DNA from: Candidatus Bathyarchaeota archaeon
GTDB taxonomy: Archaea; Thermoproteota; Bathyarchaeia; Bathyarchaeales; Bathycorpusculaceae
Length of the DNA: 64,000 bases
Direction of reading: 5' to 3'
NCBI GenBank assembly: GCA_963768425.1
Contig: CAVYHV010000022.1
Location: 1 to 64,000 of the forward strand
Part shown: positions 1 to 64,000 of the stretch, in pieces
Position numbering within the stretch: the first letter of the stretch is position 1
How the letters are laid out: each line of letters opens with the position of its first letter
Translations under genes and position numbers: made by a program
Notes under the pieces: generated by a model
Databases searched by the model: none
Told to the model about the DNA's origin: nothing
Seen by the model: the letters and a program-made list of their open reading frames with translations, nothing else

Positions 1-742
1 GGCTGCTTTGGGGTTTACAGTTATGCCTGGTGGCTGTTGCGTGATTTACTGTTAGAGATGCCTGTGCTGTATAAGCCTAAATAGCCGCCTGTTATGCTCC
101 ATGTTCCAGCTTGTGCGGAAGTATAAGAGTTGCCCGACCAAGAGCCACCTGCGCCTGTAGTTACGCTCCAGCTTGTTAGTGCGGTCACACTCCACGAGTT
201 GCCATAAAAGTCTGTGGCAGTAGCTGTGTACGCTTGTTTAGAACCAGCAGTAATCGTTGACGTTGTTGGAGCGATTTGGATACTGATAGGGGTTGCAGGA
301 TTTACTGTTATTGCACTTGTGGTTGCGGAAATTGATCCGGAAGTTACTGTTATAGTTTGGGAGCCAGCGGTTGCAAGAATGAAACCTGAAAAGGTATGGG
401 TTCCCTTATCGCCTTTGCTACCGGTTGTGAAGGTGTACTCGCTTTGAGAAGTATACGGCAAAGTAGCTTTGGGATCGGTTGAAGTGAAATAGACTTTGCC
501 TTTATAACCGGTTGCCACTTTGCCATTAGAATTATAAACGGTAACTGTTACGCCGCTAAAACTTAGTCCAGCAGTGGTCGAAGATGGATAGCCGGTTATG
601 GTATAATATTTGGTAGGTGCGGCGTTAACAAAAGATGTTTGCGATATGTGTATACAATTCGGCAGTGCTTACATGTTGAAATCAGTATTATGACTGCTAA
701 CACTATAGCCGATAAAGCGTTACCTCTCGGTAGCCTTCTCAT
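1..742 (-). CDS. Secreted Thr/Ser/Gly-rich Ig-like repeat surface protein (frameshifted; probably runs off window edge)
   Basis: ATG at 742 followed by a hydrophobic signal-like segment (MRRLPRGNALSAIVLAVIILIS). ORF 21..518 has Ig-like beta-strand patterns (SIQIAPTTSTITAGSKQAYTATATDFYGN...WS). Confidence 0.65.
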
Positions 743-885
743 GTTTACCTTTCTCCTGAACCTCTTAGGCGCCCTGAAAGTATTTACCGATTGTCGTTAT
801 AGTTTCAATAGTTTTGTGGTGGCTAAGCGTTAACTTGTTTAGAAAGTGATTTCATCTATAGTTTATTTAGAACCTATAGTTTTGT

Positions 886-2202
886 TTATTTTAGGGTAAA
901 ATTTGGAAGTGGGCAATGGTTTCTGGGGCTAATGCTGTGCCATTTGCCGTCAATAGGCACATACATACTGAGGCTTGGCCGGGGAATGCATATAGAAGGG
1001 ATGGAAATTGTGACGTCAATGACTGTGAAGTTTTGCAGTTGCATGGTATTTATGTAGGTAAATGAGCCTATTGGAACATTGGCTTGGTCAAATACCGTTA
1101 TGTCCAATTCTGAAGATGGGGCTGAAAACAATCCGTTATCGATTGTTAGCTCAATTGGGAGAGTTTGCCCAATATTAACGCTAGCGGGCATTTTGATGCT
1201 TTCTATGTTGCTTAAGTAGTTAAAAATAAAGGATGTTGTGTTGGTCAGTGTAGATCGGGAAAGGTTTAGCGAAGCAGTTATGTTCCATATGCCAAAGGTT
1301 ATTTCGGTTGCATTCGGGTCTGGAGCAGGCAATCTGTATTGGACAGTTGCAATGCCAGTTTGGTTTGTTAATCCGTCTGCCAATTGCTATCATTGTGCCG
1401 TTTGGGTTTTGCATTGAAAATGATACATCTTGGTTAGCAACTGAAACATTTTGAGAGGTTACTAATGCATATATTTGCAACAGGTCTCGGGGACCATAGG
1501 TGCCGCCGTTGCTGGCGCCTATGCCGCCTCTGTTTGTGAATACTTGAAGAGTTGCACTGGATAAATTACTGGTTGGCGGAGGAGTGGGAGAAGGACTTGT
1601 TGCAGTGTTTAAGACAGTGACAGTTGCACTATTGCAGGTAACGTTGATATGAGGTGAGCCTAATAGCGGCTGTAGGCGATGCACATATCCCCTGCTGATT
1701 GTTATTGGACTAACACCGTAGTTCGTTATGTTAAAAGTTAACGTTGCTAGCACGCCGGAAGTGTCAGTAGATGTATCCGCAGCCTACAATTCCTCGAGCT
1801 AAACCGCCTAGGATCTGCCCATTTGTATTGTCAAATAACGACTTGTGGTTCCAGTGAAGTCGGTGTTGAATCGCCGCCTGTGTTGTTTCTAAGGAAAGGA
1901 CCTCCCGTAACTTTTATCAGCTGTAAGCACTGTGGAATTCCAAGTTACCGTAGGTAACACCCAACCCCAAATGCCTGGTGAATTATCAATCCTAATATCA
2001 ATCATAACTGTTGTGTAAAGAGGATTTGGATTGGACCAACAGTAATGCTTGAAGTGCTCGTAGAACCCGATTGTACAGCGCTAATAGCTGGAGCTGGAGT
2101 GCTGGCTATGCTTACATGCGAGATTGCGAGTGGTATTGTGATAAGTAAGATGATTGTTAATGCTACGATTATCTGTTTTTTTGGTTTCAGCTTTTTCACC
2201 AT
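886..2202 (-). CDS. Cohesin-domain surface protein with C-terminal Ig-like modules (frameshifted)
   Basis: Signal peptide (2002..2202), cohesin signature (GIWGWVLPTVTWNS...GPFL...TSGVLATLTFNITNYG), P/T linker, then modules shared with neighbouring paralogs. Stitched from several ORF fragments. Confidence 0.7.
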
Positions 2203-2259
2203 CCAATTTTATCGTATTGATGTTTTAAGATGGTTTTTGCGCTTTTATTCGTTTCAAGT

Positions 2260-4440
2260 TTAAGATGAGATTTGGAAGGTGCCAGTTTTTTGAGGACAGA
2301 GTGGGACTCCGCCGGCTGTGGGAAGGCTAGTCATGAGGTCGGCATAAACAGTTGCTGTTCCTACATAAGCCCATGAAGGAATTGTGATGCTTACTGGAAC
2401 AGTGGTGGAGCCTCCTCCTGATGCGGGGGAAATGTTAGCTGTGTAACAGTCTATAGGGACTTCTTGTGAGTCACAAACCGTGACGGACAGCAATGAAGTT
2501 GATTTTAAGTCCTTGCACAGTAACATTAAAGTTCAAAGTGCCGGACCTAGCCACGCTTGCTGGCAGTTGGATTCCAGTGATAGTGACAAGGTGAGGTTGC
2601 TAACGCAGGTGAAGTTACATGTATCAGTTATGACAACAGATCCAACCTCAGGTCTGAGCCAACTATGGACCAATCCCGAATACTGATTTAGGGTTTGAGG
2701 CTGGGTGAAGGTATTCTAAATTCCATGTAGGCGTAGCCAGTTGCTGTTTGTAGGGTCTACATTAAGAGCGGCAACTGTTCCATTTGGATAAAAGACCGCG
2801 AAGCCTACCAGAGTGCCTGTGGCTACGGGCGCATCGTTATAGTTTACCAGTGCGTCCACTTTAACTAGATCTCTGCGGATTGTATGTGCCGCTGTTTACA
2901 TCGTGCCCGATGCCGCCTTTATCAGTGAATACGTCAATACTGGCAAGTTGCTGAGCAGTTTCAACTTGTATCCAAGCGAAAGTTGTTGCCGTATCTGGTG
3001 TAACTTGAAGAGGGAACGGAGTTTGTGTCGGGCGCAGTCACGATTAGAGTTACTTTAAGGTAACCGAGACTTGTAGCCTGAAAAGAAATTATTTGTCCAT
3101 TAAAGCATCCAAAGATTGAAGAATTCTGAAATTCCACAAGCCAAACATAGTCTGTTATGGGGCAAGCTTGCCCATCGTAACCAGCCGTCGAAGCACTGGC
3201 ATCCATCAGAACTGTATCGCCTAAAGCGTATACCGTTGCGTTCGAGAGGAGTAAATTTTGCCACTGGACCATGGACGCCAGATGGACTGGGTGTAGGGGT
3301 GGGCGTAGGAGGGTACGGCGAAGGATGGGGGTAGGAGTGGGACTGGTTGATGGAGTAGGGGTGGGACCGGTTGATGATAAAGCGGTAACTGTTGCACTAT
3401 TACAAGTGACAGAAGTTTGAGGGGCGCCAACAGCGTCTGTGTCGCTATCACGTATCCTCCGCTGATCGTTACTGGGCTGGTGCCGTAGCCAACCACAGTG
3501 AACGTTAAAGTAGCAACTACACCTGAGGAGTCGGTTGATACATCTGCACCTTGAATAGCTTCAGCTAAACCGCCCTGGATGTCTCCGTTGTTGTGTTGTC
3601 AAATAAGCTGTTTGAGTTGCCAGCCATGGCTTGTTGGGTCGCCGCCTGGTGTGTTATCTGCTAGAGAATGGACCTTCCGCTAACTTTCGTCAGTTGCAGC
3701 ACTGCTGGATTCCAAGACACGGTGGGTATAGCCCAGCCCCAAAAGCCAGCAGTGACACCGTCGACTCTGATATCAATTTGAACAGTTGTACCCACGGGAT
3801 CGGGACTAGGACCCAAAGTGATACTTGAGGTGGTCGTGGTTCCAGATTGGACGGCACTAAAATAAGCAGTTGAAAGGCTGCTGGCTGCCATCTGTCGCTG
3901 CTTCCAACGAATCATAGGTGAAAAGGGCGTTTGTTTGTGTTGAAGATATTTGCGGATTTGAATCGGTGGAGCTTGTTGCGGGTCCAAGTAGTCCAACATT
4001 GGTTAAATCTATAGGGGATGATCCGTAATTGATGATTTGGAATGTGAATGAGACTAAGTCTCCCGAACCTGAAACGACTATTTTGTAACGTTAAAACATC
4101 ATTTATGTTTGAAATTACTCCATCAGTATTGTCTATTGGTGAGGCGGTAAGCGATGTTTGCCCTGCAGAGTACAAGGAATGAACCTTCACTGAAGCTCAC
4201 CATTTGCAAGATTGAAGGATCCCATGATAAGCCCATACTCCAACCCCACAGGTCAGTTACATCAGAAATACTGGCTGTGACTGTGAAGGTTCCGCCAATT
4301 CCTAATGATTGACCCGAAATCGACGGCGGGTTTAGGCTTAAGCTCGTAGTCACATCAGCGGAGGTGCTTCTGGAAATTAAAACTGAAGAAAAAATAATGC
4401 TTGAAATTATCACTACGCAAAGATAACTTTTACTTTTAGT
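2260..4440 (-). CDS. Two-cohesin scaffoldin-like protein with PKD-like and Ig-like modules (frameshifted; start approximate)
   Basis: Cohesin 1 (GGTFTVTASISDVTDLWGWSMGLSWDPSILQMVSFSEGSFL), cohesin 2 (GTTVQIDIRVDGVTAGFWGWAIPTVSWNPAVLQLTKV), Pro/Thr linker, PKD-like segment (GDTVLMDASAS...ITDYVW), C-terminal IPSWAYVG module. Confidence 0.7.
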
Positions 4441-4699
4441 TTAATATCGAACAGCCTCCCTCAATTTGGCATAATACCATTAAATTTTGTTAGATTAATT
4501 GGGTCTTCTCTTCCCCATCGAATACAATTGCTCGGAGTTATTCTATCTTTGTTAAATAAAGTAATTAGAGATAAATAGTCTCATTTTGATTTAAATAGAA
4601 TAAATAGTGTAGCCAACGAAATTGGTTTTTTAGACGTTTGTAGGCAACTCAACATGTCAAACTTTGGTAAAGTGAGTGGTTTTAGGTATGTGAAATACA

Positions 4700-5386
4700 G
4701 AAGATGTGCTTGGTTGTGCGGTGATGTTCCCTCAAGATGCTATTGCATTAATTGCTATGTTGCCGTTTACTATCGTGGTGTTGATTGCTTCGTGAAGTCC
4801 TTCTTGGTACATAGTCTCGTTTGTACATATTGGTCGTATAAGTTGCGCTTGAAATTTTTATTGGCGAGGTTCCAGCGGCAAGCACTTGAAACGTTAAGGT
4901 TGCAAGAGTTCCGCTGCCGCTTACTGTGATATTTTCATGTAAATCGTCATGCTACGCTTGGAAGAGTACCTTGCTGGACCATAGGAACATCTGGCTGTAG
5001 ATATGAAGAAGGTTGGTCCAGCAGATTTTAAGAAGGGACCTTCCGTAACTTGTGTGAGGTTTAGAACAGCAGAGTTGAAGGTTAGGTAGCTGATATCCCA
5101 ACCCCAGAGGTCATGGACGCCACTGACGGTTAGGTTTACTTCTATCGTTTGTCCGACAGATGCCGACTGCAACTGCAGATTGGCTGGATCGAATGGCTAA
5201 AGTGGCGTTAGGCCATGATACGGGAACGGCGTTGGCGGTGGGTGAAGGTGTTGAAGAGGGCGTTGCATTCGTCGTTGATGAGAAATGCACATAGGCAATT
5301 ATGGCAACAACTAAGATGACAATCACGGCTAGCCCGATTATAATATTGTTCTTCATTTTTTGTCTTTTTCGACTTTTTTGCTTCAT
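4700..5386 (-). CDS. Single-cohesin protein with N-terminal membrane anchor/signal (frameshifted; 3' end approximate)
   Basis: Basic N-terminus plus hydrophobic helix (IIIGLAVIVILVVAIIAYV). Cohesin signature VGQTIEVNLTVSGVHDLWGWDISYLTFNSAVLNLTQVTEGPFL and later SGTLATLTFQV. Confidence 0.65.
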
Positions 5387-5424
5387 GTTTCTTCACCGAT
5401 TATTTAGTTTATTCAAAATATATT

Positions 5425-6321
5425 TCATAGTTTAGAAGATCCTTCAAGCGGTTGGACGTTGTTTCGCCTTTTTTTACTCCAGAGGAACGCAGGCACTGCA
5501 ATAATTGTGATTACGATTATGATTATTGGAATGATTATTCCTGATGGAAATTCTGGTGTTGAAAGGAGAGGCGATGCTGAAGGGGATTGGGTGGGACTTG
5601 ATGATGGTTTTGTCGTTGAAGATGAGGTTGGAGTTGGATTAGAGGACGAAGTAGAAGTAGGATTCGAAGTGACTGGAGGTGTTGGAGTAGGGCTGGACGA
5701 AGAAGTGTTTGCAAGAGCAACAATTGTTGCATTGTTGCAGGCAACGTTGACGCTGGCGTTAGCACCATACTAGGTAGGGTATTAAGTAGCCCCCTCTGAT
5801 GCCTATCGTGCTATTGCCTGTGGCCTGTCACGAGAAAAGTCAAAGTTGCAAGCACACCAGAGGTATCTGTCGACAAGCCCGTGCCTAAAATGCCCTCCGA
5901 TAAGCCGCCATCTATTATGCCACGATAATAATCAAAAAGTTGGCTTGAAGCACCCATAAAATCCGTGGTCTCGCTTTCATTATTGTCTGAGAGGAACGGA
6001 CCTCGTTGAACTTTGGTCAGGTTCAGAACTGCAGGATTCCAAGTTACCGTGGGTATAGCCCAACCCCAAAAACCACCTGAAACATCATCAATTCTGATAT
6101 CTATGTTCACGCTTGTGCCAATGGGATTCGGGCTAGGAGCCTAACGTAACAGTTGAAGTGCTTGTAGTTCCAGATTGAACTGCACTGATAACGGCAGTTG
6201 AAAGATTAGAAGTACTGGCGACCGCGTGTTCTCCCATAGTGATTCCGGAAACAAGAACTAAAGTTAATAGGATAACTGTGCTCAGAGCCAGCGAAGTGAG
6301 CAGATTTTTCTTCGTTTTCAT
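5425..6321 (-). CDS. Cohesin anchoring protein with S/T/P linker and PEF-type C-terminal membrane anchor (frameshifted)
   Basis: Signal peptide and cohesin (5811..6110). Hand translation of the minus strand gives the C-terminus ...SPLLSTPEFPSGIIIPIIIIVITIIAVPAFLWSKKRRN..., with stop at 5425-5427. Confidence 0.72.
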
Positions 6322-6608
6322 TTTCTTTAACCTCATTTTAATTGATATTTTCGCCAAGAGCAATTAGTTTTAGATAGTGTACACAGCAACACTTGGCTTC
6401 ATTTTGTGTGAACATAGAACATGGAAGCTTATTCTATGTTGAGTAAGTAAATTATTTAGAAAGCAATAGAGGCTGATCAATCTATATATGATGCTTTCCC
6501 AGCTTAAAATTATCTCAGACCAGGGTTTTTTATTTCTATAAAGGAGTTTATTGCGAATTTGGTAATTGGAATTAACGAATTTCACGATTTTTTATTTTCT
6601 TTGTTCCA

Positions 6609-8861
6609 TTAACTTCCGTTGGATATGTATAGTGAGGCTGATTGCTGCGGAGAGAACGGTAATCCGCCATTGGCTGGTGTGCCATTTAATATGTCGACGT
6701 TGACTATTGCAGGACCTACGAATGCCCATGTTGGAATGGTTAAGCTAATAGTGTACGTTTGTGTGTTGCTGCTGGTAGCAAGGCTTCCGGTTGCCGCAGG
6801 CGCGTTTCTGAAAGTATTTGGCAAGGCTACAGGCACTTGTTCAGAGTCTAAGATCGTTGCCGTAAAGTAGAATGGTGTTGGAGTCCAGTTGGTGCTGTTA
6901 ACAGTTGCTGTAAGGGTTACGACGTTGAGTCCTGCATAGTTTCGGAAGAAGACTGGTCCCACGCCATTGCTGTCATAAATACCGTTGTTTATTGTTACAC
7001 TTTGCAGGTTAAGCTGGTATCCGTAGTAGAATTGGCACGTATCAGTTAACGTAACTTGAAGATAGGTCGACTGATCCTGCCACTGTGATTACACCGAAAT
7101 AAGCTTGCGGATTGCTTCCTTGCCATGGAAATCTGTATGAAGCAGTTGCATACCCTGTCGCGTTAGTTGGTGCTTCGGTGTAGTCGATGTATTGACCGCT
7201 CGAGTAGATATCAAAGATTACTTCTTTTCCCGCGACTGGGGCACCGTTAGAAGTTACGTATCCTGTGAGGTCAACTAACTGTTGAGGCCCGAAAGAAGTG
7301 CAGTTTGCACCAGGTCCTTGACCGCCGTTCTGAGTCCAGATGTCAAGTTGGGACGTTGATGGAAGAACTTGAACTGTAAATGTTGTGGTGCCAATTTCTG
7401 TGTATGTTGGTGCATGGAGTGTTGGTTGGTGAGGGCGCCGTAACTGTTAAAGTTGCAGTTATTGTTCCAGGGGTCATGCCTACTTGAGCTGCTGTTAGGG
7501 CAACTGTCGGAGTGCGTGCTGTCACTATTGTTCCGCCGACAAGAGTTATGCGCCAGTTGTACGCTGTGATTGGACAAGTCTGATATGGCGGTACCATGTT
7601 GAGGCCAGCAGTTGACTGTGTACCGTCAAGGGTTAAGGGGTAGTTTGTCAAAGTCTGGTCGCTGCCTGCGCCCAATGGACTGCCAGATGTGGTAATGACT
7701 GCTTTTGGACCAGTTGCTGGCGCTGGGGTCCAAGAGTATGTTGCATTGTTAAAGGTCGAGAATAGGTATTGTTTGGTGTGGAACGGCGTCATTTAATAGG
7801 GTTGCTGGGTTTCCTGCTGTAAGGTTGATGTTGCAGTCGCTGTAAGTAACAATTGTAAAGGTTAATGTTGCTAATACACCTGATCGAGGCACTTGCACTC
7901 ATGTTGTGGTGTATGAGTCACTGATTCCTTTATCAACTCTTCCTAAATAATTATCGATGAATCCTGGCGCGAACAGTGTTGCGCCGCTTTGACTCAAGAT
8001 ATGTACCTTCTGCGATATTGGTCAATTGGATAACATTTGGATCCCATGTAACGCCGACAGCTCCATCCCCAAACGCCAACCGCGCCGTTGATGTAGAGGT
8101 CAACTTTGAATGTTCCGCCGATTGGGTTTTGCAGAGATGGCCATTGAATGGCTGAATTTGAGGTTGAACCGCTTTGGTATATGCTGATGGAAGCTTGTGA
8201 TTGCTGAACTGAAATTGATCCGCTATTGCATGATACGGGAATTTGCGGAGAGTTTACAGCGTCTGTTGCAACCAGGTATCCTCCACCGATGGTTACTGCG
8301 CTGGTGCCGTAGCCAACCACGGTGAACGTCAAAGTTGCAACCACACCAGATGGGTCAGTCGATTGATCTGCACCTAATATGGCTTCAGATAAACCACCTT
8401 GGAGGGCTCCGTGTAGCGTTGTCAAATAAGGAGCTGGATGTTCCAGTCATGTCTGTCGGGTCGCCGTCTGGAGCGTTGTCTGCTAAGAATGGACCTGCTA
8501 TAACTTTTGTCAAATGCAACCACGGCAGGATTCCAAGATACAGTGGGTATAGCCCAGCCCCAAATTGCGTTTGCTCCGCTGATGTAGATATCGAATTTTA
8601 CGGTTGTGCCGATTGGATTAGAGCTTGAAGACAAAGTGACGCTATTAACATTGCTTGTGCCTCCAGTGCCTGATTGAACCACCCTAAAGGTGCCAGTGGT
8701 AGTGCCGCGGCGCTAACTGAATTTGTGCTAAGTAGCATTGGCGCAACCATGAAAAGAACTAAGCGCAAATGCAATGAAGGGCTTTTTGTTTTTCAGGTTA
8801 AAGGCGATAAGGCTGTGGCAATTGAACCTGCTTGAGTGATTAGTTTTTTCTTTGTTTCCAC
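6609..8861 (-). CDS. Two-cohesin scaffoldin-like surface protein, paralog of 11416..13639 (frameshifted)
   Basis: GTG start after a GAGGAG-like RBS. Two cohesin signatures (KFDIYISGANAIWGWAIPTVSWNPAV; GGTFKVDLYINGAVGVWGWS), PKD-like and Ig-like modules. Visibly similar DNA to the 11.4-13.6 kb gene, and both end ...SLYIxNGS. Confidence 0.75.
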
Positions 8862-9298
8862 TATTCTCCTCTCTCGCCTAATTAATATCGTATCATGTGC
8901 GCGCTACGCTTCATTTTCGAATTTGAAAGTTATTCACGGAAGGTTATTCTGTCTTCAGTAAGTAGAATATGTAGAGGCAAATAGACGATGGTTTTAAACT
9001 ATACTTTCGAGATTTGCTATGATATTTCGGTAAAGACAAAGATCAGAATGAGATGATGTGAAAGTGGCCTCATCGTATCTTTTTTGTTTAGGAAAAAAAT
9101 CATGCCTTTCTCCGCGTAGCCAATCTGCTTAATCATTAGAGTTGCAGCATTATTTGCAGCTTTAACCGCCATAAATGTTCAGAAGAGAAGTTTGCTGAAC
9201 CATTTGCAACGCCCACAAAAATATCATTTAAAAGTTCACTTAATGTTGAAAAAGATTAAGCGGGTTTAAGAAAAAACGTAGATAGCACGGTTTTCTGT

Positions 9299-10367
9299 CT
9301 ATGTTCGCTTTCTAAGCCACACGACGGATCCGCCTAAAACAAATACGGTGAGTACTACAAGGATTCCAAGTACATCTGGCGGCAAAGTGTATGATCCGCT
9401 GTTTTGGGGTGGTGTGGAGGAAGGACTTGTGCGGGCAGTTGTTGTTGGGGGTTGCAGTTGAATTGCTGTCGGCGTTGGCGTGACGGTGGGTGTTGCTGTT
9501 GGCTGGGTGCCATTAACCCTTATTAGTACTGTGCTGTTGTCGGTTCCAAGTGAATCTGTCACTGTTAATGTTACGGTGTAATTTCCTGGATTATTAAAAG
9601 TGTAATTTGCGATCTTGCCTGTGAGGGTTTGTTGTGTGCCATCCGTAAATGTCCAAGTGTAGGTTGCATTGGCTCCACTTGAGACGGATTGTGATCCATT
9701 AAAGACTACTGTTGTTCCTACTGGTACAGTTTGCTCTGTGCCTGCGTTAGCGGTTGGAGGCCCAGGAAGTACAAGGGAAACTATGCTTGTTGAAAAGTAA
9801 GAAGCGGGAACTATTTGGGGGTGAGTAGCTACTTGGTTTGTATAGTTCCGCAATGGGAGGGGACCCGTCAAGATGACTGCACGCCGAAAGTTATTGGAGT
9901 TGATTGAGTTTGTCTTATTATTTGAAAGGTCATGGTTGCAAGGGTGCCGCTTCCGCTTGCGGAGTCATCCACGCCATTTGAAGATGTGGAGATGTCGCAG
10001 GCTAATTGCGCTAACTTTGTAAGTATCCTAGCTGAATTGCGCCTGTAATACGGTAATTGGGACAGGCATAAAAAGTGTTGTAGTATTGACTGGACAGGAA
10101 GCTTCCTTCTTGCTTGCTTATTAAAGTAAGGTAATTGGTGTCCCAGGTGACGTTAACCGCCCATCCCCAGAGGTTTTGAACATTAGAAATGTCGATGTTA
10201 ACGGTGAATTGTTCGTTAAGTTGGGTCGCGTTGTATGTTGCAGGATCTAGAAAAACAGAGGGGGATTGTTGAAGTCTGTGCAGATGCTGTTTGCTGTGTG
10301 TCGGAATTGTTGGGATTATCATGGCTGCGATCAGTATCAGGAGTAAGGCTCCGACTGTTTTTTTCAA
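9299..10367 (-). CDS. Cohesin-PKD-linker-transmembrane anchoring scaffoldin (frameshifted)
   Basis: Signal peptide, cohesin (EQFTVNIDISNVQNLWGWAVNVTWDTNYLTLISKQEGSFL), PKD domain (PPTANAG...TYTWTFTDG...NPGNYTVTLTVTD), PT-rich linker, C-terminal TM helix ending WLRKRT. Confidence 0.78.
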
Positions 10368-10368
10368 G

Positions 10369-11406
10369 TTATTTTTGGCTCTCCCAGTAGAGTATGTAGT
10401 CTGATAGGAAGAGGAAGAAGTCGTTCGCATCGATTTTGCCGTCATGACCAAGGTCACATGCAGTATTATAAGGTTGTCCAGAGTTGCTTGCAATGTATGC
10501 GCTCAGGAAAGATGAAGAAGTCCGAGGAGTCTACTGATGCCGTCTCCGTTAAAATCTCCTGCAGGGGTAGTTGGGATGTTGAATGATGTAGTCGCTGTGC
10601 CGTAGTAGCCTGACCAAGTTCCAGGAAACATACACTTGGTAGGTGCCACCTTTGGTATCATTACTGATGGAAGCGTGAATGTCATGCTGTAAGCGCCAGC
10701 ATTGCCGCTGTTGCTTGGCGCGGGACCTGTAGCGGGACTGTTTCCTGTGCCTTGCTGCGATTTGGAATGTGAAAGATTGTTCTGCGGCGAGTGGAATGCC
10801 GCCGTTCTGGGGAAAATCGGTGTAAACATCTGCATAGCCATAGGCCGTTCCAGAGTGCGCATCCGTTGGGATTGGAATGTTCCCGTTTCAAGCTGATTTG
10901 CGTCCTTGCCGATTTGAACTTGGGCTGTGTATAGTCCAAGTGGGACGCCGTTGCCATCGTATATGCTGATTGCAATTAAGACTAAGCGGGCTTGGTGGTC
11001 TTGGTTTGCGACTGTCATGGAGAAGTAGCCGTTGCCGTCGTTGTAGAAAGCCTGCTACAGGGTTGCCGTTTCCATCAGATGCGTAAGCAGACGAAATTTT
11101 TTCGGGCTCGCTAAATTCTGTTGCTGTGCCTGTTTCGATGGTTCTTAAAACCATGGGAACTGCTCGTCCGCTCGACTGGGTATAATATTTGTATTCCGAC
11201 GAGACCATCGCTTGGATTTTCGCTGTCTACGCCGTTATCAAGAGCGAAAGCGATCCACTAATTGTGATGGGCTGATAGAAATCGTAAGTTGTTGTCTGAT
11301 TTGTTGTTACTGTTAGATTTAGTGATGATGTTTGAGCATGTACTAATGCTGCACTTGAGATTATTAATATAAAAAGAAAAGAAAGGGATATGATTTTTGT
11401 TTTCAT
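10369..11406 (-). CDS. Secreted Ig-like protein with C-terminal dockerin (frameshifted)
   Basis: Signal peptide MKNKIISLSFLFILIISSAALVHA. Reconstructed C-terminus GDFNGDG...DFFIF...AYIA...NTACDLGHDGKIDANDFFLFLSDYILYWESQK* shows a duplicated Ca-loop/helix dockerin. Confidence 0.72.
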
Positions 11407-11415
11407 ATCTTATCA

Positions 11416-13639
11416 CTAACTTCCGTTGTATATGTATAGCGAAGCTTGTTGCTGTGGTGAGAATGCTAAGTCCGTTGTTTGCTGGTGTGTTGTTGAGTAT
11501 GTTGACATCGACGATATGCTGGTCCTACGAATGCCCATGTTGGAAGCGTTAAGCTCATGGTGTATGTCTGTCCGATATTGCCGCCTGCAACGTTTGGTGC
11601 TGCTGGGTGCAGTTTCCATCATTACTGTGCATGCGACTGGCACGTTATTTGCGTCGAAGACTGTTGCTGTCAGGTAGAATGTTGTTGGAGTCCAGTTGAA
11701 GCTGTAGACTGGTGCTGTAAGGGTTACAACGTTGAGTCCTGCATAGTTTCGGAAGAAGACTGGGCCTACGTTGTTGCTGTCATAGACGCCGTTGGTGATT
11801 GTTATGGGTTGTAGGCTAAGTGCGTATCCGTAGTAGAATTGGCATGTGTCAGTTAATGTTACTTGAGATACGTCGACTGATCCGGTCACTGTGACTATGC
11901 CGAAGTAGCTTGTTGGGTTGCTGTCTTGCCAGGGTAGTCTGTATGAGGTTGTTGCATATCCGTTTGCGTTTGTTGTTGCTGTGACTACGTCAATGTAAAC
12001 GCCGTTTAGGTATATGTCGAAGGTGACTGTTTTGAGTGCGACTGGTGCGCCGTTGAATGTTACGAGTGCTGTTAGGTCAACTAATTGTTGGGGTCCGAAT
12101 GCTGATGCTGGTTGATTGAGTCCTTGTCCGCCGTTTTGTGTCCAGATGTCGAGTATGCCGTTTGACCAGTTATTCCAGCCTGCTGGAAGCGGTGGAAGAA
12201 CTGTTAAACTGAATGTTGTGGTGCCGGTTTCTGTGTATGTTGGTGCTGGGGTGTTGGTTGGTGAGGGTGCTGTAACTGTTAAGGTTGCAGTTATTGTTCC
12301 TGGGGTCATGCCTACTTGAGCTGCTGTTAAGGCAACTGTTCGGTGTGCTTGCGGTCACTATTGTTCCGCCGATTAGGGTTATGCTCCAAGCGTATGTTGT
12401 GATTGGGCAGCTCTGTCCTGGTGGAATAGTGTTTTGGCCTGGTTGTGATGGTGTTCCGTCGAAGGTTATGGCGTAGTTTGTTAGAGTTTGGGTGTTGCCT
12501 GCGCCGAATGGACTTCCTTCAGTGGTTACTGACTGCTACTGGTCCTGTTGCAGCTGCTGGGGTCCATGAGTATGTTGCGCCTGTTAGGATTGGTGCTGGC
12601 GTTATTACTTGAGCTGGGAGAGCGTCGTTTACTGAGTTCCTGGGGTTCCTGCTGTGAGACCGAGGGCACTGTTGCCGTAGCTGAGGATTTGGAATGTTAA
12701 TGTGCATAAGTACGCCTGATGAGGCACTGTCGCTCATTTGTGTGCTGTATGCGTCGCTGATTCCTGCGTCAACTTTTCCTAGATAGTTGTCTATGAATCC
12801 TGGTGCGAACAATGTTGCGCCGCCTTGAACTTAGGTATGAGCCTTCGGTGACACCTGTGCATTCGAGTACGCTTGGATTCCATGTGACGCCTATGCTCCA
12901 TCCCCAAACATTGCCAAGGGCGCCGCTGATGTATGCATCAACGCTGAATGTTCCGCCGATTGGGTTGCTTGCAGATGGCCATGCAATGGCTGCATTTGTG
13001 GTTGATCCATGCTGGTACAGGTTAATGGTCGTTGATGGTGTTTGAACTGTGAGTGATCCGCTGTTGCATGTTACTGGGATGTGTGGAGAGCCTACGTCGC
13101 TTGTTGCAATCAAGTATCCGCCGTTGATGGTTATTGCACTGGTGCCGTAGCCAACCACGGTGAACGTCATAGTAATGACTACGCCTGCTGCGTCAGTTGA
13201 TTGATCTGCAGCTGTAATGGCTTGTGCTAAACCGCCTGAGATCGAGCCTGGATTGTCAACGTTGTCAAATAAGCTGCTTGAGGTTCCGGTGGTGGATACT
13301 GAGTCGCCGCCTGGTGCGTTGTCTGATAGGAATGGACCTGCTACAACTTTTGTCAATTGTACATACTGCTGTGTTCCAATTTACGGTGGGTATAGCCCAG
13401 CCCCAAATGTCGTTTGCGCCGCTGATGTAGATGTCGTACTTTACTGTTGTGCCGATTGGATTAGGGCTTGAAGGCACAGTAATGCTACTAACACTGGTTG
13501 ACCCTGATTGATATACACTAAAGGTGCCAGTGGTAGCTTGCGCGTGCACTGTACCCATTGCAAAGAACATTGACGCTAGCATAAAGAAAACTAGCGCCAA
13601 TGCTCCGATGCTTTTTTTGTTTGTTAGGTTTAGTTTCAT
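11416..13639 (-). CDS. Major two-cohesin scaffoldin / S-layer-like protein (frameshifted)
   Basis: Strong RBS (GGAAAGGAG), signal peptide ending VHA-Q, two cohesins (KYDIYISGANDIWGWAIPTVNWN; GGTFSVDAYISGALGNVWGWSIGVTWNPSVLECTGVTEGSYL), PKD-like and Ig-like modules. Starts about 30 bp after the pstS-dockerin gene. Confidence 0.78.
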
Positions 13640-13670
13640 TGTTTATTTCTCCTTTCCGTGTTTTTCGTCA

Positions 13671-15070
13671 TTATGACTTAGTGCTTAACCGTTTGTGGGT
13701 TGGAGCGTAGGTTGTGAAGTAGTAGACGTATTCACTCAAGAATGCCAAGAAGCTTCCGCCGTTGATTGTGCCTTGGGCTGTAATGTCTGCGTATGGGTTG
13801 TAAATGTGGTTCGCGTAGTATGCGATGTATGCGTCAGTGAAGTAGAAGAAGTCGTTTGCATCAACAGTCAATCTTGGAACAGTCTGAGTCTGACCAGCTG
13901 AGTGGTGTGTAGGGTCCGAGGGCTGAGTTCTAGAACTTGTCCGCCTGCCATTGCTGCGCGTGGCATTACCATGTAGTCGTTGTCTGAGACGAAGTTAGGG
14001 TTGCGGTTAGCCGTTGAAGCTGTAGAGTTATGCCTGCGTCGAGTTTCATGTAAGCGATCCATACTCCTTCTGCCAGGTTAGGGCCTGTGGTTGGAATGGT
14101 GTTTGGTGTTACTTCCCAGAGCCATCTGAATGGTGTGTATGTGCCTGCGATAACGTTAGCTTGTGATGGTGCATAGTAGCCTGCTGGTTGCTGGTGCTGG
14201 TAGGCTTGCATTGTATATGCTTAGTGGGATCATGATTGCCTCGTTTGTTAGGTAGTAGCCTAGTGAAATGAATGCGATGGTGTCAGTTGCGGTTGTTATG
14301 TCAGTTACGACATCTGGGTTGCCTTCAGCCAATGTGTATGGAGCCATGTATTGACTGCCGGTAACTGCGCCTGCAGTGTTTGTGGCTTCAGCGCTTGTTG
14401 CCAAGTTGTTTGCCAAAGAAGTTGTTGAAGCAATCGTATGTTCCTGAGGTTGGGTCTCTTACGATTCTGTTGATTGGGTCACTTGCGTGTGCTGCTGCAC
14501 CTGCTGGGAGGGTTCCGCCTGCTGCTGTGTATGCAGTGAAGAATTGTCCCCATGTAGTGTAGATTGGGCTTGTTCCTGCTGCGTCAGTGGATTCGAATAG
14601 TTGGCAAACTTGTTTAGCTGTAAGGTCAGTTGGAGCCCATGTCATGTCTGCGCTGTAAACTATGGCGACACTGTCAACGCCGACTGCCCAAATCTGGACG
14701 GTGCCTGCGTTTGATTGACCCCACTCTCCTATGGTTGGAGGTCTTGACATTTCACCAATGTCTGCAGTTGCAGTGCCTGTGGTGGGTAGAATAGCTGGGA
14801 ACGCTGTTCCACTGCCTAAGCCTGAATGTTCATTGTGTTGATGTCTAGAGCGCTTGTGGTGTCCCCAACTGGGGTTAGCAGCAACCAAGCGAGTTCCAAT
14901 AAGTTGGGAACGTCGCTGATGCTTCCTGTGGCTATGGGCAAGACGGTGCTTGAGCCAGCGATGCTGATCGTGTTCGGAGTAATCAAAGCATTTATCGGAA
15001 GAGCGGCTGCAGAAAAAGCGAGCATTGCGAGTACTAACAAAGATAATATTATTTTTTGGGTTTTATTCAA
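13671..15070 (-). CDS. pstS: Phosphate ABC transporter substrate-binding protein with C-terminal dockerin-like domain, copy 1 (frameshifted)
   Basis: PstS motifs IAGSSTVLPIA, GLGSG, DIGEMSRP, RDPTSGTYD. C-terminus VDANDFFYFTDAYIAY...NPYADITAQGTINGGSFLAFLSEY. Divergent from pstC/pstA. Confidence 0.82.
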
Positions 15071-15357
15071 TTTGTATTTCTCCTTTCATTATCTGTGAAC
15101 GAGAATTATTTCGTTCGAACTACTAATCGAGGGTTAAGCCATATCTAGCTTACTCGCTGTAGATTATGAGGAAAAATTTAGTCTATAGAAGAATCAATAG
15201 TTTACGATATGCATGGAAGAAGTATCAGTTGGCGAGTCGTTTCTAATTATTACTATTGATTATAAATAGAAAACCGTTATCTTTACGGTTCTCGCCCATT
15301 TCACACAGTTGAGAGGGAGCTATCCCGCCTTTTCAGGCAGGCTTTAAGGGATGAACA

Positions 15358-16298
15358 TTGCCAAGAAACTGGAATTATAGAATCTTAAAGGATAACTTGT
15401 TCAAAATAATCCTGTTTCTATGCGCAGCTTCATCAATTATCATTGTCCTTTTCATCTTCGGCTATATGCTGTCGCAAGGAGGGAATGACGTTTGCTGGGT
15501 GGATAATGAACGGGATCTGGAATCAACAGTGTCGCAGGCGCACCATTTCCCTACTATTGCCAATACTTTATATTGTTCAATGGCAGGGGCATTAATCGGA
15601 CTCGCGATCGGACTCCCATGTGCAATTTACTTAGCGGAGTTTTCAAGTAGACTGAGAAACTTTGTCAAACCAGCTCTCGAAGTGCTGATGGGGTTTCCCT
15701 TCAGTTGTGATGGGACTGCTAATCTTAGTTCTCTTTTGCACAACTATATTCATAAACCCTCTTTCCGTTCGGGGAACATGCATTTTGGCTGCCTTTATGG
15801 TTCTTGGAATAATGGCTTTGCCAATAATCGTGAGCGTTTCAGAAGATTCATTAAGAGCTGTTCCTCAAGAGCAAAGAGAAGCATCTTACGGGTTAGGAGC
15901 CACAAGATGGCAAACCACAACCAAAGTTATAATCCCGAGCGCATTATCAGGAATTTCCGTTGCATTTTTACTTAGCACTTCTAGACGTCATGGGAGAAAC
16001 CATGGCTGTAACTTTAGTTATCGGTCCGCTTATCCCTCCGCCAGTCACCCTTAACCCCTTAGCAGAATCCGATGTAGTTACCAGTAAAATCGCTGCTTTG
16101 GTAACCCAAGTGGGTGAAGGCGGAAATTTATATTATCTTGCTCTTGGTTTAGCAGTCGCTCTTTTCATCTTAACGGTGTTCACTAATCTTGCTATAAGAA
16201 TAGTGAGAAGTAACCGGACCAATGTAGGTGTCCATGGAAGAGGTGTAAGCAAGGATGAAACCGAAAACACTGCTACAGACAATTTACGTCTAAACTGA
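15358..16298 (+). CDS. pstC: Phosphate ABC transporter permease PstC (frameshifted)
   Basis: AIYLAEF...RLRNFVKPALEVL, EAA loop EQREASYGLGATRWQT and GETMAV motif, spread over three ORF fragments. Confidence 0.85.
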
Positions 16299-17655
16299 AA
16301 AACGCGAAAAAAGAAAATTTACTGACTTTCGCGCTTCTTTTTATTGCAGGCATCCTTACATTGATTCCCGGTGTTACGTATCTTTCCACTACTTTAGTCA
16401 CTAAAATTCCAGCCTACACAAACTTACGACTGGATAGTTGCTAGGGTCAATATTGTCCATATTTATGATGCTGCCAAGCCTCATTTTATTCTCTGCAGCA
16501 TACCTCTTACTGGAATCTCATTCAATGGGCTGGAAACTATCGCTTGCAACATGCATTGCTGCAATTTTTTTAGCAGTTCTCAATCAGTCAGATATCAATC
16601 TGGCGCTTTCAATAGGATTTCTAAGCGGATTAGCAGTCGCATTAGAAATTAGAAATAGAAAAAGCGGAGAAACCGTCCTTAAAGATTCGCCAATCGCAAT
16701 AGAAAACATTGCAATACTCGGCATGTACATCTGCCTAATAATTTGCGTAAGCACCATAGTTTTCCTGTTTGGATACACAATCGTAAGAGGCGCACCATAC
16801 ATAAACTTTGATTTCCTCACAAAAATAAATTGGAGCTGGCCTCAAGCGGGGCAACTGATAGCGACAACTTTCTTCAACTTCACCTGGAGGCGTACTAGGC
16901 TACGCTTTCGGAACCATAATTATAACATTAGTCTGTGAGTGCATAGCAATTCCACTTAGGTTTAGCCGCAGCCATCTATCTATCAGAATACGCAGGACGA
17001 AACAAACTAACAGAGACCATTCGTTTCTTCATCGAGACACTCGCCGGACTACCTTCCGTCGTTATTGGATTACTAGTATTCCTCATTATAGTCCACGACT
17101 TAGGCTGGGGATTCACCGTCCAGGGAACAGCAATAGGATTAGCGATTATGATCCTACCATTTAACATAAGAGTGGTAGAAGAAGCGATGAGGTCGGTTCC
17201 AGACGCATTCAGAGAAGCTTCCTTTGCCCTTGGAGCCACCAAATGGGAAACGGCAAAGAACATCGTATTCTACGCAGCAACTCCGGGAATCATCACGGGC
17301 ATTCTTTTAGGGGCAGGCGCAGCAATGGGAGAAAGCGCATTGGTCCTTGTAGCTCAGGCGCTGACATACCCTTCAGGGACCCCAACTAATCCCACCTTTC
17401 CAGCTTTAAGCCACCTGTTTGGAAGACAAGCAAACGGTTTTCCAACATTGGCCAGTTTTTATCTACAACGCAGCAACGGTAACTCCAATAGAAATAGGCA
17501 CAGCAAAGTCCACGTTGGAAGGGTGGGTCATTAATCAAAAAGCATGGAGCGTGGCTTTTGCAGGAGCCGCTGTTCTTATAGCAATGTACCTTGTAGTTTG
17601 CATCGTAGCAATGTATGCAAGAAACCGTTTAGCCAAAAAAATCACGGGAAAATAA
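16255..17655 (+). CDS. pstA: Phosphate ABC transporter permease PstA with long N-terminal membrane extension (frameshifted; start approximate)
   Basis: AIYLSEY...IRFFIETLAGLPSVVIGL, EEAMRSVPDAFREASFALGATKWET and GESA motifs. Additional hydrophobic segments at 16320-16800. Confidence 0.8.
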
Positions 17656-17823
17656 GGATAAAGAGCGAAGAGATAACCCATGGAAAAACCAGAAAACAGG
17701 AAACAGAAACAAAAAACTTGTTCTCAGCAATGCAAGCGTTGCAACCTGAATTATACCGATTTTCGCAATATACCTATTTAAACAAGAAAATTAAGGGAAT
17801 ATAATCAGAGGGGGAAAGAGGCA

Positions 17824-19430
17824 ATGAAAAATCGCGCATGCGCGCTAGGAAGAAAAAGGAAGAGCCAATTGGCTTGCGCATCATTGATTCTGCTTCTATC
17901 CCTCATCCTAATTCAATCAATCTACGCAATTCAAGTAACAAATGCCCAAAGCACAACTGCAAACGGTCAATGGGCATTAAGTTTCCAAATCCAAAAAGTT
18001 GGACAGAACACCACAAGCAACATCTTTACACCCTTTGACCAGATCCAACTGACAGCAAACGTAACCTACAGAAACGCAACCCAACCAGACATATTAGTAA
18101 CATTCAAAGTGCAGGGACCATCAAACGCCGCTAACCCAACAAATATCACAACAGTCGCAACAACAAACGCCACTGGCCAAGCAGAATCCGTCTTCAGACT
18201 TCCAGCAGATAACCAAAACGAAGATTCATCAATAGGAAAATGGCAGGCAACAGCAACCATACAAGCAGACAACAGCACCCTTCAGCAAAGCCTAAGTTTT
18301 ACAACTCAATGGAACCTCCAAATAACATCAATAAGCACCCAAAACTCACAAGGACAAAACCAAACAATCTTCTACCCAGGCAAAACAGTCACAGTCAAAC
18401 TAACAATCAGCAACAAGGGCAGCCTCAAGAAGCAAACGTCACACTCAACATGATGGATGCAACAGGAAAAACAATCAACCAAACACAAATCCAAAACACC
18501 CAAATAAACGCAGGTTCCAATTTAACTCAAGTAGAAACCGAACTCCAAATTCCAACAACGCAAACACAGGCGAAGCAACAATCAACGCAGCAGTATACTC
18601 AGGAACTTTTCAGAACATAAATGTACCAGCTGCTGAAAATCAAACCGCCTACTTCACAATAGCCACCAACACGGCACCCACAACCGACTCCTACGCCAAC
18701 GCCCATCTTAACCGAAAACTCAGTAAGCCTCTTCTCATGGCTGTTGGTAGCAACAGGATTATTCACATTCACATCTCTCTTTATGTTCCTCAGAAGAAAA
18801 CCAACTCCAGGAATTGGCACTCAAATGCCGAATCTGCCACCCACAATATCCAACCCAGCCGTGGCATCCCCACCAATTTTCCCGCCAAACGCACAAGAAA
18901 CAACACAAAAGCAACCAACACAACCCACAGCAATACCCACAACGAACCCAGAAAAAACAATCAACGCAGCGATGATAACTCAATTGCCCAGCATATATGA
19001 AACATTAGATATTCCAACACCAGAATCAACATCGCCTCAAGAACAAAAACAAATCATGGTGGATCACTTAACCAAAATCTCAAGCATCAACCAAAAAGTC
19101 CAAACTTTAGAAACAGAGCTTAAAATCGAAAAAGAACAACTTAACAAAGAAATAACGGATCTCAACAAAACACTTGATGAGCAAGAGAGAGCCGTAAAGA
19201 GCTACTTTGAATCAATAAGACAAGCAATATCAACAATAAACACTCAACCAACAGAAATTAACGATAAACAAAACCCGCCTCAATCAGAAATCAGTAACGA
19301 ACAAAACGCTCAACCAAAACAACAAAGCACCGAAGACAAAAACGCAAAGGAAACACAATCCAAAATTCAGAAACAACAACCTACACGGCAAGAAGACACA
19401 AAAACGTCAGAGCACACCAAAGAAGACTAA
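17824..19430 (+). CDS. Single-pass membrane protein: extracellular Ig-like modules, TM helix, cytoplasmic Pro-rich and coiled-coil tail (frameshifted)
   Basis: Signal peptide and a module FTPFDQIQLTANVTY...VTFKVQGP shared with the scaffoldins. TM segment (WLLVATGLFTFTSLFMFLRRK) followed by a heptad-rich region (KVQTLETELKIEKEQLNKEITDLNKTLDEQ). Confidence 0.65.
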
Positions 19431-19699
19431 AAAAGCATAAATTTCCTTAAAACTTGAAAGCGTCAGCCATTTCTACAACAACGAAGACTAGCGACCGTTG
19501 CCTTGCCGTTTCAACCGTAGTCTCTGAAACTCGAAGGCGTCAATCTGATGTATCATCCTCATATGTAGCTTAATTAGTCAATGTTGGCGCAATTAAAGGA
19601 GCAAATAATCTTTTGGGCGGTCTCATAATGTATGTTGAGTGATATCTGCACTTGAAAGATTTAGGGAAAAATGCCAGGTATTTCATTGTACATGTTACT

Positions 19700-21056
19700 T
19701 TAATTGCTGAATGCTGCGGTCTTTCGGCTTTTTTTCAATCTATTTCGAAACATAATAAAAAACAGTGTACAGATAATTACAACTGCAACAATCGCCACCG
19801 CCACAATAATCAACATAGTGTCAGACGAGTTAGATGAATGGTTTAATGTTGGAGACGCAGAGGGTGTAGGTGAGCTGGATGACGTAGGCAGAGCGCCCTG
19901 AGCGCCTAGAGCGTAGACTTTGTGGTTGTATGAGCCTATGTAGACCACTCCATTAACAACAGCAGGCGAAGAATACACCCAGCGGCCCGTATCGTAATTC
20001 CAGAGTTTGGTGCCAGTAGCGTGTTCAAAGCATAAACGTTACCGTCACCTGAACCCACGTAGACCACCCCGTCGACAACGGCTGGAGAGGAACCAACGTT
20101 GCCTCCAGTAATGTAACTCCAGAGCTTGGAGCCATCAGAAGCACTTAAAGCATAAACGGTGCCGTTATAGGTACCGAATATGTTGGAGATTTCTGAGCCT
20201 ACATAAACTACCCCATTAACAACAGCAGGAGATGAGCCAACATCCCCGCCTATAGAATAATTCCAGAGCTTGGAGCCGTCGGAAGCACTTAAAGCGTAAA
20301 CATTGCCATCATCAGAGCCAACATAAACCACACCGCCAACAACAGCAGGAGAAGAATCAACTTCGCCACCTGTAGTGTAGTTCCAGAGTTTGGACCCGTC
20401 AGCGGCGTTCAAAGCATACACGTCTCCATCACCAGAGCCAACGTAAACCACACCGCCAACAACAGCAGGAGAAGAAAATACCCCACTGCTTGTAGGATAG
20501 CTCCAGAGTTTGGAGCCAGTAGCGTGTTCAAAGCATAAACTTCACCAGTGGAGGAGCTAAACGAAAGAGTAGAAACCTCTGAACCTATGTAAACAACTCC
20601 ATTCACTACAGCAGGAGACGAGTCAACAGCAGTACCAACAGTATAATTCCAAAGTTTCGCACCGCTGGCAGCCTTCAATGCATAAACATTACCATCATCC
20701 GAACCAACATAAACCACACCGCCAACAACAGCAGGAGAAGAATCAACATAGTTATAGTAACCAGCAGAATAATTCCAAAGCTTGGAGCCATCGGAAGCAC
20801 TTAAAGCATAAACATTGCCGTCATCAGAGCCAACATAAACCACACCGCCAACAACAGCAGGAGAAGAATCAACATAGTCGCCGGTAGTATAATTCCAGAG
20901 CAGGACAGGGGTAGGCACCTGGTTGCCAGATGCCGCACCGCTGTGAGACACATCCGAACGGAACATTGCCCAGTCTGCGTTCCCGAACGGAGTCAAAACC
21001 AAGCTCGAAAGAAAAATCAAGCAAGCCACTGCTACTACCGCATGCAAACCCTTCAT
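19700..21056 (-). CDS. PQQ-type beta-propeller repeat surface protein with C-terminal TM anchor (frameshifted)
   Basis: DWAMFRSDVSHSG followed by about 8 repeats of WNYxxGxxVxSSPAVVxGVVYVGSxDGxVYAL. C-terminal TM helix plus basic tail. Confidence 0.85.
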
Positions 21057-21650
21057 ACGTGCAAAGCACCCTTTTTGTCCCTTATCGTTAAAGAACTATT
21101 AAAGGTCTTTTGCTATAGGTTCTATAGCTTAAAACCAAAGAAGAAACAAAAACGAATGTGAAGTTGATTGTGTGTTGAATTAGCAAAAAATAGTGTTGTG
21201 CTAAAATAATTGGTAAAGCCAGTACCAATGCTCCCTTCCACTTCACGGCCGATTCTCCAAAGAACTAACTATTTTCAGACAATCGTTATACGAGGTTTGT
21301 CGCTGTAAAAGAGGGCAGGCAAATAAGTCCAGCCAGAACTATTTAGTGTGACTTGCCCCCGCCGGTTCTGTATCATGCTTTCTCTAAATAGTATTAAGCT
21401 AGAACTATTTTGTATATCATTTCTATATTGAAAAATATGATATATGTTTGTCCATTTAAAGGGGGTCTTGGAGAAGGTTGAACATAATGGACGCATGAAT
21501 TTGTTTTTCAGTGAATGTTTTTCATTATTTAATTTCAGGAATTGCTTACCTAAAGCCAAAGGGCAAATTCTTACTGATAATTCTACTAGTTCGAATAACG
21601 AGTGGTTTTCAGTAGATTATTGGCGTCAGGGCACAAAAAGGTAGAGCCAA

Positions 21651-21693
21651 TTGAAGGAAACATACAAAGTACTGCTAATAGCTCTTTCATCTA
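21651..21693 (+). pseudogene. Detached 5' end of the mannosyltransferase gene (split by IS)
   Basis: TTG-KETYKVLLIALSS joins in frame to R-LLISLLLVLFNY (23040 onward) when the IS and one TCTA copy are removed. Confidence 0.8.
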
Positions 21694-23035
21694 CAGTAGA
21701 TGCGAATACTTATGGCTAGCTTTGCCTGATATCTTCTTGGGACAAGTTTGGATAATGTCTTCTTGAAGTTCAAGAGCTTTGTTCAAGAGCTTGTTTCGCC
21801 GATCTTCACTTTTCAAATGAAGCAGTATGCATGGTACCGAAAAGCCGACATCATTGATTTAATGCTCAGAGTAGCCCTCATGAATTGTTATGCTGAAGGA
21901 CTCACAAACGCACTTCGCAAACAAAAAGCTAAAAGAAAAAGCACGCCCACATCTGAGACTGCCCTAGCCTACCTTAAAACGCAAACCATCAATGACACCC
22001 TCCAAGTCGCCAGAACTCAGATTTTAAAATGCGTAACACTGTTTGCCAAAAAAAGACTAGTATTAACCAACGTCGCTATAGCGTTTGACTGGCACGATGT
22101 GCGATTCTACGGAAAACACAGTAAGGAAGGAGTAGTAGGCACCAAGCCTGAACGTGGAACAAGCTATGCCTACTGCTACCTTACCGTCAGCATCATCACG
22201 CCCGGCAAACGCCTTGTGCTTGCAGTCGTTCCGCTACTATCAAAAGATGAATTGTGGCAAATAGTTCTTCCGCTTCTTGACCAAGTACTGCAGAACGTCA
22301 AAGCAGTCTCCTACGTGGCCTTTGACAACGGTTTCCAAGACAGCAAGCTTCTGCAGGCGCTTATCGACCGCAACATTGGCTTCATTGTTCCTTTGCGTGA
22401 CACGGTTAAGCTGCGTAGGCGTTGGAGGTGGAAACGCTACCTCAAACGCTTCACGTACTGCACTAAAGGTGTCTGGGTTGACGTGGTTGAGGCTGTTGAC
22501 TCTAAGGGCACGCAGTATTTTCTTGGCACCAACCTGCCGGGGCGACCGAAGCGTGTTTTGAAGCTGTACAAGAAGCGTTGGGGCATAGAGACCAGCTATA
22601 GGGTGATTGGGCAGTTCTTGGCTAAGACAACTTGCGATGACTACTCGGTTAGGGTCTGGTATTTTGTTTTGGCTGTTCTGCTGTATAATGTGTGGGTTCT
22701 TCTAAACGCCCTGGGCAAAGGATCATGTCATCGTGGTGAGGCTGAAGCTTTTGTGCTTGTGGTCTTCGCCTGCTGTTTCATGCAAGCTGTCAGATTCGTT
22801 TGGATAACTGCTACCTTTGAGGTGTAGTGTGAGGCTTAAAGGCGAAATGATAGGTGACGTTTTCTTTTTCTTAAAGTCTTAGCTATGTTTTGTCTTGCCC
22901 CCTGTTTCTACAGGCTTGATGGCGCCACTCGACTGTAAAGTTCTCTAAAATAATTCGCAGCCAAAGTCTTCAGCGTCGCCCATTCAACCAAATCAAAAGG
23001 TCCAATCGAATTGTGCTAATTATTCGCATCTACTG
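21694..23035 (+). mobile_element. Complete IS element (ISH3-like family), 1342 bp
   Basis: Perfect 15-bp terminal inverted repeats CAGTAGATGCGAATA (21694-21708) and TATTCGCATCTACTG (23021-23035). 4-bp target duplication TCTA (21690-21693, 23036-23039). Confidence 0.92.
21748..22827 (+). CDS. DDE transposase (ISH3/IS4-like)
   Basis: IAFDWH, AFDNGF and YKKRWGIETSYR motifs. Enclosed by the TIRs. Confidence 0.9.
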   Translation: MDNVFLKFKSFVQELVSPIFTFQMKQYAWYRKADIIDLMLRVALMNCYAEGLTNALRKQKAKRKSTPTSETALAYLKTQTINDTLQVARTQILKCVTLFAKKRLVLTNVAIAFDWHDVRFYGKHSKEGVVGTKPERGTSYAYCYLTVSIITPGKRLVLAVVPLLSKDELWQIVLPLLDQVLQNVKAVSYVAFDNGFQDSKLLQALIDRNIGFIVPLRDTVKLRRRWRWKRYLKRFTYCTKGVWVDVVEAVDSKGTQYFLGTNLPGRPKRVLKLYKKRWGIETSYRVIGQFLAKTTCDDYSVRVWYFVLAVLLYNVWVLLNALGKGSCHRGEAEAFVLVVFACCFMQAVRFVWITATFEV

Positions 23036-23039
23036 TCTA

Positions 23040-24211
23040 GACTGTTAATCTCCCTCTTGCTTGTTCTATTCAACTATCTGTTTGGATATCATCCTGGATA
23101 TCAGATTGGACAATTTGGTCTGCCCTTTGTAAATTTGTTTTCTCGAATGGATTCTACCCATTACTTGGATATTGCACTCAACGGATATCCTAACGGTTAC
23201 CCTGACGTTTCAACATGGACGAATGGCGTATCAGAATCAGTTGTCCCCGTTCTCGTCTATCCTCAATGGGCGTTCTTTCCGTTATACCCGGCAGTTATGA
23301 GAGTTTTAGGACTTTTACTCACGCCCTTTTTTTCAGTTTCAAACGCCTTAACGGTAGCCGGTTTCTTGATAAGCAATTTCTGCTTTTTTATCAGCACATA
23401 CTTTCTATTTAAATTAACCAACAAATTGTTCAATTCAACAAAGATAGCGATAGCAACAGTAGCCTTCTATTCTTTTTGCATGGGCAGTGTTACCCTTTCC
23501 GCAGTATACAGCGAATCGTTATTTATGGCCTTAACATTAGCTTCTTTCTATTATCTAGAGGAAGGTAGATTTTACAGAGCCACATTTTTCGGCTTCTTTG
23601 CTGCCTTTACAAGAAGTGATGGCTTTATAATATTCATACCGTTCTTTATCTATGCAATACAACAACTGAAAACTCTAAAAACAGAAAAAATACAGAACTT
23701 AAAGAAATCTTTAAGCCTGGTTGGGTTTTCTGGAATAGTTGCATCTCCTTATCTGTTATGGAATATTGAAGGGTACTTCTTGGCAGGAGGCGTTTTTCCA
23801 GTACAAGTTATATCGCGCAATTTGAATTGGGGAATATTCCCGAATCTATATGTTCAATTCACTGACGGCACAGTCCGGCTTCCTGTACAACAAGCTTATC
23901 TACTTTTAGGAATCTTGTTCATTTTGATCCCAACAGTTTATCCGATAGTTAAAACAAGAAGATTGATCACAACAGAAGTGCAAACACTAAAATATTGGGT
24001 ATTCTATTTTGCAATGCTTTACGTTCTAATCACTCAGTCAATAGCATTCAGTGTAATACGCTACGCGATTCCCTTGCTTCCTATATATTGGGTTTCTGCA
24101 AAGATTTATGGAAAAAACCGCTTTGCTGGCGGAATCGTTTTTGGAATAATGACAGGACTCATGATTGCAAGCACATATTTCTTTGAGACAGGAAGCATAG
24201 TTTACCAATGA
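23040..24211 (+). CDS. GT-C membrane mannosyltransferase (PIG-V/Gpi18-like), N-terminus disrupted by IS
   Basis: RMDSTHYLDIALNGY, AFFPLYP, YSESLF and TRSDG motifs. Multiple TM helices. Confidence 0.82.
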
Positions 24212-24493
24212 GGAAATGACGAAAGAACGAGCATGCAGGTTCATTCCTACTTGTTCCTAAAATGGTTAAGCCAACAACTTTTTGGGATAGCTCATAGGAA
24301 CAGCTGTATCGCTATTGATATTTTGCGAGCACGTTTTAGTCTTCATTCATCGTTTCAGATTAAATTCTATGATGTGTCGCGCGCACCGCGCTCTATATGT
24401 AGGTTCTGGAAAAACAGGAAGAAACACTGAAATCTATTTCAACCAAAGCGGCCAAAAGAATCGCTCACCTATAGAAACAATTAATAAAAACAA

Positions 24494-24910
24494 TTGTCGA
24501 TAGTTATGCAGAGGAATTTAATGGGCGGGAATATAAGATTAGGGGCTTATGCTATTGATAGTAAAGTTACTTTCAAAACTGAACTTCATGACCCAATGCA
24601 TGCAATTAAACTTGACAAGGAAGTAAATGGTTATTGTCCATTGTGTGGATACTGGTCTATAAGCACTGATGTGATTATAGATTCTAAAACAGGTGAAAGA
24701 GGAGATATATGCCAAAATTGTGGCACAATATTCGATGCTTCAGCACTTGCATTCATGGATTCGCAAGTGTGCAAATGTGGGCATCCCAGAAACTACCACG
24801 ACAAAAGCTACCTAAACTGCAAAAAAGGGCATGAACAATCTGATTGCCAGTGCAGAAAATATGAACCAACACAGGTTACAATCACATCTTTAGCACAAAC
24901 GCAAAAGTAA
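24494..24910 (+). CDS. Cys/His-rich zinc-finger protein of unknown function
   Basis: CPLC...CQNC ribbon followed by CKCGH...H...C...CQC. Confidence 0.55.
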   Translation: MSIVMQRNLMGGNIRLGAYAIDSKVTFKTELHDPMHAIKLDKEVNGYCPLCGYWSISTDVIIDSKTGERGDICQNCGTIFDASALAFMDSQVCKCGHPRNYHDKSYLNCKKGHEQSDCQCRKYEPTQVTITSLAQTQK

Positions 24911-25057
24911 GAGAGACAAAATAACTGAAGTTACAGAAAATTAATTATGCAAACTACCTAAACTCCATAATTGAAACACTCCTTTTGGAGTTCTATCTAA
25001 CGCTTATCGTTCTCTAAGTATTTTAAAGATTAAAAGAGTTGACAAATAGGTAATTGA

Positions 25058-25936
25058 TTATTGATTAGAGTTAGCCCAGAAAGAAACATAGTCGGCCATG
25101 AAAACTAAGAAGTCAGATCCGTCGATCTTTCCATCGTTGTTTAGATCGCAAGCAGGGTCTAAAATCCTTTTTGTCTGGTAATCAATGTATGCTGACATAA
25201 AATAGAGGAAGTCTTGTCCATCAACAACTCCATCATGCGTGAAGTCGCCTGCTGGATATACTTTCAAAACAATGCTCGAATTACTGACCGTGTTGAACGT
25301 GTCACCACTGTAGATTGCTGTAATAGTCACTATGCCCGTCTTTGTATCATTGAAAGTTGTTGACGTGATGCCGGAACTCAGAGAAGACATGGGTGGATAG
25401 AAGCCACCCGTACTGTCGTTTGAGCTCCATGTTATGCTTCCGGTCGTGTTGTAGCCAGATACCGTTGCAGTCAAAGTAGTTATAGAATAGGCATTCAGGA
25501 CACTGGAAAAACTGACAACAGTTGTATTGGATTTAGTGATAGTCCTCACCTGAAAAGTGGTTGACGCTTTAACCGTAACCTGCGAGACGTCTGCCTGTGC
25601 TAAAACATTGTAAAAACCGGTAATGGTACCTGGGTCACTTCTAATCCGGAATTGCAAATCGCAGTTTCCGTTTAAGTCAGTACTAAGAGTTGTCGCAGTA
25701 ATCAGGTTGCCTGAGGGGTCAAATACCTGGACAGAAACTAACTTGCCAGCTATCGCTGCACCGTTACAGGTCAATGACCCATTTATCATCACTAAGCTGC
25801 CTAAAACGTACGCGGGCTTATCAGTCGATATTTTAAGGACGGCACCGTTATTTTCCGCAATCGCTTTGGGCAGTGCCACAACGAGGATGGACAAGCACAA
25901 GCAAGCAATTATTAATGATGATTTCTTCATACTCAA
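25058..25936 (-). CDS. Secreted Ig-like protein with C-terminal dockerin
   Basis: Signal peptide. Intact duplicated dockerin GDFTHDGVVDGQDFLYFMSAYIDY...DPACDLNNDGKIDGSDFLVFMADYVSFW. Confidence 0.85.
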   Translation of the reverse strand: MSMKKSSLIIACLCLSILVVALPKAIAENNGAVLKISTDKPAYVLGSLVMINGSLTCNGAAIAGKLVSVQVFDPSGNLITATTLSTDLNGNCDLQFRIRSDPGTITGFYNVLAQADVSQVTVKASTTFQVRTITKSNTTVVSFSSVLNAYSITTLTATVSGYNTTGSITWSSNDSTGGFYPPMSSLSSGITSTTFNDTKTGIVTITAIYSGDTFNTVSNSSIVLKVYPAGDFTHDGVVDGQDFLYFMSAYIDYQTKRILDPACDLNNDGKIDGSDFLVFMADYVSFWANSNQ

Positions 25937-26082
25937 TCAAACATAATAGGTTTCCAGAACATTTGAAAATTTTCACTATAGAAACCAGTGGGGTAAATAG
26001 CACATGTATTGCTATTTAGCACACAAAGTCTTCCGGAGACTTTTTGTAGCGTTGAAAAAACCACATTCATATTCCCTGAAGG

Positions 26083-26293
26083 CGTACCGTTAGGTTATTT
26101 TTCATAGCTCCCAATCTTGAAATAAAAATAACGTTTCAGGCGAAAACGAGGGAGATAAAACTTTGGGCAACCTCTTCTTAACTGAATATGCAAAGTGTAT
26201 TGACAAAATGTATTGACAACGACCGACCGGTCGGCTTGTACACACACAGAAGAAGGGGGGACCCTTTCGTGGTGCAAATAACTTAACATTACG
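26083..26293. mobile_element. MITE-like non-autonomous element, 211 bp
   Basis: 18-bp imperfect TIRs with 15/18 matches: CGTACCGTTAGGTTATTT versus the reverse complement of the right end, CGTAATGTTAAGTTATTT. Flanked by a perfect 9-bp direct repeat CCCTGAAGG (26074-26082, 26294-26302). Confidence 0.78.
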
Positions 26294-26378
26294 CCCTGAA
26301 GGTAAGAGATAAGAGAATGATGCCGCCACCTCCCGCTGAATCCATTTTTTCCATTTCCATTTTGTTTAGCTCAGATGA

Positions 26379-27731
26379 TTAGTTAGTTGGAGCGTAGGTT
26401 GTGAAGTAGTGTACGTAGTAACTCAGGAATGCCAGAAAGCTTCCGCAGTTAATTGTGCCTTGTGCTGTTATGTCTGCATATGGATTGTAAACATGGTTCG
26501 TGTAGTATGCGATGTATGCGTCAGTGAAGTAGAAGAAGTCGTTCGCATCAACTACCAATCTTGGAACAGTCTGAGTCTGACCAGCTAACGGTGAATAATT
26601 GCCTAACGCTGAGTTCAGAACTTGGCCGCCTGCCATTGCCGCGCGTGGCATCGCCATATAGTTGTTGTCTGTGACAAAGTTCGGGTTGCTGCCAGCTGTA
26701 CCTGCGTCAGCCTTCAAGTAAGCAATCCATACTCCTTCTGCCAGGTTTGGACCTGTAGTTGGAATAGTGCTTGGTGTTACTTCCCAGAGCCATCTGTACG
26801 GTGTGTAAGTGCCCGCGATAACGTCTAGTTGCGACGGAGCAAAGTATCCTGCGCTGCCTGTTGGTGGACTAGCGTTGTAAATGTTTACGCTAATCATGCT
26901 GGTGGAGTATTCTAGAGCGATGGGCATCGGAACGAATGCGATTGAATCGTGTGAGGATGCAAGTGCTTCGGCGTATGTTTCTTGAGCATTGAGAATGGTG
27001 TATGGAGCCATATATTGACTGCCGGTAACTGCGCCTTGAGCATTCGTGGTTTCAGCGCTGTGACCAAGTTGTTCGCCGAAGAAGTTGTTCCAGCAATCGT
27101 AGGTTCCTGAAGTTGGATCCCTAATAATTCTGAAGATTGGGTCACTCATGTGCGTTTGAGCTGCTGTTGGAATTGCGCTTACGCTACCGTAGTATGCAGT
27201 TAAGAATTGTCCCCAAGTAGTGTAGATTGGATCTTGACCTGCAGCGTCGGTAGACTCGAATAGTTGAGCAACCTGCTTAGCGGTAAGATCTGTTGGAGCC
27301 CATGTCATATCTGGGCTGTAGACGTTTGCGATGCTGTCAATACCAATTGCCCAAATCTGGACGTTGCCTGCGTTTGATTGACCCCACTCAGCTACGGTTG
27401 GAGGTCTTGACATTTCACCAATGTCTGCAGTTGGGTTACCAGAAGCGGGTAAAATAGCTGGGAACGCCGTTCCGCTTCCCAAGCCTTGAATGTTCATAGA
27501 GCTGATATCTAGAGCGGCTGGGGTGCCCCAACTGGGGTTAGCAGCAACCAAGCTGTTCCAATAAGTTGGAAAAGTCGCGGATGCTTCTATCGCTATTGGC
27601 AAAACTGTGCTTGAGCCAGCGATGTTCAGATTGTTAACCGCGATTAAAGCATGTGCCGGAATTGCTGCTGAAGAAAATGCCACGATTACCAGCACCATTA
27701 TTGAAATCATTACTTTTGAGGCTCTATTCAA
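26379..27731 (-). CDS. pstS: Phosphate-binding protein PstS with C-terminal dockerin-like domain, copy 2 (intact)
   Basis: Same PstS motifs as copy 1 and highly similar DNA. C-terminus VDANDFFYFTDAYIAYYTNHVYNPYADITAQGTINCGSFLAFLSYY. Confidence 0.85.
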   Translation of the reverse strand: MNRASKVMISIMVLVIVAFSSAAIPAHALIAVNNLNIAGSSTVLPIAIEASATFPTYWNSLVAANPSWGTPAALDISSMNIQGLGSGTAFPAILPASGNPTADIGEMSRPPTVAEWGQSNAGNVQIWAIGIDSIANVYSPDMTWAPTDLTAKQVAQLFESTDAAGQDPIYTTWGQFLTAYYGSVSAIPTAAQTHMSDPIFRIIRDPTSGTYDCWNNFFGEQLGHSAETTNAQGAVTGSQYMAPYTILNAQETYAEALASSHDSIAFVPMPIALEYSTSMISVNIYNASPPTGSAGYFAPSQLDVIAGTYTPYRWLWEVTPSTIPTTGPNLAEGVWIAYLKADAGTAGSNPNFVTDNNYMAMPRAAMAGGQVLNSALGNYSPLAGQTQTVPRLVVDANDFFYFTDAYIAYYTNHVYNPYADITAQGTINCGSFLAFLSYYVHYFTTYAPTN

Positions 27732-27795
27732 TTTTTGTCATTCTCTTTTTCGGTTTGTGAAAACTGTCTTCGATTGCTTAGGAAGCCAATCAAGG

Positions 27796-28869
27796 TTATG
27801 CTGAAATAGTTATTTGTTGAGGTAGCGTTTGCATTCCAAGTGCTTCACCAACGATGTAGTAAGTGCAGGGTGACGCATGAAAAACTGGGCATGACAAAGT
27901 GGGAACGAGAAGGCAAGGACTAGCGCTTAAAGAGTTAAAATTGCAAACCTGATCCCACTCGAAACTCTGTGTGAAACTTGCACCTGGTAACAGAGAACGC
28001 TCCATGATGAACATGGGAAAAGCCTTTCCGTATGAATCTCGATATACTATTCCTGTGCTGTTGTAAACTATGTAATCAAAGAAACCGCCTGTGTAAGTGA
28101 AACTAATGGTTTTGTCGCTAACGTTGTTTACGCTTAATGTGAAATCAACTGGCTGGCCTACTGCGTAAACGGTCTGTGTAGTGGATAAGGTCAGCGTTAA
28201 CGTTAATGCGCCATTGTGAACAAAAGGAGTTGGACCAGCCCAATAGGCAATGTACGCATTCATAAACTCGAAGAAATCAGTTGCAGTAATGGCGCCATCA
28301 TGATCAAAATCTGCAGCAGGATTACATTGATGGCTACCGTCAAAGCTATTGTAGTCAATGTAGGCACTCGTGAACGCAAAAAAACTGTTAGAATCCACTT
28401 CACCTTGATCAGTTAAATCACCAAGGCAATTCACCGTTATCGTGCTACCCGTACAGCTGTCGCCTGTAGAAGTGGTTGCCCCGGCAATAGAAGAAGCAGT
28501 TGCGCTCAAAACATAGTCGCCTAAAGCGAAACCAGTGGTATTCCACGCGGTGGATGCAACCGCTGAGCCTCCGCTTGGTAAAGTAACAGCTTGAGTACTG
28601 ACAGGGATGTCGTTAACAGAAAATGTAACGGTACAGCTGACCGGTGAAGAACCAGAATTTTCTATATTAGCTGTAAGGGTTGCCGAAAAGCCCTGTTCAA
28701 CGAAAGACTGAGAACAAGCCACTTCAGTAACAATTATGCTATTCACTGTACTACTACTCGAATTAGCAAGCTGGGCGTCACCCCAAAGTTTTGTCTCAGA
28801 AAACGGCAAGAGAATGCTTGCTACAAAAACAATCAGAAGAAACATACACAGATGCTTTTTCAAAGCCAT
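27796..28869 (-). CDS. Secreted CARDB-like + dockerin + BsuPI-like Ig-domain protein
   Basis: CARDB-like region (TANIENSG...WNTTGFALGDYVLSA). Internal dockerin GDLTDQGEVDSNSFFAFTSAY...NPAADFDHDGAITATDFFEFMNAYIAYW. C-terminal YAVGQPVDFTLSVNN...FDYIVY...YRDSYGKAF...LLPG...FEWDQ. Confidence 0.75.
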   Translation of the reverse strand: MALKKHLCMFLLIVFVASILLPFSETKLWGDAQLANSSSSTVNSIIVTEVACSQSFVEQGFSATLTANIENSGSSPVSCTVTFSVNDIPVSTQAVTLPSGGSAVASTAWNTTGFALGDYVLSATASSIAGATTSTGDSCTGSTITVNCLGDLTDQGEVDSNSFFAFTSAYIDYNSFDGSHQCNPAADFDHDGAITATDFFEFMNAYIAYWAGPTPFVHNGALTLTLTLSTTQTVYAVGQPVDFTLSVNNVSDKTISFTYTGGFFDYIVYNSTGIVYRDSYGKAFPMFIMERSLLPGASFTQSFEWDQVCNFNSLSASPCLLVPTLSCPVFHASPCTYYIVGEALGMQTLPQQITISA

Positions 28870-29429
28870 TTCGCCATATGAATGGTGTTAGGAAAAAGTA
28901 TTTGATACTTTCCAACATATAACATAAGGGACCCAATAGTTTGGGCAGGAACTATTTAGAGACTATTTGGCCCTTTGAATTTTGAAGCAATTTGGAGACT
29001 GGCAAGCCACCGCTTGAAATACATTGCCAACAAAGTCTCTGTTGGAATAATTTTAGAAACTTTGAGTAAGGAAAAAGTAACCATTACCTTAATTACAAAA
29101 GCGTAGTGTAATGGAACTTTTCCCTCGCTGTGCCTTCTCCTATTTCTCCTAAGTTCAATTGAGTAAGAGCGGTATTTGATATTTGCCGCTATAGAAAACA
29201 TTGGGCAAATAGTTTCTTTGAATCTATTTAGCCAAACTCGTAGAAACTGTTATTTACAAACTAGGTCAATGCTTTCCGCTGCATTTTGACAAAAGAAACG
29301 TGTTTAAACTTATTTTTTAATGAAAGGATCTTAAGAAACAGGCAAAACAAGAAAAGCACTGCTATATAGGTAATAAAGTTCTCGTTAGATTATGCAGCGA
29401 GACTTTATCTATCCAACTTGAGTCAGCAC

Positions 29430-29570
29430 ATGAATATGAGTACCTGTATTATGCGTGAGGTTCCATGCAAGTGCGGTGGCAGATGGTTCAAGACTGAAGC
29501 CGATGGCACCAGAAAATGCATCAGATGCTGGCCAACCAAGATAAAAAGCCAGATAATGTTGAACTCTTAA
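29430..29570 (+). CDS. Putative 46-aa zinc-finger microprotein
   Basis: Hand translation MNMSTCIMREVPCKCGGRWFKTEADGTRKCIRCWPTKIKSQIMLNS* (CxC...CxxC). Confidence 0.4.
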   Translation: MNMSTCIMREVPCKCGGRWFKTEADGTRKCIRCWPTKIKSQIMLNS

Positions 29571-29709
29571 AGGCTAGACAAAAAGCTTAGAAGTTAGTTT
29601 TAGCTTAGGCAATCGTTTAATTTTGCCCTTCAAGTGGTTCAAATTGAATCACCTTCTATATAGTTACTACAATCTACTAAGATATTTCTTAAGTTGACGA
29701 AAGCCCCCA

Positions 29710-29952
29710 ATGATAATTGGGGAAAAGGATACGCAAAAAATCAACACTTCAGTAATCTTCACGTGCCCTGAATGCAAAGAAAACTTCGAATTTGACTTTG
29801 TTGACGAATACCAGTATGTCCACTGCCCAATCTGCGGAATCGAGCTGATGACTATCCGAAAAAATCAGATCTTATTGCTTGAGCCTTTCGAGTTTGACCA
29901 GAGAACCCAGATATCCAAAATGAAATTACCAGTTCATGCAGAGTTGAGGTGA
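29710..29952 (+). CDS. LysW-like zinc-ribbon protein
   Basis: CPEC...EYQYVHCPICGIEL. Lacks the C-terminal EDWGE of LysW. Confidence 0.6.
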   Translation: MIIGEKDTQKINTSVIFTCPECKENFEFDFVDEYQYVHCPICGIELMTIRKNQILLLEPFEFDQRTQISKMKLPVHAELR

Positions 29953-30113
29953 AAAACTTGAAAGTAAAATGTGTAGGATGCGACAACAAATTTGATCTTC
30001 ACCCCGAGAACTTCTCAAACTTTGAAGTAGTCTTCTGCCCAACATGCGGACTAGACCATCAAGTCATCAAAAAACCAAGCCACGTCACCGTAAAAACAAT
30101 CCAATTCGCCTAA
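29949..30113 (+). CDS. Second LysW-like zinc-ribbon microprotein (54 aa, not in ORF track)
   Basis: Hand translation MKNLKVKCVGCDNKFDLHPENFSNFEVVFCPTCGLDHQVIKKPSHVTVKTIQFA*. GTGA overlap with the preceding gene. Confidence 0.6.
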   Translation: MKNLKVKCVGCDNKFDLHPENFSNFEVVFCPTCGLDHQVIKKPSHVTVKTIQFA

Positions 30114-30183
30114 AACCTCAACCTTTCATAGTCTGTTTCACTAAACAAATGCGGTAAACACGTTTATACTGGCGGACTCTTCA

Positions 30184-30733
30184 ATGGGTTTTATGCAAGA
30201 AATAGAAGTCAAAATTTTAGAGATTGACCGAAAAAAGATTGAGAAAACTCTAACGGATCTGGGTGCAGAAAAAATCTTTGACGGCGGCATCCAAACCATT
30301 TTCTTCGACTTTGAAGACGGAAGAATAGTCAAGGCAAAAGATGTTTTGCGCCTAAGAAAAGAAGAAGACAAGGTTGAATTAACGTTACAAAAAAGTTCGC
30401 TTCACACAATCTGCTAAAACTGCTGAGGAATATTCTGTTGACGTCTCAAATCTGGAGACTGTGAAGATAATTTTGGAGAACCTTGGGCTGTCTGTTAAAG
30501 AGAGTATGGAGAAACATAGAGTTAGCTACATGCTTGATCACGTACGTTTTGATATTGACCGCTACTTTGGCAGCTATGCTTACATTCCGGAGTTTATGGA
30601 GATAGAAGCGGATCCTGACTTAATCCACAAGTACGCCGAGCTTTTGGGCTTTAAAAAAGAGGATTGCCTGCCATGGTCCACTATCGAGTTGATCCAGCAT
30701 TACTCAAGAAATGAAGCCAAGAACAGAAATTAG
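30184..30733 (+). CDS. CYTH-domain (CyaB-like) triphosphate tunnel metalloenzyme (one frameshift)
   Basis: EIEVK N-terminal motif, LRLRK, KHRVSY, FDID, FMEIE. Confidence 0.85.
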
Positions 30734-31242
30734 GGAGTTTTCTGTGTTTCAACGGTAGCTTTTGCAGGTTTGGCGGTTTTGGGTTTAGCGGTTTTGGGGG
30801 AGCGTTTTGCTTTCGCAACTTTTTTCTCGGGCGAGGCAGCTTTCTTAGGGCTTTTGGCAGTTTTTTTGGCTGGACTATTCCAAGCAGGGTATTTGCCGTG
30901 TTCTTTCTTGAAGCTCTCCAGCAGCTCTTCCTGCGCCGCCTTCGGATCTTCAGTCAGCATCCAGCTGACCCCGACTTTTTCCATGTAGCCATCATCAAGT
31001 AGCATTGCGTTGATTTTTCTTGTTATTTTTCCGCCGTATCCGGCTAGGTAGCCGCCGAAGATTCTTTTGTTGAGTTTCTTTGTTTTGCCGATATAGAGGA
31101 TGTCTGAGTCAGTTTTTCCTGTGGGCAAGCTGTCAACTAAGATTAAAACTGTGCTTTTGTTGAGTGGGAGGCTGGAAAACGGTAGGTTTTTCAAAGAAAC
31201 GGATTCTGAGAAGCCTTTTTCTTTAAGAGTTAAAGAATTCAT
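30730..31242 (-). CDS. GIY-YIG-like protein with Lys/Ala/Pro-rich tail, copy 1
   Basis: DILYIGKT...KRI...QEELL...EHGKYPAWN, followed by SPAKKTAKSPKKAASPEKK... Confidence 0.7.
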   Translation of the reverse strand: MNSLTLKEKGFSESVSLKNLPFSSLPLNKSTVLILVDSLPTGKTDSDILYIGKTKKLNKRIFGGYLAGYGGKITRKINAMLLDDGYMEKVGVSWMLTEDPKAAQEELLESFKKEHGKYPAWNSPAKKTAKSPKKAASPEKKVAKAKRSPKTAKPKTAKPAKATVETQKTP

Positions 31243-31557
31243 GCGTTTTAATAATTCAGCTCAGGATTTAACCCTTACTATATAGAACGGCAATATATAG
31301 TCTATTTATCACTATAGAGTCTATTTTCGGAGCCCTTAATCACAACTCCCCCACATAAAACATATACGGAGAGTATCCACACGCACAGAAAAGTTCCACT
31401 TTTCGAGTATGAAACGTTCCGTGTTCGCCAAGCAAAATGCACAGAAACCAAAGATCTGCCAAGGAAGCAAGACCGCTGAACCCCAAAAAGCCAAATCCGA
31501 AGAAAAATAATGCGTCCAGATTAGTTGATAATGCGCAAATTCCAAAAGTTCTAATGT

Positions 31558-33700
<2,143 letters not shown>

Positions 33701-33717
<17 letters not shown>

Positions 33718-36058
33718 GACGAAACCATGCGAAACTGACCTAAGCTACTGTAGATTCGGTTGCGAAACAATGCTAACGCAACTTGATGCTTTTGAGCAAC
33801 TAATTGATGGAGTGCTAAAAAGCAGCGACATCGAATACGTACATAGAATGCGGGTTGGTTCCCGCAGAATCAGAGCAGTGCTGCCTATTTTCAGGGTCTG
33901 CTTTCCCAAAAAAGACTATAAAAAATGGCGGCGAGAAATAAAAGAAGTGACTCGTCTTCTTTCTAACGCCAGAGACCTAGATGTTCAAATAGCTTTTATA
34001 GAGCAATACAAAGAAAACCTAAAGCCAACGGCAGGAAAAACAGGCCTTGATTTACTTCTCAGACAACATAAAGAACAAAGAAAAAGAATTCAATCGTCCG
34101 TAGTTAATGGTTTAGAAAAGCTGATTGCAAGCTGCATTTTGAAAGATATGCGAAGTTTTTGCTTACAAACCGTAAAAGAGCAAGCAAACTCAACTTTTAA
34201 CCGCGAAATTGTGCTGGAGAAAGCGCATTGGCACATATCCACCAGATTAGACGATTTCTTGGGGATGGAAGAATATGTTTACATTGAAAACGAGACTCTA
34301 AAGCACCATCAGATGAGGATATGCGCTAAAAAACTTCGTTACACACTGGAACATTTTGCGTCGCTCTACCCAAACAAGCTCGCTGGAGAAATAGAAAGAA
34401 TAAAAGCGTTTCAAGATGTACTCGGCGAAATGCATGAGTGTGACATTTGGATAGATTATATCCCAAAATTCATAACGGAAACAAAAAACAAAATACGATC
34501 GGAGAAAAACAAGAAAACAGCCCCTGCAAAAGTTGAGCTTGAACTTTCGAACTTCTTGACATTTATAAGACAAAAAAGAAAAGAGCATTATAGCCAATTT
34601 GTCCAACTTTGGAATAAAACCAAAAAAGAAGCGTTTTTTACTCAACTTAAAAAGACAACTGGCGTTGGATTAGAAATTGGAGAACAAAAAATTAGGCAGG
34701 CCCTCATGAACCCAGATATTAAAATTGCTGCCATATCCGATGTTCACGCAAACCTGCAAGCTTTAGAAAGAGTAATTCAGGATGCTGAAGAGAGGGGCGT
34801 AGATGTTTTTCTGAATGCTGGTGACTCAGTAGGGTTTGGACCTTTCCCAAACGAAGTAATTGAACTTCTTTGCGAAAAAAACGTTTTAAGCGTTGTTGGG
34901 AACTATGACCTTGAAGTTATTGAGGGCAAGACTAAAGAGAAAAACGAAAAAAACCTCGCTTTAAGATTTGCGAGAAAAGAGTTGTCAAACGCTTGTGTAG
35001 AATATCTTCATTCGCTGCCTCGCGAACTCACGTTTGAAGTCGCAGGCAAAAAACTGCTGGTGACTCATGGAAGCCCCGAGTCAATTGATGAACACATTTA
35101 CCCTGACATGCCGGTTGAGCGTTTAGAAACGCTTTCCAACACCGCCAAAGCTGAAGTAATAGTCATAGGTCACTCTCATCAACAACTAATGCGACAGGTA
35201 AATGGAACCTCATTCGTTAACCCTGGAAGCGTTGGAAGACCTGGCGACGGAAACCCGCAGGCAGCTTACGCAATATTGGAGTTTAACCCGTTCAAAGTTG
35301 AGATGATTCGGCTCGATTATGACATTTCAGCAGCCGCAGACGCTCTTCGGAAAAAATCGTTACCTGAAAGTTTCTCCCAGATGCTTCTCCAAGGCGTATC
35401 TCTTGGAACAATAATCGAAGAAGATACCACAAGAGAAAACGATGCAACCAAAAACCGCAAATATATAATCCAAGCCTGCAAAGAATTTGCGGGTGGACAT
35501 TGGGATGATTCGGAACATTATTCCCAAGTTACTAAACTTGCTTTAAAGTTCTTTGACGCTCTAACCGATGTCCATAAGTTGGGTGAGCAGGAAAGATGCT
35601 GGCTCGAATATGCTGCAATTCTGCACGATGTTGGATTATCGAAAAGTATGGGTGGTCACCATAAAGAATCAGCTAAACTCATCCTCAACGCTACCCAATT
35701 GCCCTTCTCATCCAAAGAAAGACGTATAGTAGCAAGCACCGCCCGCTATCACAGAAAAGGATTGCCCAAACAAAAACACTATAACCTCAGATCGCTAGAC
35801 CGGCACACGGTAAATACAATAAATATTTTAGCTGGTCTGCTGCGGGTTGCCGACAGCTTAGATTATGCACACCAATCAAATGTGAAAGCTTTGAATTTCA
35901 AGGTGGGTGCCAAAAAGATAATTGCCGAATGCTTATGCGAAGGGCAATCAATCTTGGAGCAGCAGGCTTTTAATAAGAAGAAAGATTTGTTTGAAAGGGT
36001 CATGGCAAAGAAATTGGTGCTATCATGCAAGACACAGCAAAAAACGCTGAACACGTAG
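33701..36058 (+). CDS. CHAD-metallophosphoesterase-HD fusion protein, copy 1
   Basis: CHAD (EYVHRMRVGSRRIR, RDLDV, HQMRICAKKLRY, QDVLGEMHECD), YfcE-like MPP (ISDVHAN, GD, GNYD, HGSP, GHSH, NPGSVG) and Ppx-C-like HD domain (AILHDVG...RYHRK...LRVADSLD). Confidence 0.88.
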
Positions 36059-37605
36059 TTGGCTTCGTGGATATCGGAACAAACGCGGTACGTCTTTTAG
36101 TGGTTAGAATAAACCCCAATTTCTCTTATACGATTATCAGCCAGGAAAAAGAAGTTATTCGACTAGGCGAGCAAGAATTCAAGGATAATATTCTTAGACC
36201 AGAAGCTATGGAGCGAGCAATCTTTGTCTGCGGAAAGTTTGTTGATCTCGCCAAGACCTACGGCGCCACCGAAATAATAGCGGTCGGGACCTCGGCTATT
36301 CGAGAAGCCGAAAACAAACTTGATTTCCTCAAAAAACTGCGAGATGCTACAGGGCTTAAGGTAAAAGTGATTTCGGGTGAAGAAGAAGCCCGCTTGATTT
36401 GTATCGGAGTGTCAAGTGGGGTAAACATCGGTGAGGAAAAAGCTATTTTCATAGATTTAGGCGGTGGAAGCACTGAAATTTGCATCGGAGACCAATTTCA
36501 ATGCTTTTACGCGAACAGTTTAAAGTTAGGGGCAATTAGGCTGACTACACAGTTTGTGGGTGAAGGATGGACAGGCCCAATCGCTGCCAGCACTTACAAG
36601 GCAATGAAACAGTATGCTTCCAGCAAAGTTCGAGTAGCAAAAGGGAAAGTGCAAGAATACGGAGTGAGGCTCGCATGGGGATCATCAGGCACAGTGATAA
36701 ACTTGGCAGAAGTAGCAAACAAATTATTCAAGAAGAACGGCAATGGAGAGGGCTTAACACTGTCAAGGAAGAACCTGAAAAAAATGGCGCCTATTCTGTG
36801 CTCTCTATCGCTTGAAGAAAGAAAAAACCTTCCCGCTATCAATCCGGATCGAGCCGACATCATAATTGCAGGGGCAGCCATAATGGAGGCGATAATGGAA
36901 GAGCTGGGCTTGGAAGAAATAAACATTAGTCGCCGGGAACTGCGGGATGGACTTCTCTTTGATTACTTATCGCATTTTGAAGGTTTCCGAGAACTCCAAA
37001 AGTCGCCTATGCGAAATCGGAGTGTCTTGCATTTGGGAAGATCTTGCAATTTTGACGAGAAACATTCCGATGCGGTGGCTTCTTTAGCGCTTCAGCTTTT
37101 CGACAGCGCAAAACAAATTGGACTGCATAACTTGGGGGAAGCGGAAAAAGAACTCTTGAAGTACGCGGCTATTCTGCATGATGTCGGAGACTTTCTATCA
37201 TTTAACGATCATCAGTTTCATTCTCAATATATTATTTGTAATGCTGAACTGCTTGGTTTTGACCGTAAAGAAATCCAAATAATGGGCAGTATCGCACGTT
37301 TTCACAGAAAAAAGTTACCTTCTAAAAAGGCGCTAAAGGCTTCAGGCTTAGACGAAAAAACCAAAGATTGCATCGCCATTCTTTCAACGTTTCTGAGGTT
37401 TGCTGAAAAACTGGACCGAAGCCATAGCGCGCTAGTGAAGAAGGCTGAATTTATTAAAGAAAATAAAGATCAAGTTTTGCTGGAGTTTTACTCAGACTCA
37501 GACTGCAGTTTTGAAGAATGGAGCATCATCCAAAATAGGCAAGCCTTCTACGAAGCCTTCGGAAAACAACTTGATGTCCATTGCCTAGTTACCCCCAGCA
37601 CCTGA
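36025..37605 (+). CDS. ppx: Exopolyphosphatase Ppx/GppA with C-terminal HD domain
   Basis: VDIGTNAVRL, TSAIREA, ISGEEEARL, IDLGGGSTE, RADII, LRDG and LHDVG motifs. Confidence 0.95.
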   Translation: MQDTAKNAEHVVGFVDIGTNAVRLLVVRINPNFSYTIISQEKEVIRLGEQEFKDNILRPEAMERAIFVCGKFVDLAKTYGATEIIAVGTSAIREAENKLDFLKKLRDATGLKVKVISGEEEARLICIGVSSGVNIGEEKAIFIDLGGGSTEICIGDQFQCFYANSLKLGAIRLTTQFVGEGWTGPIAASTYKAMKQYASSKVRVAKGKVQEYGVRLAWGSSGTVINLAEVANKLFKKNGNGEGLTLSRKNLKKMAPILCSLSLEERKNLPAINPDRADIIIAGAAIMEAIMEELGLEEINISRRELRDGLLFDYLSHFEGFRELQKSPMRNRSVLHLGRSCNFDEKHSDAVASLALQLFDSAKQIGLHNLGEAEKELLKYAAILHDVGDFLSFNDHQFHSQYIICNAELLGFDRKEIQIMGSIARFHRKKLPSKKALKASGLDEKTKDCIAILSTFLRFAEKLDRSHSALVKKAEFIKENKDQVLLEFYSDSDCSFEEWSIIQNRQAFYEAFGKQLDVHCLVTPST

Positions 37606-37636
37606 TGCGTGGGAAGCTGTTTATTCTTTTTCAAGC

Positions 37637-38524
37637 TCAGCTTTTGCCGTTTCCAAAGCTTCTTTTTGCTCTTTGCTCAAGGTTGGGTATTTTAAGTTCA
37701 GTTTCTTGATCTGAGACACTAGTAATTTCAGAAATCAAGGCGTGGGTAACCCATTTTTTGTCTGAAGGGATAATATACCATGGTGCCCATTCAGTGCTTG
37801 TTTCATTAACCATTTCTTCGTATGCATCCTGGTAATCGGCCCATTTTGATCGTTCTGAAAGATCAGTGGCTGAGAATTTCCAATTTTTCGTTGGGTCTTC
37901 AAGTCGCTTGAGAAAACGCTGTTTCTGCTCCTCCTTCGAGACATGTAGGAAGAATTTCAACACGACTGTGCCGTTCCGAACTAGGTGTCGCTCGAACATG
38001 GTTATGTCTTGATACCTTTGATTCCAGAATTGTTTTCCTTCCACCTCCGAAGGCAACTTTTCTCTTTCCAAAACCTCTGGGCGAACCTTAACAATCAACA
38101 CATCTTCGTAGTATGAACGGTTGAAAATTCCAATGCTTCCTTTTTCTGGGAGGGCTTTCACGTTGCGCCATAGAAAATCATGGTTCAGTTCCTCTTCAGA
38201 CGGCGTTTTGAAAGCTGTAACTTGGCATCCTTGAGGGTTTACTCCCGACAATACATGGCTGATTACGCTGTCTTTTCCTGCTGCATCCATCCCCTGAAGA
38301 ATAATCAGGAGGGAATAAATGTGACTCGCCCAAAATAACTCCTGCAACTCGATCAGTTTCTGGGTGTTTGCCTCAATGATACCTAACCCTTCTTCTTTTG
38401 CTTCCTTTTTGCCCTCTTCATCTTCCTTTTTCTTAGCCCAATCCGGAACCCAACCGGGATCAAAATCCTTAAGACTAATCTTCTTGCCAGACGGCACCTT
38501 GAAATCTTCCGAATCCATTGACAT
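37637..38524 (-). CDS. ppk2: Polyphosphate kinase 2 family protein (class III-like)
   Basis: LQGMDAAGKD Walker A, HDFLWR, FNRSYYEDVL, KFFLHVSKEEQKQRF, PWYIIP. Probable indel near the C-terminus. Confidence 0.93.
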   Translation of the reverse strand: MSMDSEDFKVPSGKKISLKDFDPGWVPDWAKKKEDEEGKKEAKEEGLGIIEANTQKLIELQELFWASHIYSLLIILQGMDAAGKDSVISHVLSGVNPQGCQVTAFKTPSEEELNHDFLWRNVKALPEKGSIGIFNRSYYEDVLIVKVRPEVLEREKLPSEVEGKQFWNQRYQDITMFERHLVRNGTVVLKFFLHVSKEEQKQRFLKRLEDPTKNWKFSATDLSERSKWADYQDAYEEMVNETSTEWAPWYIIPSDKKWVTHALISEITSVSDQETELKIPNLEQRAKRSFGNGKS

Positions 38525-38751
38525 CTAAAACAGCCCCATTGAGAATAGGTTACAGTGCCTAATAATGGCTACTCTACAGATCAGACAGCCATATCATTGG
38601 GAGCTAACCCAAAAACATGCCAAGAAAATAGTGCGTAATTGCTAAACAGCAACAAAACAAAGCAAATGTTACTTGTAAAAAGCCTATAAGAAAAAAAGAG
38701 TCTCAATAACCAAGAGAAAAAAGGAGAGAAGTAAGCTATCGGTATTTTTTG

Positions 38752-39369
38752 CTAAGTTGTCATTCCGCTGTCCGAGACATTTGCCTTTTCCGGCGTTTCT
38801 GCGGCAGTTTCCTCTTTTTTCGGCATCTCAGCTTCGGCTGAAGTTTCCAAGTTTGCCGCAGGCTTCCTTGTTGAAACGGTTTTTGGCTTTGGCTTGGGCT
38901 TTGGTCCTTTTTTGGCTTTCGGAGGAATCTTGGCTTTTAGAGCTGGAACTTCTTTGCGCCTTAAAGGAGCTTCTTTTGGTTTAACATCGAGTTTCTTTTT
39001 TGTGTTCCAGTTTGGAAGTTCGCCATGTTCAACTTTATACTTTGCAAGCAAATCCTCTTGCATAATTCTTGGTTTGTCTGTTAGAATCCAGCTTATGGTA
39101 GCTTTTTCTATGTAGCCTTGGTTGAAAAGCAGTTCATTGATCTTCTTTGTATTTTTTCCTCCGTATCCGCCCAAATATCCACCTAGTATTCTTTTGCTGG
39201 GTTTTTTTGTCCGTCCAATATACAGAATGTCAGATCCTTCTTTTCCAGAGTGTTCTTTGTCAACTATTACGATGACAGCAGCTTTGTCCGATGGCAAATT
39301 TGAAAGCGCCAATGTTTTCAGCGGCAACCATTCGGAGAATCCAGTTTCCATTAAAGTTTTAGAATTCAT
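38752..39369 (-). CDS. GIY-YIG-like protein with Lys/Pro-rich then acidic tail, copy 2
   Basis: Clear paralog of 30730..31242 (MNSxTLxExGFSE...DILYIGRTKK...GGYLGGYGGK...EHGELPNWN). Confidence 0.7.
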   Translation of the reverse strand: MNSKTLMETGFSEWLPLKTLALSNLPSDKAAVIVIVDKEHSGKEGSDILYIGRTKKPSKRILGGYLGGYGGKNTKKINELLFNQGYIEKATISWILTDKPRIMQEDLLAKYKVEHGELPNWNTKKKLDVKPKEAPLRRKEVPALKAKIPPKAKKGPKPKPKPKTVSTRKPAANLETSAEAEMPKKEETAAETPEKANVSDSGMTT

Positions 39370-39550
39370 ATTTCACTAAGAACTGCTAGAAGGATTTAAC
39401 TATTTCTAAGCCTTAAAACTAGCAATTTACGCGTCGGCGATCTTGGAGTTGTTTATATCTTGATTTTGTTTTCATCGCAAAGCAACACTTTTTTGGAAAC
39501 AATAAAAAATAAACCGCTGAAGTTTGCCATCAACCCTCGAGGCGTTTGAG

Positions 39551-41996
39551 ATGAACGCTTGCTTTGACCCTAACTGCGCTAGGATAGATTCAAGTTATTG
39601 CCTTTTCGGGGCTGAAGCGCTCAAGAAGCTTCTTTCAACTATTGAAGCACAAATAGGCGGAGTCGAAAAAAACGAAGACATCGAATACCTTCACAGAATG
39701 CGTGTAACTTCACGTAGAATAAGAGCAGCCATGCCGCTTTTCAAAGAATGTTTCCCAAAAAAACGCTACAAAAAATGGATAAACGAAATCAAGAATGTAA
39801 CTCAGTTCCTAGGCACCGCCAGAGATTTGGATGTCCAGATCTTGTTCATAAAAGACTACATTCAACAACTTCAAGAAACGGATCCTAAAAAGGGAATCGA
39901 GGCTTTGCTTGAAGCGCACGTTAATCAAAGAGCAGGTCTACAATCCAGCATAACTAATGGACTTGAAGAGCTTAAAAAGTCAAGAGTCCTACAGCAAACG
40001 GCAAGTTACTGCGAACAAATCGTAAAAGAATCAACCTGCACACCCTTCAATTTGTTCTCGGTTCGCGAAAAAGCCTTCTGGCAAATATCATCCAAACTAG
40101 ACGCTTTTTTAGCCATGGAGGAGTGGATCCATAAGGAAAACGAAATCCTCAAACACCATGAAATGCGGATCCGAGCTAAATGGCTCAGATATACCTTGGA
40201 AGCGTTTGCACCGCTGTATGAGCAAGAACTTTCTGAAGAAACAAAAATGATGAAGAATTTTCAAGACATTCTTGGCGAAATGCATGATTGCGACGTATGG
40301 ATTGATGGTATTCCAAAATTCATTGAGGAAACACGAAGGAAAACGGCAATAATCCCAGAAAACGAGCAAGCAGCTGCTGATCACAACCAAGATCTTTTAA
40401 GCTTCCTCGATTTTATTAAAGAAAAAAGAAAAAGTCGTTATCAAAAATTCGTCAGTTTCTGGGACGAAAACAAAAGCAAAAACGCCTTAGAGGAATTAAG
40501 GAAAAACGCGAGCGCCGGCTTTACAGCAGCGGAACATAGAACTAAAGAAGAACTGACAAATCCATACGTCAAAATTGGTGTAATTGCGGACATTCATGCA
40601 AACCTAAATGCTCTTGAAGCTGTTTTTGAAGATGCCAAACGTCGAGGAATAACCGTTTTCTTAAATGCGGGTGATTTAATAGGGTTCGGGGCTTTTCCTA
40701 ACGAAGTAGTTGAAGCCCTATACTCGAAGAATGCTTTGAGCGTGATAGGAAATCTGGATCTTGAAATTTTGGACAAGAACAAGAAGGGCAAAGGTATCCA
40801 AAAATTCTCTATAGAATTCGCCAGAAAAGAGTTGAAAAAATCTTACGAGACTTATCTTCGCGCCTTGCCTTTCAAACTCGAGCTTGAAGTCGCTCATAAG
40901 AAACTTCTTATGATTCATGGACCTCCCAACGCGGTTGACGAACATTTGTTCGATGATACGCCAATCGAAAGATTTCAGGAAATAGCAAAAACCGCGAACG
41001 CGGACATATTTATCTTTGGGCATTCGCATGATCAGTTCACAAAAGAAGTTGACGGAGTCTTGTTCATCAACCCGGGCAGCGTGGGAAGACCTGGGGATGG
41101 AAACCCTCAAGCCGCCTACGCGGAGATTACAACTAACCCCTTTTCTGTTGAGTTAATTAGAGTTAATTACGATGTGGAGGCAGCGGCTGATGGTTTGAGA
41201 AGAAGGGGCGCTTCTGAAAGTTATGCCCAAATGCTGCTCCGGGGGTTATCATTAGATAACATAATCGCGGAAGACAAAACCAAAGAACACGATATGGAAG
41301 AAAAGTGCGTTGAGATAACCAGAAGTTGCCAAACTATTTCGCAAATCTATTGGCCAGGATTTTAAGCATGCAGAGCAAGTAAGAAAGTTATCCATGGAAC
41401 TCTTTGACTCCCTGCAAGATCTGCATAAACTCGACAGGAGGGAACGGTGCTGGCTAGAATGCGCTTCAATTCTTCACGACATCGGCCTGGCACGGGGACC
41501 AAAGGCACACCAAAAGAATACACTAAAACTTATTCTAAACGAGACAAAGCTGCCTTTTACCTCAGGAGAGAGACAGGCCATAGCGAACGTAGCGCGATAT
41601 CATCGCAAGAGTTGCCCAAAAAATAAAGACTATGACTTCAAGTCGCTTAGCACTGAATTGAAACGGAAAGTCAAGATTTTAGCGGGCATTTTGCGTTTGG
41701 CTGACGGTTTAGACTTCTCTCATCAGTCAATAGTTCAAAGAGTAGAAGCCCACTTGGCTTTCGAGTACGTAACTATTGAAGCGATTGCGCTTTTAAGCCC
41801 TGTTGCAGAAGAGTTAGCTGTAAACAAGAAAAAAGAAATGTTTGAACAGTTCTTCAGAAAGAAAATTTTGCTTGCGTGGAAGCAGGCCAAACCCCTTCAA
41901 CAACAAACAAGCGAGCAAGCAGGAACGATATCACAAGAGCCAATCCCTTCAACCGATGGAAACTTGATTACACAAACCGACGGCAAAATCGATTGA
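39551..41996 (+). CDS. CHAD-metallophosphoesterase-HD fusion protein, copy 2 (frameshift near 41360)
   Basis: Colinear with 33701..36058. The HD part continues in ORF 41394..41996. Confidence 0.85.
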
Positions 41997-42068
41997 AACC
42001 AGTCAGCCAAACTAACGCAGTAGCGTTTTTAGCCTAGAACAAACTACTCAGAAGATGAGGCTACTGAA

Positions 42069-42564
42069 GTGGCTAACTCAAATCAAATTTTTTGGCCAAG
42101 CGGTTTTGAACCAGAAAAATGTCCAATTCATGTACACAATGAACTTGCAATGGGCGCTCTTGCCGAAACAGTATGGGCGTGGCTGATACGCGCACAGCTT
42201 TGGCCAGACTTGGTACCCTAACTCAGCTAACATCCAATTTCTAAGAGGACAATCTTCCGACCTTGCTTTAGGAACAAGGTTCCGCTGGAAAACCTTCGGC
42301 GTAACCGTAGTTTCAACGGTGCTCGAGTTTGTGCCTTATGAACGCTTAGCGTGGGATGCCTATGGCAATGGACTTAGCGCTTACCATGCATGGTTGATCC
42401 AAAAAACGGAGCAAGGCTACAATGTTGTAACGGAGGAGACACAGCGTGGATGGCTCAACCGACTTGGAAATGCCTTAAGACCCAAAAGAATACAGCAGCA
42501 ACACCAAATTTGGTTGGAAGGCTTACGGGCAAAAGCTAGCAGTGGTTTGCCGCCTGCTCTGTAG
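42069..42564 (+). CDS. SRPBCC/polyketide cyclase-like protein (frameshifted)
   Basis: Hand translation IFWPSGFEPEKCPIHVHNEL...ETVWAWLIRAQLWP, then FRWKTFG...EFVPYERLAW...AYHAWLI...TEETQRG...HQIWLEGL. Confidence 0.7.
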
Positions 42565-42784
42565 GTTTCTGCTGACTGCTTTGAGCGGGTTGTTTTTTTC
42601 CGCATTCAGGACAAAACTTGGCGCTTGCAGAGATCTTATTGTTGCATCGAGGACAAATTTTCAGCAAAACTGGCTGATGCAAGAGTGCGCCGCAAAAATT
42701 GCAATAGTTAGAATTCGCTGTAACCTGCGACCCGCAATTTTGGCACCTCACATACTGTTGTCCGTAGGAGGGAACTGGAAACAT
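42536..42784 (-). CDS. Double zinc-ribbon protein
   Basis: CQNCG...YCNFCG...CPRC...KFCPECG. Likely start is ATG at 42784. Confidence 0.7.
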   Translation of the reverse strand: MFPVPSYGQQYVRCQNCGSQVTANSNYCNFCGALLHQPVLLKICPRCNNKISASAKFCPECGKKQPAQSSQQKPTEQAANHC

Positions 42785-42876
42785 AAGGTAACCTGAAAAA
42801 ATGATCCAACACCGCAATACTAGAACCAGAACTGTCTCTTTTCTCTTTTGCCTCTGAAATCGTCCGAAGAAAATTT

Positions 42877-42982
42877 TGGTGCGGTCACCGGGATTTGAAC
42901 CCGGGTTGTCAGGTTGGGAACCTTCCACAGCACGTCAGTAAGGCAATGCTTTGATGTCCTAACCAAGCTAGACTACGACCGC
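42877..42982 (-). tRNA. tRNA-Gly(CCC) with encoded CCA and a 29-nt intron at position 29/30
   Basis: GCGGTCG/TGACCGC acceptor stem, D arm, T loop TTCAAAT. The anticodon stem TCAGG/CCTGA around TTCCCAA forms only after removing 42923-42951. Confidence 0.92.
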
Positions 42983-43206
42983 ATGAGTAATACTGAAATT
43001 GATTGGCTAAAATATAAAGAATGGCTCTCTCTAAGGTACAGTACGCATTACGTTGATAATGTCTTTGCTACTGGCTGAATCCTTTAAACCCCAAGAACTT
43101 CTGGCTTGACAAGCCAAAAAACCAGCCAAAATGCAACTGCAGCTTCAAAGCAAGCATAATCGTTATTTCTGACATAACAGAAAGAATACCCGAGGAGAAC
43201 AACAGC

Positions 43207-44286
43207 TTGCCTAAAAACTACACTTACACCGACGCGGGCGTAAACCGGCAACAACGCGTCGAGTCAAAAAAAGTCCTAAAAGACCTGCAGGAAACCTACA
43301 AGCATAGCCACTTCGGAAACGTGATGCGCCTGCCATATGGCAACATCTTTCCAGTTGGAGAAAACACCTTTTTAGACCTTGTTATCGAAGGAGTGGGCAC
43401 CAAAGTTCTTCTGGCACAGATGGCGGGGAAATATGACACTATAGGCGTTGATGCGGTGGCGATGGCGGTGAACGATGTCATCCGTTCAGGAGCAAGACCA
43501 CTTGCAATAGCCGACAACATTCACGCGCAAGCCAGCGAACCACGCCTCGTAAGAGAGTGGCTCAAAGGAATCATTCAAGGCGCTGCAGAAGCAGAATGCC
43601 CAGTTACAGGCGGCGAAACAGGTGACGTCGCAGAAATAATAAAGGGTCTTGTCGACAACGCCGGCTTTGATATGGTCGTTGCCTCGGTCGGCACGGTTGA
43701 AAGGGAAGAAATCATCACTGGTGAAAACATCAAGCCAGAAGACCCAGTAATCGGCTTACCAAGCAGCGGATTGCATAGCAACGGTTTAACAATGGTTAGA
43801 AAAATCCTGTTCAAGCAGTGGGGAGGAAAATACATGCCGAACGATATTCCGGAAGGTTTGGAGAGGGAAGTCGTGCTTGAAACGTTGGAGCCGACAAAAA
43901 TCTATGTAAGGCCGCTTCTCAAAGTAGCGAAAAAGGTCAAAGTCAAAGCGGCAGTCCACATAACCGGCGACGCCTACATGAAATTCAACAACTTGGCAAA
44001 TTATTCGCCGGGAATAGGCTTCGAATTTACCAACTTCAAACCGCAACCTATCTTCGCACTAATCCAAAAAACCGCATCCGAACTAGGCTACTGCATTTCT
44101 GATGAGGAAATGTTCAAAACCTTCAACATGGGATGGGGCTTCGGAATAATCGTTGATAAATCTGAAGCTGACAAAGCCATGAGCATGCTAGAGCAAGAAG
44201 GCGCAAAGCCTGAAATTATAGGCAAAGTGACAGGGAAACAAAATGTTGAAATAAAGCACAAAAACAAAAAGCTTGTTTTGACGTAA
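43207..44286 (+). CDS. purM: Phosphoribosylformylglycinamidine cyclo-ligase
   Basis: YTDAGVN, EGVGTK, AMAVND, GGET, SSGLHSNG, HITG and TFNMG motifs. Confidence 0.95.
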   Translation: MPKNYTYTDAGVNRQQRVESKKVLKDLQETYKHSHFGNVMRLPYGNIFPVGENTFLDLVIEGVGTKVLLAQMAGKYDTIGVDAVAMAVNDVIRSGARPLAIADNIHAQASEPRLVREWLKGIIQGAAEAECPVTGGETGDVAEIIKGLVDNAGFDMVVASVGTVEREEIITGENIKPEDPVIGLPSSGLHSNGLTMVRKILFKQWGGKYMPNDIPEGLEREVVLETLEPTKIYVRPLLKVAKKVKVKAAVHITGDAYMKFNNLANYSPGIGFEFTNFKPQPIFALIQKTASELGYCISDEEMFKTFNMGWGFGIIVDKSEADKAMSMLEQEGAKPEIIGKVTGKQNVEIKHKNKKLVLT

Positions 44287-44345
44287 AGTTTTGCGTTTTT
44301 TATGTCGAAAGCGTTTAAATCTTGAAGCATAATTTAAAGAATTTT

Positions 44346-44594
44346 ATGAAATACCGAGCGAAAATCGAAGTAAGCCTCAAACCAGGCCACAGCAACCCTG
44401 AAGGAGAAACAACAGCCCGTCTGCTGAAGGAACTCGGCTACAAAGTAGAAGCTGTGGAAGTAAGCAAACTCTACATAGTCTCGCTTGAAGCTCAAACGGC
44501 TAAAGAGGCAAATGCCAAGGCGGAAGAAATGAGCAAACGGCTCCTCGCAAACCCAACCAAAGACAACTACACCATCATCCTTGAGGAGCAATAA
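44346..44594 (+). CDS. purS: FGAM synthase subunit PurS
   Basis: LKPGHSNPEG...LLANP. Lies immediately before purL. Confidence 0.92.
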   Translation: MKYRAKIEVSLKPGHSNPEGETTARLLKELGYKVEAVEVSKLYIVSLEAQTAKEANAKAEEMSKRLLANPTKDNYTIILEEQ

Positions 44595-46978
44595 TGAACT
44601 CTAACATTTTCCACCCATGCAAAACAAATTATGCTCTCTACGAAGCAGTCTTAAAAGAAGCTAGCGATCAGCAACTCGCCGAACTCAATAATGAATTGGC
44701 CTTGGGATTGAGCCTTGAAGAAATGAAAAGTATCCAAGACTACTTCAAAGCAGAAGGCAGAAACCCAACTGACGTGGAGCTTCAAACCATCAGCCAAACA
44801 TGGTCCGAACACTGCTACCACAAGACCTTCAAAGGAAAAATCCTTCTCGACGGCAAAGAAATCGACAGCCTCTTCAAAACCTACATTGCAAAAGCGACCA
44901 AACAAATCAAAGCACCTTGGTGCTTTAGCGTCTTCGAAGACAATGCAGGCATCGTCCGCTTCGACCTTGGCTACGGCATAGCCGCAAAAGTCGAAACCCA
45001 TAACCACCCCTCTGCCGTAGAACCCTTCGGCGGAGCAGCCACTGGAGTCGGCGGCGTAATCAGGGACATATTAGGCGTGTGGGCTGATCCGATCGCATGC
45101 ACAGACGTTTTAGGCTTTGGACCGCTCGATTACGATTACAACAAACTTCCGGCAGGCGTGAAACATCCCAAGTACGTTTACATGGGCGTCACCGCGGGCA
45201 TAAGCGCCTACGGAAACAACATGGGGATTCCAACAGTCAACGGAGCAATTTACTTTGATGAAAGCTACACAGGCAACGTCACCGTATACTGTGGATGTAT
45301 AGGACTTCTTCCCCTTGCAAAATTTACAAAAAATGCCAAGCCAGGGCACATTTTGGTTTTGGCAGGTGGAAAAACTGGACGTGACGGTATTCACGGCGTA
45401 ACATTTGCCTCAGCGGAATTGACTGAGAAATCTGAGGAAATTTCTCGACCGGCTGTCCAAATTGCCGATCCAATTGAAGAAGAGAAAGTGAAAAGGGCGA
45501 TAATTGATATTCGCGATCTTCAACTTGCTTCCGCGACAACTGACCTTGGCGGAGGGGGATTATCATCGGCGGTAGGGGAAACAGCGGAGCGGTTCAACTG
45601 CGGAGTAACCATCGACCTCGCCAAGGTGCCGCTGAAGCATATTGGTTTGGCTCCGTGGGAGGTTTACATTTCAGAATCCCAAGAAAGAATGCTCATAACG
45701 GTTCCTCCTGAAAACCTGGAAAGGGTTATGGAGGTTTTTGAAAAAGAAGACGTGGAAGCAACGGCAATTGGCAAACTCACAACTGAACGTCGTCTGAAAC
45801 TCAATTTTAACGGCGAAAAAGTTGGTGACATGGATATGGCATTCCTGTTTAATCCATGCAGCAGCATGAAAACAGCCAGCATCGAAACTCAAACATTCGT
45901 CGAACCCCAATTTCCTGCTCCCGAGAGCTTCACCGATACTCTGCTTCAGTTGCTTGCCGCGCCTAACATCGCCAGCAAAGAAAGCGTCATACGCACATAT
46001 GACCATGAAGTTAAAGGTAACACGACACTAAAACCTCTTCAAGGAGTGTACGCTGGACCAAACGATGCCGCCGTACTCAAACCGCTTGACAATTCATGGA
46101 GAGGTCTCGCGATTTCCTGCGGCATGAACCCGAATTACGGCAAAATTGACCCATACTGGATGGCGGCTTCCGCGATTGACGAGGCGGTTAGAAACAACGT
46201 TGCTGTTGGGGGAAGAAGGATCGCTTTGCTTGATAATTTCACTTGGGGTAACCCTGAGAAGCCAGAGCGTTTAGGCTCATTGGTTCGGGCTTGTGAGGCA
46301 TGCTATGATTTCGCCGTCGAGTTTAAGACGCCATTTATCTCGGGAAAAGACAGCTTATACAATGAATCCCCGATGGGTCCCATAACGCCCACACTGCTAA
46401 TTACAGCTGTAGGCATAGTTCCCAACCTTCAATTCGTCACTTCTATGGATCTGAAGTCGCCAGGTAACTTGCTTTACATTGTAGGCGAAACCTTCAACGA
46501 ACTCGGAGGCTCAGAATACTACAAGCTCAAGGGCTACTTGGGATCAAGCGTTCCAAAAGTTAAAGGCGCCAAAGCCAAACGCACATTCAGAGCAGTAACC
46601 AAAGCCATAGATTCAGGCTTAGTCAGGTCATGCCATGACCTCTCCGAAGGTGGGTTGGCGGTCGCGGCTGCGGAGATGGCGTTTGCGGGCGGCTATGGTT
46701 TGAACTTGGATTTATGCAAGGTGCCTGGCAAAGGTCTGGAGCGCAACGATTTCGTGTTGTTTTCTGAGTCGAATAGCCGATTCCTGCTGGAAGTGTCAGA
46801 GCGGGACAAAGAAGACTTTGAGGCAAAAATGAAAGATAAGCCCTTCGCTCAAATCGGCACGGTCACTAGGGAAGAGCGGCTTGTCATTAACGGGTTGGGC
46901 AAGAAAATGGTTGTCGACGCTTCAATTGCAGAGTTGCGGAAAAGCTGGAAGAAAACGTTCGGGGTAGAAACAAAATGA
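44594..46978 (+). CDS. purL: FGAM synthase subunit PurL
   Basis: WSEHCYHK, KVETHNHPS, GAATGVGG, SESQERM, YDHEV motifs. Confidence 0.96.
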   Translation: MNSNIFHPCKTNYALYEAVLKEASDQQLAELNNELALGLSLEEMKSIQDYFKAEGRNPTDVELQTISQTWSEHCYHKTFKGKILLDGKEIDSLFKTYIAKATKQIKAPWCFSVFEDNAGIVRFDLGYGIAAKVETHNHPSAVEPFGGAATGVGGVIRDILGVWADPIACTDVLGFGPLDYDYNKLPAGVKHPKYVYMGVTAGISAYGNNMGIPTVNGAIYFDESYTGNVTVYCGCIGLLPLAKFTKNAKPGHILVLAGGKTGRDGIHGVTFASAELTEKSEEISRPAVQIADPIEEEKVKRAIIDIRDLQLASATTDLGGGGLSSAVGETAERFNCGVTIDLAKVPLKHIGLAPWEVYISESQERMLITVPPENLERVMEVFEKEDVEATAIGKLTTERRLKLNFNGEKVGDMDMAFLFNPCSSMKTASIETQTFVEPQFPAPESFTDTLLQLLAAPNIASKESVIRTYDHEVKGNTTLKPLQGVYAGPNDAAVLKPLDNSWRGLAISCGMNPNYGKIDPYWMAASAIDEAVRNNVAVGGRRIALLDNFTWGNPEKPERLGSLVRACEACYDFAVEFKTPFISGKDSLYNESPMGPITPTLLITAVGIVPNLQFVTSMDLKSPGNLLYIVGETFNELGGSEYYKLKGYLGSSVPKVKGAKAKRTFRAVTKAIDSGLVRSCHDLSEGGLAVAAAEMAFAGGYGLNLDLCKVPGKGLERNDFVLFSESNSRFLLEVSERDKEDFEAKMKDKPFAQIGTVTREERLVINGLGKKMVVDASIAELRKSWKKTFGVETK

Positions 46979-47797
46979 AGCAGGAAGAAATCAAAGCCTG
47001 TGTCATGCGCGTCGGCGGAACCAATTGTGACGCTGAAACACAGCGAGCTTTCCAAGAGTTAGGCATTCAGGTTGATGTCCTGACACGTAAACGAACTGGT
47101 GAAACTGCATAACCTACTTGATTATCAAGTGCTGATTTTCCCAGGCGGCTTCTCTTTTGGAGATTACGTGCGTTCAGGTGTAATTTTTGCAAGGCATCTT
47201 AGCGCGAAGTTAGGCAAAGAAATGGAAACGTTCATCGACGAAGGCAGACCAATTCTGGGTATATGCAACGGCTTCCAAATAATGGTTGAATACGGTTTGC
47301 TACCGGGATTCAAAGGTGTAAGTTCATATCCAGAAGCCACATTGACGACAAATGAGCCTGCAGGCTTCAAGTGCCAGTGGATTTACCTTAAACATGAAAA
47401 CCGCGGAAAATGCGCCTTCACAAATAAAATCGCTCCTAACAAAGTGCTTCGAATGCCTATTGCCCATGGGGAAGGCCGGTTGCTTTTCCCGAAAGAAAAA
47501 GAGGAAGCGTTGCTGGCAGAACTCGTCGAAAACGACATGGTTGTTTTCCGTTATTGCGACAATGACGGCAACGTCGCCGACGGAAAATACCCAGTTAACC
47601 CAAACGGGTCATTCTACGACATCGCTGGCATATGCAACAGAGAAGGTAACATATTCGGACTGATGCCTCACCCAGAAAGAGCCATGTTCTGGTGGCAGCA
47701 ACCCGATTGGACGCAACAACAACAGATGCCTCACTACGGGGATGGAAAACTAATCTTCCAAAGCATAATCGATAGACTAACCAAAAAATGCCCTTAG
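46975..47797 (+). CDS. purQ: FGAM synthase glutaminase subunit PurQ (frameshift near 47085)
   Basis: ATGA overlap with purL. GGTNCD, PGGFSFGD, LGICNGFQ, AHGEG, NPNGS and GLMPHPER motifs. Confidence 0.94.
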
Positions 47798-48694
47798 ATC
47801 TTCTGAAGAAGGCAAACCCGCGCGAGCACCCATCTGCGCGACGCATCTTGAAGCAACAAAATTGCCGAAGCGCCCGCATTCGAACAGGCTTTTCTCTTTG
47901 ATTAATCCGTAAAGAAATCCAGCGCAGAAAGCATCCCCTGCACCAGTTGTGTCGACTACTTTAACTTTGAAAGGCTCAATTCTCAGCCTTTCCTCCCCAT
48001 CCGTGACGTAGCAGCCCTTTTCCCCGAGCTTGACCGCGACAATTTTGACTCCTGCATCAAGCATCAAATCTGATGCTCTGCGGATATCAGGTTCTCCGGT
48101 TAAAAGTTCAAGTTCGCCAATATTTGGCATCAAAATGTAGGAGCTTCGAATTATCGGCTCTATAGCCGCAAAACCTTTCTGTGCATACAATGAACCAGGG
48201 TCAAAGCTGATTTTGACATTTGTACTTAATGCGCCTAAGAGCTTTTTTTGCGCCCGAAAAGATTTCTCACCAACAAAGGATGAGTAATGCAGAAACTTCG
48301 TTTCAGAGGGGTATGTGTAATTGATTTCCCGAGGCTCAATCGTGTCGTTGACGCCCGGATTGACGTATAGTGCTCTTGCGCCTTTCTTGTCTACGAATCC
48401 TAAGACTGAACCGCTTTTTCCATGCTTAGCCTGAATTATACCTGCCGTGTCGACTCCTTCAGTTTTGAAACAGTCAATTTGCAGTTTGCCTTCCCTGTCA
48501 TCCGCCACTTTTCCGATGAAGCCAACTTTGCAGCCTAGTCTTGCTAACCCAACTGCAGTGTTGGCCGCTGAGCCGCCGCAGGATTCCTTGTAATCTTCAA
48601 CGAAGCTTTCTTCCTCCGCGCCAGCCAATCGTTCAACTTTCAGAAGGGTATCAACGTTAAGCGCGCCGAAACCTACAAAATCAAATTTTGTCAC
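47777..48694 (-). CDS. PfkB-family carbohydrate/nucleoside kinase (EhaT-like)
   Basis: GGSAANTAVGLARLG and VDTTGAGDAF signatures. Confidence 0.9.
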   Translation of the reverse strand: MTKFDFVGFGALNVDTLLKVERLAGAEEESFVEDYKESCGGSAANTAVGLARLGCKVGFIGKVADDREGKLQIDCFKTEGVDTAGIIQAKHGKSGSVLGFVDKKGARALYVNPGVNDTIEPREINYTYPSETKFLHYSSFVGEKSFRAQKKLLGALSTNVKISFDPGSLYAQKGFAAIEPIIRSSYILMPNIGELELLTGEPDIRRASDLMLDAGVKIVAVKLGEKGCYVTDGEERLRIEPFKVKVVDTTGAGDAFCAGFLYGLIKEKSLFECGRFGNFVASRCVAQMGARAGLPSSEDLRAFFG

Positions 48695-49599
48695 GAAAAT
48701 AACTCCTTCAAGTTAATTTTGTGATCGCCCAATTTGCCGCCGTAGTTTCCCGCGGAAACCTTCATCATCCCATCAACATCAAGCACAGCTTCGATTCCTA
48801 CCTTGGTTGCCCGCTTTACCGCGTCTAAAGAGACCCCGTTAAAGACTATTTCGGCTATGTAGCCCACGCCGTCGGGCACAAGGGATTCTTTGCCCAACTT
48901 CTTCTTAAGGGATGGACAGTAAAGGTGATTTGTAGTGGGTCCAATCTTGGGAAAATGGGTTTCTGGTTTAGAACCCGCTGAGCAAACATCGAAGGGTGTG
49001 ACAACGCCAGACAATTCGTGTATTGCAACTAAGGCTTTCTCACCCGCAGACTTTAGAGCTTGTTTGGTTTTACAAAGAACCCAAAAATTGCCGCCCATAA
49101 CCCCGCGAGCGTAGCCAAGGTAACGTTCAATCACGAAGTCTGGAACCATCAATGGAACCACGATTACTTCTCTACCGAACCGTTTTTCAACCCACTCATA
49201 ACCATCGCCGCAGTGTCCAACAGTCTCCATCAGGTCCAGTTTGCCCTCAGGGTTTGGCAGGGCATCATAGACGGCAGTGAAGGGCTTAACTAAGATGTCT
49301 TGGCGGATGCGGTAAGAAAGTTCAGTCTCGAATTTCTTTACGGATTGTTCAAAGGTTTTTTTAGGGTTGATTTCTCCCCAGAACTGCAGCAGCACACCCA
49401 AGCGTTGGTCTGGGGTTTCCTTTTGACTGAGATATCTTTCAACTCCGCCCTCTGTTCTGCCGATTACAACAGAAGGGGTTGCCGTCGAATCCTCAGCCGC
49501 CTTACGCAGGGTTTCCTCGTCGTCGGCGGTAACAATTACACGACAAAAAAGTCCAGTAAAAGCCTCAGCGTACGTGTCATCTATCTCCAGTTTCGCCAT
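48691..49599 (-). CDS. ftr: Formylmethanofuran:H4MPT formyltransferase homolog (Ftr paralog, EhaS-like)
   Basis: IDDTYAEAF, EGGVE...TPD, RIRQDILVKPFTAVYD, GVMGGNF, SAGSK, TTNHLYCPSL, EIVFNG and SAGNYGGKLG motifs. Confidence 0.88.
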   Translation of the reverse strand: MAKLEIDDTYAEAFTGLFCRVIVTADDEETLRKAAEDSTATPSVVIGRTEGGVERYLSQKETPDQRLGVLLQFWGEINPKKTFEQSVKKFETELSYRIRQDILVKPFTAVYDALPNPEGKLDLMETVGHCGDGYEWVEKRFGREVIVVPLMVPDFVIERYLGYARGVMGGNFWVLCKTKQALKSAGEKALVAIHELSGVVTPFDVCSAGSKPETHFPKIGPTTNHLYCPSLKKKLGKESLVPDGVGYIAEIVFNGVSLDAVKRATKVGIEAVLDVDGMMKVSAGNYGGKLGDHKINLKELFS

Positions 49600-49600
49600 A

Positions 49601-50683
49601 TCACCCGAGTTTCCCAACTGCTACTCCTCGCACTTTCTTTCTAAACTCGCTACTTTCTTTTATTAGTATTTCCATGTTTTGGTCTGTCACTATTTTCGCT
49701 TTGGGCAACGCATCAGGATACAACTGCGAAAGCTGTTTGAGCAAAGAAGAGTCAACTTCGCTGTTGTTGAGGATTTCGTAACTCCAACCTTGAAGAGTAT
49801 TGAGAGCTTTTTCTTTCCCGAATCTGCAGAACAAATCTGCAATAACAGCTGTGACAAGGCTACTTTCTGACAAAACCGCGACTTCGGCGTTTCTAACAGC
49901 ATACCCGTTGCCGTTGAAGGAAACTGTTAATCCGCCGCTCTCGCGCACCAGCCTGAAGGCTTCCACGTCGGTGATGCTGTCACCAACGTACAAAACTTCT
50001 GATAGTTCTGAGCCCAAACGTTTCACTGTATCTCGAATTGCCTCAGCCTTTTGTTCCCCACCGACGGTTACGATGTCTGTGAGGAATTTGCCGACGAACA
50101 TCTTTGGGATTAAACTCCAGAAGATCTCATCCAAGCGTTTGATAGCTTCTTGATCAACAAATGAGAAATCTTCGATGGTTCTTGCAGATGCAGAAATATC
50201 TATTAAGGGCATTTTTGCGATTTCTTGGGCTACCTGTTTTAGGCGGTCTTTTTCGTGGGGGGTGATTCCGCATTTGTCGAGTTTAAGTTTGGTGCAGTAG
50301 GTATTTTTGTATGGGAAATCTGTGGCTTTGCAGAGTGCTTTGATGTAGTGTTCGTAGCTGGTGCTGACGATGAATGCGTCGGCGATGTCTTGCACATGGT
50401 TTATTGTGGTTTGGCTGTTGGCGATTAGGAGAATGTTGTCGGCGGAGAACTCGTCCATCTGCTTGTCTGAGAGGCTGTACGCTTTGAAAAAAGGCAAAAT
50501 AAGCTTCAGAGTGCTTCCAGCGGAGTAGCACGGTTTGTGCAGAACATCAGCAAGCACGTCGTCGTACTTGCTTATGTTTGTGAATAGCTTGTCGCCGTTG
50601 GGAATAAAATTCGCGGCTAACTCGAAGGCATTATCGTTTTTGCTTATTGGTCCCTCGCAGTCGGAAATGAACACACGTTTCAC
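49601..50683 (-). CDS. HAD-superfamily hydrolase (EhaR-like)
   Basis: DCEGPISKNDNAFEL, IVSTSYEHY, YVGDSITDVEAF and SFNGNGYAV motifs. Confidence 0.85.
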   Translation of the reverse strand: MKRVFISDCEGPISKNDNAFELAANFIPNGDKLFTNISKYDDVLADVLHKPCYSAGSTLKLILPFFKAYSLSDKQMDEFSADNILLIANSQTTINHVQDIADAFIVSTSYEHYIKALCKATDFPYKNTYCTKLKLDKCGITPHEKDRLKQVAQEIAKMPLIDISASARTIEDFSFVDQEAIKRLDEIFWSLIPKMFVGKFLTDIVTVGGEQKAEAIRDTVKRLGSELSEVLYVGDSITDVEAFRLVRESGGLTVSFNGNGYAVRNAEVAVLSESSLVTAVIADLFCRFGKEKALNTLQGWSYEILNNSEVDSSLLKQLSQLYPDALPKAKIVTDQNMEILIKESSEFRKKVRGVAVGKLG

Positions 50684-52095
50684 GCTTTGCCCCTCAAACT
50701 CTCCATGTGCCTGACCGCTTTAGCGATATGCTGCTTTGAGGCGACATCAGTTCGGCTCCACAACCCGCCGCCACTGATTGCCCGAGTACCTTCAAGGCTT
50801 ATGCTGCGTGCTTCCTCGATGTTCGCCCCTATGCCTAAAACACCAACGGCGCGGGATTTGAGCGCGAAGTTTTTGCCATCCCTCGTCTCCATCGAGCCGG
50901 GGTAGACGCGGATACGGTTGCCGTATTTCTTAGTGAGTGCCTGGGCTTTCGACAGATCAACTGAAGTGTTAGCCTCCTCCTTGTTGGCTTTGTTCGGGAA
51001 GGCTTCCGCGTAGCCTCCGTACTCAAGCGGGACTTTATATGTTAAAACTGACGCGGCATTCTCCATTTTGACGCTTGTCAAGTTTCCTTCTATCATATTG
51101 AAGCAGACGTCGACAAAGTCGTCTTTGATTAGCGCGAGAAGATTGATGATTTCTGGATCTCCTGGGCGACTGTTGTTCTCGAGAACTTTGATACCGTGGC
51201 CTGTATGCATAAAGGCAAGGTAGAGCGGGATACCTCTAAGGGCGGAGTCATCTTTGATTTTGGCTTTCCATCCTTTGAAAATCTTATTGGCCAAGGTGAG
51301 CTCCTCTTCGCGTTCAGCCGCAGTTAGAAAAGGCATTTTGTCGTCAATGTCCTTGTATGAGCCCATGCCTCCCGTGTTCGGGCCACGGTCGTCGTCAAAG
51401 GCACGTTTGTAATCGCGCGTGTCTGGAAGGGCAACGAAATGCTTGCCATCGCAGAACGCCATGAAACTGGATTCTTCCCCATCAATTTTCTCTTCGATTA
51501 TTACGCTGCCATACCTGAAGTTGGACATAAAATGCTCAAAAAGTTCCCCGCGGTTAGCGAAATGGTCGCCCCAAACGCCCACACCTTTCCCAAGTGCCGG
51601 TTTATCAGGTTTAACGACAGCCTGATTATCAAGTTCATCAAGCCAACGCCAAACAGCGCCCTTAACATCTCCAGATTCCTTGTACTCAGTGGGGCTGAAA
51701 ACTTTGAACCGCGGGTTTGCTTCCGGCGCAATCTCGTCGAAAAGGACGCGCTGCTCCACTTTGCTTACTTCTATGGCGTACTGTTGCTTTGGGCAGATAA
51801 CGGGTATGCCTGTTGATTTTTCAATTTGGTCGCGGACGCCGTCTATTATGGGTTTTTCTGACCCGACCAGGACGAAGTCGATTCTGTCTTTGTTTGCTTG
51901 GGCGAATTTGCATATCTCCTTCACATCAAGGCTAGGGATAACGGCGTGTTTTGAAGCTTTCTCAGCATTGTAGGAGTTGCGTTGTTTATCAGCGATATAG
52001 AGTTCCACTTGGTAACGTGTGCTTTGCAGCAACGCGTCGACCATGGCGACCTCTCTTGCACCGTAAGAAATTACGAGTACGCCTATTTTCTCCAT
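50680..52095 (-). CDS. purD: Phosphoribosylamine-glycine ligase (divergent)
   Basis: YGAREVA, IEVSK, VVKPD...GKGV, IEEKIDGEE, DYKRAFDDDRGPNTGGMGS and SRPGDPE motifs. Confidence 0.92.
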   Translation of the reverse strand: MEKIGVLVISYGAREVAMVDALLQSTRYQVELYIADKQRNSYNAEKASKHAVIPSLDVKEICKFAQANKDRIDFVLVGSEKPIIDGVRDQIEKSTGIPVICPKQQYAIEVSKVEQRVLFDEIAPEANPRFKVFSPTEYKESGDVKGAVWRWLDELDNQAVVKPDKPALGKGVGVWGDHFANRGELFEHFMSNFRYGSVIIEEKIDGEESSFMAFCDGKHFVALPDTRDYKRAFDDDRGPNTGGMGSYKDIDDKMPFLTAAEREEELTLANKIFKGWKAKIKDDSALRGIPLYLAFMHTGHGIKVLENNSRPGDPEIINLLALIKDDFVDVCFNMIEGNLTSVKMENAASVLTYKVPLEYGGYAEAFPNKANKEEANTSVDLSKAQALTKKYGNRIRVYPGSMETRDGKNFALKSRAVGVLGIGANIEEARSISLEGTRAISGGGLWSRTDVASKQHIAKAVRHMESLRGKA

Positions 52096-52142
52096 AATGG
52101 TTACACCTGTAACTGCAAGCGGCAAGAAGGTTGAGGGTTGTG

Positions 52143-53627
52143 CTATTCTTTGGGTTGGGCTTCCTCGGTTTCATAGATTCTTGATTTTTCCTCGTAGCCT
52201 TCAAGGAACCTCTTTTTCATAGCGTCAGCCATCTTTTGAGCACAGGGCGTTGGGTACTTGCCTGTGATGCAGGCCATGCATAGTTCATTTTCTGTTTGAC
52301 CTGTCGCCTTGATCAATTCTTCAATCGACTGATAGCACACTCTGTCTGCACCGATGATTTTGGCGATTCCTTCTGCATTGTGCTTGGAACCGATGAGTTG
52401 CCCGTAAGTTGACATATCAATGCCATAGAAACAGGGGCCAATGATTCTTGGGAACGTGACGAATACATAGACTTTTTTGGCTCCTGCCTTTCGGAGCTTG
52501 TCTATTATGACTTTTGTCGTGTCTCCCCGGACTATGCTGTCCTCGGTTATTATGACTCGTTTTCCGTCTACTTTGGAGCCTAGAATGTTGATTTTCTTGT
52601 CGATTGTTGAGAACCGCTCGGTGTTAAGAAGTATAAACGCGCGTTCAGTTACGTAGCGGTGCCGTCTGGAAGCCCGCTCCCATCGCAGTCCTGAGGCTTC
52701 ATGGACTCCCATAGCGGGGTCGTCGCCTGTCTCAGGCACGGACAGGATTATGTCGCTGTCTTGAACCACCTCTGGAAACTCGCGAACGATGTTCCTCCCA
52801 AAGTCCTCGCGGATTTCATAAACATATTTGCCGTCAAACCTTGAATCTGGCCTAGCAAAATAAGCATATTCAAACGCACAAAAAGCTGGACGAGGCTTCT
52901 CGATGAGTTGCATGCGTTTGAATCCGTCTTTTGAAGCAGTAACCAACTCGCCTGGGTTCAGTTCGAAGTCCCGTAAAAAGCTGTTCATGTCTAACCCAAC
53001 AGTTTCAGAGCAGAATGCAAACGTTGCTCCTTGCGGGTCGTGCCCAGCGCAAAGGGGTTTTATTCCGTGAGGGTCTTTGAAAGCGAAAAAGTCGCCGTCG
53101 CCCGTCAGCCCAGTTACGGAGAATGCGCCGTCAAGGCTTTCCATAACGGACTTAACCGCTGATGCCAAGTCTTTTCCCTGTTTAAGTCCCAGGAGCAGTT
53201 TGTGGCAGACGACGTCTGAGTCGCAGTTGAAGTAGAAGTCAGAGAAGTTTTCAGTCATTTCTCTTTTGAGAGGCAACGTGTTGACGATGTTGCCGTTGAA
53301 TGACAAAGCTAGTTTTATGTTGCCTGAGGATGCATAGACCGGCTGAGTGCCTTCGACGATTGAAGTGTCGTCGCATTTGCCTGAAGTTGTGTATCGCACG
53401 TTGCCGATGCCTACTGGACCGGGCAGACGGTCAAACCATTCATGTATCGCCTCATTTCTGAGGCGGGGAACTAAATCGAGGCTTTTGTAAACGTGAAACT
53501 TGTTGTCGTAGGTTAAGAAGCCGTGGGATTGGTGTCCTCGATGGTTTTGGGCGCGGAGACCCCAATATACATATGGGAAGACCGTTTGGTTTTCAAAGTT
53601 TTTTGCTCCGAAGATACCGCAGCCTAT
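52143..53627 (-). CDS. purF: Amidophosphoribosyltransferase
   Basis: The frame stays open upstream of ORF 52143..53399 to GCGIFG...QNHRGHQSHG. Also CAFEYAYFARPDS, EDSIVRGDT and PCFYGID. Only ATA is available as a start codon. Confidence 0.93.
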   Translation of the reverse strand: MGCGIFGAKNFENQTVFPYVYWGLRAQNHRGHQSHGFLTYDNKFHVYKSLDLVPRLRNEAIHEWFDRLPGPVGIGNVRYTTSGKCDDTSIVEGTQPVYASSGNIKLALSFNGNIVNTLPLKREMTENFSDFYFNCDSDVVCHKLLLGLKQGKDLASAVKSVMESLDGAFSVTGLTGDGDFFAFKDPHGIKPLCAGHDPQGATFAFCSETVGLDMNSFLRDFELNPGELVTASKDGFKRMQLIEKPRPAFCAFEYAYFARPDSRFDGKYVYEIREDFGRNIVREFPEVVQDSDIILSVPETGDDPAMGVHEASGLRWERASRRHRYVTERAFILLNTERFSTIDKKINILGSKVDGKRVIITEDSIVRGDTTKVIIDKLRKAGAKKVYVFVTFPRIIGPCFYGIDMSTYGQLIGSKHNAEGIAKIIGADRVCYQSIEELIKATGQTENELCMACITGKYPTPCAQKMADAMKKRFLEGYEEKSRIYETEEAQPKE

Positions 53628-53830
53628 CTTTTGTCCCTTCTCGCCTTGATTGGGGATGTAAGTGAAAAAAGGGGTTTATCAGCTTTTAGTACATATTTAG
53701 CTCAAAAGCATGGCTTTTTGACATTTTTAAGGTTTAAAGTAAACAAGAAGCGGGAAGTGTTTTTTGGGCGTAGAATTTTGTTGTTTGTGTTTTGAGCTGG
53801 ATTCTTGATTTAGGCTTTGAGGCGTTTGCA

Positions 53831-53911
53831 GATTGCGACTCAATTTGACTCTGTTTGACTCCTTGTGACTCCTAACGACTCCAAACGACCCAATTTGACT
53901 CTAATTGACTC
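53831..53911. repeat. Eight 10-bp-phased repeats with a GACTC core
   Basis: Units gattgcgact, caatttgact, ctgtttgact, ccttgtgact, cctaacgact, ccaaacgacc, caatttgact, ctaattgact, each followed by c. Confidence 0.85.
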
Positions 53912-54059
53912 CAAGTCCTTGGCCTGGTTTCAAAACCAAGACGCTCATGCATCTCACAGAGAAAGTAATGTTCACATTGCAAGCTTCAGAAGCGCCCGCG
54001 TGCACCTTTGACAGAGATTAGGTTTCCGAACGTGAAAACACGCCTTTCAAGTATGAAAG

Positions 54060-54458
54060 TTATTTCTGCATGTACTCCAGCAAACCGAAGTGATTGCCTT
54101 CAGGGTCCAGCGCCAGTGCCCACCAGCCTAACCCGGGAATCTCCATCTTAGGCACAATAATTTTGCCGCCTAACGCCTCCACCTTCTTGCTGTATTCCTC
54201 AACTGATTCCACTGAAATGTAGTTCGTTGGCTTAGCCACCTCAGGCATAGAAGAGTCTTTCCTATTGTATAATCCGCCGTTGACTCCAGGTCGGATAGGC
54301 ATCATTGTCTTTCCATCCACGGGAACAGTCCCCACAAGATAGTAGGTTGTCGGTCCAGGGTATTTTTCCATTTTCCAACCAAACAAATCAACATAAAACT
54401 GCTTTATCTTCTCGATATCGTTGGCTGGAATCTCAAAATGCACAATCGTATGATCCAA
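54060..54458 (-). CDS. VOC/glyoxalase family protein
   Basis: IVHFEIPAND...FYVDLFGW...NGG...VEALGGKII...DPEGNHFGL. Confidence 0.9.
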   Translation of the reverse strand: MDHTIVHFEIPANDIEKIKQFYVDLFGWKMEKYPGPTTYYLVGTVPVDGKTMMPIRPGVNGGLYNRKDSSMPEVAKPTNYISVESVEEYSKKVEALGGKIIVPKMEIPGLGWWALALDPEGNHFGLLEYMQK

Positions 54459-54556
54459 AGAATCACCGCAAAACCAATTCGTAGACCATAATAAAAACTT
54501 GGCGAAAACCGCTGACTAACGAAAATGTAAAGAAACAAAAAGAAAGAAAGGCTATT

Positions 54557-55978
54557 TTATGGCTGCCATTTCTCTATGAGATATTTGGGTATCTCGCTGC
54601 TGTCGCGTGGCCCGACGAGGACTTTCCAGCCGCTGAGTTCTTCGATCTCGCCGCTGATGCGTGATGCTTTGCCGGGGATTATGATTTTGCGGTGTTTGAC
54701 TTTGCTTTCTATGCCTGAGGCTTTGATTGCGTCGGCTACGCGTTCCGCGGTTAGTTTTCTTCCTGCGACTCCGCTATCGATTGCTGAGCCTTCAGTTTCA
54801 ACCACGATTAGGTACGCGTTGAGTTTGCTGCTTTCGATGTCTGAAGCGACTGTATAGTATGTTAAGGCGAAGTTTGTGGTGAACATTACTGGCGAGTTTT
54901 CGTCTGGAGTTCCGAATACTTTGAGTCCTGGAGCTACTGCAACGGGTTTGCGTGGGTCAGTGTAAATGTTCTGTCTGAGAACTGTGTCTGGCAACAGTGA
55001 CCAGCCGCTTACACTATGCATTACAAGTACGTCTGCATACCGCACTATGAGCATTCCTGCTAGGTACGCTTCACGCCATTTCAAGAGGTCTTCAGCTGTT
55101 GCTGTGTCTTCCCAAGCAACCATAGGTACGCCGATTAATGGGAAGCCTGCTAATTCTTCGCCTTCTTTACATGCAGCTCTGCGAAGCATCGTGAAGTTGT
55201 TGATTGTGTCTGGTAAGCCTTCGTGTGGGAAGGTCCCTGGGTCTAAGACCAAGTCGGTTACTCCGTAAGCCATCAACGTCTTTGCAAGTGAAACCAACGT
55301 GGTTAAGTCGTTTGGCGCGGACACAACTAGAGGGGCATCATACATCAATGCAAGTTCTGCCATGTCTTTCCAGTTGCTCTGAGTTGCTGCATAAAGCAGC
55401 GGTCGCGCTTTGGGTGCCGCCATCAAGCCTGCCTCTGCAATTGCAGGGTTCAGGGTGCAGAGTATAAGTGGCAGTTTAGTTATTTCCTCGACTTTTTTGA
55501 CAACAGCCTTGAATTTGTCTGCGTCGCCGGATGTGCATCTTACTGCAATCATATCCAATCTGAGTGTGTTGCCGATGTATTCGAATGTAAAGTTCTCTGT
55601 GTACTGTACTCGCGAGACAACTTCTTGCATTGGCATTTCGTCAGTTACATCTAAGGCGATGGCTGTGGGGTTCTTGTAAGTGAATTCGTGGCGGTACATG
55701 ACAAGTTTGCCGCCAAGTTTCTTAGCTTTATCGCCAGCGCCCACAGTAACTTCTTTTATTGCGGGTTTAAGTAGATCCTGAAGTGCAGCGTAGGCTTTTG
55801 CATTTTCTGGTTTTAGCAGTGGTTTGCAGCTATCGAGTTCTACTTCGCGGTTAACGATTTTTGTCGCAAACGCCATGCAGTTGTCTTGACCGCATTCTTT
55901 GCAGTTTGTTTTTGGTAGAAGCTTGTAAATGGTTATTGGGCTTAATTCTTTTAGTCCGCCTTTCTTTTTCTCGCTCAT
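54557..55978 (-). CDS. cdhE: ACDS gamma subunit (corrinoid Fe-S protein large subunit)
   Basis: LPKTNCKECGQDNCMAFA, LRQNIYTDPRKP and TTNFALTY motifs. Confidence 0.95.
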   Translation of the reverse strand: MSEKKKGGLKELSPITIYKLLPKTNCKECGQDNCMAFATKIVNREVELDSCKPLLKPENAKAYAALQDLLKPAIKEVTVGAGDKAKKLGGKLVMYRHEFTYKNPTAIALDVTDEMPMQEVVSRVQYTENFTFEYIGNTLRLDMIAVRCTSGDADKFKAVVKKVEEITKLPLILCTLNPAIAEAGLMAAPKARPLLYAATQSNWKDMAELALMYDAPLVVSAPNDLTTLVSLAKTLMAYGVTDLVLDPGTFPHEGLPDTINNFTMLRRAACKEGEELAGFPLIGVPMVAWEDTATAEDLLKWREAYLAGMLIVRYADVLVMHSVSGWSLLPDTVLRQNIYTDPRKPVAVAPGLKVFGTPDENSPVMFTTNFALTYYTVASDIESSKLNAYLIVVETEGSAIDSGVAGRKLTAERVADAIKASGIESKVKHRKIIIPGKASRISGEIEELSGWKVLVGPRDSSEIPKYLIEKWQP

Positions 55979-57216
55979 TGCTTGCCAACCCCTTGTGCTT
56001 TCATGGTTATCCAATCTGCGTATTTCGATGCATCTGCTTTTTTGCCGCTTGTCAGGTAGTTTGTGACGTCTTTGAGCGTCTTTACTGCTGCTGGATGCAT
56101 CATCATGAATAAGTCAACGCCTGCGAGCAGAAGTGTTAAGGCAGTGGTTACTTCCCAGAGTGGTCCTCGGAGTTCGCGTGGTTCCCAGTCAGCTGACATT
56201 TTCAGCCATGCTTCACGGGCAGCCCATGCGTTGGTTGTGCCGGAAGACATTGGGTGAGCAAGTTCCATGTCGCCCATTAATCCGCCGAGTCGTGCTCGCT
56301 CCATGTTGGTGAATGCGTAGTCTAAGCCGTATCCTAAGGCTGCTGTAGTTAAGTCCATAACGATGTCTTCTCTGCCGAGAAAGTCGTATAGTCTCCGGTT
56401 AAGTTCCCGTGCCAGGTTAAGGTCCATCGGAGTGAACGAAAGTGCAGCATGCCCGTTTTTCTTGACGAACTTTGCGCAGCGTTCAACATCCATATCCCTT
56501 GTTATTGAGCTTATTAGGAAACGTTCTCCTGGGAAAGCGTTACAGATTTCTTCGAAAACGTTTGCGTCTTTAACTGGGTCGCCGCAGCCGCCGATAACTA
56601 GTGGTACGTCAACGGCTTGCAGAACTTTTTCAACGGTTTTCACTGCGTCTTTCGGTGTCGCGTTCTTGAGCAAGGGGTCAATGCTGATTAAGTGGATTGT
56701 AACCATGTCGGCCTTGAATTGTTGTACTGCAAGTTTCGCCCAAGCTGCTGGATCTCCAACGACGTCCTTAACATGCATCTTGACTGCTTTGCTTAGGGGT
56801 ACTTCCATGTCGAAAACGTCAAGGGTGATGACTGGTTTGTGTGTGGTTGGTCGCTCAAAATTGTAGAATGCAGGTGATGTTTCGCCGCCGATGGTGAATG
56901 AGGTTCCACGTGTGCCGCCTTCTTTTCGTGTTGCGCCTAATTTGACTTCCGCGATTTTGTTCGGGTAGGTTTCAATTGGGGGTAAGAATGGTACTTGAAG
57001 CATTGATACAGGTTTTCCGCCTGTGACTACTGCTGGAAGCTTTAGCTTGGGCATTATTTGGCCAGCCATTCCTGGCTCAAAGAGTATCTCTAGCTCTTTG
57101 ACGTCAATCTGGAAGTCTTCGAGTTCAATTTGCTTGAACCTGGCTAAGGCATCCAGTAGATCTTGGCTGAGCTTTAGACCTTCGTTGTCTTTCTTCTTGT
57201 CGCCGTCTGTGGGCAA
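55975..57216 (-). CDS. cdhD: ACDS delta subunit (corrinoid Fe-S protein small subunit)
   Basis: LGATRKEGGTRG, TTAALGYGLDYAFTNMERARL, TTNAWAAREAW and MMMHP motifs. Confidence 0.95.
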   Translation of the reverse strand: MPTDGDKKKDNEGLKLSQDLLDALARFKQIELEDFQIDVKELEILFEPGMAGQIMPKLKLPAVVTGGKPVSMLQVPFLPPIETYPNKIAEVKLGATRKEGGTRGTSFTIGGETSPAFYNFERPTTHKPVITLDVFDMEVPLSKAVKMHVKDVVGDPAAWAKLAVQQFKADMVTIHLISIDPLLKNATPKDAVKTVEKVLQAVDVPLVIGGCGDPVKDANVFEEICNAFPGERFLISSITRDMDVERCAKFVKKNGHAALSFTPMDLNLARELNRRLYDFLGREDIVMDLTTAALGYGLDYAFTNMERARLGGLMGDMELAHPMSSGTTNAWAAREAWLKMSADWEPRELRGPLWEVTTALTLLLAGVDLFMMMHPAAVKTLKDVTNYLTSGKKADASKYADWITMKAQGVGKQ

Positions 57217-57222
57217 CTAGGT

Positions 57223-58641
57223 TCACCGCTTGTCTTTGTCGTCTTTGACAGTTTGGATTATGACTTTGTTAGCGTAGATTTTTGCGTCTTTAAGGATGAT
57301 TCTAAAGCCGCCCGCCATGATTGGCAGTGTGCCTGCAGTTGCGACCGGCATCATTGTGGCTGCTGCTTCTTCTGTGACTTGTAATGTTTGAGCTTCTGGT
57401 GCTGCTACCGGTGCTTCTTCTGCTGTCCATCTTGCTACGACTGGGTGGTTCTTGGCTTTCAGGAATGCTTTGAGTTCATCAACAGTTTTTGCGTCTTCTT
57501 CAGTGGCAACTTTGTCGACGAGTTCGGGTGGGATGAAGTCTTTGACGCGTTCTTTGACTTCTTTAGGTACCCAGACAACGCGGTTCCATCCGCCGTCTGC
57601 AGCGAAGAATTTCTTGCTTCTCATGTATTCGATGGACATTCCGTGGAATCCGTCGATTTGTCTTCCGCCTGCCGCTGAGTCTGCAATTGTGCTGAAGGGT
57701 AAGCCGTTTACTGCTGGACCTTTGAAGCTTCTGTGGACTACTGCTAATCCGTCGACTTCGGGGACGTAGAAGGTTACTGCTTCGAAGCATCCGCACGAAG
57801 TGTGTGGGTGATCGAATGCTGTGTAGAGCCAGACTTGGTTAACTTCGCCCATGCTACGTTTCTTTGCAGCTTCGTTGACACCTGAGAACTCGCCTTTTTC
57901 AGCGTTTAACATTTGTCCCCTGGGTATAGCGAAAACTGGACCTTTGGGGTCGATGCTTGCTGATGCTTTTCCGTCAAACCAGCTGATAGCGCCGCAATTG
58001 CTGTATCTTTGAGGTGTGATAACGCAGACGTGGCTTGGTGCGAATGATTGGCATAGGGCGCAGCCGTAGAATGTGTCAACATCTTCGTCTTTGAGTCCTC
58101 TTGCTTTTGCGTCACGTGATTCGTAAGCTTGGACTGCTTCTGGGTACATTTCGTCCAGTTTGGCTGTGTCTGTTATGAAGGTGATTTGTACTTTCTCAAT
58201 GATAGGCAATTCACTCTTGAATAAGCGGTACAGGACTTTTCCGATGGGGTCAAAGCTGTTTAAGCCTTTTTGGAATGATTTTTTGCCGAGGCGTATCCAG
58301 ATGTCGTAGCGTTGGTTGAGGTGCATGAATCCCTCGATGTAATTCAGGTAACCGTGAATGCGCCTTTCTATGACACCTTCAAGTCCTGCATCAAGTTTTT
58401 CGCCTGCAGCTTCAACAAGAATTCCTAGCGGGTATGCTCCGCCTTCCTTCAGGTCTTTGATGTCGGGTCCGATGATGGTGATTTTTCCGTCGTCGATTTC
58501 GCTCATGGGTTTTACTTTGGCTAACTCAAACTTCTGTTTAACTGTGGGTCCGCCGAGTTCAACTTGCATGTCGTTTCTTCTGATACGTTCTCCTTCGTAG
58601 ATTACGCCAACTTCAACAGGTATATCTTTAAACATAGACAT
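57223..58641 (-). CDS. cdhC: ACDS beta subunit (acetyl-CoA synthase)
   Basis: YEGERIR, FYGCALCQSFAPSHVC and PHTSCGCFE motifs. Confidence 0.96.
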   Translation of the reverse strand: MSMFKDIPVEVGVIYEGERIRRNDMQVELGGPTVKQKFELAKVKPMSEIDDGKITIIGPDIKDLKEGGAYPLGILVEAAGEKLDAGLEGVIERRIHGYLNYIEGFMHLNQRYDIWIRLGKKSFQKGLNSFDPIGKVLYRLFKSELPIIEKVQITFITDTAKLDEMYPEAVQAYESRDAKARGLKDEDVDTFYGCALCQSFAPSHVCVITPQRYSNCGAISWFDGKASASIDPKGPVFAIPRGQMLNAEKGEFSGVNEAAKKRSMGEVNQVWLYTAFDHPHTSCGCFEAVTFYVPEVDGLAVVHRSFKGPAVNGLPFSTIADSAAGGRQIDGFHGMSIEYMRSKKFFAADGGWNRVVWVPKEVKERVKDFIPPELVDKVATEEDAKTVDELKAFLKAKNHPVVARWTAEEAPVAAPEAQTLQVTEEAAATMMPVATAGTLPIMAGGFRIILKDAKIYANKVIIQTVKDDKDKR

Positions 58642-58644
58642 TTT

Positions 58645-59187
58645 TTATTGTCCTCCTTCAAATTTTGAAGTCATGACTTTGAGATTTGCAGCCCATTCTT
58701 CAAGGGTTGCGTTTGGGAAAGACCAGCTTGCATGCACATGGAACAAGTTGTCCAAGGTCATGGTTTTCAGGTCAGGTGCGAAGTGCTTGAGTCCACAGAG
58801 CATCAACGATTCAACGTAATAAGGTAACCCCACCATCATAACTAGGTCTGGGTGTCCTTTGCCGTCTAAGCCTTGCCATGTTGGGTCAACTACCAGGTTG
58901 CCGATCTCCATTGCATTCATGTATGCTGCTGGTTCGTATCCGCGTTTCAGAAATTCGCCGACCATATGTGCTGTGGCTACTACGGGTAGTTTTGATGCTT
59001 TTGCGAGGTCGATCAGGTATTCGATTAGTTGTTTGCCTTCCAGGTATCTTTCTGTGGCGTTGCTTCCCACAATGAGAATGGGATGTTGGGCTTTTTTCAT
59101 CATTGCTACTGCTATTTCGGGTTTTTGAATTGGGTTTGCTTTTTTAGTTGAAGCTATTTCTGCACATTGCCAGGGTTCACATGACAT
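58645..59187 (-). CDS. cdhB: ACDS epsilon subunit
   Basis: Position between cdhA and cdhC. WQGLDGKG..DL...LKHFAP...HASWSFPN. Confidence 0.92.
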   Translation of the reverse strand: MSCEPWQCAEIASTKKANPIQKPEIAVAMMKKAQHPILIVGSNATERYLEGKQLIEYLIDLAKASKLPVVATAHMVGEFLKRGYEPAAYMNAMEIGNLVVDPTWQGLDGKGHPDLVMMVGLPYYVESLMLCGLKHFAPDLKTMTLDNLFHVHASWSFPNATLEEWAANLKVMTSKFEGGQ

Positions 59188-59194
59188 TTCATTT

Positions 59195-61544
59195 TCACTC
59201 CTTCATTTTCCTGATCATTCTTGGAAGCAATGTTGGGTCCGGTATTACTGTTTCTTTCCAGTCGTGTGCTTCCAGTATCTTGGTGAATTCGTCTTTCATG
59301 GTCATTGGGATATCAGCCATTGTTCTCACGAATAAGTGTAAGTCGTTTGGCATAACTCCCATGTAGCGTTTGCTTAAGTCAACGTAGTGGCTTAGTTTTA
59401 TGCTGCGTCCTTTCCATGTGTCGTTTGGTCTGATGCAAAGCTTTGCGATTGCAACCATGCATTCCTCTTTGGTTTCTACTGTGTTGAAGAGGTGTTCTGG
59501 TGCGGGTCCGACTCTAACTTTGTCGCCTGTACGTGCATCGTAGACTTCGAAGTCTTCGGGGTGGTCTTCTCTGCCAAGGAGCATTCGACGGTACTTAACA
59601 CCATGCGGTCCGACGAGAACGGGTATGCCTAAGCGCCAGAATCCAGCGCCTATAGCTGCAGCTTTCTGTGAGTATGCACCCCACGCTAGACCAACAGCAC
59701 CTAAGCGGTTGTGGATGTAATCTGCGATTTCTTCGTAATTGCCGCGAAGTGGGCGTTTTGCGAATATGTTTGCTACTTTGATTGCAGCGCCTGCGATGTG
59801 GCTGTTTGCGACGCATGAGCCAACGTTAAGTACTCCTCCCGCTTCAAATCCGCCTGGAAATTCTTCGTATAGTGTTTGTCCGTCGCTGTTGCGGTAACTG
59901 CCTGCGGACATTGCTGAGCATCCTGACAGTACTACGATGTATCGTCTTAGAGCAAATTCTCGACAAATGTCGTAGACGTCTTTGCCTCCTTTTGGATAGT
60001 TGCTGCATCCTACTACTGCAACGATACCTGGGATTTCTCCGAGCACTATTGGGCTACCGACATTGCGGATTTCAACGTCTGAGACTGCGCCTCTGCCAAC
60101 GCGGCACAGGTTATCTTCAGCGAGCATTGCCTTTTCGCCTGATTTGATGATTAGACTATGAATCATGATTTTTTGCGGGCAAGCTTCTTCGCATCTTCCG
60201 CATCCAATGCAGGTCTCATAAAGATCTTCTAGTAAGGATAGGTCACCTTTTGCTGCTGCTTTGATGGCTGCTGGAATCGCGTAGTCTTGTGGGCAGTTCC
60301 GTTGGCAACTCTTGCATTGAGTGCAGGTCTTAGCGATCTGTGTAATTTCCTCTATGGTTGGAAGACTGGTCTTTCGTTTGCGTATAGGAGCAACTTTTTG
60401 GGCGACACGTACTGCGACTTCGCCGACTTTTTCTGGATCAAGAATTAGCACGCCTTTGACTTTGCCGCTAACGAGGTCAGCAACGATTTCGTCTGCTGGA
60501 TCGTTTGTACGGTTCTTGAAGCCCATGCAGTTCTTTTCGGATGCTGCAATTACTGGAGCGTTGACTTTACCGGCTTCGTCATAGACGTCTGTTCGGATAC
60601 ATTGTTCGTCAAGTACAACTACATCGGCTAAGCCTGCACGTATGAATCTTAGCTCCCAACTGATAGGTCCAACAACTCTTGCACGATTATAGTATCTTGT
60701 CATGTCGTGTGCCGTGCAACATAAGCCCGACAACTTCGATTTTCTCGTCAACTTTGTTTTCTTTTGCGTAGTCAATTATTCCGATTGATGGAACAACGTT
60801 GTGGCCAATGCACATGATGACTGGTTTTGTTCGATCAACGCTTCCGATTCCGAGTTTTACAAGAGGTGCTTCTGCGTCCGCTTTTGGATAGCCTAATGTA
60901 GAAATTTGTGCGATATCTCCGACTTCCATTCCGACATGGTCAATCATACCGACGTGAAAAGCTTTAGATTCAAAGTCTAAATTGTTGCCTTCTTGACCTG
61001 TATGTCCTACCGCGAGAATTTGGGTGATTTGCTCTTCTGTGTAAGTTAAAATATCCTCCAAGTCGCCAAGTGTTTCAGGCTTTATACCAGTAACAAGGCG
61101 GCTAACGGGCGCTTCAACTTTTATGTTCAGACCTCCAACGTCTAACGGAGTTCTGCGTCCATATTTTTCAATTAAATGGTGAAGAAGATGGCGTGAGTGG
61201 GCTGTATGGCAAGCGGCTCCAATTGCGCAAGCTAACATCACGATGCGAGATGATTGAGTCGCGATGTCTATTCCGCATGCGCCTCGTTTCCCTGCTGTCA
61301 AATCGCATTTTCCAAAAGTACATAGACAGCAAAGGTCACAGTCGGGCATGTAGAAGGGCTTGTACTTGTTTAGGAGTTTCATGTCCCAGTCTCGTAGGGT
61401 GGTCATGGAGGGCATTGGAGTTGGTCCCATGGGTTCAGTGTAGTTGTCGTTGACAACTTTGCCAATGGAGACTTCGAGGTTTTTAATAAGACCTGAGTTG
61501 GTCTTCATTTCGCCTATTTTTACGTTAACGTTTTTAGCAGTCAA
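59195..61544 (-). CDS. cdhA: ACDS alpha subunit (Ni-CO dehydrogenase), one frameshift near 60725
   Basis: LRDWD...CDLCCLCTFGKC...GACG, IGHNV, GLCCTAHD, two ferredoxin-like CxxCxxCxxxCP motifs and GSCVANSH. Confidence 0.95.
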
Positions 61545-61700
61545 ATTAATGACTCCTCTGTAAAGGTTTAGGTATAAGACTGCCATGATTTGTTTTTAAA
61601 CCTTTCCAGAAATCGAGGCAAAAGTCATGATCCAATTACAGAAATGTTAAGGTTCTGAGAAATTGTGTAAAGAAAGAGCCAGAGAATATATACACGCTGA

Positions 61701-62465
61701 CTACAAGTAGCCAAGCGTCTTCATGATAGCCTTCACTGAAGCATAAGCCGCGCTATTGCTAGGCAAATCAAGCAGCGATTTCCCGTTAAGCACATACTCA
61801 TCTAAGACTTCGTCCGCAACGATTTTTCCTAAATACTTGAACCCCAAGTCAGCTTCAGCCTGCTTGCCCAGCTCAAATGGAAAACGGTAGCCGCCGACCA
61901 AGTAGAAATTGTCAAACTTCATGTCAACCTCTTTAGCTATTTTGAAGGCTCTTTTCACGTGGTCCTGGGATTTCTTTGAATGATCCAAAATGTCAAAAAC
62001 GTCGTTAACAGTCGAAGTAATTCGACGGTTCAGGTTTTCAAGCCCAGCAGGAGAATCAACCAAGATGTACTTGTAATTTTTAGTCAACGACTCCAACGCA
62101 CCCTTCAACGCGGAGTTCGGCATGCAGTAGCAGCCCTCAACCCATTTGGTGCCAACCGCGAGGAAATCGAAATTTTTGCTTTCATAGAGCCCTTTTTCCC
62201 AAATGCGGCTTTCTATGCGTTCAGTTGGGGCAACTCCGACTGTGGTGCCGCCCTGCTCAATGAAGGTGCTTACTAAGAGCTCGGCGATGGTTGATTTTCC
62301 CGCTTCTCTGAGGTCTATTCCAAGCATTTCGGCTAGGTTCTGGTCTGGGTCAGCGTCAACAAGCAGAAGGGGGGCTTGGCCTGATTCGATTAGAGATTTG
62401 GTCATTAAGGCTGTGAAACTGGATTTTCCTGTTCCGCCGCGTCCGATTGTTACAAGAGTTTTCAT
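61701..62465 (-). CDS. cooC: CO dehydrogenase/ACS nickel-insertion ATPase (CooC/AcsF family)
   Basis: GRGGTGKS, DADPD, EGCYC and DSPAGLE motifs. Confidence 0.88.
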   Translation of the reverse strand: MKTLVTIGRGGTGKSSFTALMTKSLIESGQAPLLLVDADPDQNLAEMLGIDLREAGKSTIAELLVSTFIEQGGTTVGVAPTERIESRIWEKGLYESKNFDFLAVGTKWVEGCYCMPNSALKGALESLTKNYKYILVDSPAGLENLNRRITSTVNDVFDILDHSKKSQDHVKRAFKIAKEVDMKFDNFYLVGGYRFPFELGKQAEADLGFKYLGKIVADEVLDEYVLNGKSLLDLPSNSAAYASVKAIMKTLGYL

Positions 62466-62487
62466 AGATTAAACCTCAAAGTTAGCG

Positions 62488-63261
62488 TCATTTCTTTAGC
62501 AGAAGCTCGCATATATTATCTATGGTTTTAACGGCTTCGATTTGCATGTTTTTTAGTGGTGTTTCGCCAAGCATGTCAGCTTCTGTGACTTTCTGGTCAA
62601 AAGGCACAAAGGTAAGCAGCGGCAATCCGTTCTTTTCAGCAAATCCGCTGATTGCTTCCTTCTGAATGTCGTTCATGACCCTGTTCCCGACGAGGTAGAG
62701 CTGCTGCATCCCCGCGTCTGTAGCCATATCATAGATGTGTTTTGCAATCTCCAAAGATTTCAAGTTTGAATCAGCAACAATAAGCAACGCATCTACTTGT
62801 CGAGCGGTGCCTCTTCCAATGTGTTCAACACCGGCTTCAAGGTCCAAAACTACGGCTTCGTCACGTTCCACAACCAAGTGCCTAAGCAAGGCGCGTATGA
62901 CAGCGTTCGGCGCGCACATGCAGCCAGCACCCATCGATTGCACGGTGCCCATAACAATCAAACTTACGCCTAGTGGAGTGGGAACAGAGTACTGTTTGAC
63001 TATGTCGTCAACGGTGAAATTTAAATTGTAAACACCTGAGTACCCCGTGCTTGTTTTAGATTCAACAAGTGTCTTGTTTTCGGAAATGGGGACGATTTTG
63101 CGGGTTTCCTCCGTGGATAAACCCAAAGTTAAGCCGAGGTTTGGAGAAGAATCAGCATCAATAGCGATAGTTTTCAGCCCTCGTGCAACAAAGCCATGGG
63201 CTAAGCCGCCTGCAATGAGCGTTTTTCCAACACCGCCTTTACCTGAAACAGCGACCTTCAT
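62488..63261 (-). CDS. cooC: CO dehydrogenase/ACS nickel-insertion ATPase (CooC/AcsF family)
   Basis: SGKGGVGKT, GCMC and DLEAGVEHIGRGT motifs. Confidence 0.92.
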   Translation of the reverse strand: MKVAVSGKGGVGKTLIAGGLAHGFVARGLKTIAIDADSSPNLGLTLGLSTEETRKIVPISENKTLVESKTSTGYSGVYNLNFTVDDIVKQYSVPTPLGVSLIVMGTVQSMGAGCMCAPNAVIRALLRHLVVERDEAVVLDLEAGVEHIGRGTARQVDALLIVADSNLKSLEIAKHIYDMATDAGMQQLYLVGNRVMNDIQKEAISGFAEKNGLPLLTFVPFDQKVTEADMLGETPLKNMQIEAVKTIDNICELLLKK

Positions 63262-63488
63262 AACAACTCACATAAGAAAGAGTGGTGAGCAAGGCATTAA
63301 TTTAAGTTTCTTCTGGAAATAGAAAACACAATCGGCTTGAGGCTGATAATTGGGATTTTGGAAAACCTAACAGAGACAAAGATTCTTCAAAAATGATAAC
63401 GAAATATTTCGTCGACAGATCCAGAGAGAAATAATGATATATCAAACAGAAGCATAGGGATATGGAATTAGCATGCAGGCCGCTTGCC

Positions 63489-64000
63489 ATGAAAGGAACT
63501 AATCGTCCTATAATTATCTTTGTAACATCTGTTTTAGCAGTATCGACGATTTTCTGTCTGCTTCTATCTTCATCGTCGATTGCATATGTCTATTCACCGG
63601 ACAATTGGCCAATGTTTCATCACGACATAGGCCACACAGGCTATTCACCCAGCTCACGAACCCCAATTCAAGACACATTGTTGTGGAACTACACAACCAA
63701 CAGCGTAGTCGGGGCTTCGCCCGCAATCGTTGACGGCCATCTTTTCATAGGTTCTGACGCGGGAGTTGCCTATTGCATCAACGCGCTGGACGGGTCCGAA
63801 GTATGGAATTTCACTGTTCCCATTAACTCACAGATTGTTCATGGCGTAGAAAGTATCGCAATCAGTTCTTCGATGGCAGTGGCTAACGGCAAAGTCTACT
63901 TTGGATGCTACGACCGCAACATTTACTGCTTAAACGCTGCAACAGGCGCTGAACTCTGGAACTTCACAACAGGAAACACCGTGGAATCATGTCCCTCAAT
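63489..64000 (+). CDS. PQQ-type beta-propeller repeat secreted protein (partial, frameshifted)
   Basis: Hand translation: signal peptide, DNWPMFHHDIGHTG, LWNYTT...SPAIVDG...IGS...WNF repeats. Runs off the window end. Confidence 0.8.
   Translation, partial: MKGTNRPIIIFVTSVLAVSTIFCLLLSSSSIAYVYSPDNWPMFHHDIGHTGYSPSSRTPIQDTLLWNYTTNSVVGASPAIVDGHLFIGSDAGVAYCINALDGSEVWNFTVPINSQIVHGVESIAISSSMAVANGKVYFGCYDRNIYCLNAATGAELWNFTTGNTVESCPS

Follow-up and report, generated by a model that had tools for sequence, protein, structure and literature searches.

In monoderm bacteria and archaea, which have no outer membrane, the binding proteins of ABC importers are kept at the membrane by a lipid or transmembrane anchor. 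Non-cellulosomal cohesin and dockerin modules have reportedly been found in Archaeoglobus fulgidus and other organisms. For non-cellulolytic archaeal cohesin-dockerin pairs, binding has been shown according to the passages on these modules in Chadwick et al. (2022, PLoS Biol, PMC9012536), and section 32 of that work describes the earlier-known archaea (A. fulgidus and others) as having no multi-cohesin scaffoldins. In ANME archaea, the same study reports ABC substrate-binding proteins tagged with dockerins, alongside proteins that have several cohesins. The main text, in its account of these proteins, names NikA/OppA and TroA, not PstS, and gives neither operon linkage nor binding data; the supplement lists an ANME-2a protein, HOHHFJHI_01811, with a TIGR02136 PstS score of 252.9 bits, whose residues 284-339 match a type I dockerin.

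The source of the DNA described here, an archaeon of the Bathyarchaeia, is a soil dweller. The stretch analysed (64,000 nucleotides, the window) carries a cohesin-dockerin cluster that varies a known theme, since dockerin-tagged ABC binding proteins, including one PstS, were already noted in those accounts of ANME. We consider it probable, at roughly 60%, that the cluster is a conserved cell-surface system of Bathyarchaeia built into the pst locus, in which a dockerin on the phosphate-binding protein PstS enters a cohesin and thereby tethers or concentrates PstS. Analogous to ANME as described in that source, the system is archaeal and non-cellulolytic, has a dockerin at the C terminus of ABC binding proteins, includes proteins with several cohesins and lends itself to a surface-localisation reading. 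In contrast to that description, the binding proteins seen here with this type of dockerin are all PstS-like (2 of 57 proteins scanned, plus the PstS homologue family), the PstS gene sits in an order conserved across Bathyarchaeia with scaffoldins and anchored cohesins, and the PstS dockerins have degenerate Ca loops. A. fulgidus and the other archaea likewise have cohesin and dockerin modules and do not degrade cellulose; unlike them, as section 32 portrays them, the window cluster encodes three proteins with two cohesins each, and one of its clients is linked to a transporter.

Within positions 886-28869, 10 cohesin modules in seven genes and five dockerin-bearing genes were found (Table 1). 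A cohesin HMM seeded with 11 modules from intact orthologues was run against every stop-to-stop fragment in the window and gave 25 partial matches, which chained into the 10 modules, all on the minus strand; a dockerin HMM gave six matches in five genes, one gene being matched twice. Both HMMs were seeded from the same loci as those under study, and neither found a match in the 30-64 kb region. The first-pass annotation had counted at least seven cohesin genes (three two-cohesin, three anchored) and five dockerin genes, and the HMMs and translations confirm these numbers. The three anchors read from the translations are C-terminal (...LGILVVLTVFVLGGSVVWLRKRT), C-terminal (PEFPSGIIIPIIIIVITIIAVPAFLWSKKRR) and N-terminal (NNIIIGLAVIVILVVAIIAYVHF).

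Table 1. Genes of the cluster and the pst locus. Modules are matches of the custom HMMs; L numbers denote related loci. Pfam cut-offs are 24.1 bits (Cohesin) and 22.9 bits (Dockerin_1).
Gene	Position	Strand	Cohesin or dockerin	Architecture	Frame	Supporting matches
ScaD	891..2202	-	2035-1610	signal peptide, one cohesin, PT linker, MG2/Ig-like beta-sandwich domains	6 indels	58% identity with L015:19939-21312 (458 aa; frameshift-aware alignment); orthologue, weak MG2 match
ScaC	2260..4440	-	4362-3914, 3867-3434	signal peptide, two cohesins, PT linker, Ig-like domains	18 indels	Pfam Cohesin, L001:20398-21369, 46.7 bits; L002:20325-21386, 50.7 bits
TM-Coh	4732..5386	-	5190-4826	N-terminal membrane helix, PT linker, one cohesin	5 indels	Pfam Cohesin, L001:19464-20114, 35 bits
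Coh-PT-TM	5409..6336	-	6137-5823	signal peptide, cohesin, long Pro/Thr/Ser linker, C-terminal PEFP, membrane helix, basic tail	6 indels	Pfam Cohesin, L002:18099-19085, 29.7 bits; tail resembles PEF-CTERM below threshold
ScaB	6609..8861	-	8694-8201, 8194-7761	signal peptide, two cohesins, Ig/MG-like domains	14 indels	82% identity (frame-corrected) with L001:16015-18255; orthologue, Pfam Cohesin 27.8 bits
Coh-PKD-TM	9299..10367	-	10277-9883	signal peptide, cohesin, PKD domain, PT linker, C-terminal membrane helix ending WLRKRT	7 indels, 1 in-frame stop	window fragment, PKD_4 E 1.2e-20; frameshift-aware alignment to L001:14671-15729
Ig-Doc	10369..11406	-	10509-10378	signal peptide, beta-sandwich domains, C-terminal dockerin	9 indels	86% identity with L001:13659-14666; orthologues, Dockerin_1 25.3 and 39.5 bits
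ScaA	11416..13639	-	13528-13042, 13032-12647	signal peptide, cohesin dyad, ~400 aa of Ig/MG-like beta-sandwich domains	9 indels	85% identity with L001:11427-13646; orthologue, Pfam Cohesin 39.3 bits
PstS-2	13671..15070	-	13910-13698	PstS with C-terminal dockerin	9 indels	91% identity (corrected) with L004:11651-13039; dockerin HMM E 3e-32; fragment, TIGR02136 E 7.1e-5
pstC	15257..16298 (start approximate)	+		phosphate ABC permease, divergent from pstS-2	6 indels	BPD_transp_1 E 7.3e-14; L002:8798-9700, TIGR02138 197.5 bits (cut-off 196.45)
pstA	16255..17655	+		phosphate ABC permease, N-terminal extension of ~150 aa	6 indels	BPD_transp_1 E 2.7e-20; L002:7423-8808, TIGR00974 207.2 bits (cut-off 193.45)
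Conserved gene after pstA	17824..19430	+		signal peptide, MG2-like beta-sandwich, membrane helix, Q/E/K-rich tail	3 indels	L004:7316-8905, weak MG2 match
MG2/Ig-like dockerin protein	25058..25936	-	25234-25067	MG2/Ig-like, C-terminal dockerin	intact	Dockerin_1 27.4 bits; dockerin_GC 28.9 bits
PstS-1	26379..27731	-	26597-26385	450 aa; signal peptide, PstS fold, C-terminal two-helix dockerin	intact	TIGR02136 36 bits (cut-off 206.6)
CARDB-BsuPI protein	27796..28869	-	28407-28228	CARDB, internal dockerin, BsuPI	intact	BsuPI 47.3 bits; CARDB 24.5 bits; dockerin HMM E 2e-13; Dockerin_1 13.3 bits, below cut-off

The cohesin genes of the window are all frameshifted and raw Pfam matches are few (Cohesin in 5 of 90 fragments, only one of them reaching the gathering score, at 28.2 bits); what identifies the modules is therefore the evidence of profiles, of folds and of intact orthologues from Bathyarchaeia MAGs. 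These agree with the earlier assignment of the modules as true cohesins and dockerins. Of the 18 intact orthologue proteins scanned, seven exceed the Pfam Cohesin cut-off, and a profile of 47 cohesin modules matched 20 PDB sequences, all of them cohesins (best 3l8q_A, E 6.3e-20). An AF2 model of the ScaA orthologue (pLDDT 78.9) matches the cohesin dyad of A. cellulolyticus, 3l8q_C (E 9.6e-13), as well as MG-domain chains. The cluster shares the cohesin and dockerin folds with bacterial cellulosomes (Acetivibrio/Clostridium scaffoldins; type I/II pairs), and its dyad comes closest to the type II cohesins in ScaB of A. cellulolyticus (3l8q). As in cellulosomes, free proteins with several cohesins and cohesins anchored to the cell form a hierarchy, and the cohesin tree has two well-separated clades (support 100/99). 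In contrast to cellulosomes, the cluster contains no CBM, its clients are PstS and beta-sandwich proteins, it is anchored by membrane helices (WLRKRT tail, PEF-like tail) rather than by SLH domains or sortase, and its scaffoldins have at most two cohesins and no dockerin. It also differs from them in having no glycoside hydrolase, as first annotated: Pfam-type domain scans of 90 + 27 window fragments and of orthologues found no such family.

Two of the dockerin clients had been called PstS proteins, an assignment upheld by fold and profile. The AF2 model of PstS-1 (pLDDT 90.6) has the dockerin as helices 396-411 and 429-446, and the best ~49 Foldseek matches listed are all phosphate-binding or DING proteins (top 4jwo, E 7.8e-16). 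A PstS profile likewise matched phosphate-binding proteins in 10 of 10 PDB hits. The homologue search with PstS-1 found 111 proteins; an alignment of 44 PstS proteins shows invariant or near-invariant GSST, GSG, D103, SR108-109 and SGT208-210. The signal peptide of PstS-1 has no lipobox Cys, and the 44 aligned proteins have neither an N-terminal Cys lipobox in their consensus nor a C-terminal helix. The dockerin suggests that surface retention is achieved by docking and not by a lipid anchor. An HMM built from the PstS C termini recovers the Pfam-positive dockerins of the same clusters (E 1e-16 to 1e-18), the dockerin profile matches solved dockerins along their entire length (6kgc_B, 6.2e-6; 2y3n_B, 1.1e-5), and among 30 further dockerin proteins 13 exceed the Dockerin_1 cut-off.

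The position of a PstS gene about 30 bp upstream of a two-cohesin gene, divergent from pstCA, was borne out: the stop codon of PstS-2 ends at 13671, 31 bp from the ScaA start at 13639, and pstC and pstA run on the plus strand from ~15257. No pstB was found in the window or in 17 of 18 related loci. Its expected place is occupied by the conserved gene at 17824..19430, whose homologue adjoins pstA in 17 loci; it has no NCBIfam match, and its protein Atlas leads are all < 0.9. A polyphosphate gene island adjoins the cluster.

Linkage to pst in relatives, which the first-pass annotation had named as one test of its proposal, is kept. The order pstA-pstC, divergent pstS-dockerin, cohesin gene, Ig-dockerin and anchored cohesins occurs in 17 of 18 related loci at PstS identities of 29-72%, all 17 being from one archaeal class, so that common descent accounts for part of this conservation. 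Without exception, PstS-Doc immediately precedes the first cohesin gene. In its minimal form (L007) the locus reads PstS-Doc, Coh+Doc, Coh-TM, and in three cases PstS, dockerin and cohesin are fused in a single ORF (L016:7271-9781, P0251 and P0252). This arrangement bears on the strongest alternative, an unlikely one that nevertheless merits weight: a general surface-display or envelope system whose cohesins organise beta-sandwich, propeller and enzyme clients for adhesion, envelope architecture or polymer degradation, with PstS incidental and the pst adjacency inherited within a single lineage. Three of the five window dockerin proteins are beta-sandwich proteins (MG2/Ig, CARDB-BsuPI) and not binding proteins, and in their C-terminal halves the scaffoldins are similar to MG-domain chains and to the archaeal S-layer protein 7ptp. 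Among the 150 best matches of the dockerin profile, the 57 single-module proteins scanned include seven PQQ propellers, four glycoside hydrolases (two GH5, a GH26 and a GH catalytic core), two polysaccharide-lyase-like proteins, six proteins that also carry cohesins and only two PBP_like_2 (PstS-like) proteins. Against an incidental PstS stand the persistence of the pst-cohesin order down to ~30% PstS identity, the fixed place of PstS-Doc, the fusions, and the presence of a dockerin on both PstS paralogues. The earlier picture of a scaffold arraying solute-binding proteins instead of enzymes stands in part: the two PstS clients and the absence of glycoside hydrolases from the cluster favour it, but the scaffold is not dedicated to binding proteins, as the other window clients and the propellers and glycoside hydrolases with related dockerins elsewhere indicate.

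The PstS dockerins are atypical, because their Ca-ligand positions are mostly lost. In the window clade only two of five D/N/E positions are kept in each of both loops; loop 1 is degenerate in every one of the 18 PstS dockerins, and loop 2 is as well in the window, L001-L004 and L013. The Ca-dependent pairing assumed earlier is thus doubtful in this organism. Such loss would also fit a rather improbable reading, that the module descends from a dockerin but has lost cohesin binding and serves another use, for instance self-association or attachment to the extended PstA/PstC permease or the conserved MG2-TM protein. The lack of any Pfam family match in PstS-1, whole or C-terminal part, and of Dockerin_1 in both window copies is compatible with this, as are the unexplained extension of PstA and the conserved membrane protein after pstA. 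Against this, the module shows strong conservation (mean column identity 59%) and its homology with the canonical dockerins of these clusters is clear, and in the alignment the PstS and Ig-Doc dockerins change together at helix positions between clades (FF versus IT/LT), which fits a shared partner surface.

The 13 consecutive genes from 893 to 21056 are all broken, by 100 scattered frame-breaking events (80 insertions, 20 deletions; ~1 per 200 nt), yet these look technical, judging from the sequence. That the cluster is a decayed relic without function is very improbable, given a single in-frame stop in those genes, corrected identities to orthologues of 57-91% (76-89% for three intact neighbours), an insertion-biased pattern typical of a poorly polished assembly stretch that ends abruptly before the IS element at 21748, and intact copies of the same genes in L001, L002 and L004.

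Besides the atypical Ca loops and the missing Pfam matches, further observations count against tethering by docking: pstB is absent from the window and from nearly all related loci, ScaA-D have neither an anchor nor a dockerin, and a dockerin and cohesins on one chain, as in the fusions, need not bind each other. With docking as the preferred reading, PstS would be secreted by its ordinary signal peptide, free of lipobox and membrane helix, and its C-terminal dockerin would plug into a cohesin of this cluster. Several cohesins would be held in the membrane by long flexible Pro/Thr linkers; others, including the pairs, would sit on secreted Ig-domain proteins (ScaA-D), and several PstS copies per scaffold may be possible. 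The same sockets would probably also accept the cluster's remaining dockerin proteins (Ig/MG2, CARDB-BsuPI). Docking would hold the phosphate-binding protein at the surface, with the PstCA permease within reach. The need is the one served by lipoprotein and TM-anchored binding proteins, membrane retention of the binding protein of an ABC importer; unlike theirs, the proposed tether in Bathyarchaeia would be non-covalent, a dockerin in a membrane-anchored cohesin. Simply keeping a binding protein that lacks its own anchor at the membrane explains the data no less well than an array for scavenging would.

Open reading frames in the window differ sharply in state along its length. The ORF listing gives only short overlapping ORFs on the same strand between positions 1 and 21000, versus long intact ORFs between 22000 and 64000. 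Indels were placed by frameshift-aware dynamic programming, in which intact orthologous proteins were aligned to the window DNA. This revealed 100 frame-breaking events in 13 consecutive genes at 893–21056, or about one per 200 nt, whereas the three genes at 22.9–28.9 kb contain none, and the advice in the first-pass annotation to correct the indels was sound. Insertions outnumber deletions 80 to 20: 72 of the insertions are of one base and 8 of two, and all 20 deletions are of one base. Only one in-frame stop occurs in the 13 broken genes, and their frame-corrected proteins are 57%–91% identical to the orthologues, compared with 76%–89% for the intact neighbors. An origin of the indels in homopolymers was rejected, with 7 of the 100 events near a run of at least four identical bases versus a background of 13%. 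The reading of these genes as pseudogenes was rejected as well; the stretch looks like poorly polished assembly, either low in coverage or unpolished, and not like gene decay. It ends shortly before an IS element. The part of the window that is otherwise clean also contains a split gene: the CODH alpha-type gene (Prismane family) at 59195–61586 (−) is read as two overlapping ORFs (59195–60775 and 60687–61586), which suggests at least one frameshift. Because of the indels, Pfam matches on the raw window fragments were mostly below threshold, and family scans and fold predictions were run on intact orthologues in place of the broken window genes.

A homology search with PstS-1, the intact phosphate-binding protein homologue of the cluster (450 aa), returned 111 homologues at E ≤ 0.001, nearly all of them matched over the full length. 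The JGI name [quoted passage not shown] is attached to many of these, and one is labeled as a Bathyarchaeia protein. An alignment of 44 homologues (A1) was used as query in a survey restricted to GTDB representative genomes, which returned 18 loci (L001–L018), 16 of them from metagenome-assembled genomes (MAGs) titled Bathyarchaeota or Bathyarchaeia. The MAGs of the remaining two bear the titles Acidoferrum (L007) and Limnocylindrales (L010). Because their clusters look like the archaeal ones, mis-binning into bacterial MAGs is the likely explanation, rather than gene transfer; in the cohesin tree, the L010 modules adjoin those of L018. L001, L002, and L004 are close relatives, collinear and largely intact.

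The first-pass annotation had proposed a survey of relatives for linkage of these genes, and the order of pst, PstS-dockerin, and cohesin genes proves to be kept in 17 of the 18 loci. On the left arm, pstC is followed by pstA and by an uncharacterized MG2-TM gene, all divergent from the pstS-dockerin gene. On the right arm, pstS-dockerin is followed by a cohesin gene (mostly ∼740 aa, with two cohesins) and by Ig-Doc (∼335 aa), a β-sandwich protein with a C-terminal dockerin; next come one or two cohesin proteins that carry a membrane helix at the C terminus, and then more cohesin proteins. Part of these genes is fragmented in L011, L017, and L018. The one exception to the order, L014, is a second PstS-dockerin paralogue that shares a contig with L009, at a distance of 11 kb, and the window is arranged in the same way, with PstS-1 at 26.4 kb and its frame-broken paralogue PstS-2 at 13.7 kb. 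The hierarchy is minimal in L007, where it consists of PstS-dockerin, a 239-aa adaptor with one cohesin and one dockerin, and a cohesin protein with a membrane helix.

In three cases, PstS, dockerin, and cohesin are fused in one reading frame: the gene L016:7271-9781 and the PstS homologues P0251 (1121 aa) and P0252 (865 aa, truncated where its contig stops). Each joins a PstS-like part, a dockerin, and one or two cohesins with no signal peptide between them. The PstS part is divergent in P0251 and P0252, with DR in place of SR in the phosphate motif and a replaced N-lobe. Over nine orthologous sets, mean pairwise identity is 54% for the PstS dockerin and 48% for the second cohesin of ScaA versus 32% for the first; the higher conservation of the second cohesin is at most a hint of a conserved partner.

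The cohesin genes of the window are of two kinds, secreted (ScaA, ScaB, and ScaC with two cohesins and ScaD with one, all with Ig/MG-like domains) and membrane anchored (Coh-PKD-TM, Coh-PT-TM, and TM-Coh). The Pfam Cohesin family (PF00963, gathering cut-off 24.1 bits) is matched above its cut-off by 7 of 18 intact orthologue proteins (39.3, 27.8, 35, 46.7, 29.7, 28, and 50.7 bits). One further orthologue scores 18.7 bits, below the cut-off, and four cohesin-bearing orthologues (L001 Coh-PKD-TM, L002 ScaA, L015 ScaC, and L015 ScaD) gave no PF00963 match. Among the broken fragments of the window, 5 of 90 match the family, 1 of them above the cut-off. A custom HMM built from 11 modules of the orthologues finds 10 modules in seven window genes, and in each of the 18 loci it detects genes with one to several modules apiece. 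Matches to the seed sequences of an HMM arise by construction, so independent checks were needed. When profile A3 (47 cohesin modules) was compared with all PDB sequences, 20 matches were obtained and all 20 were cohesins, the best being 3l8q_A, the type II cohesin dyad of A. cellulolyticus ScaB (E = 6.3e-20). The AlphaFold model of the L001 ScaA orthologue (pLDDT 78.9) matches the cohesin dyad 3l8q_C with E = 9.6e-13. This match ranks 17, behind chains of MG domains, and its TM-score is low because the model is multidomain; the other matches are MG/Ig chains (complement C5, alpha-2-macroglobulins, and the Haloferax S-layer protein 7ptp). Profile and model together indicate that the window-type cohesins adopt the nine-stranded β-sandwich fold of solved cohesins.

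The tree of the 47 modules divides into two clades (support 100/99). One contains the modules of ScaA and ScaB, the second cohesin of ScaC, ScaD, and Coh-PT-TM of L001 and L002; the other contains the first cohesin of ScaC, Coh-PKD-TM, and TM-Coh. The C-terminal tails of 26 anchored cohesin proteins of L001–L018 also form two classes, one ending in "GGSxxWLRKRT" and the other composed of PEFP, a helix, and a basic (K/R) tail. The PEFP type resembles the sorting signals PEF-CTERM/PEFG-CTERM but remains below threshold (20.3 versus 25, 14.7 versus 23, and 8.7 versus 23 bits), so the resemblance is a lead only.

For the dockerins, Pfam Dockerin_1 (PF00404, cut-off 22.9 bits) recognizes the window gene at 25058–25936 (27.4 bits), Ig-Doc orthologues (25.3 and 39.5 bits), and 13 of another 30 dockerin proteins from the loci. 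The internal dockerin of 27796–28869 scores 13.3 bits, below the cut-off. The C-terminal modules of the window PstS proteins gave no PF00404 match at E up to 10 and reach the NCBIfam model dockerin_GC at E = 0.003 only; a PF00404 annotation is precomputed for P0102, one of the distant homologues of PstS. An HMM made from the PstS C termini alone finds Pfam-positive dockerins at E = 1e-16 to 1e-18 and detects exactly five dockerin genes in the window. With these and the 10 cohesins in seven genes, the cohesin-dockerin cluster recognized in the first-pass annotation is confirmed. Profile A2 (51 dockerin modules) covers solved dockerins over their full length (6kgc_B, 6.2e-6; 2y3n_B, 1.1e-5). EF-hand proteins match it equally well or better (2jnx_A, 3.7e-7), as expected because of the F-hand motifs. 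In the AF2 model of PstS-1 (pLDDT 90.6), the dockerin helices span residues 396–411 and 429–446 with a block pLDDT of 94–98, which drops to 80 at the extreme C terminus, and the predicted module is a small fold of two loop-helix motifs.

Type I dockerins contain a duplicated 22-residue F-hand with D, N, or E at Ca2+-ligand positions 1, 3, 5, 9, and 12 of both loops. In the window, the PstS dockerins depart from this pattern, with such residues at two of five positions in loop 1 and two of five in loop 2. Loop 1 is degenerate in all 18 PstS dockerins (2–3 of 5), and loop 2 retains only 2–3 of 5 in the window, L001–L004, and L013. The mean count in 33 other dockerins is 3.8 for loop 1 and 4.5 for loop 2. 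Elsewhere in the window, the counts for loops 1 and 2 are 3/5 and 5/5 at 25058–25936 and 1/5 and 4/5 at 27796–28869; Ig-Doc, counted from the L001 orthologue in place of the window copy, has 5/5 and 4/5. Judged by sequence, the PstS modules are atypical dockerins. Complex modeling covered the ScaA dyad only: the L002 ScaA cohesin dyad (A4) and the L002 PstS dockerin (A5) gave uncontrolled scores of 0.02 and 0.00 against a mark of 0.32, and these are evidence neither way.

On the PstS family model TIGR02136 (cut-off 206.6 bits), PstS-1 scores 36.1 bits and L002 PstS 50.1 bits, both below the cut-off, and PstS-1 has no match to PF12849, although this family is precomputed for many of the 111 homologues. 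A Foldseek search with PstS-1 returned PstS, PBP, or DING proteins for all listed matches to about rank 49, with 4jwo as the best (E = 7.8e-16) and target-normalized TM-scores of 0.69–0.82 for the top matches. All 10 matches of the PstS family profile in the PDB are phosphate-binding proteins. The model and profile thus predict a type II periplasmic-binding fold, nearest to that of phosphate-binding proteins. Across 44 sequences, conservation is complete or at least 90% at G39-S40-S41-T42, G85-S86-G87, D103, S108-R109, and S208-G209-T210, which align with GSSTA..MSR..SGT of 4pqj. These motifs presumably correspond to the phosphate ligands Thr10, Ser38, Asp56, Arg135, and Ser139–Thr141 of E. 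coli PstS. The PstS proteins start with a signal peptide and contain neither a lipobox cysteine nor a membrane helix.

The divergent permease genes adjoining pstS are pstC and pstA, and their L002 orthologues exceed the cut-offs of TIGR02138 (197.5 versus 196.45 bits) and TIGR00974 (207.2 versus 193.45 bits), respectively. A Walker-A ATPase (pstB) is absent from the window and from 17 of the 18 loci, so pstB presumably lies elsewhere. The gene pstA is always followed by that of a conserved protein with homologues at L001:5895-7370 and L002:5947-7404, for which the Protein Atlas scores, all ≤0.83, provide leads only.

A polyphosphate island (31558–41996) lies directly beside the cohesin-dockerin cluster, which fits a region devoted to phosphorus economy; purine synthesis and CODH/ACS genes are found beyond it. 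The transposase has no homologue in the otherwise collinear L004, which also lacks, between the GT gene and PstS, counterparts of the Zn-ribbon-like ORF (24494–24910) and of the MG2-Ig-dockerin gene (25058–25936).

Coordinates of features of the cohesin-dockerin cluster and its neighborhood in the window
Feature	Position	Strand	Remarks
C-terminal anchors of cohesin proteins	5409–5500 and 9299–9380		Regions examined, one of each tail class
PstS-2	13671–15070	−	Frame-broken paralogue, ends in dockerin
Conserved protein after pstA	17824–19430	+	Signal peptide, MG2-like domain, membrane helix, Q/E/K-rich tail
IS-type DDE transposase	21748–22827	+	DDE_Tnp_1, E 3.6e-10
PstS-1	26379–27731	−	Intact, ends in dockerin
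Ppk1	31558–33717		Downstream of cluster
Phosphodiesterase/Ppx-like protein	33701–36058		YfcE-type phosphodiesterase fused to Ppx-like part
Ppx	36025–37605		
PPK2	37637–38524		
CHAD-metallophosphoesterase	39524–41365		
Ppx-domain III/HD protein	41394–41996		

In a cellulosome, glycoside hydrolases with dockerins are carried on a scaffoldin that bears a carbohydrate-binding module (CBM). The window cluster differs in that neither the window fragments nor the orthologues matched any glycoside hydrolase or CBM family, which bears out the absence of glycoside hydrolases reported in the first-pass annotation. The clients of this dockerin type are nevertheless diverse. A search of 1.84 billion cluster representatives with the dockerin profile gave 4521 proteins at E ≤ 0.001, of which 378 reach E ≤ 1e-10. 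The family scan covered 57 of the best 150 matches; the 93 left out had more than two matched stretches, were shorter than 250 aa, or (11 proteins) were already known from the PstS search. Among the 57 are seven PQQ propellers, four glycoside hydrolases (two GH5, one GH26, and one GH catalytic core), two polysaccharide-lyase-like proteins, six proteins also containing cohesins, two PBP_like_2, single NosD, Kelch, BsuPI, TIG, and other proteins, and 23 without a family. Among the 57, no family of binding proteins other than PstS occurs with this type of dockerin. Such a mixture of clients points to a general display device, of which the window cluster would be the phosphate-linked part.

PQQ-type β-propeller surface proteins recur near the cluster, at 19700–21056 (−) and 63462–63998 (+), and a PT linker and a C-terminal helix are present in the window propeller protein. 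In L002:1602-4607 (1002 aa), a propeller, an Ig domain, a cohesin, and a dockerin occur together, and this protein is a possible adaptor. The partial gene at the left edge of the window, 21–668 (−), is 32%–37% identical to parts of L003:18505-21399 (965 aa), in which a PQQ-like propeller and a C-terminal dockerin are combined with a region weakly resembling polysaccharide lyases; the fragment may thus belong to a sixth dockerin gene that continues past the window edge.

The modules, their architecture, the synteny with pst genes, and the fusion proteins are shown here, and they favor the interpretation of the cluster as a phosphate scaffold made in the first-pass annotation. The loss of most Ca2+ ligands from the PstS dockerins and the presence of clients other than PstS weigh against it. 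Binding of a cohesin by the PstS dockerin, the identity of that partner, and the purpose of the arrangement are inferred. The reading preferred here, with a probability of roughly 60%, is that the dockerin retains the anchor-less PstS on membrane-tied cohesins. Cohesins tied to the membrane by long Pro/Thr linkers would hold PstS via its dockerin, two-cohesin Ig-domain proteins would add docking capacity, and the other dockerin proteins of the cluster would use the same sockets. ScaA–ScaD themselves have neither an anchor nor a dockerin.

A much wider proposal is tentative and rather doubtful. It holds that Bathyarchaeia use cohesin-dockerin pairs as the standard anchor of their high-affinity phosphate receptor in a Pho-linked phosphate-capture scaffold. 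PstS, devoid of a lipid or helix anchor, would be attached by a largely Ca2+-independent dockerin, and without a covalent bond, to membrane-tethered cohesins and two-cohesin Ig-domain scaffoldins, and the number of receptors per permease would be tuned by the number of sockets, next to an island for polyphosphate storage. If true, PstS would be the first known case of a transporter component that relies on assembly by cohesin and dockerin.

Cohesins and dockerins of archaea have been described in ANME. Chadwick et al. (2022; PMC9012536) report ANME proteins with up to five cohesins, as well as dockerins on the ABC substrate-binding proteins NikA/OppA and TroA, and give no binding data. Their supplementary file 4 includes one ANME-2a protein with TIGR02136 PstS (252.9 bits) and a type I dockerin, which is not discussed in the main text. 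Timmers et al. (2017; PMC5244752) counted the domains and suggested a role in adhesion. Among titles and abstracts, nothing was found that joins PstS or another phosphate-binding protein to a dockerin, or that concerns cohesin-dockerin systems in Bathyarchaeia. Dockerin-tagged ABC binding proteins were therefore already known from ANME, whereas the conserved linkage to the pst operon, the defined set of scaffoldins and anchors, the degenerate Ca2+ loops, and the fusion proteins of Bathyarchaeia are new.

What purpose cohesin-dockerin pairs serve beyond cellulosomes, and in archaea in particular, has long been asked, and to our knowledge, the function of non-cellulosomal archaeal systems has so far been approached through genomic lists only. 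The present cluster offers a concrete, testable case in which the client, PstS, has a known function and the transporter is encoded next door. Its candidate sockets are defined (10 cohesins in two clades, with three membrane-anchored cohesin proteins), and intact orthologues can be expressed. The PstS dockerins might also yield Ca2+-independent docking modules for protein engineering. If PstS does dock, this would account for the retention of an anchor-less binding protein in a cell without an outer membrane, and nutrient capture would join the functions of cohesin-dockerin systems, with a bearing on how Bathyarchaeia, abundant in soils, peat, and sediments, acquire phosphorus.

Follow-up and report, generated by a model that had tools for sequence, protein, structure and literature searches.

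The window analysed here is the whole 64,000-nucleotide stretch of contig CAVYHV010000022.1, from an uncultured Bathyarchaeia archaeon. It contains two paralogous genes for a predicted PstS-type binding protein with a C-terminal dockerin-homologous module. Copy 1, the gene under study, is intact, while copy 2 lies in a pst locus towards the left end of the window. Copy 1, its parts and its neighbours are as follows.

25058..25936, minus strand: downstream neighbour, an MG2/Ig-like protein with a canonical dockerin (Dockerin_1, E 3.8e-6).
26379..27731, minus strand: copy 1, the intact PstS-dockerin gene (open reading frame of 450 aa, TTG start).
26382..26579, minus strand: dockerin-homologous module, residues 385-450, with two helix repeats (hhalign against local canonical dockerins).
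26439..26474, minus strand: repeat-2 loop DITAQGTINCGS, residues 420-431, with T at position 3, Q at 5 and S at 12, i.e. no calcium ligands.
26538..26573, minus strand: repeat-1 loop QTVPRLVVDAND, residues 387-398, with R391 and L392 at the usual D and G positions.
26607..27635, minus strand: predicted divergent PstS-type binding domain, approximately residues 33-375 (conserved columns, alignments to 4pqj, 4omb and 4jwo, and the PBP-1 ligand list).
27648..27731, minus strand: signal-peptide-like N-terminus, residues 1-28, comprising MNRASK, a hydrophobic core and AHA before L (sequence and hydropathy; cleavage predicted).
27796..28869, minus strand: upstream neighbour, a CARDB - internal dockerin - BsuPI protein, with the same pairing in the related locus L004.

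The database copy of the copy 1 protein, P0001, starts at an internal ATG (M8) and is 443 aa long. Scans for sigma-70-type promoters and terminators around copy 1 were uninformative, the host being an archaeon. A polyphosphate gene cluster is located 4-14 kb away.

Archaeal binding proteins are usually anchored through a lipobox or a transmembrane helix, and a cell without an outer membrane must retain its binding protein. The copy 1 protein belongs neither with the lipoproteins nor with the proteins that end in a transmembrane helix and basic tail. Its N-terminus displays basic residues (R3, K6), a hydrophobic stretch of 18 residues (KD19 maximum 2.45) and A-H-A preceding L29, which agrees with the cleavable-looking signal peptide proposed in an earlier, sequence-only reading of this DNA; cleavage, judged by eye, is likely. 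Among the 96 family members whose N-terminus is complete, 89 have a signal-peptide-like h-region, with AxA-like ends that vary. By motif search none of these 96 carries a lipobox, and in the copy 1 protein no Cys is present upstream of the first PBP motif. By hydropathy, a C-terminal hydrophobic stretch is found in none of the 111 family clusters, the KD19 maximum being 0.83 in the copy 1 protein and 1.35 in the family. The earlier statement that copy 1 has neither lipobox nor transmembrane-plus-basic tail therefore holds across the family, and the value of 0.83 speaks against a transmembrane helix in the C-terminal segment of copy 1.

Pfam places the copy 1 protein in no family, even at E<=10, and the NCBIfam model TIGR02136 gives it 36.1 bits (E 3.8e-9), far below the cut-off of 206.6; scores within the Bathyarchaeia family range from 36 to 61 bits. 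A single-sequence PDB search with the copy 1 protein returned only a chance match to glycinin (E 1.2), and phmmer with the PBP domain retrieved 77 representatives among 1.84 billion. A profile built from 70 family members matched 12 PDB sequences, every one of a phosphate-binding or PstS-type protein (best E 8e-15). PF12849 is precomputed on many relatives, and the orthologs in L001, L002, L005, L006 and L008 exceed its cut-off of 27. Within the 70 sequences the ligand columns G32, S33, S79, D96, S201 and G202 (P0001 numbering) are invariant, and S34, T35, R197 and T203 are at least 90% conserved; the conserved residues of copy 1 itself (450-aa numbering) are S40-S41-T42, S86, D103, R204 and S208-G209-T210. 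The phosphate-ligand motifs occur in the order GSST, GSG, D and R-x3-SGT, a correspondence at motif level only, and the conserved motif columns match the ligand set of C. perfringens PBP-1 as given in the part of PMC5381212 consulted. The core of the domain holds about 100 residues of insertions relative to solved PstS structures. Because Pfam is silent and TIGR02136 is below its cut-off, the PstS assignment rests on the family profile and gene context. The binding domain of copy 1 is probably a highly divergent PstS type, with phosphate as the presumed ligand. The name PstS, applied earlier to copy 1, can be kept in this qualified sense, being backed by family profile, ligand motifs and gene context but not by Pfam or the TIGR02136 score.

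The C-terminal 66 aa of the copy 1 protein match the local dockerin pattern in an ungapped alignment, as the sequence-only reading had noticed, and hhalign of the family module alignment (A5) against 12 local dockerins (A6; 11 of the 12 match Pfam Dockerin_1) gives 99.7% over 56 columns (E 3.2e-26). Two tandem loop-helix repeats homologous to those of dockerins are present in the copy 1 module. Pfam assigns the module to no family at E<=1 and NCBIfam dockerin_GC scores 17.9 bits on the copy 1 protein, below the cut-off of 29; among 17 related family modules, seven themselves match Dockerin_1.

An EF-hand-like calcium loop (D-x-[DN]-x-[DN]-G and D at position 12) is absent from both repeats of copy 1. 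The first loop reads TVPRLVVDAND in copy 1 and TVPRLTVDAND in copy 2, so that the alteration reported for both copies stands; the second loop, at T3, Q5 and S12, is degenerate too. The change in the first loop is not special to the two copies, however, since D or N occurs at positions 1 and 3 of the repeat-1 loop in 0 of 106 family members. The RL variant of that loop is carried by 7 of the 106, a clade in which the usual residues are missing from positions 5 and 6 as well. Position 12 of the repeat-2 loop has no acidic residue in 27 of 107 members, all seven RL members included, and calcium ligands are thus missing from both loops throughout this seven-cluster clade. At the metal sites there is Arg in loop 1 and there are neutral residues in loop 2, as a calcium-free dockerin could have them. 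In known dockerins, loss of calcium ligands is expected to destabilise the fold. The seven-cluster clade with ligand-free loops is still under purifying selection: module dN/dS is approximately 0.075-0.21, lower than that of the PBP domain (0.22-0.34) in six of six pairs. Of 20 positions compared, the two repeats of the copy 1 module share 4 and those of canonical members a median of 12; no repeats in the family are less symmetric than those of copy 1.

The family of copy 1 comprises 111 related Bathyarchaeia clusters, in which the PstS-dockerin fusion is the rule, and the module is also C-terminal in 21 of 27 further full-length representatives. The search for this architecture, suggested along with the first description of copy 1, has thus returned a family-wide fusion; a PstS with a dockerin is also listed in the portion of S4 Data of Chadwick et al. 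2022 consulted. Three clusters (P0119, P0173 and P0111) contain PstS-dockerin-cohesin fusion proteins. These fusions do not identify the partner of the dockerin, because a dockerin beside cohesins may bind a different cohesin type. In the tree, the duplication that gave copy 1 and copy 2 predates the split from the L004 organism, and the largest fragment of copy 2 clusters with L004:19113-20504. The pstCA-cohesin locus holds copy 2 and not copy 1. Its features in the window are the following.

9299..10367, minus strand: ortholog of a membrane-anchored cohesin-PKD protein, frame-broken (C-terminus ...VVWLRKRT after a hydrophobic stretch).
10372..11406, minus strand: ortholog of a protein of approximately 330 aa that carries a canonical dockerin; its frame is broken.
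11419..13639, minus strand: frame-broken gene immediately downstream of copy 2, ortholog of a secreted protein of approximately 740 aa with two cohesins (12769-13380 matches Pfam Cohesin at E 2.4e-6).
Approximately 13674..15070, minus strand: copy 2, the paralog that occupies the ancestral pstCA/cohesin locus; its reading frame is broken in the assembly, with pieces in three frames.
15256-16241, plus strand: pstC-like permease, frame-broken (tblastn), divergent from copy 2.
16255-17652, plus strand: pstA-like permease, frame-broken (tblastn), divergent from copy 2.
17824..19364, plus strand: third gene of the permease operon, whose product crosses the membrane once and has an Ig/MG2-like ectodomain; one frame break.

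The family gene and pstC/pstA are back-to-back in 15 of 17 related loci, copy 1 itself not being beside pstCA. Permeases of L002 are above the NCBIfam equivalog cut-offs, with 197.5 against 196.45 for PstC and 207.2 against 193.45 for PstA. No pstB is located within 10 kb in 16 of the 17 loci, and none in the window. The third gene of the operon was considered as pstB and rejected, its product being a single-pass membrane protein, and a cohesin concealed in the N-terminal extension of PstA was likewise rejected, since the extension consists of extra transmembrane helices. The two-cohesin protein is encoded downstream in 12 of the 14 loci having downstream sequence, and the transmembrane-anchored cohesin-PKD protein in all 13 loci that extend 3 kb or more downstream. 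In L002, the gene at 11442-13649 carries two cohesins and that at 14652-15725 one. The family profile of the cohesin-PKD protein (A9) matches cohesins of known structure (3l8q_A, E 7e-10). With its own profile (A3) the two-cohesin protein has no PDB match at E<=0.1, and its cohesin assignment comes from Pfam together with hhalign to A9. Orthologs with the RL-type module that are beside pstCA (L001-L003 and L004b) are directly upstream of the cohesin genes.

The explanation that best joins these observations, and one that appears rather likely, is that copy 1 encodes a Sec-exported divergent PstS whose dockerin-derived module would serve as its anchor through a cohesin of the pst locus. The product would be exported by Sec with a two-helix, dockerin-derived C-terminus in place of a lipid or transmembrane anchor, and the module would most likely plug into a cohesin on a surface protein encoded in the pst locus of the lineage. 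Candidate partners are the cohesin-PKD protein, predicted to be held in the membrane by a C-terminal transmembrane helix and basic tail, and the secreted two-cohesin protein encoded beside the pstS gene. Docked in this way, the binding protein would stay on the cell surface, close to the PstC/PstA permease. That the dockerin replaces the anchor, as first proposed from the sequence, is well supported by context, namely the family-wide fusion, the pstCA synteny, the cohesin neighbours, the direct fusions and the lack of any other anchor; cohesin binding itself, the choice of cohesin and calcium independence are what we infer. Docking is probably calcium-independent, since both loops are free of ligands yet the module is conserved, and probably one-sided, since the two repeats have diverged. 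A single binding mode, suggested earlier from the asymmetric loop, may apply, its one basis being the repeat identity of 4/20 against the median of 12/20. Copy 1 is the older-duplicated paralog 'a', gone from the pstCA locus and now behind the CARDB-dockerin-BsuPI gene, and probably serves the same scaffold as an additional phosphate binder under different regulation. Weighing against this account are the absent or sub-cut-off model scores of both domains, the ligand-free loops, the position of copy 1 away from pstCA and its missing pst upstream element, the lack of a nearby pstB and the broken frames of all cohesin genes in the window. A wider proposal is put forward tentatively: a clade with a naturally calcium-free, single-orientation dockerin, together with the transmembrane-anchored cohesin-PKD and two-cohesin proteins, could form a docking station over PstCA, a 'transportosome' conserved across Bathyarchaeia.

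Other readings differ in what the two ends of the protein do. The module could descend from a dockerin but have lost cohesin binding, and act instead in self-association, with another envelope partner or as a stabilising cap, leaving copy 1 free or otherwise retained. The calcium ligands missing from both loops, the silence of Pfam on the module, the low symmetry of its repeats (4/20) and the distance of copy 1 from the cohesin operon would all fit. This is nevertheless unlikely given that the helix faces (DFFYFxDAYIAYY / SFLAFxSxYVxYF) are near those of canonical local dockerins, that the module is under tighter purifying selection than the PBP domain, and that the RL-type orthologs of L001-L003 and L004b immediately precede cohesin genes. 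Alternatively, the N-terminal hydrophobic segment could be an uncleaved signal anchor and the dockerin could recruit cohesin-bearing proteins to the transporter, for which the h-region of about 18 residues is long enough to span the membrane. Its classic n-h-c layout, in which A-H-A puts small residues at -3 and -1 just before the mature PBP begins, and the recurrence of the layout with varied AxA-like ends in 89/96 members make such an anchor improbable.

As to the ligand, another oxyanion or a phosphorylated compound instead of orthophosphate would fit the extreme divergence from canonical PstS, which is seen in the 36 bits against a cut-off of 206.6, in the 77 phmmer representatives and in the approximately 100 residues of core insertions; with the phosphate-binding positions invariant or nearly so (the Asp of the short hydrogen bond included), neighbouring permeases at equivalog level and polyphosphate genes 4-14 kb away, this is very improbable. 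More doubtful is the state of the left part of the window, where copy 2 and the first 21 kb could be real pseudogenes of a decaying pst-cohesin locus, which would leave copy 1 as a relic, an orphan with neither transporter nor scaffold. Between about 1 and 21 kb, each gene with homology support is divided among several frames, the window's cohesin genes are all frame-broken, and genes to the right of about 21 kb are mostly intact. Copy 2 differs from its intact ortholog L004:19113-20504 by 10 internal indels, nine of them not multiples of three; the earlier claim of two copies is thus upheld as to homology and the loop TVPRLTVDAND, but the second copy is frame-broken. Homopolymer errors were rejected as the source of these frameshifts, the indel contexts not being homopolymers. 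Read in the frame of the ortholog, however, copy 2 has no stop codon in 454 codons and a dN/dS of 0.23, equal to that of intact copy 1, and in the frames of the L004 orthologs pstA and the third gene have no in-frame stops and pstC has one. Beyond the left part, two further genes, cdhA (59195-61586) and one at 30193-30742, are each split once, which indicates assembly indel errors, and in the closest MAG all these genes are intact. Decay of the locus is therefore possible but on the whole not the expected case.

Dockerin-tagged binding proteins are not a new principle, being in print for ANME archaea with one PstS-dockerin protein among them. In the parts of Chadwick et al. 2022 (PLoS Biol, PMC9012536) consulted, dockerin-bearing substrate-binding proteins of the NikA/OppA and TroA types are described for ANME archaea, and S4 Data includes an ANME-2a protein, HOHHFJHI_01811, with 252.9 bits for TIGR02136, PF12849 and, at residues 284-339, a type I dockerin repeat domain. 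Copy 1 likewise joins an ABC binding-protein domain to a dockerin at the C-terminus, in an archaeon with many cohesin and dockerin proteins. The ANME PstS in that supplement is canonical and above the TIGR02136 cut-off, whereas the Bathyarchaeia family is far below it at 36-61 bits, so the two fusions probably arose independently. In Bathyarchaeia, in contrast to the ANME entries consulted, the fusion is family-wide, the operon includes pstCA and anchored cohesins, and calcium ligands are gone in the RL clade; family-wide fusion, a pstCA-cohesin operon and calcium-ligand loss are not mentioned in the text portions and supplement rows of PMC9012536 consulted. A literature search, covering its sources in part, yielded no account of a PstS-dockerin family in Bathyarchaeia or of calcium-free dockerins.

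Compared with canonical PstS of PstSCAB systems (PDB 4pqj, 4omb, 4jwo and 4gd5), the copy 1 protein has the type-2 periplasmic-binding-protein pattern and the phosphate-ligand motifs, and pstC/pstA are neighbours in the orthologous locus, though copy 1 lies apart from the genes for the permease. It differs in its roughly 100 extra residues, its C-terminal docking module and the lack of a lipid or transmembrane anchor and of a nearby pstB. Like type I cellulosome dockerins (PF00404; 1ohz_B, 2ccl_B), the module is a C-terminal tandem of loop-helix repeats of about 60-70 aa on a secreted protein with cohesin genes nearby; unlike them, it lacks the usual residues of loop 1 at positions 1 and 3 (and in the clade also 5 and 6) and those of loop 2 at 3, 5 and 12, has no Pfam match, and has a transporter binding protein as cargo in place of an enzyme. 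The retention problem is the same as for lipobox- or TM-anchored archaeal binding proteins, but the anchor here would be non-covalent and modular, with the transmembrane helix on a separate cohesin-PKD protein. The design as such is thus known from ANME archaea, and what appears distinct here is the loss of the usual calcium sites of the module. If docking is real, a whole archaeal class would attach its high-affinity phosphate receptor via a cohesin-dockerin plug from the permease locus, and non-cellulosomal cohesin-dockerin pairs would gain a concrete, testable function. A dockerin conserved after loss of both calcium sites may also be of interest to users of protein-connector modules.

The region upstream of copy 2 is also conserved. 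This pst-type element is absent upstream of copy 1 and has no match in Rfam, and its features, taken from alignment, are these.

15071..15255, minus strand: conserved upstream region of copy 2, with the 13-mer ATAGWCTAAWTWG, a hairpin and an SD.

The gene that drew attention in the sequence-only reading, here called copy 1, is annotated as follows.

26379-27731, minus strand: copy 1, an ORF of 450 aa with a TTG start

The same protein is present in the protein collection as P0001, beginning at an internal ATG (443 aa). Relatives' sequences open with MNK or LNK plus basic residues where copy 1 has its TTG, and thus translation more probably starts at the TTG, giving the longer form with R3 and K6. 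At the N-terminus a basic n-region is followed by an 18-residue hydrophobic core and by A-H-A ahead of L29, consistent with the cleavable-looking signal peptide that had been proposed, with predicted cleavage before L29. The reported lack of a lipobox Cys also holds, as inspection of the sequence found no Cys ahead of the first binding-protein motif. The last 45 residues give a maximum 19-residue Kyte-Doolittle mean of only 0.83, under the yardstick of 1.6 that TM helices of neighbouring proteins exceed; a C-terminal TM helix, which the reading had named as evidence against itself, is thus not supported by hydropathy. Copy 1 very likely belongs to the PstS family, carries a tail derived from a dockerin and lacks any other anchor.

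Identification of copy 1 as PstS is not obtained by routine annotation. Pfam returned no family even at E<=10, a PDB search with the single sequence gave nothing beyond a chance match, and NCBIfam TIGR02136 matched at E 3.8e-9 with only 36.1 bits (cut-off 206.6). The identity is settled instead by family evidence, namely the annotation of relatives and a family profile. A word-indexed search gave 111 related clusters at E<=1e-3, many carrying precomputed PF12849 and the JGI name phosphate-transport binding protein. The profile built from 70 of these 111 (fragments and a number of long, insertion-rich members, picked by eye, were omitted) matched 12 PDB sequences at E<=0.01, all phosphate-binding or PstS-type, the top ones being 4pqj, 4omb and 4jwo (E ~1e-14). 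Conservation is complete or reaches at least 90% in the columns G39-S40-S41-T42, G85-S86-G87, D103, R204 and S208-G209-T210 (numbered on the 450-aa form). They agree in order and spacing with the phosphate ligands listed for C. perfringens PBP-1 in the relevant section of PMC5381212 (S11, T12, S13, S41, S59, R125, S129, G130 and T131), S59 being Asp in most PstS. When the binding domain by itself was run in a full phmmer scan against 1.84 billion representatives, only 77 proteins reached E<=1e-3; on these searches the family is an isolated, divergent branch of PstS.

The tail was compared using 17 C-terminal PstS modules from the window and fetched loci and 12 canonical dockerins from neighbouring genes. 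Pfam Dockerin_1 matches 11 of the 12 canonical dockerins (best E 2.9e-11). Among the 17 PstS modules, searched individually, 7 match it too; the module of copy 1 matches no Pfam family at E<=1. Aligned by hhalign, the two sets match at 99.7% (E 3.2e-26, 56 columns), in keeping with the resemblance to the local dockerin pattern noticed earlier, and the PstS-module profile gave only weak PDB matches, to EF-hand proteins and dockerins (E 0.002-0.4). The copy 1 tail is, by homology, a dockerin.

Calcium loops were counted in those family members in which the NPYxD linker is retained (107 of 111). In loop 1, neither position 1 nor position 3 ever carries D/N (0 of 106 members); D/N occupies position 5 in 77, and all 106 have D at position 12. 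A canonical loop 2 is seen in 70 of 107; position 12 is non-acidic in 27, every one of which also lacks D/N at position 5. A group of seven clusters that includes the window protein (P0001-P0006 and P0020, the RL clade) has P-R-L in loop 1 where others have P-D-G, and loop 2 is degenerate in all seven. The earlier description of copy 1 was largely right, its altered first loop being correct; the degenerate second loop had been overlooked. The RL clade is not decaying: Nei-Gojobori dN/dS of the module (0.075-0.21) is lower than that of the binding domain (0.22-0.34) in 6/6 pairs. Of 20 positions compared between the two repeats, a median of 12 are identical where loop 2 is canonical (n=77). The median falls to 9.5 for the other members whose position 12 is non-acidic (n=20) and to 6 for the RL clade (n=7), in which the window protein is lowest at 4. 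These counts are the sole quantitative support for the idea that the module is asymmetric and may have a single binding mode.

A scan of species-representative genomes gave 17 related loci, 15 of them labelled Bathyarchaeota or Bathyarchaeia MAGs. The other two, L007 and L008, carry bacterial MAG labels (Acidoferrum, Limnocylindrales) yet have the Bathyarchaeia pst-cohesin gene order, and their contigs are probably mis-binned. Gene order was derived from Pfam on 66 ORFs (7 loci) and from tblastn of seven proteins of locus L002 against all loci and the window. A single arrangement emerges. On one side pstC, pstA and the gene for a single-pass membrane protein form a divergent operon; on the other are pstS-dockerin and genes for a ~740-aa secreted two-cohesin protein, a ~330-aa canonical-dockerin protein and a ~360-440-aa cohesin-PKD protein, often followed by further cohesin proteins. 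In the window this arrangement surrounds the paralog, copy 2.

9299-10367, minus strand: anchored cohesin-PKD gene, end ...VVWLRKRT, downstream of copy 2
10372-11406, minus strand: dockerin gene, downstream of copy 2
11419-13639, minus strand: two-cohesin gene, downstream of copy 2
~13674-15070, minus strand: copy 2, at the ancestral site in the pstCA/cohesin locus
15256-16241, plus strand: pstC, other side of copy 2
16255-17652, plus strand: pstA, other side of copy 2
17824-19364, plus strand: third operon gene, other side of copy 2

Genes for pstC/pstA adjoin the matched gene in 15/17 loci; the remaining matches, L004:9980 and L015, represent second paralogs that lie 7-9 kb away from a pstC/pstA-type locus. 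The L002 permeases exceed their NCBIfam equivalog cut-offs (PstC 197.5 vs 196.45; PstA 207.2 vs 193.45), and PstA has ~150 additional N-terminal residues with extra TM helices. pstB was found in L007 alone (388 bits); a scan for Walker A plus LSGGQ was negative in the other 16 loci (within 10 kb) and in the window. The third operon gene (L002:5923-7383, minus strand; window 17824-19364, plus strand), considered as pstB, proved to encode a single-pass membrane protein whose ectodomain is Ig/MG2-like and whose cytoplasmic tail is a coiled coil; 15/17 fetched loci have homologs.

The two-cohesin protein comes next in 12 of 14 loci having downstream sequence, and the cohesin-PKD protein is found in 13/13 with at least 3 kb downstream. 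The latter combines a signal peptide with an S/T/P-rich linker and a hydrophobic stretch near the C-terminus, and its end, ...WLRKRT, is conserved. Its family profile matches solved cohesins (3l8q_A, E 7e-10; also 3fnk, 4u3s, 2bm3 and 2b59) and aligns with the cohesin region of the 740-aa protein at 99.2%. Together with small cohesin-linker-TM proteins, also present in L008 and L010, this indicates that a membrane-anchored cohesin is encoded in the pst locus.

Among longer proteins, P0119 (1121 aa) and P0173 (865 aa) were found which, with P0111, carry the PstS tail module followed by a linker and one or two cohesins; P0173 ends at a contig edge, within a cohesin. Residues 605-884 of P0119 align to both cohesins of the L002 740-aa protein (40% identity, E 2e-41) and P0111 to cohesin 1 (54% identity, E 9e-45). 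Pfam reports Cohesin in P0119 (E 2.3e-15) and a laminin-G/ConA-like C-terminal domain in P0119 and P0111. In cellulosomes, adaptor scaffoldins have a dockerin beside cohesins to which it does not bind. The fusions link the PstS-dockerin and cohesin proteins to one assembly and do not identify the dockerin's partner cohesin.

In the proposed mechanism the PstS-dockerin protein would be exported by Sec with cleavage of its signal peptide, its binding domain would capture phosphate, as motifs and neighbours suggest, and its tail would be held non-covalently by the cohesin of a surface protein encoded at the locus. The simplest tether would be the anchored cohesin-PKD protein, as its long linker and TM helix would keep the binding protein within PstCA reach; the secreted two-cohesin protein would serve as an alternative or intermediate. 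Sequence and selection suggest that docking in the RL clade would be calcium-independent. The mechanism as a whole, from export through phosphate capture to cohesin docking, calcium-free in the RL clade, is somewhat favoured, and replacement of the anchor by the dockerin is plausible given the strong gene context.

Chadwick 2022 (PMC9012536) describes dockerin-bearing substrate-binding proteins in ANME archaea, and one entry in its supplement, an ANME-2a protein, combines TIGR02136, PF12849 and a dockerin repeat domain, so the architecture itself is not new; Timmers 2017 (PMC5244752), where it treats these domains, describes cohesin and dockerin domains as abundant in ANME, function unknown. 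Literature searches turned up no mention of the Bathyarchaeia PstS-dockerin family, of its cohesin operon or of calcium-free dockerins, although a listing in bioRxiv or PDF supplements could have escaped. Three elements are new here: fusion throughout the family, an anchored cohesin in the operon, and a loss of both calcium sites that has been conserved.

Two copies had been claimed, and a paralog is indeed present, but copy 2 is frame-broken, distributed over three frames. Compared with its intact ortholog L004:19113-20504 in the closest MAG locus, it has 89.3% nucleotide identity and 10 internal indels, 9 not multiples of three and none in homopolymers. In the reading frame of that ortholog, copy 2 shows 0 stops over 454 codons and a dN/dS of 0.23, equal to copy 1. 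All other homology-supported genes in ~1-21 kb are also frame-broken; in 21-64 kb most genes are intact, cdhA and one small gene having a single break each. In the frames of L004 orthologs, copy 2, pstA, the third gene and pstC have dN/dS of 0.23-0.39; pstA and the third gene, like copy 2, have no in-frame stops, and pstC has one. We lean towards region-specific assembly indel errors in window 1-21000 as the source of the breaks; they may otherwise reflect very recent decay.

In L004 both paralogs are intact and occupy the two corresponding positions. A maximum-likelihood tree built from 19 rows has two clades, copy 1 clustering with L004:9980 and P0020 (support 99/96) and the largest copy-2 fragment with L004:19113, L001 and P0005 (97/98); the duplication therefore predates the split of the window and L004 organisms. 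Copy 1 sits 64 nt after a CARDB-dockerin-BsuPI gene, as in L004. DNA identity between the copies is a mosaic, from 47-55% up to 92-93% in 60-nt windows. The highest values fall within the dockerin part and at two N-terminal stretches, a pattern suggestive of gene conversion from one copy to the other.

The pstC-pstS intergenic DNA is conserved across loci though their PstS proteins are only 30-60% identical.

15071-15255, minus strand: conserved pst upstream region, from comparison with the pstC-pstS intergenic DNA of L001-L017

It contains a ~47-nt block, the 13-mer ATAGWCTAAWTWG and, just ahead of the SD, a 5-bp hairpin (GAACG...CGTTC) that is compensated in L007. The 13-mer occurs twice on one strand, ~50 bp apart, in L009, L011 and L016, three times in L005 and ahead of both PstS copies in L014; within the window its sole occurrence (15174-15186, one mismatch) precedes copy 2, and the conserved region is missing ahead of copy 1. 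Rfam gave no match to the region, which is a candidate regulator site or leader.

Further features of the window are as follows.

21748-22827, plus strand: DDE transposase (IS), between mannosyltransferase and PQQ-propeller genes
31558-41996: polyphosphate gene cluster, 4 kb from copy 1
42880-42982, minus strand: tRNA of 103 nt (Rfam 42.9 bits; not reported by ARAGORN)
59195-61586, minus strand: cdhA (CO dehydrogenase/acetyl-CoA synthase alpha), split into two overlapping ORFs

The polyphosphate cluster comprises ppk1, CHAD-metallophosphoesterase-HD, ppx/gppA, ppk2, a second CHAD-metallophosphoesterase and an HD protein; in L001 and L004, too, a few kb separate ppk1 from the PstS genes. The tRNA probably contains an intron. 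The cdh operon is otherwise intact and adjoins ftr and purine-synthesis genes. In L004 no gene separates the mannosyltransferase and PQQ-propeller genes, and an extra MG2-dockerin gene and Cys-rich small ORF of the window (24494-25936) are absent after L004 copy 'a'. Synonymous divergence from L004 orthologs is uneven among neighbouring genes (mannosyltransferase 0.16, copy 2 0.29, copy 1 0.73, ppk1 1.7), which hints at recombination between related lineages.

Follow-up and report, generated by a model that had tools for sequence, protein, structure and literature searches.

A purine operon of Bathyarchaeia in which an EhaR-Ftr2-PfkB module probably replaces PurN and PurT

An archaeal purine operon with the gene order purF-purD-ehaR-ftr2-pfkB, located in the 64,000-nucleotide stretch of DNA that we analyzed (the window), probably encodes its own substitute for PurN and PurT, with the last three genes jointly converting GAR to FGAR in step 3 of purine synthesis. 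The host is a soil archaeon of the Bathyarchaeia with a 91.3% complete assembly of 33 contigs. The initial annotation had proposed from the window that this trio stands in for purN/purT, and every comparative test that we ran agrees with it (a spare Ftr, the PurN/PurT gap, mutual exclusion, in-place exchange of the transferase, and the position of the module in Ammonifex). Ftr2 would be the formyl-transferring enzyme of the step, its donor likely being the formyl-methanofuran/N5-formyl-H4MPT pool of the Wood-Ljungdahl pathway. Two obligatory partners, the EhaR-type HAD protein and PfkB, would join the transferase and act most probably at the ribose 5′-phosphate end of the acceptor. In many anaerobic bacteria and a number of Bathyarchaeia, a PurN-like protein, here called PurNv, takes the place of Ftr2 in the same module.

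All five genes lie on the minus strand, and domain searches combined with reading of the junctions put each of them where it had first been placed. purF (amidophosphoribosyltransferase; 52143..53627) scores 317.9 bits against TIGR01134 (cut-off, 350; model positions 1-432) and is single copy in the genome. Its start had been set at 53627, which is an ATA here (the closest relative has ATG there), and no ATG, GTG, or TTG was found upstream of the catalytic Cys codon at 53621-53619. purD (GAR synthetase; 50680..52125) has the GARS_N, GARS_A, and GARS_C domains and scores 234.9 bits against TIGR00877; despite this score below the cut-off of 288, it is the single PurD-like gene in the genome. It is followed by the gene for the EhaR-family HAD-like protein (360 aa; 49601..50683), with weak HAD matches in its C-terminal half, by ftr2, encoding a divergent, EhaS-like Ftr paralog with PF01913 and PF02741 (48691..49599), and by the last gene of the operon, an EhaT-like pfkB-family kinase (47777..48694). 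The coupling is as tight as initially described: the purD stop overlaps the ehaR start in GTGA, a single base separates the TGA stop of ehaR from the ATG of ftr2, and the ftr2 stop overlaps the GTG start of pfkB, again in GTGA. That ATG, at 49599, agrees with homologs and is likely the true start of Ftr2; the open reading frame list gave a TTG at 49617. On the plus strand (43207..47797), purM (43207-44286; TIGR00878, 262.6 bits), purS (44322-44594; TIGR00302, 63.9 bits), purL (44594-46978; TIGR01736, 697 bits), and purQ (47099-47797; TIGR01737, 227 bits) converge on the trio operon, and the family matches bear out the clustering of all six pur genes in the window.

The absence of purN and purT from the window, also noted initially, extends to the whole assembly, in which neither PurN (TIGR00639) nor the Formyl_trans_N domain (PF00551) has a match and the best PurT match (TIGR01142), at 52.7 bits, falls far short of the 502-bit cut-off. 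Domain searches match the trio proteins neither to the Formyl_trans_N fold of PurN nor to the PurT-type ATP-grasp fold. The second, later formylation of the purine pathway is covered by two PurP genes; Mch is present in the genome, and Fhs was not found in it. A search for a second ftr recovered a canonical Ftr on contig C17, and by its sequence Ftr2 is the spare copy. With no purN/purT elsewhere, an ftr that is not the sole one, and an anticorrelation between the trio and purN/purT (below), the proposal held on each point of genome content on which it had been made to depend.

Ftr2 carries both Ftr lobes at full length (PF01913 and PF02741, 149.8 and 178.1 bits, residues 8-306). It exceeds the cut-off of the subfamily model NF002554 (334.2 versus 297 bits) but not that of the equivalog model TIGR03119 (229.4 versus 292.6 bits). 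Against the solved Ftr structures 1FTR, 1M5H, and 1M5S, Ftr2 scores 157 to 183 bits and the C17 copy scores 305 to 316 bits, and over 151 Bathyarchaeia genomes Ftr scores are bimodal (at least 265 bits versus at most 213 bits). These roughly halved scores and the bimodal split rule out Ftr2 as an ortholog of the characterized Ftr. In the alignment, Ftr2 differs from Ftr by an insertion of ∼11 residues and by invariant motifs of its own, while retaining a Glu at one Ftr position, which we take to be the catalytic position of the Methanopyrus kandleri enzyme. Ftr2 also differs from Ftr in its location in a purine operon and in its dependence on company: in Bathyarchaeia it was found without EhaR in 0 of 57 genomes.

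To place the operon among its relatives, we compared 20 loci and the 151 Bathyarchaeia genomes. The order purD-ehaR-ftr2 is present in 16 of the 20 loci (13 Bathyarchaeia families), with pfkB directly next in 14 of the 16. Of the same 16 loci, eight have purF immediately before purD and two have it at another place in the stretch retrieved; in the other six, one of which ends at a contig end, purF was not found within that stretch. The remaining four loci comprise three in which PurNv replaces Ftr2 and one with ehaR-ftr2-pfkB and no purD. EhaR occurs in 62 of the 151 genomes and the Ftr2 type in 57, all among these 62, and in the other 5 a gene for PurNv (281 to 330 aa) adjoins purD. PurNv sits between purD and ehaR in the two loci that were read closely, with 4-bp overlaps on each side in locus L036. 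Neither PurN over the cut-off nor a PurT-like match of at least 225 bits was found in any of the 62 EhaR genomes; of the 63 PurD-positive, EhaR-negative genomes, 54 have PurN, a member of a PurN-like subfamily scoring 100 bits, or a gene resembling PurT. Two genomes combine both systems, one with the trio and a 100-bit PurN-like gene (G149) and one with a 175-bit PurT-like match (G001).

These surroundings bear on the names that the genes have been given. Many EhaR homologs are named "energy-converting hydrogenase A subunit R" by JGI, and the initial annotation had equated the trio with ehaR, ehaS, and ehaT of Methanothermobacter. The JGI names and passages of Kaster 2011 agree with this identity at the level of names and descriptions: in those passages, one HAD-like protein and homologs of Ftr and of ribokinase follow the hydrogenase genes, are co-transcribed with ehaA-R, and are read as hydrogenase subunits. 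Here, by contrast, the trio follows purD. A trio inside an eha hydrogenase operon was rejected for the window, the neighbors in the window being pur and cdh genes and those in the 20 related loci including pur genes. A role as Eha subunits or accessories, for which the co-transcription and the JGI name speak, is therefore very improbable given the placement among pur genes, and equally so is a role of Ftr2 as a second catabolic Ftr isoenzyme. The latter would fit the constitutive expression of Archaeoglobus fulgidus ftr-2 described in an excerpt of PMC3949148 but not the strict association of Ftr2 with EhaR. The occurrence of EhaR and PfkB together with a PurN-like enzyme in bacteria that lack methanofuran/H4MPT metabolism likewise speaks against the hydrogenase role.

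H4MPT-using archaea, within which the trio was initially framed, proved too narrow a setting, as many anaerobic bacteria carry the module in the form pfkB-purNv-ehaR. Neither the HAD-like protein nor the kinase is thus an adaptation to H4MPT chemistry. Of 80 bacterial genome loci, 41 have PurNv beside ehaR and 34 have PfkB there, many of the 80 being truncated by contig ends. PurN is the best family match of PurNv (65 to 75 bits), and the pattern N-x-H-P ... D-x-G-P is kept, but PurNv (∼280 to 330 aa) remains far under the 150-bit PurN cut-off; PurN works alone, whereas PurNv accompanies EhaR in 23 of its 26 bacterial holders. Among 30 genomes with the bacterial form, PurN exceeds its cut-off in 1, PurT is present in 0, and PurD is present in 26. 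In a set of 121 genomes from one phylum, EhaR is present in 26, PurNv in 26 (23 of them also with EhaR), and PurT in 1; PurN-type genes occur in 0 of the 26 EhaR holders versus 63 of the 95 others, an association that Fisher values overstate because related genomes are not independent. The phylogenetic profiling suggested at the outset has therefore given mutual exclusion between the trio and purN/purT in two independent samples, the 151 Bathyarchaeia and the 121 bacteria. None of the candidates was found in 7 PurD-positive Bathyarchaeia genomes and in 30 of the 121 bacterial genomes, so either absence calls in metagenome-assembled genomes are noisy or more variants exist. For one of the holders, G167, the record title states a complete chromosome. 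An Ammonifex MAG has the module inside a pur operon, arranged as hpt-guaA-purE-purB-purC-purF-purM-[pfkB-purNv-ehaR]-purH. Genomes with both systems are found here too: in G161, pfkB-purNv-ehaR is directly followed by canonical purN, and G254 has PurNv and a 126-bit PurN-like gene.

EhaR itself is a distant HAD protein, with 31.8 bits against HAD-IB TIGR01488 (cut-off, 45) and Pfam HAD matches at or just over their cut-offs. Motifs II to IV are present as S107-T108, K212, and G234-D-S-I-T-D239, all invariant in 20 sequences. Motif I is D8-C-E10-G-P, and its pattern D8-x-E10-G-P is invariant in the same number of sequences; it departs from the classical DxDx(T/V) in that Glu replaces the second Asp, and this Glu is present in 118 of 130 family members. 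The DxE form of motif I occurs in active enolase-phosphatase. The nucleophile Asp, the Lys, and GDxxxD are retained in nearly all of the 130 members, which argues for catalysis. The family includes AF1437 of A. fulgidus, a solved structure (PDB 1Y8A) titled "hypothetical protein" that scores 170.6 bits against the profile; it shares the D-x-E-G-P start and differs from EhaR by a shorter C-terminal region in the alignment. A natural PurNv::EhaR fusion also exists (P0298; 599 aa), the PurNv part of which shares 52% identity with the PurNv of the cluster. In two EhaR fusion proteins, the N-terminal half is possibly PurT-like, the match being distant and weak, and the neighboring genes are unrelated to purines.

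Those purine-unrelated neighbors, together with the position of the trio genes in the eha operon and away from pur genes in the Methanothermobacter passages of Kaster 2011, would suit a trio that makes some other formylated ribosyl compound (e.g., a cofactor intermediate) beside pur genes, step 3 being left to another enzyme. We regard such a product as improbable in view of the exclusion of PurN/PurT in both samples, the Ammonifex module between purM and purH, and the fact that PurN is the best family match of PurNv. The canonical purN directly after ehaR in G161 also speaks against it.

The PfkB domain is full length (PF00294, 188 bits) and reaches no equivalog model, scoring 171.7 bits against that for ribokinase (TIGR02152; cut-off, 299.65). 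The motifs N13-x-D15, GG40-41, N45, E194, and G251-A-G-D254 are retained among 53 trio-linked PfkB homologs, with the catalytic G251-A-G-D254 and the Mg-ATP Glu E194 present in 52 to 53 of the 53. In ribokinase, the N-x-D motif binds the ribose diol.

How the three proteins would divide the reaction is a more tentative matter. The mechanism that we prefer, put forward in the initial annotation, is a possible but by no means assured one: EhaR would strip the 5′-phosphate from GAR, Ftr2 or PurNv would formylate glycinamide riboside, and PfkB with ATP would restore the phosphate, making the step irreversible at a net cost of one ATP. The gene order purD-ehaR-ftr2-pfkB matches this reaction order, and both EhaR (motifs I to IV, with the Glu substitution) and PfkB (GAGD, NxxE-type residues, and N-x-D) retain the motifs that the two phosphate steps would call for. 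The fusion of transferase and EhaR is of a kind often seen with consecutive enzymes, and both EhaR-associated transferase types diverge from their canonical forms. PurT, the known alternative enzyme for step 3, also spends one ATP, as would this kinase-plus-phosphatase cycle, but is an ATP-grasp enzyme using free formate.

Somewhat less likely, in our judgment, is direct formylation of GAR, with EhaR as a GAR-binding or channeling partner or a proofreading phosphatase and PfkB only salvaging dephosphorylated ribosides. The tight link between EhaR and transferase, fusion included, suits a noncatalytic partner too, as do the departure of motif I from DxD and the separation of ehaR from purNv and pfkB in some bacteria. 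Against direct formylation stand the conserved catalytic residues of EhaR and the company that PfkB keeps with them in both archaea and bacteria. The dephosphorylation-rephosphorylation cycle has difficulties of its own: no reason is known for two unrelated transferases to require an acceptor stripped of its phosphate, and the bacteria that carry the module would be expected to have 10-formyl-THF, which donates well without an ATP-driven pull. The unexplained need for a kinase and a phosphatase-like protein also counts against the replacement reading, most sharply in such bacteria (purH lies in the Ammonifex operon).

Earlier reports can be set beside these results. Brown 2011 names Archaeoglobi, four Methanobacteria species, and M. 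kandleri as archaea for which no GAR formyltransferase has been identified and also notes that N10-formyl-H4MPT is not believed to be a formyl donor, a view that counts against the proposed route. Chadwick 2022 lists Ftr2 paralogs in ANME-1, Archaeoglobales, M. kandleri, and Methanothermobacter marburgensis and finds ANME-1 without PurN and PurT; Ftr2 alongside PurN in ANME-2a/2b counts against replacement. The passages of these two papers draw no link between the missing GAR formyltransferase and Ftr2, and no statement of the module as a PurN/PurT replacement was found in the literature searched.

It is possible, although far from certain, that many anaerobes among both archaea and bacteria share a third, hitherto unrecognized route through step 3. 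In this route, EhaR would dephosphorylate GAR, a transferase recruited by each lineage (an Ftr paralog supplied from formyl-methanofuran/formyl-H4MPT or a PurN-like protein) would formylate the riboside, and a dedicated PfkB kinase would rephosphorylate it with ATP. If true, this would explain why ehaR, ehaS, and ehaT share an operon with the genes of the anaplerotic Eha hydrogenase in Methanobacteria, as well as the differences in purine C8 labeling among methanogen species.

Five minus-strand genes lie head to tail from 47777 to about 53627 of the window: purF (52143-53621), purD (50680-52125), a gene for a 360-aa HAD-like protein of the EhaR family (ehaR; 49601-50683), a divergent paralog of the formyltransferase Ftr (ftr2; 48691-49599), and a gene for a PfkB kinase (pfkB; 47777-48694). 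The tight packing described in the initial annotation was confirmed: the sequence GTGA is common to purD and ehaR and to ftr2 and pfkB, and a single base separates the ehaR stop codon from the ftr2 ATG. The genes purM, purS, purL, and purQ are on the plus strand and converge on this row, and cdh genes (acetyl-CoA decarbonylase/synthase) are located upstream of purF. Metatranscriptome contigs from two runs of one study (relatives 90 to 99% identical) touch all five genes, with DNA carry-over possible, and none of the contigs from these runs bridges any gene junction, so they lend no support to an operon transcript. The names given to close homologs of the encoded proteins assign the organism to the Bathyarchaeia.

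The catalytic Cys codon of purF is at 53621-53619, and the codons ATG, GTG, and TTG are absent ahead of it on the minus strand (53610-53650). The start region reads AAG ATA GGC TGC, compared with ATG GGC TGC at the end of the corresponding stretch in the closest relative (locus L028). As purF relatives have short propeptides (2 to 8 residues ahead of the Cys) and L028 has an ATG, either the gene starts at ATA, the assembly has a variant here, or the start is damaged. Farther upstream, the cdhA open reading frame (ORF) (59195-60775, minus strand) covers positions 261 to 759 alone of model TIGR00314 (746.9 bits, below the cutoff of 781) and overlaps an upstream 299-aa ORF (60687-61586, minus strand); cdhA may be split or frameshifted in this region (59195-61586).

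The initial annotation had proposed the trio of ehaR, ftr2, and pfkB as a new route for step 3 of purine synthesis, the formylation of GAR to FGAR, as purN and purT are missing from the window. The absence extends to the whole genome (33 contigs, 91.3% complete), where the PurN search gave no match to TIGR00639 and no Formyl_trans_N domain, and the PurT search gave only weak ATP-grasp matches (best, 52.7 bits against a cutoff of 502). The window's purD and purF also score below their NCBIfam cutoffs, yet they are the sole copies in the genome. Since two tandem PurP paralogs (contig C6, G000:C6:102410-104049) account for the other, later formylation in purine synthesis, step 3 is left as the one formylation without a candidate. 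Neither PurH nor PurO was found in this genome, which leaves IMP cyclohydrolase without a candidate there. The presence of Mch, with no formate-THF ligase found in the genome, is consistent with C1 metabolism based on H4MPT. Next to the intact mch is another Mch-like sequence, a short fragment containing two TAA stops (G000:C9:122611-122775).

A second, canonical ftr, for which the initial annotation had suggested a search, is indeed present, on contig C17. Against solved, characterized Ftr proteins, this copy scores 305 to 316 bits, whereas the window's Ftr2 scores 157 to 183 bits. Across 151 Bathyarchaeia genomes, Ftr2 proteins (at least 265 bits and at least 49% identity to the window protein) are separated from Ftr1 proteins (at most 213 bits and at most 42% identity), the sole exception being one short fragment adjoining ehaR. 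Unlike Ftr1, Ftr2 has an insertion of ∼11 residues and invariant motifs of its own. It retains a Glu at the position that we take to be that of the catalytic Glu of the Methanopyrus kandleri enzyme. Ftr2 paralogs are reported in ANME-1, ANME-2a/2b, Archaeoglobales, M. kandleri, and M. marburgensis (Chadwick 2022, PMC9012536), and ftr-2 (AF2207) is named among constitutively expressed genes (Hocking 2014, PMC3949148).

We compared 20 loci from 13 Bathyarchaeia families. The order purD-ehaR-ftr2 was observed in 16 of the 20, with pfkB directly next in 14 of these 16. The purF gene is directly 5′ of purD in 8 of the 16 loci and at another position within the compared stretch in 2; the stretch showed no purF in the remaining 6, one of which is truncated by its contig end. 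Frequently, the cluster faces purM-S-L-Q. Among the remaining four loci, three have a PurN-like variant (PurNv) in place of Ftr2, and one (L045) has ehaR-ftr2-pfkB without purD. The EhaR frame of L045 (6393-8204, genome G081) is open for 604 aa, with FAD-binding and 4Fe-4S motifs in its upstream part; it may reflect a gene fusion or two adjacent genes read through as one.

Phylogenetic profiling was another check suggested at the outset. In an even sample of 151 Bathyarchaeia genomes, EhaR was present in 62, none of which had a PurN over the cutoff or a PurT-like match of at least 225 bits. Ftr2 was found in 57 of the 151 genomes, always together with EhaR. The other five EhaR genomes (G002, G010, G034, G028, and G140) lack Ftr2 and instead have PurNv, a Formyl_trans_N protein of 281 to 330 aa, which adjoins purD in all five and lies between purD and ehaR in the two loci read closely; at locus L036, it overlaps both neighbors by 4 bp. 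When the 122 PurD-positive genomes of the 151 were sorted by their step 3 candidates, 54 had the trio (EhaR and Ftr2), 5 had EhaR and PurNv, 16 had PurN over the cutoff, 26 had a separate PurN-like subfamily of about 100 bits, 12 had a PurT-like gene, 2 had weak matches alone, and 7 had no candidate. The exceptions are G149, with the trio plus a 100-bit PurN-like gene, and G001, with a PurT-like match of 175 bits. The genomes compared in this study are mostly incomplete metagenome-assembled genomes (MAGs); the trio genome G090, however, is a one-contig assembly with a listed completeness of 97%, and its locus lies on a contig of 2.15 Mb.

We also considered whether the 100-bit class is PurNv without EhaR, which we rejected, as it is a separate subfamily 25 to 29% identical to PurNv; in G071, its gene is directly 3′ of purD. 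A divergent PurD that coevolves with the trio was likewise rejected. Trio-linked PurD proteins of Bathyarchaeia score 205 to 270 bits, compared with >300 for the others, but bacterial trio holders mostly have a canonical PurD (23 of 30, most at 520 to 597 bits), so the divergence reflects lineage and not function.

A scan with the EhaR alignment, using one genome per species, yielded 248 loci. The best 80 of these, which we examined, are almost all bacterial and include Thermodesulfobacteriota (among them Desulfobacca, Syntrophobacterales, and Thermodesulfatator), Dehalococcoidia, Ammonifex and other Clostridia, Nitrospirae, Latescibacterota, Aerophobetes, and others. Within the best 80, many of them at contig ends, PurNv adjoins ehaR in 41 and PfkB does so in 34, the bacterial gene order being pfkB-purNv-ehaR. 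The best family match of PurNv is PurN, at 65 to 75 bits against a cutoff of 150. Where ehaR stands alone, a PurNv-like match was found elsewhere in the genomes checked. At L068 and related loci of the Thermodesulfatator group, ehaR has no adjoining purNv or pfkB; it lies next to guaA (GMP synthase) in divergent orientation and is followed by rhomboid and protease genes.

In 30 bacterial holder genomes, PurD was found in 26, PurT in none, and PurN over the cutoff in 1, the Dehalococcoidia MAG G161, where a canonical purN (194 bits) directly follows pfkB-purNv-ehaR (L069, G161:C13, ∼7800-11600). In three Desulfobacca-like MAGs (G151, G152, and G154), the sole PurD-like match is very divergent (about 146 to 152 bits; model positions 54 to 392, ORFs of 516 to 535 aa). 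In an evenly drawn sample of 121 genomes from one bacterial phylum, EhaR was present in 26 and PurN-type proteins (at least 112 bits) in 63, with no overlap; these genomes are related and not independent, which makes the Fisher values descriptive alone. PurNv was present in 26 of the 121 (23 of them with EhaR) and PurT in 1, while 30 had no EhaR, PurN-type protein, PurNv, or PurT. The center genome, G167, which is titled a complete chromosome, has EhaR, PurNv, and PurD and no PurN or PurT.

In an Ammonifex MAG, the genes run hpt-guaA-purE-purB-purC-purF-purM-pfkB-purNv-ehaR-purH, which places the trio between purM and purH, the position of purN in the Bacillus subtilis pur operon. The retention of purH in this operon and the two PurP genes of the Bathyarchaeota genome rule out the trio as the AICAR formylation enzyme. 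No riboswitches were found in seven bacterial loci at gathering thresholds. PurNv and EhaR also occur as a natural fusion, the 599-aa protein P0298 (a second cluster member exists), whose PurNv portion shares 52% identity with the in-cluster PurNv of L036. In two other proteins, P0303 (899 aa) and P0323 (961 aa), an EhaR-like domain follows an N-terminal part of ∼550 aa whose best match is PurT, weakly (NF006766, 33 bits), and which aligns in the same order with Bathyarchaeia PurT-like proteins over ∼200 aa at 24 to 25% identity. No purine genes were found near this fusion at metagenome loci L147:7001-9892 and L148:6968-9910. If real, these proteins would add a third class of transferase associated with EhaR; we regard them as a lead only.

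The Ftr paralog and the PurN-like protein swap at the same place and with the same two partners. Because this exchange of transferases beside constant partners is seen in genomes that lack PurN and PurT, these sequence comparisons are most simply explained by proposing that the module of EhaR, PfkB, and either transferase carries out GAR formylation, with the transferase as its exchangeable part. In the Bathyarchaeia host, the formyl donor would be the formyl-MFR/N5-formyl-H4MPT pool. Purine C8 is reported to derive from acetate C2 in M. stadtmanae and not from acetate in the CO2 reducer M. smithii (Brown 2011, PMC3261824). A formyl-MFR or formyl-H4MPT donor would reconcile the two labeling patterns, as acetate C2 can plausibly reach formyl-H4MPT through serine and methylene-H4MPT in M. 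stadtmanae. Furthermore, Eha reportedly replenishes formyl-MFR drawn off for biosynthesis, which would give a rationale for ehaR, ehaS, and ehaT on the Eha operon if the trio uses the formyl pool. The original annotations of EhaS as a formyltransferase and of EhaT as a ribokinase were judged unlikely on the grounds of cotranscription with eha (Kaster 2011, PMC3087415).

Many homologs of the HAD-like protein carry the JGI name "energy-converting hydrogenase A subunit R," and the family includes AF1437 of Archaeoglobus fulgidus, a "hypothetical protein" with a solved structure (PDB 1Y8A). HAD motifs II to IV are invariant in EhaR, and motif I is D-x-E-G-P, in which a Glu replaces the second Asp typical of phosphatases. 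The kinase is closest to ribokinases and misses every equivalog cutoff; its catalytic GAGD and its N-x-D motif near the N terminus, along with other nucleotide-binding residues, are conserved among 53 trio-linked homologs that span both domains. As these motifs and residues are conserved, both proteins look catalytically competent, and because both accompany both transferase types, their action is expected to be on the acceptor. The mechanism put forward in the initial annotation, in which EhaR, the transferase, and PfkB would in turn dephosphorylate, formylate, and rephosphorylate the acceptor, fits the Bathyarchaeia gene order, the PurNv::EhaR fusion, and the intact catalytic motifs, and its net cost would be one ATP, the same as for PurT. 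We see no compelling reason why dephosphorylation of the acceptor would be required, especially in bacteria with a folate-dependent PurH, and we regard this route as possible, with the balance somewhat against it; its main rival is a helper or channeling role for EhaR and PfkB.

Two Archaeoglobi, four Methanobacteria species, and M. kandleri are listed as having no identified GAR formyltransferase (Brown 2011, PMC3261824), and PurN and PurT are both reported absent from ANME-1, Archaeoglobales, and Methanobacteriales (Chadwick 2022, PMC9012536). In the latter paper, Ftr2 and the absence of PurN and PurT appear in separate sections and are not connected. The gap was thus noted by 2011 at the latest for Archaeoglobi, Methanobacteria, and Methanopyrus and in 2022 for ANME-1. 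Our account of Methanobacteria, Archaeoglobi, and ANME-1 draws on this published work. A full-text search, with most subscription journals and supplements outside its scope, yielded no publication that gives the trio, PurNv, or AF1437 a role in purine synthesis. Our analysis names a concrete three-gene candidate for GAR formylation and links it to the long-unexplained ehaR, ehaS, and ehaT genes, and the same module, with a different transferase, appears to supply this missing step in many anaerobic bacteria. Confirmation of this assignment would correct thousands of annotations as "formylmethanofuran--H4MPT formyltransferase," "HAD hydrolase," or "ribokinase/sugar kinase" and would complete the metabolic models of methanogens, Bathyarchaeia, sulfate reducers, and Dehalococcoidia at this step. 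It might also reveal a purine intermediate that is processed as a nucleoside.
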